53,074 bases of DNA from a bacterium (GCA_963663405.2 CAXXSM010000112.1:1-53074); one strand, 5' to 3'; numbered from the stretch's first letter, positions 1-53,074 are shown. The notes: generated from the letters alone by a model not told the origin. A program made the numbers and translations.

Positions 1-200
1 GAACGCGAAATCTTATACTTGTGGCAAATGCTTTGGATGGAAACTCTTTCAATCCATACTTCACGAATGATCTCATAATTTCTGACAATCGGATCGTCCT
101 CCAAGAAATAAGGCGTAGAACTCGCATGCTGAGCCATCCCTTGAGTGACTTTGGCTTGTAAACCCTTGAAATATTCTCTGCATTTCGGTGATAGAATCAT
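1..200 (-). CDS. 5' part of a putative HTH protein (possibly transposase-associated), running off the window edge
   Basis: Manual translation from ATG at 200: MILSPKCREYFKGLQAKVTQGMAQHASSTPYFLEDDPIVRNYEIIREVWIERVSIQSICHKYKISR..., open to base 1; the last residues resemble the start of an HTH; adjacent to the repeat cluster at 211-492. Confidence 0.45.
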   Translation of the reverse strand, partial: MILSPKCREYFKGLQAKVTQGMAQHASSTPYFLEDDPIVRNYEIIREVWIERVSIQSICHKYKISR

Positions 201-210
201 GCCTGAATTA

Positions 211-492
211 TACCATGCTAAACGCAACAAATCAACCCTAAAATTACCATGCTAAACGCACATATTTTGCTGGAAATTTCCCCTTATTTTTCCTGAAATA
301 GGGGAGAAATGGGGATTCTGGATAGTAACAGAGATGACGATTGAAAAGGAAAATACCTATAAACTCTTTCCAGTCAGTATGTTACGCTGAATTTGCACTA
401 TTGTTTAGGTGTATTCAAAAGTAGCATATTTAAAGAATTGCTTAAAATTAATATGTGCGTTTAGCTTGGTAAGTTCCCAGGCTAAACGCACA
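211..492. repeat. Cluster of four copies of the motif (TTA)CCA[TAG]GCTAAACGCA(CATATT)
   Basis: Copies at 211-226 (+), 244-266 (+), 450-472 (-; 22/23 identical to 244-266) and 477-492 (+). Confidence 0.85.
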
Positions 493-690
493 GTAGAGAA
501 GTCTTGCTTAGGCTTTAAAATAGGGGTATTTTGAAATTAACAGATCTTTGCTGGATCAAAAAGTGTCCGGAAAAACTGGGGAGAATGGTCTGTAAATACA
601 CCACTTTATTCAAAAGAGAAAAACATCGGCTATAGATAGAACGTATTCAGGACAAGGCTATCATTTGTCCATGCGAATTACAAGAAAAAT

Positions 691-1812
691 ATGGAGAATG
701 AAGAGAGTCTAATGATTACGCCCCAGTTGATCAGTTACATTGCTCCATCCGCCCCCGCCACGCGCCGTCCAGCGAGCGGAGATGAACCGTTTCTCCGTCC
801 TGAGGTGGGATTTACTCCCCGATGGTTTCATACTGCGTTAGGGATCGATTTCGATAGGGAATGGCATACGAATCCTGCGTACCGCCGCGAAACGATCATC
901 GCCATGCGCAGTGAATTACAGCGCCGCTTTTCCCATACAGGAATTAGCGAGTCTATACCGTTGGATCTCCTGACGGGAACATATGGGGCTTGTGTAGTTG
1001 GAGCGATATATGGTCTTTCTATCCTATATGCAAAAGATCAATGGCCGATTTGCGAACATAAATATTTGACGGATGTGGAAGCCGATCGTTTGACTCCGCC
1101 CGATCTGGATGTTAATCCATTCTTCCAGGAACTAATGGATCAAGCTGAGTGGATCGCAAAAAACGAAGGTCGTATTGAGGGCTTCATCAATTGGCAGGGC
1201 GTTCTCAATAACGCCCACCGTCTGCGCGGTGAAGCGCTTTTCTTCGATCTGATAGAACATCCGGATCGTTGCCGCCGCCTCTTTAGTTGCGTGTGTGAGA
1301 CGATGATCGAAGCGTGTAAACGGCTGCAAAATCGGCAGCGTGAAAGCGGTGTGGAGACCGGATTTTTCACGGTCAGCAATTGTTTGGTGAATATGGTTTC
1401 CCCCGCGCATTATCATGCACTTCTTTTGCCGTTTGACCGGCGCATCGCCGAAGAATTCGGCTGTATTGGAATCCACAACTGCGCATGGAACGCCGATCCC
1501 TACATAGATGATTACGCTTCTATCCCACACCTTAGCTACATCGATATGGGTATGGAATCAGACCTGCCCCGCGCCCGGAACTTGGTTCCCCACGCTCGCC
1601 GCGCCATCATGTATACGCCTATGGATCTAGCCAATAAAGCACTCCGTGATATAAAAACGGATTTGGAACGAATCGCACGCGAGTACGGCCCCTGCGATCT
1701 CGTTTTTGCCGACATTGATGATCACACACCGGATCGGCGTGTTCTGGAAGTGTTAAAAGAATGCGAAACGATTTCTAAAACGTATAGAAAGGGAACATAT
1801 CGCAATCCGTAA
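691..1812 (+). CDS. Uroporphyrinogen decarboxylase / methylcobamide methyltransferase (URO-D) superfamily protein
   Basis: 373-aa ORF; GVLNNAHRLRGEALFFDL, VSPAHY..LLPFD and IHNC motifs typical of the URO-D fold; start may be 712. Confidence 0.65.
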   Translation: MENEESLMITPQLISYIAPSAPATRRPASGDEPFLRPEVGFTPRWFHTALGIDFDREWHTNPAYRRETIIAMRSELQRRFSHTGISESIPLDLLTGTYGACVVGAIYGLSILYAKDQWPICEHKYLTDVEADRLTPPDLDVNPFFQELMDQAEWIAKNEGRIEGFINWQGVLNNAHRLRGEALFFDLIEHPDRCRRLFSCVCETMIEACKRLQNRQRESGVETGFFTVSNCLVNMVSPAHYHALLLPFDRRIAEEFGCIGIHNCAWNADPYIDDYASIPHLSYIDMGMESDLPRARNLVPHARRAIMYTPMDLANKALRDIKTDLERIAREYGPCDLVFADIDDHTPDRRVLEVLKECETISKTYRKGTYRNP

Positions 1813-1944
1813 ATACAAGGTCTTAATTGTAAAACTTTCTCCTCTGACCTCTTGGTTGTTCGAGAGGTGATCTCACACCGATTGTTCAATCATACACATC
1901 CCAGCTGATTATATTCGAAATTCTGCAAATCTTCATCTCCTGTC

Positions 1945-1972
1945 TTGACACGCTTTTAAAGTTAAGTAATAT
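1945..1972 (+). promoter_or_regulatory. Putative sigma70 promoter of the prepilin-like operon
   Basis: TTGACA (1945-1950), 16-bp spacer, TAATAT; 46 bp upstream of ATG 2019. Confidence 0.4.
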
Positions 1973-2341
1973 GATTTTAAAATTCGTAATACACTATTTT
2001 TTTTATTGGTAAGGCGTCATGCCGCAGTTACACTCCAGTTTTACACTCATAGAACTTCTTATCGTTGTCGCCATTATTGGAGTTTTAGCCGCGATCGCTG
2101 TGCCAAATTTCTTAAATGCTCGGATGCGAGCGCTTGTTACGCGCGCCCAGGCGGATTTAAAAAACTGCTCAACTGCGATTGAACAATACGCGTTAGAATA
2201 TGGTCACTATCCCTGTTATCGAAATCCGTTGGACGAGGTCACTGCGCTGAGTGGCGCGGCGGTAACCTATTTACCGATCAATCTCACTACACCGGTCTCC
2301 TACCTCTCTCAGCTGCCGCTAGATCCGTTCCCACCTCAATT

Positions 2342-4057
2342 TCAGGCCTCCTGATCTGGGGGATATTGATCTGACACCAATTGGTAAACGAGACGTAGAT
2401 TCGTGCCAGGATAAGTGGTTTCGGTTTCATTCAATTGAGCGGCCAAATGACGGGCGGCTTGATCGGACAAGCGGTTGGTCAAGTGATGGAGCCGAATCGT
2501 GAGAATCTCTTTTTCTTCATCGGGAATCAGATCCGCCTCGGTGGTCATGATTTCCCGCGCCAACGAACGCGCATCATCCCCCCGGCTTAACACTTCCCTC
2601 AACACAGACACCATCGCCGTTTCCGCCCGATACGCAATCATTCGAATCGTATCCATGAATTGTTTCTTCGCTGGAGCCAATTGGTGAAATTTTGCCTCCT
2701 CTGGCAAGTCCACAAACGCGATATGCTTTTTCGTTTGCTTCCGGCTCCGCTTGAACTCATCGAGTTGTTTCTCCATCCCTCCGATCTCTTCAAGGAGGGC
2801 GCCTTTCTGGATTTCATAGCATTCGATCTCTTTCGGATCGGAGGATTCCTTTAGGACAAGGGCGCCGAATTCCGCTTGCTTTCGAGTCTTTTTCCCCGCC
2901 AGGCTTTTGATCTGACTTTCCAATTTCCGGTAGGCCGGATTCACCACCTTCATCGTCTCATCCGGCAAGACCGTTTCATACCCGATAAGTCCATCTAAAT
3001 GATAGTGTTCCATCATGTAGCGGAAGAAGTTTTCCTGACACCAACGTGAGAACATATGGGCCGCTATTTGACTTACATCTGATGTATAATCCGTACTGAT
3101 CACAGCGGTTTGATGCCCCGTATCCCCCAACTTGCGAATCTCCCGCAGCCAGATTCTCCCTCCCAGAAAGACGCCTCTCTCAGCCAAGCGCATTGGCGAT
3201 TCATGCACACCAGGCAGACGCACATTCACTGTCTCGAATTCTGAAACTGGCCAATCTTCTCCCTGAAACTTGCGGTACGTTTGACAGGCGATCCGCGAAT
3301 CCCACATCTGAGCGAAGAACTCAGGGCTATAGCCTTCCCGGTCGAACACCAGGATGAACCGGTGGAAATAAGGATTGGATTCGAGGGTTTCGGCTGTGGG
3401 TTGATGGGGAACGTCTTGGAGCAACTGCGGGACTATGTCCCGTTTGAGCATATCCAACAAGCCGGTGGTGAATGGAGTGCTCACCACAAAAAAGGGGCGG
3501 CCTTCCTGGTCGTTCACCCAATAGTCGGTAAGTCCACGCAAACATAATCGTTGACGCGCGACATAGCGGCGGGGCAGTTTCGTTTGCGAACCGTGATAGA
3601 CGCGGACATGACCATCGACATATAAAACGCCCGCCGCGTCCGGATCCGCCTCCATCCACTCCCGGGACAATTCGTCCCCCCATTCTTTGATCTGGTCTGG
3701 TTGGGCGAGAATTTTGATTTTTTCCCGCAGGGTCCGCACTTCGGGAATTCGATCTAAGCCCAGTAACTTGCCCCCTTCCCCCGCGGGATGATAGCGCAAC
3801 TGTTCTGGCGTTTTGATCCGCGTCAACGCCATGAAAGCCAACACAATAAAAATGTGGACGCAACTGTAAAATCCTTTGGGGAGAGAAAAGTTCTTCGAGA
3901 CATTCTTCAGCAGCCCGTTGGCGAGTAACGCGGGCATCGCCCATAACACGCCGCCTTGCGCCACATCCAATTCCGTCTCGAAACGAGTCGGGGCTTCCTC
4001 CAACTGCCCGGTCGCCGCGCAGACCCGCTCCACCATTCGCGTACAGCCCATCCCCAT
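2342..4057 (-). CDS. IS orfB, DDE transposase catalytic part
   Basis: LYVDGH, LVFDREGYS and MFSRWCQENFF (IS4-clan RW..E motif); the frame stays open upstream to the A8 run at 4118-4125. Confidence 0.85.
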   Translation of the reverse strand: MGMGCTRMVERVCAATGQLEEAPTRFETELDVAQGGVLWAMPALLANGLLKNVSKNFSLPKGFYSCVHIFIVLAFMALTRIKTPEQLRYHPAGEGGKLLGLDRIPEVRTLREKIKILAQPDQIKEWGDELSREWMEADPDAAGVLYVDGHVRVYHGSQTKLPRRYVARQRLCLRGLTDYWVNDQEGRPFFVVSTPFTTGLLDMLKRDIVPQLLQDVPHQPTAETLESNPYFHRFILVFDREGYSPEFFAQMWDSRIACQTYRKFQGEDWPVSEFETVNVRLPGVHESPMRLAERGVFLGGRIWLREIRKLGDTGHQTAVISTDYTSDVSQIAAHMFSRWCQENFFRYMMEHYHLDGLIGYETVLPDETMKVVNPAYRKLESQIKSLAGKKTRKQAEFGALVLKESSDPKEIECYEIQKGALLEEIGGMEKQLDEFKRSRKQTKKHIAFVDLPEEAKFHQLAPAKKQFMDTIRMIAYRAETAMVSVLREVLSRGDDARSLAREIMTTEADLIPDEEKEILTIRLHHLTNRLSDQAARHLAAQLNETETTYPGTNLRLVYQLVSDQYPPDQEA

Positions 4058-4678
4058 CGCCGCTTGGCTGTCTTCTACGCTTCGCTCGCTTTTCGGGCGG
4101 CCTCCGGTCCGGCATCGTTTTTTTTAGCGGCTCCACCAGGCGGCCGGCTTGGATCGCCTTATTCAACGTATTCCGCTTAAGGCCCAACTGATCGGCGATC
4201 TCCGCTCGAGAGAGCCCCTCGTTCAAGAACTCTTGCGCTTGCTGGAGGACGTCTTTTGTCAAGACATGCGCGCCTCGCGTTCGAGGCGTTTCAAAAAACG
4301 CCGCCGCTCCGCCTTTCCGGTATTTCTTGACCCACCGCTTCACGCTGATCGCGCTCACGCCAAACGCTCGGACAATCTCCATTTGCGTGCATTGCCCGTT
4401 CACGACAAACTGACTGGTAATCAAACGGAAACTCTTTTGATCGGTTTCTGGATGCGTGTAAATAGGAAAGGCGCCATGAAAATAATAGACCGAACCGTCC
4501 TGCTTCCGGTACGAGAGTACATCGGTGATGTAGCCTTCCTCGACATCGGCAAAGTGGGGTAAGAATTCTTGCGGCATCAACTGGGCTCCTTTTTGGATCG
4601 ATCGTTTTTATCCCCAAAAAGGTATCTTGCCAAAATCATCAACTCTACGGAATCCCCCGGCCCAGCTCAGGAGGTCTG
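2343..4678 (-). mobile_element. Insertion sequence (2336 bp) with IS4-clan-like DDE transposase, family unassigned
   Basis: Terminal IRs CAGGCCTCCTGATCTGGG / CAGACCTCCTGAGCTGGG (16/18); 5-bp TSD AATTT (2338-2342, 4679-4683). An alternative boundary, 2342-4679 with TSD ATT, also fits. Confidence 0.9.
4118..4580 (-). CDS. IS orfA, HTH DNA-binding part of the transposase
   Basis: HTH-like segments (QMEIVRAFGVSAISVKRWVKKY; RAEIADQLGLKRNTLNKAI) ending at PLKK on an A8 run; the remainder of the listed ORF overlaps orfB out of frame. Confidence 0.75.
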
Positions 4679-4972
4679 AATTTTTAGAAGACAGCGATGC
4701 AGATACAAGGCTTAAGCCATACAAATATGTTCATGGATACGATCAAATTTATAAAAATCAGCAATTTATTGGAGAGCACATCCGCATCCATTTTCATAAT
4801 TTTTCTGGAATCAACGCAGGGGTGATGTGGCAGACATGGTCTCTGGGACCTGACCGTGTCGTGGCTCATGATGGAGTCCCTTATCATATGAGCAATGGGA
4901 TTTTCAGTTACGGTGATATCTCACGTTTTGGTCCCTAATCACCCACTGGAATAGAATCTTAGAAGGAGAAAC

Positions 4973-5866
4973 ATGACTGCGCTGGTACGATTATCAAAGA
5001 AATGGAGCGCCGTCTTCCTGGCGGTTCTTCTATTGATCGTAATTCCACTCGACATCCGTTCTCACAGTGTATGGACGCAGCGAAACGAGCCGGGATCGTG
5101 GACCATTGCTCTGTACCATTGTGATGATGAAGAGATTGAAGAAGGCTCGTTTGTGCTCAGCGCCGATGGAAACGAATCACTGCATCTTGTCATTGGCTCA
5201 GCCAGTGAAGATTCAATGGGCTACTCGGACAATGTCAAGCATAATTTTTTACTAAGGTCACTGATTGGGTACTCAGAACAGCATTGTATCGCGAGTGGAG
5301 AGATTACTCATCCAACGGGTGATTTATCCATCGAGTTCTGGCTCCGTTTTATCGAACGCGGCGCGGATCTAGAAATTGGATTGTTGGAAGGCGTCACATT
5401 CCGGATTCGCATTGGTGATGAAGGAGACCGGTTTCAGCTTATGGGGGCAAATGTCACGGACGTTGACATCATGGATTACTGCGCGCCGGGATTTGAGAGT
5501 TTTCCCCCTGTTGGGAGTTGGCATCATTATGGGGTGACTCTCCATGCTCCGAATGTAGAACTAACGGAGACTGGGAATTACCGTTATGGCGATGGGTGTT
5601 ATGCCAGGTTTTATTACGATAGCCATGTTGTTGGTTTCGTCGATCAGACGAAGCAGGACCTAACTGGCTTGGAATTCGCTCCATTTGTAAAACCCGCCAT
5701 TCTCATCCACCACGGAACCATGTCGTTTGATGAGGTCATGGTAAGCGATGTGGATTGGAGCGATCCGGTTGGGCATGAAGGCAGTGGGCATGGGGGCATT
5801 AGCGTCGAACACGCGTTTGAAAATGGCAGGCAACCCGTCGCTGTTTCGAATTGGGATTTGTTTTAA
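4973..5866 (+). CDS. Secreted protein with LamG/concanavalin-like beta-sandwich and C-terminal W-tail
   Basis: Signal peptide; TIALYHCD, LSIEFW, GSWHHYGVT, FDEVMVSD motifs resemble LamG-like domains; RBS AAGGAG; ends PVAVSNWDLF. Confidence 0.6.
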   Translation: MTALVRLSKKWSAVFLAVLLLIVIPLDIRSHSVWTQRNEPGSWTIALYHCDDEEIEEGSFVLSADGNESLHLVIGSASEDSMGYSDNVKHNFLLRSLIGYSEQHCIASGEITHPTGDLSIEFWLRFIERGADLEIGLLEGVTFRIRIGDEGDRFQLMGANVTDVDIMDYCAPGFESFPPVGSWHHYGVTLHAPNVELTETGNYRYGDGCYARFYYDSHVVGFVDQTKQDLTGLEFAPFVKPAILIHHGTMSFDEVMVSDVDWSDPVGHEGSGHGGISVEHAFENGRQPVAVSNWDLF

Positions 5867-6072
5867 ACACAGAGATTATAAGGTAATGCGGATATTCATT
5901 GTCCGTTTTGAATAAATCATTTGTTTTCATTTTATTTTCGCGCACGGGGAAGCGCGGCGTCACATGAGAAATTGAATCATGAAAGGAAGGCGTGGATTCT
6001 TCCAAGTTGTTTCTATGGAACGGCTTGCAAGGAATCACGGCTTCAATATTTTTTAAAAAGGAGAGAAAAACG

Positions 6073-6891
6073 ATGAAAAAACGATGTCTCGTAATAAGCG
6101 CCATTATAATGGCGGGAATGGTTCAATCCGTGTGCGCGCATTTCCCGATGTTGATTCATGATGCGCCTTTTGCCAGCGTCAATCAAATCGTCAACCTGAT
6201 GTTCGCAGTGGGTCACCCCTACGAACAGGAATATGCAAATCCAGCTAAGCCGGAAAAAGTGACAGCAATATTTCCGGATGGCCAGATCGTGGACCTAACG
6301 GATACCTTGTCTCAAGGAACCTATACCGTCGATGAACTGACCGCGAATATTTACGAATTCACGTTCAAACCCGAAGAGCCTGGTGACTTTATCATCGCGC
6401 TGGATTCGGAGCCGGAATTTGGCCTAAACAATACGCTCCTTCAGGAATACTTAAAAATCTGCGTGCATGCGGAAGAACAAGGCGGATGGGATCAACGCAC
6501 GGGTCAACCCATTGAAATCATGCCACTCACCCGGCCCTATGGAATCGAGGAAGGCTATGTCTTCACCGGTCAGGTCCTGAAAGGGGATGAGCCACTGGCG
6601 GGCGTAGAGGTTGAAATCGAACAATTTCTAACTCACGTGCCGGCTTTGGAAGATCTGCCGCCTGAACCATTAATCACCAAAGTAGTAAAAACAGATGCGA
6701 ACGGTGTCTTCTCCCAAACGCTTCCACATCCCGGGTGGTGGATCGCGGCGGCGTCCGTCGAAGACGCGGGTGAAGTGACGAAAGATGGCGGAACGTATAC
6801 TCTTAGCGGTTTGGCGGGGATTTGGATTCATGTCGAAGAAACCTTCATTCAACAGTTTCCTTCGGGAGTCCGGAATTGGCAGAGCCGCTAG
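6073..6891 (+). CDS. DUF4198-family (NikM-like, putative Ni/Co-transport-associated) exported protein with C-terminal W-tail
   Basis: Signal peptide ending CA|HF, GHPYE, GQPIEIMPLTRPYG, VKTDANGVF, PGWW motifs; ends PSGVRNWQSR. Confidence 0.75.
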   Translation: MKKRCLVISAIIMAGMVQSVCAHFPMLIHDAPFASVNQIVNLMFAVGHPYEQEYANPAKPEKVTAIFPDGQIVDLTDTLSQGTYTVDELTANIYEFTFKPEEPGDFIIALDSEPEFGLNNTLLQEYLKICVHAEEQGGWDQRTGQPIEIMPLTRPYGIEEGYVFTGQVLKGDEPLAGVEVEIEQFLTHVPALEDLPPEPLITKVVKTDANGVFSQTLPHPGWWIAAASVEDAGEVTKDGGTYTLSGLAGIWIHVEETFIQQFPSGVRNWQSR

Positions 6892-6923
6892 TGAATTAAA
6901 TAGATTGTGTGATGCAACATGCC

Positions 6924-6966
6924 CGTGGGAAGCGCAAATTCCCCAGCGTTTCCCACGACTTTTTTC
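6924..6966 (+). terminator. Probable intrinsic terminator
   Basis: GTGGGAAGCGC ... GCGTTTCCCAC stem followed shortly by a T-run, downstream of the DUF4198 gene. Confidence 0.6.
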
Positions 6967-7085
6967 CCTCTCATAACATCTCTCTTACATCGATCGATCC
7001 CTCCTGTGGATTCTCAATAGAAATCATTCTATACCGGCGCGCTGGAATATCAGAATCATTTTTTTTGAAAAAAGTAAAAAAAGGC

Positions 7086-7121
7086 TTGACACCCAAAACG
7101 TCTAGGACTATAGTTATAGAC
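7086..7121 (+). promoter_or_regulatory. Sigma70 promoter with an overlapping palindromic operator (probable BlaI-family binding site)
   Basis: TTGACA (7086-7091)-N17-TATAGT (7109-7114); dyad GTCTAGGACTATAGTTATAGAC (7100-7121, 9/11 pairs) covers the -10. Confidence 0.7.
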
Positions 7122-7146
7122 AGAACGGTAAAGAAAGGAAACTCTC

Positions 7147-7542
7147 ATGCGAAAAAAACCGCCGGAACCGTTAACGCCCGCTGAATGGAACATCATGAAA
7201 ATCATCTGGGAATTGAAATCCGCCGGTTCAAGAGAAATTTTCGAAATCGCCGGCAATCGGCACGATTGGGCGATCACGACCGTCAAGACGATCCTCGCCA
7301 ATTTGGTGGAGAAGAAAATTCTCAAAACGAAAGTCACGGGGAATAAATATATCTACAGCCCCACCAAACCAGCGTTCAAAATGCTCGCTCAGGCCGCCGA
7401 TACGCTGATGGATCGAAGCGTGAGCGATCTGAAGGGTAAACTCCTTTGCTATATGGTGGGGAAAACCAGGCTCTCGAAAAGTGAGATCGATGAATTGCAG
7501 AATTTGATTGACGAACAAAAAGAAAAGGAAAAAGAATCATGA
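7147..7542 (+). CDS. BlaI/MecI/CopY family transcriptional repressor
   Basis: LTPAEWNIMKIIW, WAITTVKTILANLVEK, YIYSP, LSKSEIDEL motifs; ATGA overlap with the next gene. Confidence 0.92.
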   Translation: MRKKPPEPLTPAEWNIMKIIWELKSAGSREIFEIAGNRHDWAITTVKTILANLVEKKILKTKVTGNKYIYSPTKPAFKMLAQAADTLMDRSVSDLKGKLLCYMVGKTRLSKSEIDELQNLIDEQKEKEKES

Positions 7543-10130
7543 TCGATCCACAAACGGTGAATTCGATCGCGCCGGTTTGGGCTGGATGGATATTGGCGCG
7601 GACCGTTGATTCGACACTCGTGTTTCTTATCGCGAGCGCTCTATGGCTTCTCTTGCGAAACCGTGTTTCTTCACACGTTGGGTATATTCTCTTCCTTCTC
7701 GTACTCGTAAAACTGCTTTTCCCTATCCAATTCGCGTGTCCAAACATTGGGAAATGGAATCTAGACAGTGTCTCTTATTTTTCCAGCCTCCCGTTTTCCT
7801 TCCTCCTCCATGAAGGGGAGAATGCAGCTACGCAGAAAGAGAAATCATTTCCCAGCGATTGGAAAGAATCAGTATCCCTTACCAAGCGGGATCTATCTAA
7901 TGAACGTGCCTATTGTGATCAATGTAATAGTGTGAAGAAATCAAATAAGGATTCATCCCACATTGTTTCCGCTGGAACTGTATCCAAAGATAAGCGGAAT
8001 GTGTCTAAAGAAAAAATAGCGATTGGTGGGATAACGCGAAAGGAAGAACCTTCTCTTTTCGACACCATAGGATCGATTCAAAAAAACAATCGAAATACAA
8101 CCATCGATGAAATCGTTCAGTCTCATGATAACAATAAATCCGTATCTGAATTCAAAAATGATGAAAATAGAATCCGCGAAGAGATGAGAATCGCATCTTT
8201 ATTGAAAGAGGAAGAGGCCAATCCCAATCCACTTTCTTCCTTATCGATTGTATCGCTGATTATGCTGTTGTGGGGGATCATCACAATTCTCTTATTCGGC
8301 CGTTTCGTCTGTCAGGAATATTGTACTCACAAACGGATTCATCAGTCCGAGATTCTCGATCCAGATCAAATCCCAGTCGATTTTAAAGGCCTGCTCTCGA
8401 TCGCCAATGTGAAACGCCATGTACGGCTTGCGACGAACTCTTGGATACAATCTCCTTTTGTTTACGGTATTTTTACTCCCTGCTTATTCATCCCACGGAC
8501 TCTTTTTACGAGCAATTCTACGAATCAGATCCGGTGGATTCTCCTACACGAACTTGCGCATATCAGACGCTGGGATACAGCGGTCCGGTTGCTGCAGAAA
8601 GTGTGTCAATACCTTTTTTTCTTTCATCCAGCCGTTTGGCTGACGAATAAATGCGTGGATATGCAACGGGAATTTTCCTGTGATGACAGCGCCGTCCTGG
8701 GAACGAACGCGGCGCCCAGTGAATGTGGGAAAGGATTGATGGGAATCATTTTACAAGTAAATCGAGAGCCATTTTGGATGCCGTCTTCGATCGGCATGTT
8801 CAATTCAAAAACCATTATTAAGGAGAGACTCATGAGAATTTTAAATCCCAATCGTACACTTTGTTCCGGACTCTCGCTCCATGCGGGGATCGCTCTTGCT
8901 GCGCTGGCGCTGATCGTGATTCCATTTTCAACGATCGCGTCTACGGGAAAGGCGCAGGAGGAAACCAATGATGGCGCGTTTATTGTATCCGCGCCAAATC
9001 ACGCGGAACCCGCGGAAACCGTGAGTGTAGCGTCAACTACTCAAAGCAGCGCAAGCGTCGTTCAAAGCAGTGCAAGCGCCGCCGCGGAGAAAACCACTGG
9101 TTCTCGTACCATATGTTCGTTTCCAACGGATGATTTCACTATTGTTAAAGAGAATCGATATGTGTGGAAGCGGTCTTTATCATTTCAATTTGGAAAAGTT
9201 AAATCGGTGGAATTCAAAACATTTGATGGCGATATCCAAATCAAAGCGCAACCGGATCCAAATATAAAGAACGTTGAAGTCGACGCGGATTTGATAATCC
9301 AAAAAAAGCCGGAAGTTGATGAATCCGAAGTATTGAAATACAAAGAACAATTCGATCTGGTTATTGAATCCAGCGATAAAGAGAAAGCGGCCGCCGTTGT
9401 CCATCGTCCAAAGCAAACGCCGAAAGGATTGAGTGCCACGGCGAATCTCTATGTTAAATTTCCCGCTGGACTTGATCTAACCGCGAACACGGGTGACGGT
9501 GATATATGTGTCGATGGTTGTGACTGCAAAATGTCGCTAAATTCGAAAGACGGGGATATTATCTCTAAAAATTGTGTGGGCCCGACCAGCGCCAATACGA
9601 TGGATGGAGACATTCTGATCGAAAATACAGAAGAGAATATCCAAGCAGGCACAAAGGATGGAGATGTCATAATTAAAAACTGTCCAGGTCCAATACACGC
9701 CGATTCAAAGGATGGAGACATTAATATTGTCAATTCAGAAAATCCAATCCATGCGGAAACGAAAGATGGGGATGTGATTATGAAAAACTGTCCCGGTCCG
9801 ATTCAGGCAGGCACGAAGGATGGAGATATCCATATCGTCAACGCCAAAGAGAAAATCCAAGCGGAAACAAATGACGGTGAGATTATTCTTGTTTTCGACG
9901 CCACTCCGGCTGATGGTTGCGTTATTGAAGCGAAAGAAGGAGAAATCAATATCGATCTGCCCGATGACGCGAATGTCAATGTCGCGCTTAAAACCCATGA
10001 TGGATCGATTCATGTCCCTGAAAGCCGTTTCTCAGGCGTGAAAAAGGAAAAAGAGGTGGTTGGAAAACTTAACGATGGCGGCGTCAGTATTGTTGCGAAT
10101 ACGAAAGAAGGAGATATCACAATTCGTTGA
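7539..10130 (+). CDS. BlaR1/M56-family metallopeptidase sensor with C-terminal DUF4097-like beta-repeat domain
   Basis: TM segments, SPFVYG, ILLHELAHIRRWD, FFHPAVW, REFSCD, IKERLMRIL; ~19-aa A.TKDGD.I.. repeats at the C-terminus. Confidence 0.88.
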   Translation: MIDPQTVNSIAPVWAGWILARTVDSTLVFLIASALWLLLRNRVSSHVGYILFLLVLVKLLFPIQFACPNIGKWNLDSVSYFSSLPFSFLLHEGENAATQKEKSFPSDWKESVSLTKRDLSNERAYCDQCNSVKKSNKDSSHIVSAGTVSKDKRNVSKEKIAIGGITRKEEPSLFDTIGSIQKNNRNTTIDEIVQSHDNNKSVSEFKNDENRIREEMRIASLLKEEEANPNPLSSLSIVSLIMLLWGIITILLFGRFVCQEYCTHKRIHQSEILDPDQIPVDFKGLLSIANVKRHVRLATNSWIQSPFVYGIFTPCLFIPRTLFTSNSTNQIRWILLHELAHIRRWDTAVRLLQKVCQYLFFFHPAVWLTNKCVDMQREFSCDDSAVLGTNAAPSECGKGLMGIILQVNREPFWMPSSIGMFNSKTIIKERLMRILNPNRTLCSGLSLHAGIALAALALIVIPFSTIASTGKAQEETNDGAFIVSAPNHAEPAETVSVASTTQSSASVVQSSASAAAEKTTGSRTICSFPTDDFTIVKENRYVWKRSLSFQFGKVKSVEFKTFDGDIQIKAQPDPNIKNVEVDADLIIQKKPEVDESEVLKYKEQFDLVIESSDKEKAAAVVHRPKQTPKGLSATANLYVKFPAGLDLTANTGDGDICVDGCDCKMSLNSKDGDIISKNCVGPTSANTMDGDILIENTEENIQAGTKDGDVIIKNCPGPIHADSKDGDINIVNSENPIHAETKDGDVIMKNCPGPIQAGTKDGDIHIVNAKEKIQAETNDGEIILVFDATPADGCVIEAKEGEINIDLPDDANVNVALKTHDGSIHVPESRFSGVKKEKEVVGKLNDGGVSIVANTKEGDITIR

Positions 10131-10344
10131 TGGTGTTGATGATTCACGTGATGTCTATCGTTTTTTTTAATAACCTTATAATTTAAGTCACGCTTCAAAT
10201 TCATCCAAAAAGTTTATGTTGCCTTCCCATATTTTTAAATCTTCTCATTAACGCCTATTCTTTAATAATTCTTTATTAAAGTAATTGATTAGTGTATATA
10301 AAGACCAAGCATAGCGGCGTAACTTGTCTGTTTTTATAAATATT

Positions 10345-10919
10345 TCACTTTTTACTTTCAAACTGCTGTTCGGTATCTTTTTTCTTTGTTCTGATACCCC
10401 ATGTGAAAGTTTTTTTTAATTTTCCAGGTTTTACCCATAATTCAGAGCCAGCCTTGAGTTTAAATACGTATTCCCATGGCTTACTATCTTTTGGTCTTAA
10501 GATGATATCGGCAGGTAGGTATGGTTTGATGGCTGGATGTTCGATCCAATGAGGTTCAATCTGCTGATACTGCGTCCATCCTAATCCAGCATGACAGAGT
10601 TGCCAAAAACTCCCATCCTGCATTTCGAAGACAAGAGGCTTGCCTTTTTCTTTTAGTTCGAATTCCCAAACCCGGACAAGGCGGTGTTTTTGCTTCAATT
10701 TTTGCTTAAGTTCTTTAATCATGTCTTTATCGGGGAGTTGTTCCTCTTCTATACCAGATAGAATGCAGTTCAGGCTGTCCTCTAGTATTTCATCCGTAAG
10801 GCCCAGTTCGTTATATTTACTACGAAACCAGCAAGATATGTCTTCATTCAATTTTGAAAAGATTTCGCTGTAATCATCAAGTTCCTTTATGAGTTCGAAA
10901 ATGTCATCTGTGCGGAACA
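10345..10919 (-). pseudogene. C-terminal fragment of an unknown AT-rich gene, truncated by IS3 copy 1
   Basis: The ORF runs to the IS boundary; its apparent ATG is created by the first base of the IS (10920). Confidence 0.55.
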
Positions 10920-10989
10920 TATACTGTACCCCAAAATTCGGACAGCCATCTAAGGTAGGTTACCTCGAAGCCGACAATAGGTAGAAGAG

Positions 10990-11289
10990 GTGAACCAAAT
11001 GATGAAAATGCGAAAAAATTTTGATGGAGCGTTCAAAGGCAAAGTGGCACTGGAGGCAATCAAAGGAGAGAAGACCTTAACCCAGATAGCGAGCGATTAC
11101 AAAATTCATGTGAGCCAGATTCGACAGTGGAAAAAGCGCCTGTTGGAAGAAATCCCAGGCTTGTTTTCACGCAAGCAAGAAAAGAGTCAAGCGGAAGCCG
11201 AAGAACTGACGTCGGAACTTTACCGCCAGATTGGGCAAATGAAAGTCGAACTTGATTGGGTAAAAAAAAAGTCTAACGTGCTCAGTTAA
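10990..11289 (+). CDS. IS3 orfA (HTH)
   Basis: FKGKVALEAIKGEKTLTQIAS..IH.SQI.QWKK and ELYRQIG..VELDWVKKK. Confidence 0.9.
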   Translation: MNQMMKMRKNFDGAFKGKVALEAIKGEKTLTQIASDYKIHVSQIRQWKKRLLEEIPGLFSRKQEKSQAEAEELTSELYRQIGQMKVELDWVKKKSNVLS

Positions 11290-12109
11290 GAAAAGACGAA
11301 GTTGGATCGAACTAACTAATTCTGAGATTTCAATAAAGAGGCAATGTGAATTGCTGGGGTTGTCTCGTTCAGGATTTTATTATCAACCCGTGGGCGAATC
11401 AGCCGAAAATGTAGCGCTGATGAACCTGCTTGATGAACAATATACCCGGACACCGTTTTACGGAATTCGGAAAATGCAGAAATGGTTGAGAACTCTAGGA
11501 CGGGTTGTGAATAAGAAACGAATCGGTCGTTTAATGCGAGTGATGGGCTTGGAGACGATCTACCCGAAGCCTCGTTTGAGCCTCGGAAATGTTCAGCATA
11601 AGAAATATCCATACCTGTTGAAGGGAGTGAAAATCGAAAGACCCAATCACGTGTGGAGCACCGATATCACCTATATACGTATGCGCCAAGGATTTGTTTA
11701 CCTGGTGGCGATCTTAGACTGGTTTAGTCGTTATGTGGTGTCATGGAAAGTCTCCACTTCGATGGAGGTTGACTTTTGCCTCGAAGCGTTGGAGATGGCT
11801 TTTGAAATTGATAAGCCAACGATCTTCAACAGTGACCAAGGCTCTCAATTCACAAGCACGGATTTTACGAGTCGCTTGAAGAAAGAGAGGACTCTCATCA
11901 GCATGGATGGAAGAGGCCGAGTGTTCGATAATATTTTCGTCGAACGGTTATGGCGGTCAGTGAAATATGAGGAGGTCTATATCAAAAGTTACGAAACGGT
12001 GAATGATTGTGTGCGCGGACTAACGGATTATTTTCAGTTCTACAATAATGAGCGTCTACACCAAGCCTTGGGATATAAGACGCCGCTTCAGGTTTATAGA
12101 GAACACTAG
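11264..12109 (+). CDS. IS3 orfB (DDE integrase core)
   Basis: WSTDITY, FNSDQGSQFTS, DNIFVERLWRSVKYE; frame open from the A9 run (KKSLTCSVKKRRSW...RQCELLGLSRS). Confidence 0.9.
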   Translation, partial: KKSLTCSVKKRRSWIELTNSEISIKRQCELLGLSRSGFYYQPVGESAENVALMNLLDEQYTRTPFYGIRKMQKWLRTLGRVVNKKRIGRLMRVMGLETIYPKPRLSLGNVQHKKYPYLLKGVKIERPNHVWSTDITYIRMRQGFVYLVAILDWFSRYVVSWKVSTSMEVDFCLEALEMAFEIDKPTIFNSDQGSQFTSTDFTSRLKKERTLISMDGRGRVFDNIFVERLWRSVKYEEVYIKSYETVNDCVRGLTDYFQFYNNERLHQALGYKTPLQVYREH

Positions 12110-12445
12110 AAAACTTGACGGTCCAAGAACTTTGCGTTTGAGTTTTTTAAGGCATTGGCAAATGCTCTGGATTATCTTGAAATGATCGAAAAAAGGGGAT
12201 GATCTGATACGTCTCCCTGACGGCAATCCGTCGCACACGCACCAGGATATCCCTTGACCGGTTGCTCTACAGCAGAACCGATCTCCGTTTCTCCTGGTAG
12301 TGTATAATATCGGAAAGTTTTATGAGAATCTGGAATCATCATGATTTCCGGATCCCAAATAAGGAGACTTGAGTTGAACGAAATCGAGGTTGAAAACCTA
12401 CTTTAAATTTCCTTGATTCCTGTCTTGACAATGGGGTACACCTCA

Positions 12446-12634
12446 GATGTGAGCGCCTGGACTGTTTTTCGCTAGTGTTACTGTCTGGGCCCCCACACCG
12501 CAACCCGCTTCCAAAACTAGGCTTCCGGGGGGATAGCCTGTATCGGAATGGAGTAAATCGGCGAGTGTCGACGCTTGGTCTTGCAGGCGGATATTTTCTC
12601 TCGGATCGTATCCATGAACGTATCGGTTTTCCAT
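12446..12634 (-). pseudogene. N-terminal fragment of a class I SAM-dependent methyltransferase truncated by IS3 copy 1
   Basis: MENRYVHGY...RLQDQA...VLEAGCGVGAQT; the frame ends on a TGA supplied by the IS end. Confidence 0.8.
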
Positions 12635-12755
12635 GTTCTCCTCTGCTGGATCGAAGGGATGTAGCAATGTCCATCTGCTTTCTAACGATTGAGATTACTG
12701 GAGATAACGAATGAGTATATGGAAAAGCGCTTATAAACCGGAGTGGAAAAATAAT

Positions 12756-12784
12756 AAAAAGAGCGCCAAATTAAGGCGCTCTTT
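12756..12784 (-). terminator. Intrinsic terminator
   Basis: AAAGAGCGCC-AAATTAA-GGCGCTCTTT stem with a T-run on the minus strand, just after the stop at 12813. Confidence 0.75.
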
Positions 12785-12812
12785 CCAAATCGAAAACATC
12801 AATTACATAAAT

Positions 12813-13793
12813 TTAGAACACGGACCAATCCACAACATTGGAACCGTCTCCTAAAGGATCGTCACTCGTGAACCGCATTTCCCGGAAAAATTCAACCTGG
12901 GATTCATTCGCTTGATCCCAACGCTGGAGGTGGAATTGTTCATCATCCCAATCGACCCAATTGATGTTAAATCCAATCGGCTCATCCGGCTCAAAGGATG
13001 GGAACACCCCCCAGGGGAATTTGATCTCCTGAACGTAAGACGTGTGCTGTTCGGGAGGATTATCATCCAATTGCACGGCGCGTTCGATCTGGTCGATAAT
13101 CGCTTTTTCCGCATCGTCTTCGGTATTAAGCGCAGAACGGAAGAGCGCGTAATCCAAAGGCAATCCATTGGCCATGACTGGCTCCATGTCGAATTCTTCT
13201 TTGATGATCACCGCGTCGATGCTAAATGCGGATTGGAGATCAAATTCCGACGTCTGGTCATCATTGATATTATAGGGAAGCCGATCATTGTCGTTATCGA
13301 ACCAGATCTCAATGCCGTCATTAGTGAATCCAGGCTGGTTATTAATGTCCCGTTCGGGGTATGAACTTTGAAACCAGCCAATCAGGTCATCCGTCACAAT
13401 GTTTAAAAGATAAAAACCTGTGTCATCCCACCCGATATACGTGGTCGCGGTGAAATCATCTTCACTGGTTTCATAATTCGCATTGTTGCTGCAGAGCACT
13501 TTGTTGGGATCAAACTCAAAGTGATCGCCTGTCGTCAGCGCGTCTTCTTCAAACGCGTTATCAGTTGGATCGCTGCTAAATTGCTGCCCTTCTGGAACAT
13601 CCAACATCGTGGCCGGATCTCCGAAAGCGTCCAAAGGCCAGTCGGATGGATCACCATCGATCGTTATTTGGATCCCCGCCGCAAATTTCCGGCAGTTGAT
13701 AAACCGGTCCTGCGCCAAAAGAGTATCCGCGGCCAAACAAAAAACGAAAAGAAACGCACAAAAATATATCAATCGATAATCTCTCTTCATCAT
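12813..13793 (-). CDS. Secreted acidic protein with CBM9/DOMON-like sugar-binding fold and C-terminal W-tail
   Basis: Signal peptide after RBS GGAGG; ITIDGDPSDW, GWDDTGFY..VTDD, DGIEIWFD, Y.QEIKFPW, IGFNI..DWD; ends GSNVVDWSVF. Confidence 0.7.
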   Translation of the reverse strand: MMKRDYRLIYFCAFLFVFCLAADTLLAQDRFINCRKFAAGIQITIDGDPSDWPLDAFGDPATMLDVPEGQQFSSDPTDNAFEEDALTTGDHFEFDPNKVLCSNNANYETSEDDFTATTYIGWDDTGFYLLNIVTDDLIGWFQSSYPERDINNQPGFTNDGIEIWFDNDNDRLPYNINDDQTSEFDLQSAFSIDAVIIKEEFDMEPVMANGLPLDYALFRSALNTEDDAEKAIIDQIERAVQLDDNPPEQHTSYVQEIKFPWGVFPSFEPDEPIGFNINWVDWDDEQFHLQRWDQANESQVEFFREMRFTSDDPLGDGSNVVDWSVF

Positions 13794-13810
13794 ATCCTCC
13801 CCTGGTGTAT

Positions 13811-13900
13811 ATGAAAATGAGTTTCCGAGACTTGCTCGTTCACATTCGCTCCCGCAACACATTTTCATCTGTGGTTATGGTCTCGATGATGCTGGTTTAT
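13811..13900 (+). repeat. Dispersed intergenic repeat, copy A (hairpin + tail)
   Basis: ATGAAAATGAGTT...AACACATTTTCAT followed by CTGTGGTTATGGTCTCGATGAT; aligns by eye with 26924-27004 and with 47201-47293 (reverse). Confidence 0.8.
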
Positions 13901-14159
13901 TTAGAAATCATGAGTCAGTTTAAAGGATCTCTAATGGGATGTCAACAATAAAAATGGCTTAATCGAAATTTTATTTTAGGGCTATGAATCAGGATTGCAT
14001 GATGGGTAAGAGGACGATATCTACGTCGTAAGAGCATTTCTCTTGTTGTGAGGCGCATACAATAGAATTAATTAAAGGTTAATTCATGGAATTTTTAGTT
14101 GAATGAATCCATCCAGTTTCCGTTTAAGATGGATCGTGAGAGCCCGTTATGAAATGTTG

Positions 14160-14330
14160 TTATGGCTCCTCGGTCTGTTTTTTTATGATCTCTTTTTTCT
14201 GCTTGCGCAGTTTTCTAGTTTGCATCTGCCAATATTTCAGTTCTTCTTCTTGAGATAACCGCTCTGTTTCTTGTCTGCACCGATCGGCGCCTTTCTGTTT
14301 CATCTCTACACAATCAAACTTCTTATTCAT
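14160..14330 (-). CDS. Small protein downstream of the PIN gene, putative antitoxin (not in the ORF track)
   Basis: Manual translation, 56 aa: MNKKFDCVEMKQKGADRCRQETERLSQEEELKYWQ...; overlaps the PIN stop codon. Confidence 0.65.
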   Translation of the reverse strand: MNKKFDCVEMKQKGADRCRQETERLSQEEELKYWQMQTRKLRKQKKEIIKKQTEEP

Positions 14331-14784
14331 ATCGAATCACCTCCGGTGGTGAAAAGATTGAGATTGATGGATAGCCATTTAGAGCATTGACGGCATTGTA
14401 TAGAGGAATTTTATTATAGTGTACGATATGTTTGAAATTCCAACTTACAATCATATCACAATTTGAGATTGTAGCTAAAGCAACATGCAATGCGTCATTT
14501 GAATGCTTCAGTGTTAGAATTTTTGAATGGATATATGCGTTTCTTAATGCCAATGCTTCATTGCTCAAATCAACGACTTCGGCGTACTGCAACATTTCAT
14601 TGAAAAAAACTCTGACTTTTTTTGGGGCTGCTTGTATCTCAGTTTGTACTATTGCGGATGTGATTAATATAAATTGATCATCTTTGATTTGGTTGAAGAA
14701 TTCATGACTATGAGTGTTGAACTCATCATCATAAATCCCTCCAAAGACAGATGTGTCTGCATATATTCTGATGTTTTTTCTCAA
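14323..14784 (-). CDS. PIN-domain (VapC-like) ribonuclease/toxin
   Basis: IYADTSVFGG, DALHVALAT, IVSWNFKHIV motifs. Confidence 0.85.
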   Translation of the reverse strand: MRKNIRIYADTSVFGGIYDDEFNTHSHEFFNQIKDDQFILITSAIVQTEIQAAPKKVRVFFNEMLQYAEVVDLSNEALALRNAYIHSKILTLKHSNDALHVALATISNCDMIVSWNFKHIVHYNKIPLYNAVNALNGYPSISIFSPPEVIRYE

Positions 14785-14855
14785 TGTTTTTCTTTAATTG
14801 GTATAGTTTATTTTGTTCAAATTTATGGCAAGTTTTTTTTAAAACAATTAAAAAA

Positions 14856-15740
14856 TTAACCTCTTTTAAATGCAGATTTCCCAAACAAGGAAACATCTTG
14901 ATCTATCGCTCTGAACCATTCAGATTTTGCAGCCCTATCCATATTTTTTCTGTATGACGCCTCGATTTTCTCGTTTTGCTTATCAGATATTTTTGATTGA
15001 ATAGTGGATGTTATTCTTGATCTATCACGTAAAAAGTCACCAAACATTTTGGGTAATATATATTTTTTGGAGCTAACAAGACCATTATTGACATGAACTT
15101 TTGTACCTTTCCAATGTTTTGGATATGGCATTTTGATAAAGCCAACAATGATAAATTTACCTAACTTCGCATAGGTGAATGCCGATTGTACTCCTTTAGC
15201 TAAATTAAATTCTATGCACCTTAGAATATATCTATTAATATTCGAAGGTGTATCCTTATGAGTATAATTAATGACAACATCCAATGGTAAAAAGTGTTGT
15301 TCGTGTTGATCGGGATGTGGTCTTTGGTCCAGTAAAAATTCTTTCCATATCATGTATGCATTGTGTGTATAATCCTGTAGAATACTTGATAAGTGAGAAA
15401 TTCTGTTCTCCTTTAGATGAAAATTTAAAACTCTCCACGAAACTGACACGCAAAATTTCAAAAACCAAGAGCCATATTTAATTTGTAATGTGTTCCCATG
15501 ATTCATTGGATGAAAAATATGATTTGCAAACTCTGTTTCATAGCTACTTAAACGTGTTTCACATTCATCACATAGCCAGTAGTATTTTAAACCGTCTTGA
15601 ACTCGTTTATTGGGCTCTGATCCACAACGAAGAAATCCTGTGGGTGATGTATCTTTATGCCATTTATATACAAATTTCGGTATAACGTGACTTAAGCATA
15701 AATTCTTTTCTTGGTTACATAAATGACATTTACTTTTCAT
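14856..15740 (-). CDS. Hypothetical protein with N-terminal Zn-binding/HNH-like motif
   Basis: CHLC...SHVIPK...LCDECE pattern; AT-rich coding sequence. Confidence 0.55.
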   Translation of the reverse strand: MKSKCHLCNQEKNLCLSHVIPKFVYKWHKDTSPTGFLRCGSEPNKRVQDGLKYYWLCDECETRLSSYETEFANHIFHPMNHGNTLQIKYGSWFLKFCVSVSWRVLNFHLKENRISHLSSILQDYTHNAYMIWKEFLLDQRPHPDQHEQHFLPLDVVINYTHKDTPSNINRYILRCIEFNLAKGVQSAFTYAKLGKFIIVGFIKMPYPKHWKGTKVHVNNGLVSSKKYILPKMFGDFLRDRSRITSTIQSKISDKQNEKIEASYRKNMDRAAKSEWFRAIDQDVSLFGKSAFKRG

Positions 15741-16073
15741 ATTATTTAGTTTTGTAATTCTCTTTGTTTATAAATTATATTTTATCTGATAATGCATAGA
15801 TGCCAATATTAAGAATAAAAAAAAGACTCACGGCCGATTTGTTTGAAAATCTACTTTTTGGTTTTTTGTTAAATATTGATACGTCAAGAAAAATTTTGAA
15901 AGAATATGTATTATATAATTTCTTCCTATCATAGTATTCTGACTGCCCAATGGTCTACAAGGTTACAAAGTTCATAAATATGAATAAAATGGATATTAAA
16001 TCTTCTTTTTTCTATTCGCTCTTTATTTGAATTATTGCGTAAGCTTTCATGTCAAAATAACTTTGGAGATAAC

Positions 16074-17459
16074 ATGGAATCAATCCACTTGGTTGGAATC
16101 GCTGGGAGTGGGATGCTTCCCCTGGCGGAATTGGGGTTGAAACGAGGGTTGCGAATGACGGGATCGGACCGGCTTTTAGGGAAAGGAGCGGATTGGACGA
16201 ACGTCTCGCCCCCGATTCGAAAACGGCTGGATCGCCTTAACCGCCTTGGCGCCCGTCTGTATCCACAGGATGGAAGCGGAATTGATTCCAACACTGCGCG
16301 GGTTGTAATATCAACCGCCATTGAATCCGATAATCCCGATTGGGTAAAAGCGGAGACGCTGGCGGTTCCCATAATCCACCGATCGGATGAATTGAAGCGT
16401 CAATTGGCGCCCCATCGTTTACTCGCTGTCACGGGGGCGAATGGGAAATCCACCACTACGGCGCTCTGCGCCTGGCTGCTGCGCGGTGTAGATGAGTTGG
16501 CCTGTTTTGTTGGAGGGACGGAGATTCTCGACACGTCCCCCACAGGTGAAGGATGGACATCGGTGTGGCTGGGGGATGGGAACTGGGCCTGCGCGGAATT
16601 GGATGAGAGTGATAAATCATTGTTACGCTTTGAACCGGATATCGCCGTGATATTAAATATCAGCCGTGATCATCATTCCTTTGAAGAAAATTTAGACACA
16701 TTCGAACAATTCGCCGCACAGGTTCGTGGAACACTCTTGCTGAATCGATCCGATTCTGGATGCCTGAAATTGGCGGAACGGCTTGCTTCGAAAGAAAAAC
16801 TTATGTGGTTCGATCCCCCTTCTGAGGATGAAGTGATTCCAACACCGGATGGTTCGATCGTATCGCTGGATGGCCAAGAATACGCTTGTCCTCTTCCAGG
16901 GTATTATAATGCGGTCAATCTCGCGGCGGCGATGAGTCTGATCCGCCTTGCCGCGCCGTCCGCTTCGCACGAAACGCTGAAACAGGCGGTCCAGACTTTT
17001 CCCGGTGTCCGGCGGCGTTTGCAGCGGTATGGAAGCGGACCGATCACCGTCTTTGATGATTACGCGCACAATCCGGATAAGATCGAGGCCCTGTTGCATT
17101 GCCTGCAGGCGCGGTTCCCGCGCGTTCATCTCGTGTTTCAGCCACATGGATACGGTCCGTTGCGCTTTCATCTTGATGGATTTGCGAAAGTGTTTTCGTC
17201 TACTCTCCGACCGGAAGACCGCTTGTATCTTCTTCCTATATATGACGCTGGAGGAACGACCAACCGCTCGATCGCCTCGGAGGATTTGGCCGCCCGAATC
17301 CAAGATCGTATTGTGTATACACCCAGCAGCCGTGAAGAGTTGATTGCGCGGCTGCGGCAGGATACAGATCCTGGTGTTGTCATCGCCGTCGCCGGCGCGC
17401 GGGATGATACCCTGGCGGAACTTGCCGAGACGATTGCAGAACGTCTTGCCGGGATTTAA
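16074..17459 (+). CDS. Mur ligase family protein (MurC/Mpl-like)
   Basis: GIAGSGM, AVTGANGKSTTT P-loop, ELDESD, DDYAHNP, VFQPHG. Confidence 0.85.
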   Translation: MESIHLVGIAGSGMLPLAELGLKRGLRMTGSDRLLGKGADWTNVSPPIRKRLDRLNRLGARLYPQDGSGIDSNTARVVISTAIESDNPDWVKAETLAVPIIHRSDELKRQLAPHRLLAVTGANGKSTTTALCAWLLRGVDELACFVGGTEILDTSPTGEGWTSVWLGDGNWACAELDESDKSLLRFEPDIAVILNISRDHHSFEENLDTFEQFAAQVRGTLLLNRSDSGCLKLAERLASKEKLMWFDPPSEDEVIPTPDGSIVSLDGQEYACPLPGYYNAVNLAAAMSLIRLAAPSASHETLKQAVQTFPGVRRRLQRYGSGPITVFDDYAHNPDKIEALLHCLQARFPRVHLVFQPHGYGPLRFHLDGFAKVFSSTLRPEDRLYLLPIYDAGGTTNRSIASEDLAARIQDRIVYTPSSREELIARLRQDTDPGVVIAVAGARDDTLAELAETIAERLAGI

Positions 17460-17498
17460 TCAAGGTAATAAATCAAATTGTTTGAAGCGAGAATAAAG

Positions 17499-18353
17499 AT
17501 GAACGTGCTTTTAAACTACATACATATTCAACGAATTTTTCTTGGTTTTACGCTCTTCGTGATCCTTTTCGTTCCACAGGGGGAATGCGACACGGTCGAA
17601 TTCGTTTTGCTGCACACGAATGATTTCCATTCCCGTTTTGAACATGCGGACGCGGTTCTGGAAACCGTTCAAGCGTTGCGGAAACAATATCCACATTCGT
17701 TATTGTTAGATGCGGGGGATATGTTTGACAGTGATGTTCCCTCCGTGATTCAATCAAAAGGGGAGGTGATCGTCACGTTCATGAATCAAGCGGGATACGA
17801 TGGGATGACAGTAGGAGATAACGCGTTTCAGCGGTTTCATGTATCCCAAATGATAGAATGTTTCGATCGGTTCCATTTTCCAGTCTTATCGGCCAACCTG
17901 ACGTTGGAAGATGGAGGCGAACCTCTCTGCCTTCCCTATTGGATCTATACAGTAAACGGGATTCAGATTGGCGTCATCGGCGTGTACAATGAAGAGTCAT
18001 TGGCTCATGCCGGATTGAAGATTTTAGATGCGAATTATCTTATTCGTCATTATTTAGCGCGATTGAAAAACCGGGTGGATTGCCTTGTTGTTTTAAGTCA
18101 CGAGGGAATCAGCAAGGATCGAAAACTGGCTAAAGATGTGTCTGGAATTGATGTGATTATCGGCGGTTCATCGCATATCGCCTTGCAACAACCCGAACAA
18201 ATCGGTCAAACCATCCTTGCTCATGCGGGAGAACATGGACAATTCGTCGGTGTCGTAATCTTGCGGATCAACCCAGAAACGAACCGCGTGGAATCATCGA
18301 GCGGGTATCTGAAACCGGCTCACGTTGAAAAAGAAAAACAGTCAATTGATTGA
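17499..18353 (+). CDS. Calcineurin-like metallophosphoesterase (5'-nucleotidase N-terminal type), exported
   Basis: LLHTNDFHS, LLLDAGD, GDN, LSANL, VLSHEG, IIGGSSH; lacks the C-terminal 5'-nucleotidase domain. Confidence 0.8.
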   Translation: MNVLLNYIHIQRIFLGFTLFVILFVPQGECDTVEFVLLHTNDFHSRFEHADAVLETVQALRKQYPHSLLLDAGDMFDSDVPSVIQSKGEVIVTFMNQAGYDGMTVGDNAFQRFHVSQMIECFDRFHFPVLSANLTLEDGGEPLCLPYWIYTVNGIQIGVIGVYNEESLAHAGLKILDANYLIRHYLARLKNRVDCLVVLSHEGISKDRKLAKDVSGIDVIIGGSSHIALQQPEQIGQTILAHAGEHGQFVGVVILRINPETNRVESSSGYLKPAHVEKEKQSID

Positions 18354-18363
18354 ATGGATCGAA

Positions 18364-18681
18364 ATGGACTACCAGGATTTTCCCATAGATTTTAATCCAG
18401 ATGACGATCAAGAAATCCCAATGTTCCACCATCCCTGCGTATTGGACTGCCATACGGATGTGGGATTGGTATCATTGATGATGGACCGGAAACATCCACA
18501 GTATCTGTTGGTCAGCATCGACGGTGAACTGCGTAAATGCCTGCACTTAAATGGAGCGGAATTCCATTTCAATGATGATTGGCAGGTCGTGGAATTCTTG
18601 AAAGAGATCAGTTCTTCCAAATTGCTGGATGATCTTATCGAAGAAGAGAAAGGAATGAATGAGGGCTGGGACTCGTTATAA
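18364..18681 (+). CDS. Hypothetical acidic protein
   Basis: ORF directly follows the phosphoesterase gene (alternative TTG start at 18346). Confidence 0.5.
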   Translation: MDYQDFPIDFNPDDDQEIPMFHHPCVLDCHTDVGLVSLMMDRKHPQYLLVSIDGELRKCLHLNGAEFHFNDDWQVVEFLKEISSSKLLDDLIEEEKGMNEGWDSL

Positions 18682-18695
18682 CCCGCTTTTATTGA

Positions 18696-18737
18696 TTCTT
18701 CATGTGCAGGTTGTGATCTCAATTATGATGGTATATA
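18696..18737 (+). repeat. Dispersed repeat, copy D (tail only)
   Basis: TTCATGTGCAGGTTGTGATCTCAATTATGATGGT matches the tail of copies A/B/C. Confidence 0.7.
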
Positions 18738-18778
18738 TGAAATTGATATTGCAGATATATAGATAGTGAGGATTTTGA

Positions 18779-20236
18779 ATGAGCGATTGGCTGCGGTGGG
18801 GATTCAACAAAGCGCAGCGTGTAATGGTCTATTTCACGCCCATGCCGGAATTTCCCTGTCAACTTCCCACGCCGAAACCACTCATCGCTGGATTTACCCA
18901 CCGGCTTCCCATTGAACTGGATGTTTCTTCCGCCGATGGCGCGGTTGAACGGGATGATATGGCGATCCGCATAAGATGGATTGCGGAAGATGGACGTGAA
19001 ATCTATGGTGGTCAGACACCAATCCTGCGTGGAATTCACCCACAGTCCTCCGTTCGTGTGATCGCCACGATTGAAGCGCCACCGGAACCGGGGATCTATT
19101 CTCTGGCCGTATTTCTAGTCCGGGGACGGTGGGAAAAACCGCTCGCCCAGTCCGGTTTGGAATGGTCCGTGATTCCGTTGGAAGAGACGGACGGGATATA
19201 CAATTACGGCGAGTACATGATCGGCCTCGACGCGTCCACACGCTGCAACTTAGAGTGCATCTTTTGCCTACGGACATTCTTGGACCACGGGGCGCCGGAA
19301 CAGATTAATCCGGAGGAATTGGCGAAACTGGCCGCCGGGTCGTTCGATGGATGCTCAGGGATTAGTCTCTCGCTGGGCGCGGAACCATTACTTAATACCC
19401 GGTTTCCCGAATTGGTAGACGCGCTTTGCGAGTATCCCTACACCCGGTCGACCATGACCAGCAATGGCACGCCCCTTAGCGCAAAACTAGCGCGGCTCTT
19501 GGTCGCGAAACAGTACGAAGAAATCTGCGTTTCGATTGATGGAGTAAAAAAAGAAACTTTCGAGAGCATTCGTGTGGGCGCTGATTTTAATCAAGTCATC
19601 GATAATCTCAAACGATTGAAGGCGTATAAAGAAGAATACAACAGCCCCTATCCGAATCTGAAATTCCATTTCGCCATGATGCGCCGCAACATTGAGGAAC
19701 TGCCCGCTTTTATTGATCTTGCGCAGGATCTTGACGTCTCGGGCATACGCCTTCAGTATTTCATGATCCCCCATGAATCGCTGACAGATGAATGCCTTTG
19801 GTTCGAACCGGAAAAATCGAACCGATTTTTATCAGAAGCGATCCAGAAATGTGAAGCGTATGGAATCCCCATCGACGCGCCGCCATTATTTGATCCGGAA
19901 CGAAAAGCGGACCGGAAGAAGAAACTGCGGACCCAACGATGTCACTGGCCCTGGAAAGGGATTCTCCTCGGTTCCAAAGGCGAAGTGACACCCTGCTGTC
20001 AGTGGAAAGGCCCTTCTTTAGGCAATATCAATGAAGAAAGTTTTGAAGCCGTATGGAACGGTGAGGGCTACCGTCAGCTGCGCCGCGATTGGATTAGCGG
20101 GAAACTCAACAAATACTGCCGCGATTGTTCCGCCTTGCTTGAAGGCGACGTCAACGACTTCCATTCCTTCATCGCTGCTGAATATGAACTGATCAATGGG
20201 AAGAAAGCGGCTGTTCCCAACGCGCCGGTGGCTTGA
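18779..20236 (+). CDS. Radical SAM / SPASM domain protein with N-terminal beta-rich extension
   Basis: CNLECIFC (CxxxCxxC), AEPLL, C-terminal CHWPW...G.VTPCC...LGNI...CRDC. Confidence 0.9.
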   Translation: MSDWLRWGFNKAQRVMVYFTPMPEFPCQLPTPKPLIAGFTHRLPIELDVSSADGAVERDDMAIRIRWIAEDGREIYGGQTPILRGIHPQSSVRVIATIEAPPEPGIYSLAVFLVRGRWEKPLAQSGLEWSVIPLEETDGIYNYGEYMIGLDASTRCNLECIFCLRTFLDHGAPEQINPEELAKLAAGSFDGCSGISLSLGAEPLLNTRFPELVDALCEYPYTRSTMTSNGTPLSAKLARLLVAKQYEEICVSIDGVKKETFESIRVGADFNQVIDNLKRLKAYKEEYNSPYPNLKFHFAMMRRNIEELPAFIDLAQDLDVSGIRLQYFMIPHESLTDECLWFEPEKSNRFLSEAIQKCEAYGIPIDAPPLFDPERKADRKKKLRTQRCHWPWKGILLGSKGEVTPCCQWKGPSLGNINEESFEAVWNGEGYRQLRRDWISGKLNKYCRDCSALLEGDVNDFHSFIAAEYELINGKKAAVPNAPVA

Positions 20237-20242
20237 TCGTTA

Positions 20243-20317
20243 TTAATGATTTTTATGTTTAACGCCAATATTCTTAAGGTCGTCTCTTGCTTTGGGCGTA
20301 ATCCTGAACGTTGGCAT
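20243..20317 (-). pseudogene. ParE toxin N-terminal stub (second TA module)
   Basis: TAATG-coupled to the parD stop; MPTFRITPKARDDLKNIG, then unrelated sequence and a stop after 24 codons. Confidence 0.7.
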
Positions 20318-20565
20318 TAAGATTCTTGGTCCAATCCGGAAATGATAGTCTCTATAGAATATCCTTCGATAAAATCTCCACGTTTCGCTTCATCCGCTCC
20401 TTGCTTTAAATGCGCTTTAAGAGCCTCCAGTTTGTTTTTTCGTTCTTCCAAACTCCGTAAGGCGTCACGTACAACTTCGCTGGCGGAACCATAACGTCCG
20501 GTTGCCACTTCGTTCTTGATGAAGGTTTCCCAATGTTCTCCAAGAGATAAACTTGTATTGGCCAT
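20317..20565 (-). CDS. ParD-like ribbon-helix-helix antitoxin (CopG/Arc/MetJ)
   Basis: MANTSLSLGEHWETFI..V.TGRYGSASEVVRDALRSLEE; the true start is probably 20565. Confidence 0.9.
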   Translation of the reverse strand: MANTSLSLGEHWETFIKNEVATGRYGSASEVVRDALRSLEERKNKLEALKAHLKQGADEAKRGDFIEGYSIETIISGLDQES

Positions 20566-20571
20566 AGGATT

Positions 20572-20643
20572 TCTCCGTATATCGCGTAGGTCCTGTTTGG
20601 CGGATTCGGAAAGTTCAAGATTTGGGATTTTTTGGTATGGCAT
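20572..20643 (-). pseudogene. ParE toxin N-terminal stub (first TA module), fused in frame to the second ParD
   Basis: MPYQKIPNLELSESAKQDLRDIRR matches the ParE L[ST]..A..DL..I start; overlaps the end of the upstream ParD. Confidence 0.65.
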
Positions 20644-20914
20644 TGGCGCTGTAATAAGGTTCGCCGTTTTCCGCTTTTTGAATGGCCGTTTGTACTATTT
20701 CTTCCATCAGATCGGGAGTATAAGGGGTTGTTTTCCCTTGTTTAACTTCTTGTACGCCTTTCTCAACGGCTGTTTTAAACCTTGTAACACGTTCTTTTTC
20801 TTCTCTTAGACGCCGGACAGCGGAGTGGACAAGTTCGGTTTCATTGGTGTAGAATCCGGCTTGCACCTGCGCCTTAATAAAAGTTTCGTCAGTATCAGAG
20901 AATTTTATTTGCAT
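20615..20914 (-). CDS. ParD-like ribbon-helix-helix antitoxin
   Basis: MQIKF..TDETFIKAQVQAGFY.NETELV.SAVRRL; RBS AAGGAAG. Confidence 0.8.
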   Translation of the reverse strand: MQIKFSDTDETFIKAQVQAGFYTNETELVHSAVRRLREEKERVTRFKTAVEKGVQEVKQGKTTPYTPDLMEEIVQTAIQKAENGEPYYSANAIPKNPKS

Positions 20915-20923
20915 GATACTTCC

Positions 20924-20963
20924 TTATTATCTGCAAGTTGTGATCTCAATCATGGTGGTTTAT
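20924..20963 (+). repeat. Dispersed repeat, copy E (tail only)
   Basis: TTATCTGCAAGTTGTGATCTCAATCATGGTGGTTTAT, abutting the RBS of the parD gene. Confidence 0.7.
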
Positions 20964-21099
20964 GTGCGAACCATTTTCATACATAATACATGATCCTGTT
21001 TTGGAAAGCAATATGATGTCTTTGGTTCTGTGAAATCGAGAGAATACATCACGAATCGCTGGTGGGCAGGATACCCGCCCTCCATTGAGGATTGCGTCT

Positions 21100-21819
21100 A
21101 TGAAATGCTTACAATATTTTGTCCAGATATTTTGCCTCTTCAGTTTACTCGCGCCTTTCGTTCATGGAGACGAAGAGGTAAAAAAGGATGATCGTCTCTT
21201 TCATCTTCCTGCGGACCAGAAGGCTGCTTACTACTTGTTGACACCGCCGGAATATGACTCCAGTCAACGTTATCCTCTGATTGTCAGCCTCCACGGCGCT
21301 GGGGAGAAAGGGGATCGTATGGTCCGTTATTGGAAAGAGGCCGCTGCGAAATTCGGTTGTGTTCTCTGTTGTCCCAACAGTGAAGGATTTTCCTGGAACC
21401 GGGAAGATATGAAGCGGATTTTACTAATCGTTCAAACCGTGGAGAAGGATTATTCCATCGATCCAAAACGCGTCTTGCTCAATGGGATCTCGGCGGGTGG
21501 AGCGGTGACCTATATTCTTGGACTCAGCGTGCAGGTACTATTCCCCTATCTCAATCCAATGTCCGCTGGATTCAACAAAGGGTATGATACGCTCTTGCAA
21601 CGGGCCAAACCGGTTCCCATCTTTATTACTCACGGTACCAAAGACGATGTGATCCCCGCCGCGCAGGGCCGTTTCGCGGAGGAACTTTTCCGGAAATTCC
21701 AGTTTAAAGTCACTTACATCGAAAAGCCGGAAGACGGACACAACCTTCCTGAAGGCGAGCAGCCGACAATTCTCCAATGGTTTAAGAATCAATGGAATGA
21801 AGAAAAAGCCGAAGAGTAA
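21100..21819 (+). CDS. Secreted alpha/beta hydrolase (esterase/phospholipase-like)
   Basis: Signal peptide, YPLIVSLHGAG, GISAGG nucleophile elbow, HGTKDDVIP, GH. Confidence 0.85.
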   Translation: MKCLQYFVQIFCLFSLLAPFVHGDEEVKKDDRLFHLPADQKAAYYLLTPPEYDSSQRYPLIVSLHGAGEKGDRMVRYWKEAAAKFGCVLCCPNSEGFSWNREDMKRILLIVQTVEKDYSIDPKRVLLNGISAGGAVTYILGLSVQVLFPYLNPMSAGFNKGYDTLLQRAKPVPIFITHGTKDDVIPAAQGRFAEELFRKFQFKVTYIEKPEDGHNLPEGEQPTILQWFKNQWNEEKAEE

Positions 21820-21831
21820 AGAAGATCGCTG

Positions 21832-22485
21832 CTATTTGGGGGAATTGGATTGCTGGAGTTTTGACACAACATCGCGAAGCGTATCGATTTCGAAATTATA
21901 CTCCTGACTCAACCGCCCCACACGCTCATTCCGGGGTGTATTTGAAGGAAGTTTCATCGCTTCTAAAATTCTCTCAACGTTCACACCCGTCTCCGCTTCG
22001 ATTTCCATGAGGGTGTTTCTTCCACGGATAAAAAAGCCGCCGCTCATGGATTCTTCGTCATGAACGCGCGGCTCTTCCTGCATGGCTGAACGTCCCCTTC
22101 CCCCGCGTTCAACTTCATCGTCCTCATACCCCCATGGCGTGAAGAAAGGAAACGCGATCAGGAGGATTGAAACAACGAATGTGACGATTAACAAAGGATA
22201 CGGATTCCCCTGGATCATCGTTCGCAGCACACTAACGATCCAACTCCAATGCAATATGATATGAAGCAGAATGGCCGCTAGGAAAGCAATGGAAGCCCAG
22301 AAATGCACGTCCCCCCAATCATGGCGTGTAAGCCCCATAATACTCGTTGGATCTCCTACTACACGCTCCCGGCCCGGCAGGAGAATAAACGCCATAATGA
22401 TTCCCGTGCCAATCAGAACCATCAACGCGAAATATCCTACCGCGTCAACGAGAAAGTTGATCTTGCTTTTTGAAGATAAAGCCAT
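21832..22485 (-). CDS. DUF4405-family membrane protein
   Basis: NFLVD..., GLTRHDWGDVHFW...LHIILHWSWI. Confidence 0.75.
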   Translation of the reverse strand: MALSSKSKINFLVDAVGYFALMVLIGTGIIMAFILLPGRERVVGDPTSIMGLTRHDWGDVHFWASIAFLAAILLHIILHWSWIVSVLRTMIQGNPYPLLIVTFVVSILLIAFPFFTPWGYEDDEVERGGRGRSAMQEEPRVHDEESMSGGFFIRGRNTLMEIEAETGVNVERILEAMKLPSNTPRNERVGRLSQEYNFEIDTLRDVVSKLQQSNSPK

Positions 22486-22674
22486 CGTTCCTCCAAGGAA
22501 TCAGTGTTTTTCTTTTTATTGTATTAAACGGCGGGAGTGGGGCAATGTTTGTAAATCAAAAACAGATGTGAAAATCATCCAACTGGCGGTGGTTTAAAAC
22601 ACGTCATTAATAAACTTGATTGTAAAACTTAGAAGGCGCTAGAGAGAAAATACTCGTCAAACCATTATATCCTA

Positions 22675-23385
22675 TCATTCTGCGATCGATTCATTTTCCT
22701 CGTTCCTATTGATCGATAGTATAGTGTCATCTGCGTCAACATAAACACTCCACGCGAATAATAGACACGCCAGATAATAAACCGGATAGCCGATGAATAG
22801 ATAACTCATGAATTCGTTTGTGAGATAACGGGACACAGCGAGGATGACGTCGGAGAGATAAAATACAGACGCGGCGGAGCATGTAAGTATATATAACCGC
22901 CGCCTTGCGCAGGAGCCTCCTGCGAGTATGGCCATCGTCGAAATGATTCCAAGATAGAGAATGACCAGCCAGAGTTCTTTCTTCGAAACGGAAGGGAGAA
23001 TTACGGCCGCATTCAACGATCCCAGCGCGGCAAATACAATACAGGAATAGAATAAACGTTTTGGATTTATGCCAATCCATAAGAAACCTATGATAAAGAA
23101 TCCATGCGCCGCTACGAACCATAACGCGCCGTGGATAAAATTACCCGGTCCGAAGTAATCCCCCAACCAACAGCAGGCCAAACCCAACCGTATACAATTT
23201 GAGAACCATCTCGTCCAAGCGCCACCGCATATTGATATTATAACGAACAATGTTGACGCTATCATTAACAAACAATGGAAGGAAAGTGGGGACGCAGCGC
23301 GAAGAGGGCTAACATTGAACAGCACGAGGCCCATACAGACAATGGAAAGGAACAACAAGAATCGAAACAGAAACACGCCATTCAT
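22675..23385 (-). CDS. YhhN/lysoplasmalogenase-family membrane protein
   Basis: GL..CWLGD, F.AAH.F.I, FYLSD.ILA, Y.VYYLA. Confidence 0.75.
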   Translation of the reverse strand: MNGVFLFRFLLFLSIVCMGLVLFNVSPLRAASPLSFHCLLMIASTLFVIISICGGAWTRWFSNCIRLGLACCWLGDYFGPGNFIHGALWFVAAHGFFIIGFLWIGINPKRLFYSCIVFAALGSLNAAVILPSVSKKELWLVILYLGIISTMAILAGGSCARRRLYILTCSAASVFYLSDVILAVSRYLTNEFMSYLFIGYPVYYLACLLFAWSVYVDADDTILSINRNEENESIAE

Positions 23386-23393
23386 TCTAGAGT

Positions 23394-23951
23394 CTACGGT
23401 CCAAAGACAATGATATCCCCCCAGGAATTCACTCCGTTGGAGGTATCGTATTGGATCGCGTCGGGTTGGCTGGAGATCTCTTCCTGGCCGTCCGGCGCAC
23501 GGCTGAGCAGGATGTACTGCGCCCCACTGCGATAGGCGTTAAAAACCGTAGGACCGGTCCAACCCGTTCCAGCGCTGGTGACGCCCTCCAGCCAGATAAT
23601 GTGCCAAGCCATGTAAAAGCCACCGTGCTGCGCGTAGCGATCGGTATCTTTCGGCATATTCATTTCCGTCCAAAACACGTCATACGGCGTGAAAGGAAGG
23701 TATGACACCGGCTCTTGCAGCATTTTCCAATTCTCTGGATCATTATTCGTTGGTGGATACTTGTTGTAATCGATTTTGTACATTTCAAAAGCGGTGCGGA
23801 TCGCCCGTAAATCCGCTTCGGCGCGGGCGACCTTCGCCCGGACCTGCGCATTGAGAAAATTGGGCACGGCGATGGCGGCGAGGATGCCGATGATCGCTAC
23901 GACGATTAATAACTCGATTAATGTGAACGCTTTCATGAACCGTTGGATCAT
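23394..23951 (-). CDS. Type II secretion GspG-like / type IV prepilin-like protein
   Basis: AFTLIELLIVVAIIGILAAIAVPNFLNAQVRAKVAR...; C-terminus YDTSNGVNSWGDIIVFGP; start placed at 23951. Confidence 0.9.
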   Translation of the reverse strand: MIQRFMKAFTLIELLIVVAIIGILAAIAVPNFLNAQVRAKVARAEADLRAIRTAFEMYKIDYNKYPPTNNDPENWKMLQEPVSYLPFTPYDVFWTEMNMPKDTDRYAQHGGFYMAWHIIWLEGVTSAGTGWTGPTVFNAYRSGAQYILLSRAPDGQEEISSQPDAIQYDTSNGVNSWGDIIVFGP

Positions 23952-24109
23952 TTCATTTTCTCCATCGTATTGGAAGGATGCGCGTATCCCCCACGCGTTC
24001 ATCCACATATTCCCTGCAGAGATATTTCTCATGCTATACCATATCATAAAAGGAGAGAGAAAAAAAGAAAACCTTAACGAATTTACATCTGTGTTAAAAG
24101 GTGATTCGA

Positions 24110-25921
24110 TCAGCGTACCCGGAAGGATTTACGGAAATAGACTGTCTGTTCGCTCTTCGCGCCGTCTGGGCTCCAGATTACCTTGGTCGAAAGAACAGGG
24201 GCCATGAAGTAGAAGCGGTCCAGGCGTTCGGTTCTCCATGGCGCCTGACCGAGAATTCCAATCTCTTCCGCGTCGCTCCATTTCGAATCATCAAATTTTC
24301 GTTCGTTCCATTGTTCTTCTTCTTTGGATGTTACTTTCCAAGACGCGTCCGCGCTATCCAATCCTCCGCGATGGCTGATTAATATTGAGAGTCCCGCGCG
24401 GCCGCTTTTGTTTGTGCATTTTATCGCGAGAAGATGAGTCCCTTTACCCAGTTTTTCAATCAGGAAATCATCCACGCGCTGACCGCCGCGTCCTTCTCCG
24501 ATTGATTTTCCATCGAGAAAAATCTCGTATGGATCATCCGACGACGCATAAATCCGCGCCGATCGTTTCTTTTCTAGAATGGGCAATTCTTCCTTCGCGG
24601 CCCATAGAATGTAGGGCGCGTCACATTCATTCGATTTCTGATCCTCGGTTTCACTTTTCTCGATCGCGGAGGCGAATGCGGCTTTCGCTTCGTCCAACTT
24701 CCCCATTTGCTTGAAAAGAAAACCTTTCCGCATCGACCAGAATCCGTATTCGTCGGCTCGTTCATCCGCTTTGACGCATTCCTCGATCCGATTCAGCGCG
24801 TCCTCGTATCGCTCGTTTTGGAGATCCAATGCAATACCTTGATTGGCGAAAACCCGGCTCGCGAACAACCGGCCTTCATCAGGCAGGCGGTCCATCACAT
24901 TCGCCAGCGCAGGCGGTTTTGGGCTGGGGAGCGTCTGATACCAGTACGCGACCGAATACCAATCGTCTTCCCGGTCATTCGCGTGCCCATGTTCGATCGA
25001 AGCGCGCAGGGATTTTGTAAACGCGATGGGATCGTGAATGTGCCATTTATAGGCTGTCACACGAGCGCCTTTGTCGTATCCTTCCCAAAGTGTGACACCG
25101 TGATAGGGATAATCGAATTCGCGAAATCCCCATGCGTCGTTGAAATAATCCTCCGTCCCGGTTCCGGTCATGGTGGGAGTTTCTACGCCGTCGACGAAGA
25201 ACATATCATCTCCCTCACCGAACCAGCCGTTGCGGTTGATCTGCGCGCTCAGCACGGTTCCAACATAGAGACCTTGTCCCTTGGTTTCCATTAGCAGGTA
25301 ATTGGATTGCCCATTCACGTTCTTTCCACCGAGTTCGACTTTTGGATTCGGGGTGGCTTGGCGGTATTGCGCGTGGAAATAGAGTTGATCGGGGGGGAGG
25401 GTTTTGTACTTTCGGTAGTCAATGTAGTAATAAAACGCGCGGAGAGTTTCAAAACCTTCGTGGGTGATGGTCACCTTGGCCGATTTTTGAAATGGCATGT
25501 ACCAATAACAGTTGCGCGCCCGGCCATCGGAAGAGACCGCGACGGGAAGGCTGTGAAAAGCGCGCTGCAATCCATGACCCACACCGAAAAAATCACCCAA
25601 AGGAACTTCGATGGATGGGATTTCCTGCCCGTCCCAATAGAAGCGCAGGATCAACATACGGGAATAATAGTTTTCTCCATCGATTGTGTTCCAGATATGG
25701 GTGATCGCTCCAGGCCCTTCGATCTCGGCGAGTACTTTGGTTTCACCGGGCTTGATATTCAAGCGGTCGTTGTTGCCTCCTGTGCGATCATAGCTGGAGA
25801 TTCGATGCGTTTCGAAATCCGGCGCGCTGGCTAATCCCTCGAGAATTGTTGATGTCTGACAGAAAACGGGAGTGGCGAGAAATACGAATATAGTTGAAAT
25901 GAAGAGTGTCCGAAAAAACAT
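24110..25921 (-). CDS. DUF2961 / glycoside hydrolase family 172-like protein with TPR-like and C-terminal jelly-roll domains
   Basis: SSYDRTGGN.D, GPGAITHIW, VPLGDFFG, YFHAQYRQ, WFGEGDD, GTGTEDYF, SVAYWYQ; signal peptide. Confidence 0.85.
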   Translation of the reverse strand: MFFRTLFISTIFVFLATPVFCQTSTILEGLASAPDFETHRISSYDRTGGNNDRLNIKPGETKVLAEIEGPGAITHIWNTIDGENYYSRMLILRFYWDGQEIPSIEVPLGDFFGVGHGLQRAFHSLPVAVSSDGRARNCYWYMPFQKSAKVTITHEGFETLRAFYYYIDYRKYKTLPPDQLYFHAQYRQATPNPKVELGGKNVNGQSNYLLMETKGQGLYVGTVLSAQINRNGWFGEGDDMFFVDGVETPTMTGTGTEDYFNDAWGFREFDYPYHGVTLWEGYDKGARVTAYKWHIHDPIAFTKSLRASIEHGHANDREDDWYSVAYWYQTLPSPKPPALANVMDRLPDEGRLFASRVFANQGIALDLQNERYEDALNRIEECVKADERADEYGFWSMRKGFLFKQMGKLDEAKAAFASAIEKSETEDQKSNECDAPYILWAAKEELPILEKKRSARIYASSDDPYEIFLDGKSIGEGRGGQRVDDFLIEKLGKGTHLLAIKCTNKSGRAGLSILISHRGGLDSADASWKVTSKEEEQWNERKFDDSKWSDAEEIGILGQAPWRTERLDRFYFMAPVLSTKVIWSPDGAKSEQTVYFRKSFRVR

Positions 25922-25980
25922 GGCTCATCTCCTTTGTGTTGAGATGAGCCATGCTAAGTTAAAATTAGGTAGATTGTAAA
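25913..25980 (-). promoter_or_regulatory. 12-bp hairpin + U6 overlapping the RBS/start codon, with a candidate promoter
   Basis: CATGGCTCATCT (25919-25930) / AGATGAGCCATG (25942-25953), A6 at 25913-25918; minus-strand TTTACA-N18-TAGCAT (25980-25951). Confidence 0.55.
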
Positions 25981-25987
25981 GGGTCGC

Positions 25988-26617
25988 TTATTCGGCTTCG
26001 TGGATTTGTATTTCAATAAATCCATACGAAGTTACCTGATTATCTTCTACTCCTTCTTTTTTGTTGGCCGGATCTACTTTGTTATAGAAAGCGACAAACC
26101 GGTCGATCCCAACGTTATCTCCGTTGCTTGAAAAGAGGGGAAGAGTTTTCGAGCCGGAAAGCACATGTTTTTTATCGACTTGCGCTTCTGTTGGTATCCC
26201 GATAATCGTGTCCCCTTCAAATGGATCTTTCTCATTGGGAAACAATTGATCGAAATTTGGCATCCCCGTGATATAGCAAATTCGTTTGTCTCCAGAAATC
26301 GTTAGTTTCGAGCCAAATTCTCCAATGCTTTCATATTCTTTTAAATCGTTGGGGTCTTCCATCGCTTTCATTCCATCGTTGTCCGGATCGCTGGAACCCC
26401 GCGTCGCGTAGGCGTCGTACGATTCCCCATTCAGAACAGCGAGGAAAATATACACCCGGCGAAACACGCAATTCTCACTCAGTTCTTGATGTTCTTCGCG
26501 GATTTTTTCTAAATCGAACACGTCGGGATCGATGTAATTATCATCGCACCATGCCCCCACCGGCGCGATGATCGCAAGAAACAATAGCGCGATGAGGAAC
26601 TTCTTAAAGATCTCCAT
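25988..26617 (-). CDS. Hypothetical secreted protein
   Basis: Signal peptide MEIFKKFLIALLFLAIIAPVGA; no recognised domain. Confidence 0.65.
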   Translation of the reverse strand: MEIFKKFLIALLFLAIIAPVGAWCDDNYIDPDVFDLEKIREEHQELSENCVFRRVYIFLAVLNGESYDAYATRGSSDPDNDGMKAMEDPNDLKEYESIGEFGSKLTISGDKRICYITGMPNFDQLFPNEKDPFEGDTIIGIPTEAQVDKKHVLSGSKTLPLFSSNGDNVGIDRFVAFYNKVDPANKKEGVEDNQVTSYGFIEIQIHEAE

Positions 26618-26923
26618 GATTCTCTCCTCTGCTCCCAACTAAACGGTATAACTTGGTACCGTGAGCATATTACCGTAACGGGAGTTTTACCTCTCAAAAA
26701 ATGCCTACACTAATTAACTATTCTCTATTTGATGAAATATTCCCGTTGATTGTTGATTTATAATAATTTATTGTATTTCCAATGAGAATATTTGTCAAAT
26801 ATTTTTTTGGAATGGACTCCCTTGTTCATCCTCTTTCTATGTGGCTGATTATCGGTCAGGGAATCCAGCTGATTTAGTTATTTTTAAATAGAACGACGCA
26901 TCGGTAAAAAGGTTTCTTATTTG

Positions 26924-27004
26924 ATGAAAATGAGTTTCGAAGACTTGCTTATTCGTGATTTCTTCCGCAACGTATTTTCATTTTCACGTTGTGATATCGA
27001 TCAT
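26924..27004 (+). repeat. Dispersed repeat, copy B (hairpin + tail)
   Basis: ATGAAAATGAGTTTCGAAGACTTGC...CCGCAACGTATTTTCAT...GTTGTGATATCGATCAT. Confidence 0.8.
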
Positions 27005-27480
27005 AAATGTAAGATTAAACTCTATTTTAAATTTTTGAGTCTTCATAAAATTCAATCTCAAACAAATGATCATTGAAAATTTTACCGTTTTACCCTATCG
27101 CTGAATATAAGACGGATCCCTTTCTGTTTTTATTTAAAAGAAAACTACTTTTGCCTATATTTACCTGCATTGATGAGAGCGCTTAAAAAAAAGAAAATCC
27201 TGTTTTTTACTCGGAAATCATTAAGCGAGACAAAAATCATAAATATTAATGTATTGAGTAATCGTCATTTAATTATAGAAACTTATTATAGCGATATTTT
27301 ATCTAATTGTAATATTATTTTATTGTTTATATGTGATAAACATACCTATTCGATCGATCGAAACGCTTTCTCATGAGTCCGTTGATACCCGTTTCTACAA
27401 TCCCATCGCGCTTGTGTGATCGAGAAGAGACTGCTATTTTCTTCCTCGGTATGAATTTGATTATATAGAAAAGGATCATC

Positions 27481-27897
27481 ATGGAACGGACTCTTTTATT
27501 GATCAAACCGGATGGGGTGGAACGGAAACTGGTGGGGGAGATTATCTCCCGGATGGAACGGCGGGGCTGGGATCTGATTGGTATGAAACTCATCAAACTG
27601 ACTCCCGAACTTGCGGGCCGCCATTATGAGGAACATAAAGAAAAGCCGTTCTTCGGTGAATTGATTGAATATATCACCAGCGGTCCACTTGTCGCGATGG
27701 TATGGAAGGGGGATCAGATTGTAACCGCCATGCGTACCATGATGGGCGCCACCAATCCGATCAAGGCGGATCCAGGAACGATTCGCGGCGATTTGGCAAA
27801 TAATTTCACGAAAAACATCGTTCATGGGAGCGATTCACTGGAAAGCGCGGAACGGGAAATCTCCATTTTTTTCCAAGACGGAGAACTTTGTGAATAG
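27481..27897 (+). CDS. ndk: Nucleoside diphosphate kinase
   Basis: [44 protein letters not shown]. Confidence 0.98.
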
Positions 27898-28006
27898 CGC
27901 TGGAGAATCCAAATCAGCCCTGTTTTCTTTTTTTTCGCATGTAAGGATTCTCATTTTTCGTGAGAAGATGCTATAATAATTTTTTGCCTGAATCGAAAAG
28001 GCTTTT

Positions 28007-28080
28007 GGCGGCGTAGCTCAGCTGGTTAGAGCGCACGGCTCATATCCGTGTTGTCCGGGGTTCAAGTCCCTGCGCCGCTA
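28007..28080 (+). tRNA. tRNA-Met (CAT), probably elongator; CCA not encoded
   Basis: Acceptor stem GGCGGCG/CGCCGCT+A, D-arm GCTC..GAGC, anticodon arm CACGG-CTCATAT-CCGTG, T-loop GGTTCAAGTCC. Confidence 0.93.
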
Positions 28081-28225
28081 TAATCTGACACTTCCAACCC
28101 GGCGCTTTCCATATCGCGGGTTTTCATCGTGACATAATCCAATTTCCTGTGTCGCGCGTTATCTATGAAATCGGTTTTAGTAAACAATCTAACATCCCGC
28201 CTGGATTCTGTTGGTGAGAATAGTG

Positions 28226-29535
28226 ATGAATATGTCTAAATCCACTACTCTTTTTCAAACCGCTTGTTCGCTGATTCCTGGAGGAGTCAATAGTCCTGTT
28301 CGCGCTTGGAAGGCTGTTGGAGGGCAGCCCTTTTTCATTGCCAAAGCGAAAGGCAGCGTTATCACCGATGTCGATAATAATCAATATATCGATTATGTCG
28401 GCTCGTGGGGGCCGTTGATTCTTGGACACGCGCATCAGGAAGTTGTCCAAGCCGTTAAAAAGGCCGCAACGAATGGTCTTTCTTACGGCGCGCCGACCGA
28501 GAATGAAGTGATTCTTGCTTCCATGATCGTCGAAGCGGTCCCTTCTATTGAGATGATCCGTTTGGTCAACTCGGGTACAGAGGCGACTCTCAGCGCCGTT
28601 CGCTTGGCGAGGGCGTTCACTTCAGCGGGACAAGATCATCAAAATGATCGGAGGTTACCACGGCCATCATGACGCTCTGCTCGCGCCAGGCGGGATCGGG
28701 TGTGGCCACTCTCGCGATTCCCAGCACACCCGGAATCCCCGAAGCCGTCGTTCGAGATACGATTCTCACACCCTATAATGACGCAGGCGCAGTGAAAGCC
28801 GCGTTTTGAAAACGATCCACTTGGGATCGCCGCTGTTATTGTCGAACCCGTCGCGGGAAACATGGGTGTCGTGCCTCCCCAACCTGGTTATCTCGAAGCG
28901 TTGCGGAATCTAACGAAAGAATATGGGGCGCCTATTACTATTCGACGAAGTGATGACCGGGTTTCCGTGTTGCGCATGGAGGGGCGCAAGAGCGATATGC
29001 GGCATCATGCCGGATCTCACTACGCTTGGAAAGATCATCGGTGGAGGGATGCCGATCGGCGCGTATGGAGGCCGCGCGGATATCATGCGTCACATGGCCC
29101 CCTTAGGGAATGTCTATCAAGCGGGAACGCTTTCAGGCAATCCACTTGCGACGGTTTGCGGAATCGCAACACTGCAATTACTTCATAATTCCGACTATTA
29201 CCAAAAATTAGAAGTCAGCGCTGACGCGCTCGTAAATGGATTGCGCGAAGAAGCGCAGAATGTCAATATTCCCATTCAAGTGAACCAAGGTGGGATCGAT
29301 GTTCACCGTCTTCTTCAGTGAAGAGGCCGGTGACGGACTTCGGCTTCCGCCTCCGCGTCGGAGACCAACCGCTTCGCCGCGTTCTGGAGTTTAATGCTGG
29401 GTGAGAATATCTATCTCCCACCGTCCGCTTTCGAAGCGTGCTTCCTCTCCAGCGCGCATTCCAAACGGGATATCGAATAAAACCCTGCGGGCCGCGGTTA
29501 AGGCGTTCAAGACTTTAGCCAGCAGTAAAAAATAA
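28226..29535 (+). CDS. hemL: Glutamate-1-semialdehyde 2,1-aminomutase, frameshifted in this sequence
   Basis: [63 protein letters not shown] spread over several frames. Confidence 0.9.
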
Positions 29536-29588
29536 AAGTTCCTACCTTTCCTCTTTCTCTGCGTGGTCTTCAAAGCGGATAACTCCGG

Positions 29589-30782
29589 TTATGATTTCGC
29601 CGCATTATATATTGCCAATATCTTCTCTGGAACGATGTTCGCTTGGATATTATGCACAGCGGCGAAAACGTATCCACCCCCTTTCCCAAAGATGCGAATC
29701 CGTTCTTGTACTTGTTCGCGGATTTCATCCTCTGTAGACGCATTCGGATCCGATTGCAGGTCGTACCCGCCTCCCCAGAAGGTGATGCGGTTCCCATACG
29801 TCTGCTTTAGATGAACTGGATCCATCCCCACAGCGGAGGTTTGCACGGGATTGAGCGCGTCCACACCCGCTTCGATAAAATCTTCGATGAAGGTTTCGAC
29901 CGATCCGCAAGAATGCAGGAAGACTTTTACTTGGGGATAATTTTGTTTGACACAGGAATAGATTTTTTTATGCGCGGGGAAGATGAATTGGTGGTACATT
30001 TCGCGGCTCAATTGGGGACCGGCCTGCGTGCCCAGATCGTCTCCCATTTGAATTAATTGGATCGAATCCCCTACCGCTTCCAAATAGCGTTTCAAGTTTT
30101 CGAGATGCCGTTCAACGAGCCGGTTGATAAACGCTTCGGTGAATCCGGGATCTTCCGCCATATCCATCATGAAATTCCCCCATCCCCGCAGCGACTGCCC
30201 AGCCTCTAAAATATTTCCCCCGAAACCTCCCATTAATGCGTATTCCGTATTTTCAAAAAGGTATTTTGCCCGCCGTCGAATTGATTCCAGTTGTTCGTCA
30301 GTCAATGATGGCAAGTCATATTCTTTGATTGGTTTTCGAGGTTCCCCCAAGGGTGGTTGAATTGTTTCAAAATAGAGACATCCGTTCGGCATTCGCGCCC
30401 ACGGTTTGCCTCGATCGTCAATGGCGAGATAGCCGCCTTTTTCATCCGGTTTCCAGGAATAGCGGGAAGAGACTTCCGCGGGAATTCCTCCAGACAAGGG
30501 GAATGGTTTCCATTCATATCCATCGTCACAGAGCGAAGTGTTCTCGATATCGACCACGTCTACTTCAAACCGGTCAAGAATTTCGCGTTCGATCTCAGCC
30601 AGCTGTTGGCCGAAGTCGTATACTCTCACGCGCCCATTCGTAATTCCCAAATACTGTTTCAAATTCGCGTAGGCGATCGCCATGATTCCCGTCGATCGCA
30701 TCGCCCCGCAGTCGATTGGAACCTTATCCGGTTCCCGGTGTTCGATCGCCGTTAATACTCGTTCTCGAGACGTTATTGTCAT
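29589..30782 (-). CDS. URO-D-family (uroporphyrinogen decarboxylase-like / methyltransferase) protein
   Basis: TSRERV..AIEHREPDKVP, GDDLGTQ, FLHSCG, LNPVQTSA.GMDP, FWGGG, VHNIQ. Confidence 0.88.
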   Translation of the reverse strand: MTITSRERVLTAIEHREPDKVPIDCGAMRSTGIMAIAYANLKQYLGITNGRVRVYDFGQQLAEIEREILDRFEVDVVDIENTSLCDDGYEWKPFPLSGGIPAEVSSRYSWKPDEKGGYLAIDDRGKPWARMPNGCLYFETIQPPLGEPRKPIKEYDLPSLTDEQLESIRRRAKYLFENTEYALMGGFGGNILEAGQSLRGWGNFMMDMAEDPGFTEAFINRLVERHLENLKRYLEAVGDSIQLIQMGDDLGTQAGPQLSREMYHQFIFPAHKKIYSCVKQNYPQVKVFLHSCGSVETFIEDFIEAGVDALNPVQTSAVGMDPVHLKQTYGNRITFWGGGYDLQSDPNASTEDEIREQVQERIRIFGKGGGYVFAAVHNIQANIVPEKILAIYNAAKS

Positions 30783-30941
30783 TCTTGTTCTTTCTCCAAT
30801 TTGTTTTGTAATTTTTGTATTATAGATGAGAGATGGGCTTTCTATCACCAATTATGTCACACGTTACTATTTCAGGTAACCCAGGTCTTACGGAAAGTGA
30901 GTACTTTTTTAATATGTGAGGTTTATTAAAAAAACGGATAT

Positions 30942-31038
30942 CTTGGAAACATTATGTTTCCAAGGGGTGAAACACTGGCTAGTGTTTAATGTCCCTCCGG
31001 GATAAAAGAAAATATCCCGAGGGTTTCAACCCTGGGGA
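30942..31038. repeat. Cluster of short palindromes (REP-like)
   Basis: CTTGGAAACA/TGTTTCCAAG, AAACACT/AGTGTTT and CCCTCCGGGATA/TATCCCGAGGG stems in tandem. Confidence 0.55.
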
Positions 31039-31044
31039 TACGCG

Positions 31045-31665
31045 CTCAGGTTTTGGCCAAGAGTTGATCCGCGAAATGAAACAGCGATTGGTACGCCCCC
31101 TTTCATTTTGGCTTTGTAATGTTTCCCTTTAGCCTGGGCGATTTTATTGATTTTAAATAAAAGTCGCCGAAGTTTTTTTTGTAAGTGTTTGTGCTGACGC
31201 CAACCCGCTGCGTTGACTATGTTCGCCAGAACGGGAGCGACGTTCAATAGTTTGCGAAGGCCATCTCCAATTAAACTGGAATCCGTGGGATAGTGAATAT
31301 TGGTTGACACAACAAAGGAATCCCCACGGACCGACTTGAAGGCGTCCGGAACAAATTCTTGCCCTTCCAGCGCAATCCATTCGCTGATTTCCTGAATGGT
31401 CTCCGGACTGACACGGCAGAGATTTTGATTGATCCTTCGCCAATCAAATTTGGTCTGGGTATCCCAATCGCCGATCCCCATGATGTGCCGCAACGCTTGG
31501 TGTTGTTCCGCCAAGTCCTGCAGTTTGTCATAATCCAAATTGCAGCCCAAGCGAACCGATGACAGCACTAAGATTTGCCAGTAATCCATACCGGGGCGGC
31601 CATGTTTACTACTGGATTTCCCATTGACATCCTGAGCGATCCGATTCAGAATTTTGTCAAAGATG
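31045..31665 (-). pseudogene. Truncated IS5-like/ISNCY transposase fragment
   Basis: GRPGMDYWQILVL...NLDYDKLQDLAEQH..LR.IMG and RGDSFVV.TNIHYPTDSSL; both termini missing; no IRs found. Confidence 0.75.
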
Positions 31666-31670
31666 ATTCA

Positions 31671-32034
31671 TCAGCGAATCATCTCCTTCGCCTCTTCCAA
31701 CGTAGGATAATGTTCAAAGAATTCATCTAATCGGAGAATTTCAATTAGATGTTGGATCTGCTCGTGAATGGTCGTGAATGGTCCCGGTGAACACAACCTT
31801 CGCCTTCTTTTCATTGGCCAGCTGCATGGCTTCCACCAGCGTAGCGATACCGGAACTATCAATATATTCTGATTTATTAAAATCAATGATAAGACCCAGA
31901 ATATTATCGGAAAAGACTTGATTAATCGCCTTGCGTAACTTGGGTGAATGCGCGGAATTGACCGGGCCATCCAATTCAATCACGGCGATTCGATCGTCTT
32001 GCGTAATGTGCAATTCAAGTGGTTTTACGTTCAC
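31671..32034 (-). pseudogene. STAS-domain anti-sigma-factor antagonist, frameshifted by a 10-bp tandem duplication
   Basis: EYIDSSGIATLV motif; TCGTGAATGG x2 at 31762-31781; removing one copy restores ...GTIHEQIQHLIEILRLDEFF...EMIR*. Confidence 0.8.
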
Positions 32035-32199
32035 AATATCGGCTGCAATCCATTCGTTTTGATTTTACACTACAATACAAATCCATTATTTCGCAAGTGA
32101 TATAGACCATTCTATCCATTATACCCAGCGCGTCAGGAAGAAGGATATTCAGAATTATGTTTGTCCTCATAAGCCGTTGGTAATAGTCTTGCATCGTAA

Positions 32200-33042
32200 T
32201 CACACGGGTTTGTTTCCAAGATCGATCGAACTTTCCGCTCCATGCTTCGAATCCCGGTCCAATGAATCAAATGGAGCTTGAAGGGAAGCCGAATGCGGGG
32301 GATGTTCGGGTACGAATTCCCAGGGATGAACGTAAATCACCGGTGGATGGCCTTCTGATTGATAACGGATGCGGGCGCGGGGTGAGGTACCATTCCGGTA
32401 GAATCCGCAGCGTGCCGCCTCCTCCAACAGGAAAACCGTCGTTCCCAAACCAGCTCCACAACAGAAGGTGGAATTTCGGTGAGACCATGAAGCGTATAAG
32501 GATGCCGGGGGAGCGGTCCGGTCTCCATACAGATAGTTCTGCTGCGGATTGATCGAAGAATCGTAGAGAATTCCTCGATCCCGCAGAATCTTGAATTGCC
32601 ATTCTTTGTTTCGATCCAAAGAGAACGCGGGAAGGCGCGATGCCCGGTGACCGCTTGCGAAGACGCAAGTGATCGCAGGATAGCCAGGGCTCCTGTCGAT
32701 GGAGGAAGCGAACGCCTGTTCGTCCAATTGATGAACGTAAGTATGATTGTATGTATGCGTCGCAATCTCATGGCCTTTTTTCAACGGTCCATTCCACGAT
32801 CTCTGGATACCGTTCCCGCGAGCCAGCCGATGAAAAAGAACGTTCCATGAACGCCGTATTCGTCTAGGAGATTGAGACACCGTTCCATGCCTAAATGGAT
32901 AGCGGATGGAGTATGAATCCCAATCTTGAAACGGGATACATTCCGGACTCATAAAATAATCTTCCACATCCACCGTAAAGACAACAGTATTACGGGAATC
33001 AGCGGGATACAGAATACGGCCTTCGGAATTGGATAGCGGCAT
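32200..33042 (-). CDS. Polysaccharide deacetylase (DUF3473-type), frameshifted
   Basis: FTVDVEDYF, GHEIATHTY.H, YDSSI.P, PVGGGGTLR, YVHPWEF in different frames; 3' end approximate. Confidence 0.8.
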   Translation of the reverse strand: MPLSNSEGRILYPADSRNTVVFTVDVEDYFMSPECIPFQDWDSYSIRYPFRHGTVSQSPRRIRRSWNVLFHRLARGNGIQRSWNGPLKKGHEIATHTYNHTYVHQLDEQAFASSIDRSPGYPAITCVFASGHRASRLPAFSLDRNKEWQFKILRDRGILYDSSINPQQNYLYGDRTAPPASLYASWSHRNSTFCCGAGLGTTVFLLEEAARCGFYRNGTSPRARIRYQSEGHPPVIYVHPWEFVPEHPPHSASLQAPFDSLDRDSKHGAESSIDLGNKPV

Positions 33043-33079
33043 AATATAATATAGGTTTTATCTCAAATCGAGCGAACCG

Positions 33080-34909
33080 TTATGAAGAACTGGCTACGAC
33101 GACGAAGTTACAGGGAAAGCGTATGACGCCTCCGCTTGATGAAGCGGCTGTTGATGTACGCGCTTCCCTACACAGTGGTATCTGATCCTGTCGTTTTTCG
33201 TCCTGAGTGGCTTTTACAACGACTTGAATTGTTCGCCTCCGTCTATTTATACAAGTTAGTCGTAGACCATTTCATTCAATCCGGAAACGCGCAGGGATTA
33301 ACGCTGCTGGCGCTGCTTTACTTTCTTTTGCTGGTAGCCGCGCTGCTTTTTCAGATCGTAGAATTTTATCTCGTCAATGTGATGAGCCAAAAAACCATGT
33401 ACGATCTGCGGCTTTCACCTCATTCCGTCATCTTGAACGGATGTCCCTTCGTTTTTTTCAACAGCCGTCCGGTTGGGACTCTTCTCACACGGATCTCTAG
33501 TGATATTGAAGCCCTCGATTCGATGTTCGCCAACTGCATCGGTTTTCACATTCAACGATATACTGACGATTATTGGATTGATCGTAATCATGCTCTACTT
33601 GAGCCCGGAACTCACGCTGGTGACGCTCGCCGTGCTCCCGATCATCATTCTCGCCAGTTTTTACATTTAAAAAAAGGGTGCGTATCGCATGTACCCGGAA
33701 ACGTCCGGCGATATCTCTCCCGCATGAACGGTTTTCTGCAAGAGAGCATCACGGGCATGGAAACCATCCAAATCTTCGGGCGCCAAAAACGATATTTCGA
33801 TCAATTCGCCGGCCTGACCTGTCAATACAAACACGCCAACCTGAAGCAGCGTATTCAACTTCGCCGTGTTTTATCCAACGGTGGATTTTCTCGGTTCACT
33901 GGCGGTCGCCGCGCTTCTCTGGTATGGGGGCGGGCAAATGCTGGCCGATTCGCCCACGCTGACCTTTGGAACGCTGGCGGCGTTTCTTTCCGCGTCGCAG
34001 AAATTCTTCCAGCCGATCCGCGACCTGGCTGATAAATTCAACATCATGCAGACCGCGATGGCGGCGTCCCGAGCGGGTCTTTAAACTCCTTGACACGCAT
34101 GAAATCATCCCGGAAGCGGAAACGCCGATCCGGAAACCGTTCAAAGGCCATGTGGAGTTTGAAAACGTCTGGTTCGCCTATAATGAAGGGGAATGGGTTC
34201 TTAGAGATGTATCATTTTCCGCCCCGAAAGGGAAGCGGATCGCTCTCGTAGGCGCGACTGGATCGGGCAAGAGCACGATCATCAACCTGCTGTTCCGCTT
34301 CTACGACACGCAGCGGGGAACCATCCGTATCGACGGCGTGGATATCAAAGACTACGCGATCGAAGATTTACGAAAACACATCGGATTGGTCCTGCAGGAT
34401 GTGTTTCTTTTTTCGGGCGATATCGCGGGTAACATCGGCCTGGAAAGGCCTGACATCGATGAAGAATACAATCCAACGCGCGGCCCAATTGGCGCAGGCG
34501 GATTCGTTCATTCAAAAAATCCCCGGCGGCTATCATGCAGAGGTGAAAGAACGCGGCGCGACCCTCTCCACCGGACAACGGCAGCTGCTCTCCTTCGCAC
34601 GGGCGCTCGCGATCGATCCAACAATCCTTGTGCTGGATGAGGCGACCTCCAGCGTCGACACCGAAACCGAACATCTCATCCAAACCGCCCTGGACCGCTT
34701 GATGGAGGGCCGCACCTGCATCATCGTCGCGCATCGTCTTTCCACGATCCAGAAAGCCGACGAAATCCTGGTCATCCACAAAGGTCAAATCGCCGAACGC
34801 GGCAAACATGATGAGTTATTGAAAAAAGAAGGGCATCTACTACCGGCTCTATCAGCTGCAGTACAAAGATGAATTGGCGCAGGAAGTCGAAGAACCGGTT
34901 ACAAAATAA
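33080..34909 (+). CDS. ABC exporter (fused permease + ATPase, MsbA/MdlB-like), frameshifted
   Basis: PVG.LLTRISSD, FFQPIRDL, GATGSGKST, LSTGQRQLL, LDEATS, IVAHRLSTI across frames; start approximate. Confidence 0.88.
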
Positions 34910-34962
34910 TAACTATTCCAAGAAACCTATAGTAGTAGAAAATATTGATAAGGAAATTGTTT

Positions 34963-35350
34963 ATGGCGATCGATCCAACCACCATCGCAGTCATCGGCGC
35001 GTCATCCAACCGGAGAAAATATGGCAATATCGCCTGTCCGCGCGTTCAACGATAAAGGTTTCACCGTCTACCCCGTCAATCCACACGAGCAAACCATCGA
35101 AGGGGCTTCTCTGCTATGCGTCAATCAAAGAAATCCCCGGTCCCGTAGAGATCGCCACACTCTATATCCCACCGGAAAACAGCGCGCCGATTCTAGGACG
35201 AAATCGCCGAAAAAGGAGTCAATCTCATCTTCTGTCAATCCCGGCGCGGAGAGTAAGGAGACCATCGCCCGCGCCAAGGAACTGGGAATGGAACCTATCC
35301 AAGGCTGCAGCCTCATCGCAGCCGGAACCACCCCCGCCGCGTATTTGTAA
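34963..35350 (+). CDS. CoA-binding protein (YccU-like), frameshifted
   Basis: TIAVIGASS..RKYG, VYPVNP, NPGAES, GCSL. Confidence 0.8.
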
Positions 35351-35362
35351 ATCAGCGCCGGA

Positions 35363-37673
35363 TCAATGCAATCGCCAAGCGCTGATCGATGTATCTCCTC
35401 GCAAATCCCATAATTTAATAAGCCAACTTGAAGTTTCTGTCATGGCCCAGTTGCCATCCTGCGAAACTTGCACGGATGAGATGGAATAGGGATGCGCCTG
35501 CATTGTACGGGTAATGTTCCCCGAAAGTGGTGTCAAAGAGGATCAAGCGGCCATCCGCCGTTCCCGCCAGGAGTGTGGCTCCGTCCGAAAGTGAACGCGA
35601 CAGAGTTGATTTCTGCGTTAGGAGACTCAAAAGTGGTTAGAGTCTCTCCTGTCACTGGTTCATGCAACTCCATCGCAAAGCCACCACTCTCATCGGCCAC
35701 GGTGAGAATCTCACTGCGATCTGGAGCGAACAGCGCATCCTTGATGGAATCCAAAGAGCGGATGAAAGTCTCCGTCTCAACATCCCACAGACTCCACATA
35801 CGCATGAGCCCCATCTACTGTGTATACACGTCCGATAAGAAACGCGACCGTCATGAGAGAAATGGGGTCTTGCGTCACGCTGCCATTCTCATCACTATAC
35901 GTAAGGAACGGAAACGTCTTCACGATATCCCCTGTCTCCACATCAACCAATTCCCCTTCCCAATGCCATTGATTCCCGCTTCCCTTGTCGCTTTACTGAC
36001 GACTAAAAGACTCTGACCATCTGGATGGAATAAATGGAATAAACATAATCCTTCCCTCCCAATTGAAGGCCCCGCTTCACGGTTCCCGCCGCCACATCCC
36101 ATAGGATCGCAAGACCCGACGGCCCCCATGAATCAAATGTCCAGGTCAACAAAAGACTGCCATCCGGAGAAAACTCCACCCAATTCACACCGTCGTTCGA
36201 CACATAATTCCAAACTTCTTCACCCGTTTCTACATTCCACATTCGATGAGGAGAAATATATGCGTTATCTTCCTGCGACCAGCGCATGTAGCTTGGCCGT
36301 GTGACAACATACGCGCTGTCCGGTGAAAACAGTCCTGTTAAGAATTGATCATCATCGGCTTGAAAAACATGCGTAGGAGATTGATTTTCGATATCCCATA
36401 TAAATCCATCTCCATGTTCAACTTCGGAAGGAAGACCATAGAAATAATCCATCGGAATACCAAAGACTAATTGCTGTTTGGAGAAAAATGTGGCGAACCA
36501 ATCAAAGATTTTGCTTTCCCGATCGAGCTGGATGACTGACATTTTTTCTTCTTTTATCACACTCCCAAACGCCGCTAAGAACGTATTCCCATCAGGTGAA
36601 ATGGCCACAGAATTCACAATTTCGTCTAAATCTTGATAGTAATCTACATCCGTTGATGGATACGATTGAATGATCTCACCCGTTCGAGTGTTAAGCAGAC
36701 TCGCATTCCCCCATTCATACATATCATCCAATCCATAATCCCATCCTCCATGTCCGATAATACAGACTTGCCCATCCGAAGAAAACGCGACAGATTCTAC
36801 GGCGCCGTATGATTCAAACATCCAACGCTGGCTCCCGGTTTCTAGATCCCATAATCGAGCGGTATCATCTGGAGTATCTGATTCCCATTCGCTGCTTCCT
36901 CCTGTAAGAATCATAGAGCCATTCGGGAAACCGCCACGGATCGAACATCCCCATCATGTCCTCGGTAAGATTGTACGGTCTGCCTGGAATCCACATGGAT
37001 CAACAAACACTTCACCCAATTGCCCCCCCGTGACAATATGCTCTCCATCTGGAGTAAACGCGCCGGCATAGCCTGGAAATGAAGCGATCTTTATCCCGGT
37101 TTCCGTCTCCCAAATTCGGACGGTATGATCATCGCAACCCGTCATAACACGCTGACCATCGGGTGAAAAACAGACAGAAATAACTGCGTCTGGATGAGGG
37201 GAAAAGGTTCTGATTTCAACGCCCGTTTCCGCATTCAATAGAACTGCGGACCCATCCCCAGATCCACTTAGCGCATACCGCCCGTCTGGTGAGAAAGCAA
37301 CCGCAAACACTCCACCCGTATGCCCATCAAAGCGCCAGATCTCTTCACCGGTATTCGTATCCCACAGCCGTACTGTTTGATCGTAACTCCCGGTCAATAC
37401 ATACGCGCCGTTCGGAGAATAGACAGCGGAATTGACGAGACCGGTATGACCGGAATACGTTTGAGGCTCTCGCTCCGGAAGCTGCGTGGGGGAGTTGCAT
37501 GAAGAACAAATTACTTAAAAGCGTGAGAACAAACTGCCCGATTATTTTCTGACAGGATCAGGCAGTTTCAACAAAATAATTGCCCATACAGACCTATGCA
37601 GAATTGATAATCCAAAGAGGCGCACTCTTAGCCAATGCGGAGAATTCATCCAAACCATGTTTCGATCACTCAT
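35363..37673 (-). CDS. WD40-repeat beta-propeller protein, frameshifted, with C-terminal W-tail
   Basis: Many FSPDG...TGS.D.T.RLWD repeats; RBS AAGGAGG before ATG 37673; manually read last frame ends ...LIKLWDLRGDTSISAWRLH*. Confidence 0.85.
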
Positions 37674-37725
37674 TATGAGCCTCCTTACTTAATTGTAAGA
37701 CATGGGTGAATGACGGTGAACAGAT

Positions 37726-39238
37726 TCATTCTTCCCGTTTCTTGACTTCCGCTATTGTAACACCATCTGGAGTTTCATAGACATTCAATATAAATTCAGG
37801 GGATTGAAAATCACTGAAGTCCTCTACGATAAAAACGCGCCGCCCCGCTTCGATCAAACGGCTCCGATGGTAAAACGGCTTGTCATCAATGATGTAATCT
37901 TGCAGTTGTTTAATGTCCATGTACGGATTCAAAATTTCAACTGGAGGTTCCGGTCCCGCGGAATAGCGCGTCAGTTGTTCGTAAAAAATAGGTTTGGTGT
38001 TTGAGCAGCGCATCGCTGGGAATTTGTTCCAACAGACGCTGATTAGGGAGCTGGATCGAATTTCCGGTACGCAGTTAGTTCTGATGGCGTTTTCGAAAAG
38101 CAGAACGTGTATCCACAAACAAACAAATAGCAAATACACAGATCACTCTCCGTTGCGCCGTCAATCGAAAGAAACGGAGCCTTCATCCGGAACACAACGG
38201 ATGTAAATAACACGCAACAAAGCGCGCTGCCATGTGGGTAGTATTGATTGATATCGGGGATGTCGTATTGCGAACAGAGCAGAAACCAACAGGCTAAACC
38301 AATCTGTAAAAACCGTTCGAATGGAGTGGTCCGGATAAAAGAGAGGATCAACACAACCGAAAAAACGGCAAAGAATCCAATCCGCCACTCGATGCGCAGT
38401 CCCGCGTAAAAAGCAAATAAGCCCTGAAAAAAAGAGACGAATGTTTCATCCCCCCAAACCAATGAATTTAAACCCGCGCCGGTAATAAAACGAAGATAGG
38501 AATGCAGGGTCATTGATATAGACTTCACACTGATGAGGATTAGAGATCATACGCCAAAAATACAGCGCATGAATTGTCAAAAAGAGAATGAAGATCATAC
38601 AGAGTTTAATATATAAACGTGAATTCCATTCGATCCGGTTCCTGCGCAACCAGACGAGATAAACCATACCTGGCGCCAAGGTGACAAACAATAAATGATG
38701 CAAGACGCCCAGTATGAAGCAGAACGCTATTTGCAACCATGCTGGGCCGTGTTGTGTCATTAAGAAATCGGTATACCGCAAGCAATAAAAGCGCAACGAA
38801 CAACAAGGGCAGCGCATATACTTCCGCCATGCAAGCGTACAGCCAAACCGTTCCGGTTTAGGCCAGCGAATCCACAAAATGCGGCGGAATAAAGGAGATT
38901 CCCAGAAATCCATTTCAATAATACAAACAAGCAGATTAGAGCGGATACAGTCGTGATTTCGCTGTAACAATTCATGCGGAACGCGAGAGTGGAAAACGGT
39001 ATCTGCGCCCGACAACCACGTTAAAAACATGTAAACCGGATATCCCGTTGGATGGGGAACGCCTTGCTGAGAACCTAAATACTGAAACTTGACACAATCC
39101 CCCGTTCCCCCTGGGTGGGAAAAGAGACTCTGCGAATAGAACGAAAGGAAAAAGACAGTCAACAAAGCCGCCGAAATCCAGATCCAGCGATCTTGAACTG
39201 TTCGCGCGTGTCAAATGAGAATTGTACAAATACATCAT
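37726..39238 (-). CDS. DUF2723/TMEM260-like membrane glycosyltransferase, frameshifted
   Basis: GD..KFQ, GVPHPTGYPVY, AEVYAL, multiple TM segments. Confidence 0.7.
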
Positions 39239-39604
39239 TCAGCAATTGACTCTATTCAGAGGGATGAGATCAACCGTACTATCACGGAAACACAACGAAT
39301 AAACATTTCTCACAGCGGATTACTCAAGTTTAAACAATGTAGAAATAGCGAAAACGCCAAACGGCGGGTATTTGGCCAATTCGTCTTGATCAAGATGATA
39401 CGATCAGCCAAATAAAGGTTGAACAAACAAGAATACAATCGTTTATTTAGATTCTTACAAGGACGATATACGCTTCCCTCAATCCGAACGCCTGCATATT
39501 TTAATCGGGCAACCGCAAAGGCTGCAGTGCTTGAAAGAATAGATTCCAGCTTAAATTTCTAAAAAAATACAGTTTGAAATCAATCAAATTTCTTCTCGAA
39601 GCCT

Positions 39605-39943
39605 TTAAAAAATAACGGCGATTTTTCTGCCGTTTTCATCATCCGTAATACGGCATACTTTACCATGATAGATGGCGGGGAATCCTTCTTTCTCTTTTTC
39701 CCAGACTTGTTTTAATTCTAAATCCATAAACAGAGCGATCCGGATTTTATCGTCTAATCTAAAATCTTCATTGGAATAAAACGCCAACCCCCCCTACCAA
39801 TACAGGTCCGATATCTTCCGTCGTCGCGCTTCTTTCCATACTCCTTCGAGAAGGGTATTCCCTTCATCGAGGCTGTAAACAAAGGGAATACGCACAGTCT
39901 CCCGTTCAAACACACGGCGTTCCTGATTCATTTGCTCCTCCAT
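39605..39943 (-). CDS. PilZ-domain protein, frameshifted
   Basis: ERRVFER (RxxxR) motif and GKVCRI...KIAVIF; split at ~39790-39820. Confidence 0.65.
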
Positions 39944-40127
39944 TTGGATTCCATTAAATGAAAACGGCGTCAAGCCGGTTTCTATATTATACCCCAAAAG
40001 ATTCAGCGATCGATTGAGTAGACCTAACCGTCATTAAATCAAGCTCCGCTTTACGCCAATCGATAGCTCGCCGTATCTTTAATCACATACCATATACCGC
40101 CAGGGTTCTTCTGTCTACAAGATTATA

Positions 40128-41190
40128 TCAATTTTTTATCGGTGGAAGCACCATTGATGGATCCACTGTCTGATCGTAATCCCATATTTCAAAATGAAGC
40201 ACGCCCCGTTCCTGCGTAATCGGACGGCCGGAGTTCCCGATCCGAGCGATTTCCTGCCCCCGCTTGATTTTCTGCCCTTTCGTGACAAGAATCTCGCTGT
40301 TGTGGGCGTAGACGGTCCGGATCCCTTTGTCATCTTTCTTCCCATGATACAGAATCACATAATTCCCCAAACTGCTTCCCAGTTGATCGCTGAGTCCACC
40401 GACGACTTGCACTTCACCATTCGCGGCGGCGTACACCGACGAGCCAACCTCATCACTGAGATCGATTCCATTATTTAAAATCATTCGCATTCGGTTGATT
40501 AGGGACGCAGGATTTGAAAGGTATCCTTCAGCGGCCATTGAAAACGAATAGGCCCATATCGTTTCACTGCCCGTGGAAATTCCACTTCATCCGGTTCCGC
40601 ATCCGCCGTCTTCGTCTCTTCCACGGCGGGAGTGGGTGTGGGTACAATTTTCTCTTTCACGCGCGGTTCGGGCGTTGGGTTTTCTTGGGTGTGTCTTTCA
40701 CTATAGTAACGGAAGGTATATCCGCGTCTTTCACTCTTCCTTGCCTTCGGAACCCAGACCGTATCACCCGGCTGGACCTTGGAAGAATCCTGAATGTTGT
40801 TGGATTGCCGAATGGTTTGAGAAGAGATTTCGTACGCTTGGGCGATTGTGTTCACGGTCTCTCCTGGTCAACCGTGTGATACAGCCCATCCGGTTTGACC
40901 TCCGCGGCCAGCTCAACTTTCACAGAGCGCAGCTCCGTGGCGCCAGGAATGAACAGCTGCGCGCCGGGTTTGAGCGGTGTATTCGCACGGATATTGTTCA
41001 CCCGCTGGAGAAGCGGCAGTGAGATTTCATAGGTTCTGGCGATCGCGATCGGCGTTTCTCCTTCGCGGACCGTGTGCATCGCGCCATCCATGACGGGAAC
41101 GTCCGAATAACGGCCCGGTCCCGATGTCATGCATCCTGTAAGCAGGATGAACACAGCGGCGCCAATCAAAAGATTCCTCAACGCTTTCAT
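40128..41190 (-). CDS. LysM + M23 peptidase lipoprotein (NlpD-like), frameshifted
   Basis: Lipobox LLTGC, two LysM segments, FQWPL, GIDL, VYAHN, LHFEI. Confidence 0.85.
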
Positions 41191-41394
41191 TATCGATTAA
41201 CTCCCATAATATGAATTGTTTTTATTATACGGCGAAACGGGAAAAGACAAAAACTAGATTTTCTCCCCTTTTTAGATTATGCTTCCACTGATACAATCGA
41301 ATGAATTATTTTACATTTTATAAATCGTTGATGGCTCTTCTTCTAATGTTTTACGGTTCAGCCGAAGAGAAAGCAACACCGTTTCTATCTCTAA

Positions 41395-42038
41395 TTACGG
41401 TCTACGCGCGAGTCCTTTCCGGGCGCGGACGATACGATAGAAAGCGAATGGATCTTCTATCGATAGATCCACAAATCCGGCGTCACGGCAATGCGTCTCC
41501 CATTCGTCTTTTGTAAAAACTTGTGGAGAGACCTCCTCGGTTACGGTTAAAAATACGGCTTCGCCATTTTGGCAAAGCAGATTGAACAAATCCTTTACAA
41601 TCTTCCGCCGTTCCTCCGGTTTCAGGATAATCAGCATGAAACTGGATACGATTGTATCAAACTCTCCACGGAACGGAAGAAATTGGCTATCCCCAAGAAC
41701 GAAATGAACCGGGGTTCTCCAGAAATTTTACTTTTTGCGCGCGACAGCATCCCTTGGGATAGATCCAATCCCACGCAGAATCCAGCTTTCCTGCGCGCTT
41801 TTTCCAGCAGAAGCCCGGTTCCACAACCAATATCCAAAATCCGGCTGTTTTCCTCGATACAGCGATCCACTACGAATGCAACCGCTTGGCGGTACCCGGC
41901 GATCCCATCCGCGTAAAGCCAGTCATACACGCGGCCAATGAGATCGTAAAAACGGCGCGAATGAGCGCTGCTTTTCGAACTCGGATTCCGCCCCGCGTAC
42001 CGGAAAACGAGCCGTCCCCAAAACTCTCTTAGATTCAC
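41395..42038 (-). CDS. Class I SAM-dependent methyltransferase, frameshifted
   Basis: RILDIGCGTG, GLDLSQGML..A. Confidence 0.75.
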
Positions 42039-42121
42039 TGATCCAGCTCACTAAAATTATATTTTACGTAATATAGGATACAAAAAAAGAGGGAATTATC
42101 CAAGATACTGGATTGCGGTAA

Positions 42122-42859
42122 CTATTCGTCCGGTAACATGACATCCTCCAGCTTGATCCCTTTCAATTCCGGATGGACGCCAATCAAGTTTTCTATGGCG
42201 TAGTCTAAGAGATAACGATCGTACAACGGCCGCCAATCAATCTGCCTATTTGTCACGGAAAGAATCTTCTTCGCCACCGCTTCCGCCTCCACAGATCGGC
42301 GATGTCCTGGAACGCTCTTTTCAATCATATCTTCAATAGAATCCGGCGTCATCCTTCTCATTTCTTCAATTTTTTCTTTGGTATTGAATTGTTCGAGGAT
42401 AGGAGCCATCGCATCCACATCCCCCCAAAAATGAAGATATTTCTCCGCCGCTTCTTGAACAGTCATTCGTCCCGCGTAAATCTCTTCAACCGCCGCCAAT
42501 TGGGCTTTCAGGAAGATTTTTGTCTCTTGAAATTGTTTATCTGGAATCGAAGACGCTGTTCTCCGGATATACTCACGGATCTCATCCGTTGTAACGTGGA
42601 TCTCATATTTGGCAACCAACACATCCTGCGCAATCCGCCGCGCTTTACTGCGAAGAGCCACGATAGATGGATCAAGTTCGATCGAATTCGGAATCCTAGA
42701 TTCTCTTAAAAAAAGAGAATCACTCTCCACCCTGTCATCCGGATGTAGAGATCTCCTAGTTGCAAGATCGCCTATATTGACAAATAGCGCAGTGAGAATG
42801 ATTCCTAAAGCGATCACACAAACGGAGATCCCGAAAATGTTTTTGCGATTGAAACTCAC
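42122..42859 (-). CDS. Hypothetical membrane-anchored protein
   Basis: N-terminal TM segment; RBS GGAG; IS3 copy 2 is inserted 17 bp upstream of the start. Confidence 0.65.
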   Translation of the reverse strand: MSFNRKNIFGISVCVIALGIILTALFVNIGDLATRRSLHPDDRVESDSLFLRESRIPNSIELDPSIVALRSKARRIAQDVLVAKYEIHVTTDEIREYIRRTASSIPDKQFQETKIFLKAQLAAVEEIYAGRMTVQEAAEKYLHFWGDVDAMAPILEQFNTKEKIEEMRRMTPDSIEDMIEKSVPGHRRSVEAEAVAKKILSVTNRQIDWRPLYDRYLLDYAIENLIGVHPELKGIKLEDVMLPDE

Positions 42860-42946
42860 CGGCTCACTCCATAAAGTATACTGTACCCCAAAATTCGGAC
42901 AGCCATCTAAGGTAGGTTACCTCGAAGCCGACAATAGGTAGAAGAG

Positions 42947-43246
42947 GTGAACCAAATGATGAAAATGCGAAAAAATTTTGATGGAGCGTTCAAAGGCAAA
43001 GTGGCACTGGAGGCAATCAAAGGAGAGAAGACCTTAACCCAGATAGCGAGCGATTACAAAATTCATGTGAGCCAGATTCGACAGTGGAAAAAGCGCCTGT
43101 TGGAAGAAATCCCAGGCTTGTTTTCACGCAAGCAAGAAAAGAGTCAAGCGGAAGCCGAAGAACTGACGTCGGAACTTTACCGCCAGATTGGGCAAATGAA
43201 AGTCGAACTTGATTGGGTAAAAAAAAAGTCTAACGTGCTCAGTTAA
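42947..43246 (+). CDS. IS3 orfA (HTH)
   Basis: Same protein as 10990-11289. Confidence 0.9.
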   Translation: MNQMMKMRKNFDGAFKGKVALEAIKGEKTLTQIASDYKIHVSQIRQWKKRLLEEIPGLFSRKQEKSQAEAEELTSELYRQIGQMKVELDWVKKKSNVLS

Positions 43247-44066
43247 GAAAAGACGAAGTTGGATCGAACTAACTAATTCTGAGATTTCAATAAAGAGGCA
43301 ATGTGAATTGCTGGGGTTGTCTCGTTCAGGATTTTATTATCAACCCGTGGGCGAATCAGCCGAAAATGTAGCGCTGATGAACCTGCTTGATGAACAATAT
43401 ACCCGGACACCGTTTTACGGAATTCGGAAAATGCAGAAATGGTTGAGAACTCTAGGACGGGTTGTGAATAAGAAACGAATCGGTCGTTTAATGCGAGTGA
43501 TGGGCTTGGAGACGATCTACCCGAAGCCTCGTTTGAGCCTCGGAAATGTTCAGCATAAGAAATATCCATACCTGTTGAAGGGAGTGAAAATCGAAAGACC
43601 CAATCACGTGTGGAGCACCGATATCACCTATATACGTATGCGCCAAGGATTTGTTTACCTGGTGGCGATCTTAGACTGGTTTAGTCGTTATGTGGTGTCA
43701 TGGAAAGTCTCCACTTCGATGGAGGTTGACTTTTGCCTCGAAGCGTTGGAGATGGCTTTTGAAATTGATAAGCCAACGATCTTCAACAGTGACCAAGGCT
43801 CTCAATTCACAAGCACGGATTTTACGAGTCGCTTGAAGAAAGAGAGGACTCTCATCAGCATGGATGGAAGAGGCCGAGTGTTCGATAATATTTTCGTCGA
43901 ACGGTTATGGCGGTCAGTGAAATATGAGGAGGTCTATATCAAAAGTTACGAAACGGTGAATGATTGTGTGCGCGGACTAACGGATTATTTTCAGTTCTAC
44001 AATAATGAGCGTCTACACCAAGCCTTGGGATATAAGACGCCGCTTCAGGTTTATAGAGAACACTAG
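43221..44066 (+). CDS. IS3 orfB (DDE integrase core)
   Basis: Same protein as in copy 1. Confidence 0.9.
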   Translation, partial: KKSLTCSVKKRRSWIELTNSEISIKRQCELLGLSRSGFYYQPVGESAENVALMNLLDEQYTRTPFYGIRKMQKWLRTLGRVVNKKRIGRLMRVMGLETIYPKPRLSLGNVQHKKYPYLLKGVKIERPNHVWSTDITYIRMRQGFVYLVAILDWFSRYVVSWKVSTSMEVDFCLEALEMAFEIDKPTIFNSDQGSQFTSTDFTSRLKKERTLISMDGRGRVFDNIFVERLWRSVKYEEVYIKSYETVNDCVRGLTDYFQFYNNERLHQALGYKTPLQVYREH

Positions 44067-44674
44067 AAAACTTGACGGTCCAAGAACTTTGCGTTTGAGT
44101 TTTTTAAGGCATTGGCAAATGCTCTGGATTATCTTGAAATGATCGAAAAAAGGGGATGATCTGATACGTCTCCCTGACGGCAATCCGTCGCACACGCACC
44201 AGGATATCCCTTGACCGGTTGCTCTACAGCAGAACCGATCTCCGTTTCTCCTGGTAGTGTATAATATCGGAAAGTTTTATGAGAATCTGGAATCATCATG
44301 ATTTCCGGATCCCAAATAAGGAGACTTGAGTTGAACGAAATCGAGGTTGAAAACCTACTTTAAATTTCCTTGATTCCTGTCTTGACAATGGGGTACACCT
44401 CAAAGAGACCGTTCCTTTACGCTACATAAATACCTATTGGCCTATGACCACAATGAACAGTTGGATTTCTATAAGGGTTTGTAAATTAAATAGTTGCGGC
44501 AGCGAATTTCCTTGTAATCAAGTATAGGTTTCAAAAATCCTCGTTTTCGTTCTGTCAAAATCCCAATAAATTCAATATCTTCCCCAAAAAAAGGCTATTT
44601 TATACGCGCATAAAATGATAAAGTATAAGTATTAGATAACCATAAAAACAGATACTTTATCGAACCGGTGAAAA

Positions 44675-45349
44675 ATGACTCCCAACCAACACACGATCGA
44701 AGATAAAACCCTTCAAGTTTTTCGGAAGAAAAAAGTATTGAGAATCGGCCAACTCGCCCGGCTTCTCGAACGGTCTATCCCGACTGCGCGCCGGCGGCTG
44801 AAAGAGTGGAAAACCTATACGAGTTATAACCACAACGGACAATATTATGTGCTGCCTGACGTGCCCAAGTTTGACGCCAATGGATTATGGCAGTACGACT
44901 CGATCCGCTTCTCTCAACATGGCACGCTGAAAGAGACGGTGATCCATCTTGTGAAGAATTCGGACAGGGGGCTTTTCGCTCAAGAGATCGGCCGTCTTGT
45001 GGGGTTGGCGCCGCATTCATTCTTGTCTCATTTTCGAGGCGCGTCCGGCTTACAACGAGAACGGTTCAACGGACGATGGATTTATTTTTCCTCGGAGGAG
45101 ACGATCTTGAACGTACAAAAACGGGAAAGAGAACGGTGGGCGCAAACCCAATCCACTTCGCTCCTCACAGATGCGGAAGCCGTTCAACTCCTGGTGGAAA
45201 GGATTCGACATCCCCACCTCAGTTTAGACGATCTGAGCCAGGCGCTTCATACCAAGGGGATGGCCATCTCGTCCGAATCGATTCGCCGTTTTCTCGGCCA
45301 GCACGGCCTACTAAAAAAAACAACGGATACGCTCTCGTTCGACACCTGA
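44675..45349 (+). CDS. IS orfA, winged-helix/HTH protein
   Basis: IGQLARLLERSIPTARRRLK and further HTH-like segments; ends just after LLKK on an A8 run. Confidence 0.75.
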   Translation: MTPNQHTIEDKTLQVFRKKKVLRIGQLARLLERSIPTARRRLKEWKTYTSYNHNGQYYVLPDVPKFDANGLWQYDSIRFSQHGTLKETVIHLVKNSDRGLFAQEIGRLVGLAPHSFLSHFRGASGLQRERFNGRWIYFSSEETILNVQKRERERWAQTQSTSLLTDAEAVQLLVERIRHPHLSLDDLSQALHTKGMAISSESIRRFLGQHGLLKKTTDTLSFDT

Positions 45350-47124
45350 GAACATATAAGAATCAATTGCTGACCAACCTTTCGGCCGCCACGTGTTTCC
45401 CGTCTCCTCCGACCCTTGTGTTTCGGCCGTCTCATCGCGTTTGTTCTTGCGGCGCGAAACTGAAAGTGCAAAAAACACACAGGAGGACTCTTGTCACCTT
45501 GGATATTGGGGAATGGCACGCGAAAGAAATCCTTTACTATTGCGATGGCTGCGGCGATCCAACGATCCATTCTTCGGAAGAGTTACAAACGCTGGCGCCC
45601 CCTCGATGTAAGTTCGGATATGATATTTTGGTCGAGGTAGGAACCGCGTGGTTTCTCCGGCGCCGGAGTGAAACCAGTATTCAAGAAGAACTCGCCCGGA
45701 AACACATCCGGATTTCCAAGAGCGAAATCGAGTATCTCGCCCAAAAATTTATCATTTATCTGGCCGTTGTCCATCGAGAAAACGGTTCCAAAATCAAAGA
45801 AGATATGGCGTTGCGGGGAGGCTATATTCTCCAATTGGATGGAACGTGTGAAGGGGAAAGCCCTCATTTAATGAGTGTCTTGGATGGCCTTTCCGAAATT
45901 GTTTTGGACAACGTAAAAATTCCCTCGGAAAACGCGGAACAAATCATTCCGTTTCTCTCCCGGATTAAAGAGACGTACGGTCTCCCTCAAGCGTTGGTGA
46001 GTGATATGGGAAAAGGGATTGGATTGGCCATCCAAAAAGTGTTCCCGCTCGTCCCTGCTTTCCTCTGTCATTTCCATTTTTTGCGCGATCTCGGAAACGA
46101 TCTGTTCGGAATCGAAAACGATATTATTCGGACTCATTTGAAGAAGTACGGCCTGCAAAGTTTGTTGGGTAAATTGGTGAAAGAACTGAAGCCAATTATG
46201 AAGGCCGATCCAACCGGCATTGATTCCCTCGTCACGTGTATCGAAAGCCAAAACGGGGACGAAGAAACGGCGCCGGAATTCCTGCCCGCTGTCTATGCGT
46301 TAATTCTCTGGGGATTGGGCGCCAAACACCAAGGAGACGGCTTGGGATTTCCGTTCGATCGCCCCCATCTTGTTTTTTATCAACGGCTGGCCATCCTGCG
46401 CTCTACCTTCACAAAAATTCAGCCGGCTCCACCCATTGACCGTCCATTGTATCAACAACTCATTTGTACATTGCAGAAGGTCATGGACGATCCGATTCTC
46501 CACTATACCGCCTCCCAAATGCAGCAAAAGGTTCTTGTGTTCGATCGGCTGCGGAGAGCCATGCGCATCACTCTCCCCGGGAAGAAACAAGGCCTCAATG
46601 ATGAGGGAGAAGATACCGATATCCGGACCATCGAAAAGGGGGTGACTGAGTTCCGCGAATGGCTCTGCGGTGATCCCACTCTTTCAGCGGATGCCGATGT
46701 ACAAAAGATGATCGCGCAACTCGATAAATATTGGGAGAAACTCTTTGCCGATCCCATTGTGGTTGATACGCCGAATGGGAAAGTCACCATCCAACCGCAA
46801 AGGACAAACAATCTGCTGGAACGCTTCTTTCGGAATTTAAAACACAGCCATTGCAAAAAAACGGGAACGAGTTCGATGAAGAAGGTGTTAACGACTATGC
46901 TTCCGGATACGCCTCTCGTGAAAAACCTTGAAAATCGACACTATATGGAGATGATCTTGAAGGGAAGAGCCAGCCGGGAAGAACGATTTGCTGAAATTGA
47001 TTCGAACACCATTCGCGAAGAAATGAAAAAAGCCAAGATTCAGAACGAAGGAATTCCACGAAAATTAAAAAAAATCATCACCAAACACGATTTCCCTGGA
47101 ATCTTGATGAAGTGCTTTTCATAA
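45310..47124 (+). CDS. IS orfB, transposase with Zn-ribbon and DDE core
   Basis: CSCG...CDGC, LQLDGT, LVSDMGKGI, CHFHFLRD, RTNNLLERFFR; -1 frame relative to orfA at the A8 run (45313-45320). Confidence 0.8.
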   Translation, partial: TKKNNGYALVRHLRTYKNQLLTNLSAATCFPSPPTLVFRPSHRVCSCGAKLKVQKTHRRTLVTLDIGEWHAKEILYYCDGCGDPTIHSSEELQTLAPPRCKFGYDILVEVGTAWFLRRRSETSIQEELARKHIRISKSEIEYLAQKFIIYLAVVHRENGSKIKEDMALRGGYILQLDGTCEGESPHLMSVLDGLSEIVLDNVKIPSENAEQIIPFLSRIKETYGLPQALVSDMGKGIGLAIQKVFPLVPAFLCHFHFLRDLGNDLFGIENDIIRTHLKKYGLQSLLGKLVKELKPIMKADPTGIDSLVTCIESQNGDEETAPEFLPAVYALILWGLGAKHQGDGLGFPFDRPHLVFYQRLAILRSTFTKIQPAPPIDRPLYQQLICTLQKVMDDPILHYTASQMQQKVLVFDRLRRAMRITLPGKKQGLNDEGEDTDIRTIEKGVTEFREWLCGDPTLSADADVQKMIAQLDKYWEKLFADPIVVDTPNGKVTIQPQRTNNLLERFFRNLKHSHCKKTGTSSMKKVLTTMLPDTPLVKNLENRHYMEMILKGRASREERFAEIDSNTIREEMKKAKIQNEGIPRKLKKIITKHDFPGILMKCFS

Positions 47125-47200
47125 AGACGGAATTATTAAATCCAACCGTTTGTTGGGGTCATAGCTATTGGCTATCATAACGCAAAAACATACTATCAAC

Positions 47201-47293
47201 AAATAAATCCGTATGATTGAGATCACTACCTGCAAATGAAAATGAGTTGCGGGAGCGAATTCGAACGAGAAAGCCTTAGGAACTCATTTTCAT
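47201..47293 (-). repeat. Dispersed repeat, copy C (hairpin + tail)
   Basis: Perfect 13-bp IR ATGAAAATGAGTT (47236-47248) / AACTCATTTTCAT (47281-47293); tail TGCAGGTAGTGATCTCAATCAT on the minus strand. Confidence 0.85.
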
Positions 47294-47359
47294 ATAAAAA
47301 AAAGAGGCGGAAGAAAACAACCACCTCTTTCATTATTACCAAAGGATTTTCTAGATAGA

Positions 47360-48613
47360 TTACTGATGCAAGACAAAGAAATCGTGACGTTTGCTGGCGG
47401 TTTGTTCGAAAATATAGCGGAAAACGGCCTCTTCTGTATCTGAGAGTTCCAAACCGCGTCGGTTCATCACCCGCCGGGCGACCTGAATACACTTTTCGAA
47501 GCGGTATTCCACCATACGATCCGCGCCGCCCCAGGTGAAGCAAGGGATGTATTTCGGTGGGAAATTCGAGCCGAAGACATTGCAGCCAACGCCTACAATC
47601 GTCCCTGTGTTGAGCATCGTATTAATGCCCATCTTGGAATGATCGCCGATGGTCGAACCGACGAACTGGCTGCCTGTATCCACCGCGACTCCATTCACAA
47701 AGCACTTCACAATGCCGTAATCGTTTTTCAAATCGCTGTTGTTGGTATCAGCGCCGATGTTCACCCATTGGCCAAGGTAAGCGTGTCCGAGAAAGCCTTC
47801 GTGCTGCTTATTGCTATACGAGTGAATAATACTCTCTTCCACCTCGCCGCCCACTTTGCACACTTCGCCGACGCTTGTGCCTTCATAGATCTTCGCGGCG
47901 ATTTTGATCGCGGATTTCTTGCCGATATAACAAGGTCCTTCAATCACTGCCTGCGGAAAGATTTTCGCGCCTTCGTCAATAATGACCGGACCGCCTTCCG
48001 CGTCGATCACCACGCCGGGTTTGACCGAAGCGCACTCAGCGATCGTCACACGTTCTGGATCGAGGATGTGAACGCCTTCATATACTTTCCCGTCTTTGGC
48101 GCCATTGCAACCGAGAACGGCCGCGTCGGCTTCGATCTGAACGGGATTGTGATGGACCAAATCCCACGAATATGTGATCACGTCCGCTTCGACTTCGGTT
48201 ACAGGAATGCCGAGAAACGCCGAGACGGAAATTGGCTTTGACCAATTGATCTTAGCGAGATTTTTACCCGACAGGCGGGCGGCGGCGACGTCATCGCCGA
48301 CACGATATATCTGGTCTTCCCCATCGATCGTAATGGTTTTCGCTAAGGTTTCGTTCCACAGAATCCGGCCGTTTAATAATAACGCGCGATCGGCGAAACC
48401 GCCGTTGACTTTATTGGTTCCTTTTTGTTCTTTGACGAGAGCGGCAAGGTAGCCGCGCGTATGATACCCCATCTCAGAACCAGGATAAGCCGACTGCGCC
48501 TTTTCACATAACAAACGGATTCCACAGCGCAAATCGTACACCGGGCGGTTCCAAGAAAGAGGACGAAGCGACAGATGTCCTTCGTCTTCAAATAAGATAA
48601 TCTGACTGGCCAT
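47360..48613 (-). CDS. GlmU-like putative sugar nucleotidyltransferase / acetyltransferase (hexapeptide repeats)
   Basis: L.PLS..RPVYDLRCG, left-handed beta-helix repeats, KVGGEVEES...SNKQHEGFLGH, ADTNNSDLKN. Confidence 0.85.
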   Translation of the reverse strand: MASQIILFEDEGHLSLRPLSWNRPVYDLRCGIRLLCEKAQSAYPGSEMGYHTRGYLAALVKEQKGTNKVNGGFADRALLLNGRILWNETLAKTITIDGEDQIYRVGDDVAAARLSGKNLAKINWSKPISVSAFLGIPVTEVEADVITYSWDLVHHNPVQIEADAAVLGCNGAKDGKVYEGVHILDPERVTIAECASVKPGVVIDAEGGPVIIDEGAKIFPQAVIEGPCYIGKKSAIKIAAKIYEGTSVGEVCKVGGEVEESIIHSYSNKQHEGFLGHAYLGQWVNIGADTNNSDLKNDYGIVKCFVNGVAVDTGSQFVGSTIGDHSKMGINTMLNTGTIVGVGCNVFGSNFPPKYIPCFTWGGADRMVEYRFEKCIQVARRVMNRRGLELSDTEEAVFRYIFEQTASKRHDFFVLHQ

Positions 48614-48694
48614 AGTGTATCTCCTTCAATACAAGCGCGGGGCCGAACCTTGCCAAGCCCAGCCCCCGCTTAAGAATGATCTGTTCAACGGGAA

Positions 48695-49468
48695 TCAAGC
48701 GGATGGTTTGTTATCATATATCCACTTGTAATAGTCGTACCGTTTCAACTTCGTCGCGGCGGGTTCATCCAATATAAAGGTCGCTTGTGGATGCATCTGA
48801 AGCGCGGAAGCGGTAATATCCGCCGTCACGGGGCCTTCAATCGCTTTGGCGATGGTTTCGGCTTTCTTTTCCCCGTTGCAAACCAGCAGGCAATGGCGCG
48901 CTTCCATGATAGTGCCTACGCCCATTGTGATCGCATAGCGTGGCACATCATCAATGGATTCGAAGAAACGGGCGTTGTCTTCGATGGTCTCTTCCGTCAG
49001 GGTTTTCATGCGCGTGCGGGAAGCGAGAGAAGAGCCGGGTTCATTAAACGCGATATGTCCGTCTCCTCCGATACCGAGTAATTGGAGATCAATTCCACCA
49101 GCCTTGTCGATTTCATCTTCATACCATTCGCAGAACGCGATATGATCGTCGGCGGTGCCACTTGGCACGTGAACGTTTTCGGGCTGAATATTGACGTGAT
49201 TGAACAGATTATCGTGCATGAAGTAGTGATACGATTGATCGTGCGAAGTGGGGAGTCCTACATATTCATCCAGGTTGAACGACACGACCTTCGAAAAATC
49301 CAATCCCTCATCCTTGTGCATGCGGATCAATTCTTTGTACAAACCAACCGGTGTGCCGCCCGTGGCCAGTCCCAGCACGCAATTCGGTTTGTTGCGCACC
49401 AACTTGGCGATAATTTCCGCGCCAGTCTTACTCATTGCCTCATAATCTTTTTTAATAATTACTTCCAT
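48695..49468 (-). CDS. nagB: Glucosamine-6-phosphate deaminase
   Basis: VLGLATGGTP, FNLDEYVGL, GGIDLQLLGIG.DGHIAFNEPGS, AITMGVGTI. Confidence 0.97.
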   Translation of the reverse strand: MEVIIKKDYEAMSKTGAEIIAKLVRNKPNCVLGLATGGTPVGLYKELIRMHKDEGLDFSKVVSFNLDEYVGLPTSHDQSYHYFMHDNLFNHVNIQPENVHVPSGTADDHIAFCEWYEDEIDKAGGIDLQLLGIGGDGHIAFNEPGSSLASRTRMKTLTEETIEDNARFFESIDDVPRYAITMGVGTIMEARHCLLVCNGEKKAETIAKAIEGPVTADITASALQMHPQATFILDEPAATKLKRYDYYKWIYDNKPSA

Positions 49469-49564
49469 GATACATCACTTCTCCTTTCAGAATAGATAAA
49501 ACCAAACAACTAACTTCTTATTGTTTTCAATTCATATTGCGTTTTTCAAAACGTCTCTCTTGGT

Positions 49565-50779
49565 TCACCCCAGGGTCGCCCCGCCCTGAGTTGATTTCCG
49601 TTCTTCCGCCGCTTTCAATTCATATCCGCTTGCTCGATACGCGGCGATCGGAGCTGGATCGATTCCCATCTCCCGCCGAACTTCTCCCAATAAAGGTTCG
49701 ATATCAGTCTCATACGCGGCGACAAGGGTTTCTTCCGCCGTTACGATGTCGCCGGAATCCTGGGCTTCGGCTAACGTTTTCCGGTCTACTAAAAGCGCTT
49801 TCGCATAGGCTTTTTGACAGGCCACAACCGACTGAATCATCGCTTCCACCTTCGGTTTCAGATTGTGGCTCTGGTCGATCATGTAAGCGATATCCGTTTC
49901 GATGGAGGGATCCAGTTCCGCTTCAACCAATTCGTTATAAATCAAAAAGAGTTCGTACGGGTTGATCGATCCGACGGTCAGATCGTCATCGGCGCATTTC
50001 CGGTTGTTGAAATGGAAACCACCCAGTTTGCCTTCATCGATCAGGAACGCGACGATATGCTCAATGTTGACACCATGCGCGTGATGTCCTAAATCGACGA
50101 GAACCTCCGCCCGGTCTCCAATCCGTTTCGCCATTGCGAACGCCATTCCCCAATCCGCGAAATCGGTGTGATAGAATCCCGGTTCGAAGAGTTTATATTC
50201 GATGAGCATATGCATGGGGGCCGTCATCGCGTTGTAGACTTCTTGCAACGACTCAACCGCCCATTGCTTCCGTTTTCGAAAATGCCCCTGTCCAGGATAA
50301 TTGGTCCCATCCGCGAACCAGAGGCTTAGAATATTGGAACCGGTCACGCGCATGATCTCCACGCATTCCAGCATATGATCGACCGCTTTCCGCCGGATGG
50401 ACGCGTCCGCGTTTGTCACACTCCCCAATTTATAGTCCTGCTCTTGAAAGACATTCGGATTAATCGCGCCGATCTCGACACCGAGCGCGTCCGCCTTCTG
50501 TTTGAGGGCGGTCCAATCGTCCACCTTGTCCCACGGAATATGCAGCGCCACCGAAGGAGCGATCCCGGTAAATCGGTGAACGGTTGCGGCGTCTTCTAGT
50601 TTCTGCTCCAATGTTTTCGCGGCGGCGGCCTGTTTAAATACACCGAATCGCGTGCCGGAATCGGCGTACCCCCAGGAGGGTGTCTCGATCCGCTGGGCTT
50701 TCAGTTTCAGTTTGATCTCGTCTAGAGACAAACCAGAGTTGTTGACGCGCGCCATTAATCGATCGGGCAGAGAATTCAT
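49565..50779 (-). CDS. rhaI: L-rhamnose isomerase (RhaI type)
   Basis: [54 protein letters not shown]. Confidence 0.9.
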
Positions 50780-50949
50780 AAGGATACCTCAATCTTGAAT
50801 CAGGATTTCGGGGGAACTTCCTGCGTTCTTTTCGCTGAAAAGAAAATGGAAGAACAGAAAAAGCGAAGCTCTAATTTTGTCTCAAAGTCAAATTCAAGGG
50901 AAGGGGCGCAAATATCTCATTCATTACGATGAATGTTAAACGAAGCGTT

Positions 50950-52672
50950 CTAAACAAGCGGTAAAATGGAGGAAAGGATTAATACCCAGAGAAATCCAGT
51001 AAATGACATAACGGTGAGCAGGACCGTCCAGGTTTTTAATGTCTGCGTTTCGGAAAGGCCGGTCATTTGGCTGAAAATCCAGAAACCGCTGTCATTCATC
51101 CAGGTAAAGCCCGTCGCGCCGAATCCGATCACGCAAACCAAATACACGGGATGATACGGCAAATTCATGGTAGTGAGCGCAGTAGAGATAATCCCGGCGG
51201 TCGTAATCATGGAGACCGTGGCTGATCCCTGGGCGATCCGAATAAGGGTCGCGGTGAGATAGGCCAGCAGCATCAAAGAAATCTCCCACTGCCGGGCGGC
51301 CTGTTCGATCAAGGAACCGATGCCCGCTTCCGCCAGCGCCTTGCCGAACGAGCCACCGGCGCAGGTAATCAACGCGATCACGGCGCCGCTGCCCAGCGCG
51401 GGAGTCAGTAAATCGAACGTTGTTTTGAAATTCTTTCCCTTGTACCGGAGTAACAGCCAAATCCCGATCAACGCGCCCCCCAAAAAGGCGAAATTCTTAT
51501 CCCCCAAAATGTTCACACCATTTCACAATTCCCAGGGAGCATCGTTTAAGATCGTCTGGATACGCGTCTTCCAACAGCATCCGGTTCAACCGGATCAGCG
51601 CGTACTTTTTCACGTTTTGCCCTAAGAGAGCGGTTGCTTCCGGACGGAGATTGATATCCTGAAAACGGCTTTCCTCATAAAGTGACGCGCTCTTCACCGC
51701 TGCGTTAATGTCATCAAGAACAGTCTTCTGCAACTTTAATGACGGCGCAGTAGATATATCGTATCCGGCCAATACCATCTGAGTATTACCGGATAAACTT
51801 TCATTTAAGTGGAGAGAAACCGGATCGTCCGCGCTCTTTATTTTCGCCAAAAACACACCGGGATCGTTTAGATCAGAAAGGCGTAACAATCCGGATCCGG
51901 CGACTTGAATCAACACCGATGATCCAGCGAGTAATAGAACCGGTAAAGCAAACGGAAGCGCCGACGCGAACAAACTGGGCAATTCACTATCCGGTTTTCC
52001 GGCGGTGGTTTCTAATTCTTCCTGCGAAACGCCTAATACATCTTTGGGAACTACGTTCATACGCCGGTCAATCCAACGAGCGTAAAAAATTCCCCCTACA
52101 ATCACGGGAATTATCGAAGCGAGAACGCCGATCAGCATTGTCAAACCAATAGAAACACCGAGTTCTTCCGCCACTGCGATAGGACCGGGCGTAGGTGGAA
52201 CCAGCGCGTGCGTGACCGCTCCCCCCGCCGCCGCTGCGCAGACGATTAAAACGTATTGACTTTTCCGTCTCGCATACACCGCCCGCGCCAACGGTGCGAG
52301 TAAATAAAAAACGGTGTCAAAAAAGACAGGAATGGAGAGAACGAAACCACTGGAAAGCAGAGAATAATTCTCCCGTCCCGCGCCGAACAGCCGGGAAAAC
52401 GCCCGGACAATCCGCTCCGCCGCTCCACTATCCATTAGACATTTCCCGATAATGGCCGCAAACGCCAGAAGAATTCCAATCGCGCCCATCATCTCGCCAA
52501 ACCGGTTCGCGACCAGGTAGATCGATTCATCCAATGGAATCCGGTCCGATAACACCGCCACGGCGATCGCGGATGCAATTAAGGCAAGAAACGCATGAAA
52601 GCGAAGATATAGGATCAAGAATAAAATCAATCCTACACCAATAATCAAACATGGCAACGGTCCAAACATCAC
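50950..52672 (-). CDS. GntP-family permease with a soluble insertion; single frameshift near 51500-51520
   Basis: HAFLALI, SGAAERIV, IPVFFDTVF, HALVPPTPGP, RIAQGSATV, WMNDSGFW. Confidence 0.88.
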
Positions 52673-53074
52673 ATCTCCCTCTCTATCAGAACAGATGATT
52701 GAAACGAGTTTACCATATCCAGACGGCTAGAATAACGGGGCTGGAATTTAAAAACAAAAAAACATAATTCCAACCACATGCATTCAATCTTTTCTTCCCT
52801 TTCTTACATTGCATGGCCCAATCGAAATGAAAATATAAATTTACGCTCAAGTTTTCAATTAACCTGCCGAAAACTATGACGAACACGGAGAAATGTGGAT
52901 TGAGGATTTCAAGGGAAACCTAAGCGAGAATAAAGACAAGCAAGACCCGTATTGACGCCTATCCGGGCATGAAAACGAATAAAAAGAAGGGGCTAAACCA
53001 CTATACCCGTCTATACAAAGAGGCCTCGGAAACCTTCGATGATGAGTACAGTAACTTAACCCGAATTATTCGTA

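Follow-up and report, generated by a model that had tools for sequence, protein, structure and literature searches.

This study revealed that 180 of the 6619 open reading frames (ORFs) of the 8.4-Mb genome (G000) of an uncultured bacterium end in the same short tail, with the consensus [TVS]-[PSA]-[VI]-x-[DN]-W-x-[LVI]-[YFH]-stop, and that this tail is restricted to exported proteins, on which it is found attached to unrelated folds. Sequence comparisons suggest, with a probability of about 0.6, that the tail serves as an autonomous C-terminal tag for sorting or docking, with a job like that of the C-terminal domain (CTD) of the type IX secretion system (T9SS), the type II secretion/pseudopilus route being the most likely one. 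The tail had initially been noticed on four proteins of the window, by which we mean the whole stretch of 53,074 nucleotides that was analysed. About 1.4 members would be expected among the 53 ORFs of the window at the genome rate; the window is not enriched, and the signal is a property of the whole genome, not of the window.

The tail consists of a nine-residue motif preceded by a linker rich in E, P and G, and measures about 9-12 residues in total. It was scored with a position matrix built from the last 14 residues. According to this matrix, the motif is the exact C-terminus of 147 of the 180 carriers, 142 of which terminate with an aromatic-type residue (Y, F or H). In the other 33 carriers, it is followed by 1-4 residues, which indicates no requirement for a free carboxylate at a fixed distance. 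The conserved positions are -9, -7, -4, -2 and -1. None of 33,095 random internal windows used as a control reached a score of 8 bits, and a full internal scan with the matrix gave just nine truly internal matches at 12 bits or more. The simpler pattern [VI]..W...$ terminates 163 of the 6619 non-overlapping ORFs with a length of 100 aa or more, where composition alone predicts about 14; among the 6051 discarded shadow ORFs, it occurs in only 14. Tryptophan was counted 274 times at position -4, versus 69-145 times at the other 19 C-terminal positions. The motif and its strict C-terminal position are established genome-wide and far above chance, in an assembly that is 82% complete and contains frameshift errors.

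The four tails reported in the initial annotation were all recovered from the sequence of the window. The LamG-like protein (4973..5866, + strand, 297 aa), an exported protein with a signal peptide and a weak Laminin_G_3 match, ends in PVAVSNWDLF (5834-5863, stop at 5864-5866). The CBM9-like exported protein (12813..13868, - strand), which has a CBM9_1 match, ends in GSNVVDWSVF (12816-12845, stop at 12813-12815). The WD40 beta-propeller gene (35363..37514, - strand) is interrupted by several frameshifts, as had been noted for its N-terminus, with WD40 Pfam matches on three pieces; the last piece (35363-35542, stop at 35363-35365), of 59 aa, contains a WD40 repeat (residues 9-46), after which the tail DTSISAWRLH follows immediately. 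An intact WD40 protein of 1392 aa, encoded elsewhere in the genome (L013), is also tail-bearing. The fourth protein, of the DUF4198 type (6073..6891, + strand, 272 aa from its MKKRC start, PF10670 match over residues 22-231), ends in PSGVRNWQSR (FPSGVRNWQSR, 6856-6888).

As the matrix scores are 24.0, 18.7 and 15.6 for the LamG-like, CBM9-like and WD40 tails, respectively, and only 1.5 for the DUF4198 tail, three of the four are clear members. The view that all four share one signal holds for these three, but the DUF4198 tail is a weak variant, which keeps V(-7) and W(-4) and lacks the terminal [LVI][YFH] pair. Its 11 closest homologs, 10 of which are full-length, keep an extension of about 14 residues of the form [ST]x[VI]xxWxxx, and more distant homologs stop without it at the domain boundary (...WVHVE). 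In the CBM9-like family, all 35 members terminate in ...PLGGxx[VI]xxWx[LIV][FYHQ], the tryptophan being invariant over 33 aligned sequences, and the tail is conserved among orthologs down to 36% identity.

With regard to structure, the AlphaFold2 model of the CBM9-like protein (mean pLDDT 85) places the last strand at residues 303-313, and the tail residues 317-325 have a pLDDT below 50. The tail is thereby predicted to be unstructured and outside the carrier fold, as an appended module, which speaks against it being part of the fold of homologous proteins. No model covered the tail in a Pfam scan of 33 carriers, and no C-terminal or sorting-domain model was found in NCBIfam at E up to 1 for 23 carriers, in keeping with the earlier suspicion that it has no existing name.

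The scan of the proteome also confirmed that the tail is a position-specific tag of exported, unrelated proteins. A signal-peptide-like N-terminus was found in 142 of 180 carriers versus 2070 of 6439 other ORFs (Fisher p 8e-37), as called by a home-made heuristic that flags membrane proteins as well. Signals of the Tat type (RRxFL) were found by pattern in 10 of the 180 carriers, and several of the carriers without a signal-peptide call are of the Tat type or truncated. Lipoproteins are depleted, with a lipobox in 3 of the 142 signal-peptide-bearing carriers versus 165 of the 2070 other signal-peptide ORFs. The domains of the carriers are unrelated and include Laminin_G_3, CBM9, LTD+CotH, LRR, papain C1, sulfatases, WD40, cohesin/dockerin and choice-of-anchor X.

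The tail has a close parallel in the type A CTD of the T9SS (PF18962, TIGR04183), with which enzymes, lectins and adhesins that have a signal peptide and are otherwise unrelated likewise end. The size of the cargo set is also comparable, with about 180 carriers here and at least 138-150 PF18962 matches in two T9SS genomes. Moreover, the two occupy the same slot in homologous proteins: in one family of 266-276 aa, all three members from Sumerlaeota end in the tail, and all eight complete homologs from Bacteroidota/Ignavibacteria carry PF18962 (Por_Secre_tail). The Sumerlaeota tail thereby sits exactly where the homologs have their type IX CTD. Nevertheless, the tail is not itself such a domain. 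PF18962 gave no match in G000 and G383 (controls: at least 150 and at least 138) and is absent from the 33 Pfam-scanned carriers, and SprA (TIGR04189) exceeded the cut-off in none of the 35 genomes of the host class and none of three Sumerlaeota genomes, while both Ignavibacteria/Bacteroidia controls were positive. The tail comprises 9-12 residues, predicted to be unstructured, in contrast to a folded beta-sandwich with a profile of 75 positions, which agrees with the initial annotation in setting it apart as far shorter. A further difference is that some tail carriers have Tat-type signals.

Other known C-terminal signals were rejected as well. LPXTG/sortase, PEP-CTERM/exosortase, GlyGly-CTERM/rhombosortase, PGF-CTERM/archaeosortase and MYXO-CTERM/myxosortase formed the panel for comparison (bioRxiv 10.1101/2023.06.07.544157). 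The tail resembles these tripartite signals in being a short C-terminal signature, present on many unrelated exported proteins per genome and restricted in lineage. In contrast, it has no transmembrane helix or basic cluster in any of the 180 carriers, in which at most four residues separate the motif from the end of the protein, and no curated model matched in the 23 carriers compared with NCBIfam; TIGR02595 had no match in the genome, in a search run without a positive control. The distinction from LPXTG, PEP-CTERM and GlyGly-CTERM that had been drawn at the outset is therefore valid. The beta-signal of outer-membrane BAM substrates shares with the tail a terminal aromatic residue preceded by hydrophobic positions. 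However, the beta-signal follows an alternating -1/-3/-5/-7 register, which differs from the -9, -7, -4, -2 and -1 of the tail, and the carriers are soluble multi-domain proteins rather than barrels. As W-x-L occurs in the tail, the WxL cell-wall-binding domain of Firmicutes was also considered. That C-terminal domain spans well over 100 residues and contains two WxL motifs; no such Pfam family was found in 33 carriers, and the tail is a single motif of 9-12 residues.

The host class is probably Hinthialibacterota/OLB16, and the tail is present in all 35 genomes of this class. A DNA pattern for the tail gave 62 matches in G000, versus 2 for the control pattern; of the other 34 genomes of the class, 32 had clearly more matches than with the control (5-55). 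The remaining two, G026 (3 matches) and G028 (1 match), are at the pattern background, and each still has at least one real tail-bearing ORF. The tail also extends to a section of a second phylum, Sumerlaeota/BRC1, where all 13 genomes of family f36 were positive (7-39 pattern matches). Of 366 other genomes sampled, 364 gave 0-4 pattern matches and showed no tail. It is thus not specific to one lineage, contrary to what had been assumed.

Regarding how such a tag could work, carriers would cross the inner membrane by means of their N-terminal Sec or Tat signal, and the tail would remain unfolded in the free protein. A common envelope receptor could then bind it, probably as an added beta-strand, since the conserved residues are distributed over both faces (-9, -7 and -1 on one, -4 and -2 on the other), and would either export the folded cargo from the periplasm or retain it on the cell surface. 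The tail would thus play the part that the type IX CTD has in Bacteroidota. The likeliest route would be type II secretion or a pseudopilus, with dedicated GspG-like paralogs co-expressed with some of the cargo. The sorting role, the strand binding and the type II route are each what we infer from the sequences. Of the secretion or surface-attachment signal that had been proposed, the C-terminal tag, its position outside the fold and its use of the type IX slot are supported, and the role in export is suggested.

The type II route is consistent with several observations. G000 contains three type II secretion system (T2SS) clusters with the genes E-F-G-H/I/J-K-L-M-D, where D is the secretin N-terminal part, as well as 145 GspG-like pseudopilins. 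Folded cargo of the Tat type requires a channel that passes folded proteins, and Sec or Tat export as a first step, together with conserved pseudopilin-cargo operons, is a likeness to T2SS cargo (T2SSG PF08334, N_methyl PF07963); Sec/Tat-like signals and T2SS clusters are both found here. A GspG-like pseudopilin gene adjoins 20 of 180 tail genes versus 85 of 1949 other signal-peptide genes (p 4e-4), on the same strand in 14 of the 20 pairs, although such a neighbour is found for only 11% of tail genes. In one family of tail proteins, 11 of 12 homologs (at least 41% identity; 9 genomes, 3 families) have an abutting upstream pseudopilin, and in two Sumerlaeota genomes tail genes are immediately preceded by a member of the same pseudopilin subfamily.

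Such a pair also occurs in the window, where it is split by an insertion element. The 5' part of a GspG-like pseudopilin gene (2019..2354, + strand), with the prepilin motif SFTLIELLIVVAIIGVLAAIAVPNF, is interrupted by a transposase element (2342-4580, Transposase_29 match on 2345-4057). The ORF that follows (4627..4938, + strand) has, in its C-terminal 40 residues, the 3' end belonging to that pseudopilin family (...GPD...SNGxxSxGDIxRFGP) and aligned with the pseudopilin alignment A6 in hhalign with a probability of 95.5% (E 1.4e-8). The LamG-like tail gene lies 34 nt downstream. A second GspG-like paralog (23394..24047, - strand, 217 aa) exhibits the prepilin motif and the C-terminal SNGxxSxGDI.

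The distribution of these genes is less specific. Among 75 Sumerlaeota genomes, tail-positive and tail-free alike, the pseudopilin subfamily was found in 75, GspK in 62 and a GspL ortholog in 75, none of them with the phyletic pattern of a dedicated reader, and GspK had no match in the tail-positive G439 (97% complete). No reader of the tail emerged from these comparisons. In other phyla, numerous prepilins occur in genomes that lack the tail (41 in G046 and 28 in G059). T2SS genes are present in both tail-positive and tail-free genomes, so that their phyletic distribution does not discriminate between the two. The link with a prepilin-based machine that had been suspected is therefore backed by adjacency and conserved pairs, but pseudopilins and T2SS genes occur equally in tail-free relatives.

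To our knowledge, T2SS substrates are generally held to lack a shared linear signal. Tentatively, the tail could be the first export signal of a type II secretion/pseudopilus system that is both linear and transferable, a reading that we regard as possible and rather unlikely. The T2SS, or the neighbouring GspG-like paralogs, would then capture folded Sec/Tat cargo through this nine-residue strand and either push it out by way of the secretin or present it on the cell. If true, this would explain the dozens to hundreds of orphan pseudopilin genes in these phyla, and perhaps in the PVC group.

Alternatively, the tail could be a non-covalent surface-retention tag that is independent of type II secretion and docks cargo, whatever its export route, on a surface scaffold, an outer-membrane protein or lipopolysaccharide, acting as a minimal dockerin or donated strand to keep enzymes and lectins on the cell. 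The carriers are mainly lectin-like, carbohydrate-binding or degradative and would gain from staying cell-bound, and some have choice-of-anchor X domains. The depletion of lipoproteins is expected for an alternative anchor, residues are conserved on both faces of the potential strand, and the phyletic distribution of T2SS and pseudopilin genes does not follow that of the tail. However, no candidate scaffold was found, a lone nine-residue peptide is a weak anchor, and the conserved pseudopilin-tail gene pairs are left unexplained; this alternative is rather unlikely.

It is less likely still that the tail has no part in localisation and is read, for cleavage maturation, quality control or regulated turnover, by a periplasmic binder of C-terminal peptides, such as a PDZ protease or chaperone (HtrA/DegP, Prc or CtpA type). 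PDZ domains of DegS and the HtrA family bind hydrophobic or aromatic C-termini, and outer-membrane protein C-termini (Y-x-F) activate DegS. The end of the tail (aromatic, x, hydrophobic, aromatic-COOH) is similar to such ligands, as is the exact C-terminal position in most carriers, but the trailing residues of the other 33 would be poorly tolerated by a carboxylate-anchored pocket, and conservation reaches -9 and -7, past the usual PDZ ligand. The tail is limited to two lineages, unlike such near-universal proteases, and its swap with a secretion domain suggests localisation. That the tail is non-functional, as a by-product of composition, a DNA element repeated at gene ends or the last strand of a fold, is highly improbable: nothing in its favour was found beyond the DUF4198 tail, which proves that weak look-alikes exist, and it is contradicted by the roughly 12-fold excess over composition, the near absence from shadow ORFs, codons that vary freely between copies and so exclude a DNA repeat, the conservation among orthologs, the unrelated carrier folds and the AlphaFold2 model.

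Besides these tail genes, the window contains a short open frame (12407..12475, + strand) beside an IS3-type element, which ends in ...YTSDVSAWTVFR*. Its matrix score is 12.8, with a single residue after the motif, and it may be what is left of the 3' end of a further tail gene.

A short C-terminal motif, [VI]-x-x-W-x-x-x-stop, which the initial annotation had described on four proteins of the window, was found to be a genuine feature of the whole genome. The assembly of this Hinthialibacterota bacterium (GCA_963663405.2, here G000) comprises 8.44 Mb in 170 contigs and is 82% complete; contig C112 is one whole contig of 53,074 bp. We called 12,670 ORFs of at least 100 aa, of which a greedy non-overlapping subset of 6,619 was kept. 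The motif forms the end of 163 of the 6,619 kept ORFs, compared with approximately 14 expected from composition; among the 6,051 overlapping ORFs that were set aside, only 14 end in it. Tryptophan occupies position -4 in 274 of the kept ORFs; at the 19 other positions among the last 20, its count ranges from 69 to 145. A position matrix over the last 14 residues, iterated until convergence, yielded 180 carriers, about 2.7% of the called ORFs (180/6,619): 147 proteins end exactly in the motif, while 33 carry 1-4 trailing residues, mostly one E, K or D. Among the 147 exact-end proteins, position -9 is T (80), V (41) or S (18), position -8 is P (34), S (31) or A (31), position -7 is V (116) or I (25), position -5 is D (46) or N (34), position -4 is W (142), position -2 is L (95), V (21) or I (18), and position -1 is Y (83), F (31) or H (28). 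The 20 residues preceding the tail show a mild excess of G, N, P and E and a deficit of K, R and C. Of 33,095 internal 14-mers drawn at random, none scored 8 bits or more on the matrix. A complete internal scan gave 38 matches of at least 12 bits; 29 of them are 1-4 residues away from the C-terminus, and only 9 are truly internal. As the tail codons vary freely from copy to copy among the DNA-pattern matches in this genome, selection acts on the peptide and not on a DNA repeat.

With regard to export, a signal-peptide-like N-terminus, judged by a simple heuristic, was present in 142 of the 180 carriers and in 2,070 of the 6,439 other ORFs (odds ratio 7.9, p = 8e-37), which bears out the proposed enrichment of the tail among exported proteins. 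Many of the 38 carriers without such a call are visibly truncated or have a Tat-type RRxFL motif, two sulfatases among them. Lipoboxes are scarce, with 3 in 142 carriers versus 165 in 2,070 other signal-peptide ORFs. The carriers are indeed unrelated: a Pfam search with 33 of them returned Laminin_G_3, CBM9, LTD with CotH, LRR, papain C1, sulfatase, WD40 propellers and cohesin with dockerin, and many had no Pfam match at all. Choice-of-anchor X domains were found in two of the 23 carriers compared with NCBIfam (E up to 1). One 873-aa tail protein (locus L069, C130:124423-127044) combines cohesin with dockerin type I and has a pseudopilin gene directly downstream.

All four tails reported in the window are present as described, with matrix scores of 24.0 for the LamG-like protein (4973-5866, + strand), 18.7 for the CBM9-like protein (12813-13868, - strand) and 15.6 for the WD40 protein (35363-37514, - strand). 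The DUF4198 protein (6073-6891, + strand) scored only 1.5, and its tail is therefore a weak variant. The WD40 gene is split over several reading frames; its last piece encodes a WD40 repeat followed directly by ...RGDTSISAWRLH-stop. A 22-codon open frame at 12407-12475 (+ strand), which ends in ...YTSDVSAWTVFR* and scores 12.8, could be what is left of a gene with the tail, adjoining the IS3-type element. This element (10990-12109, + strand) has two ORFs, HTH_Tnp_1 and then an rve integrase; an identical orfB start recurs at 43308-44066 (+ strand), and about 20 paralogs occur across the genome.

A tail that belongs to the carriers' folds was one of the outcomes named in the initial annotation as refuting a signal. 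In the CBM9-like family, each of the 35 members has the ending ...REMRFTSDxPLGGxx[VI]xxWx[LIV][FYHQ], even at identities as low as 36%; some of the close homologs carry the NCBI label 'Candidatus Omnitrophota'. In an AlphaFold2 model of the CBM9-like protein, built from a 33-member alignment (mean pLDDT 85), residues 303-313 form the last strand, and the tail, residues 317-325, has a pLDDT below 50. The 11 closest DUF4198 homologs, 10 of them full-length, keep an extension of about 14 residues with [ST]x[VI]xxWxxx, and more distant ones end at the domain boundary with ...WVHVE. The predicted model and the homolog comparison both place the tail outside the fold.

C-terminal sorting signals determine which proteins get to the bacterial surface. 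To our knowledge, the catalogued ones are all either a folded domain, as in type IX secretion (T9SS), or a motif with a membrane helix that is cut by a dedicated enzyme. In contrast to the folded T9SS sorting domain, the tail comprises nine residues and no membrane segment, and would be a different solution to the same surface-sorting problem. A direct comparison is provided by a secreted family of 266-276 aa, in which the tail stands at the end in all three Sumerlaeota genomes, whereas homologs from Bacteroidota and Ignavibacteria have the same domain followed by the T9SS sorting domain PF18962 in 8/8 complete C-termini. Another homolog is cut short by the end of its contig, and a Verrucomicrobia homolog of 2,327 aa has neither tail nor PF18962. 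The T9SS translocon protein SprA was above the cut-off in none of the 35 genomes of the class and none of the three Sumerlaeota, and present in both control genomes; PF18962 had no match in G000 or in the Sumerlaeota genomes G383 and G232, nor in G408, compared with 150 and 138 in the controls. In lineages without T9SS, the tail therefore stands where homologs have a known secretion signal, and its cargo set is similar in size. PEP-CTERM (TIGR02595) gave no match in G000, in a search run without a positive control.

The comparison with NCBIfam returned no model spanning the tail (23 carriers, E up to 1), nor is it covered by any Pfam model (33 carriers). We found no published description of it in searches of open-access full text. 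In PMC9324843, on Hinthialibacter, the terms 'secretion', 'C-terminal' and 'sorting' do not occur, and among the matches listed for C-terminal sorting and choice-of-anchor domains none dealt with this motif. No open-access paper was found that combines Sumerlaeota with secretion systems and C-terminal signals, and the older name BRC1 led only to unrelated genes called BRC1. What is new here is the extension of the tail to Sumerlaeota, with tail-free lineages inside that phylum; the direct T9SS-domain swap with translocon controls; the structural evidence on the tail; and the conserved synteny with pseudopilins, along with the negative outcome of its phyletic test. The tail could serve as a small portable tag for testing secretion or display and, in Hinthialibacterota and Sumerlaeota, both inferred to degrade polysaccharides, as a simple predictor of the exoproteome.

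The taxonomic spread was examined with a DNA pattern for V-x-[DN]-W-x-[hydrophobic]-[YFH]-stop and its reversed pattern as control. G000 gave 62 matches versus 2 for the control, and 32 of the 34 other genomes of its class gave 5-55, clearly over control. The remaining two, G026 and G028, had 3 and 1 matches, equal to background. Despite these counts, real tails were found in both, two in G026 and one among 309 ORFs in 400 kb sampled from G028; both thus have low counts and were rejected as tail-free controls within the class. Outside the class, the pattern was applied to 366 genomes of about 264 other families, and 364 of them had 0-4 matches, similar to the control; in G144 and G267, with four matches each, none lay at an ORF end. 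The two exceptions, G064 and G383 (9 and 7 matches, control 0 in both), belong to a single family of Candidatus Sumerlaeota (BRC1), and their signal-peptide proteins end in ...[AS]GV[ASE]DW[STA]LY-stop. Eight of these proteins used as queries gave one weak BLAST match to G000 and otherwise no homologs. Among 75 Sumerlaeota genomes, the families f36 (13/13 genomes, 7-39 matches), f271, f279-283 and f285 are tail-positive, and f272, f274, f276-278 and f186 are at background. None of the 303 ORFs in 400 kb sampled from G232, a complete tail-free genome, had the tail, and no other common C-terminal motif was seen. For the window itself, the source name of one 54%-identical homolog likewise makes Hinthialibacterota (OLB16) the probable phylum. 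The suggested restriction of the signal to one lineage is not supported: all 35 genomes of the class have the tail, and so does part of Sumerlaeota.

A type II/IV pilus-like machine had been put forward as a possible reader of the tail. G000 has three type II secretion (T2SS) clusters and 145 GspG-like pseudopilin paralogs of about 200 aa (N_methyl plus T2SSG). A tail gene adjoins such a pseudopilin in 20 of 180 cases, compared with 85 of 1,949 other signal-peptide ORFs (p = 4e-4); in 14 of the 20 pairs both genes share a strand, and the gap can be as short as 6-8 nt. In a BNR-like tail family (440 aa), a pseudopilin abuts the gene on its upstream side in 11 of 12 homologs at 41% identity or more, which come from nine genomes of three families. 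In the full set of 30 homologs, a pseudopilin occurs on the same strand within 1.5 kb in 17, and the tail scores at least 8 in 23. Tail genes of the Sumerlaeota genomes G383 and G439 also have a member of this pseudopilin subfamily immediately upstream, with a 4-nt gene overlap in G439. Prepilin neighbours in this phylum were seen in 20-kb loci and in none of the loci extending mostly 1.5 kb per side; besides pseudopilins, only ABC ATPases and housekeeping genes recur beside tail genes. In the window, a pseudopilin gene (5' part 2019-2354, 3' end within 4627-4938) ends 34 nt before the LamG-like tail gene. It is split by a transposase element (2342-4580, - strand) with a Transposase_29 match of 571 aa at 2345-4057 and an overlapping upstream ORF, which suggests a frameshifted or two-part gene.

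The adjacency and the conserved pairs give some support to the proposed link; nevertheless, the phyletic distribution does not single out a dedicated reader. The pseudopilin subfamily and the ortholog of GspL from the C29-type cluster of G000 each occur in 75/75 Sumerlaeota genomes, and GspK in 62/75, in tail-positive and tail-free genomes alike, so none of them is supported in this role. A T2SS cluster type specific to tail-positive Sumerlaeota was likewise rejected, as the same type occurs in tail-free genomes. Structure prediction of a pseudopilin-tail complex (10-row pseudopilin alignment, residues 32-186, with 28 rows of 45-residue C-termini) gave no answer (score 0.00), which speaks neither for nor against binding. 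Prepilin and tail counts correlate within the class (Spearman 0.63, n = 35 related genomes); as a general predictor of tails the prepilin count fails, since genomes of other phyla with 28-41 prepilins have none. In G046, G059 and G070 (other phyla, 2.0-4.2 Mb), 20-41 FTLIEL-type prepilin genes were observed with no tail signal, and large pseudopilin expansions therefore arise independently of the tail.

On the sequence evidence, the tail is consistent with a short autonomous tag for sorting or docking, borne by proteins already across the inner membrane. The cargo would cross this membrane first, and the tail would act afterwards. Unstructured when free, it would be bound by a receptor through strand addition, which is plausible given that conserved residues lie on both faces of the would-be beta-strand. 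The T2SS is the obvious channel for folded proteins and would fill this role for folded tail cargo, given that some cargo is Tat-type and T9SS is absent. The conserved pseudopilin-cargo operons also point to a T2SS route. The tail might instead be a surface-retention tag that acts without the T2SS, in line with the occurrence of GspK, GspL and the pseudopilin in tail-free Sumerlaeota; this alternative, which leaves the operons unexplained, is less likely. Recognition of the same C-terminal end by a C-terminal-binding protease is more improbable still. If the pseudopilin link of the sorting tag is true, what T2SSs recognise and the role of large orphan pseudopilin families would become experimentally approachable.

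The two canonical GspG major pseudopilins of G000 end in DDIGNWEDEE (C29:10306-10764, L073) and DDITNWNTEKR (C118:121921-122391, L075), where [IV]-x-N-W resembles the tail core V-x-[DN]-W. These ends score negative on the tail matrix, tails occur in 0/145 prepilins of G000, and the likeness could be due to chance or to mimicry. In one T2SS cluster, the protein at the GspC position (C133:27773-28534; L074:1777-2535) has a membrane anchor and an HR-like segment; instead of PDZ it has a long disordered stretch rich in Gly and Arg, together with a charged helix, and it has no Pfam match. Elsewhere in the window, 7147-10130 (+ strand) encodes a BlaI-type repressor (Penicillinase_R) followed by an 863-aa BlaR1-type M56 peptidase, in which a long C-terminal DUF4097 'toastrack' repeat region replaces the penicillin-binding sensor. 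An ABC-transporter ATPase/permease gene at 33136-34872 (+ strand) extends over at least three overlapping frames, which is consistent with single-base frame errors in the assembly.
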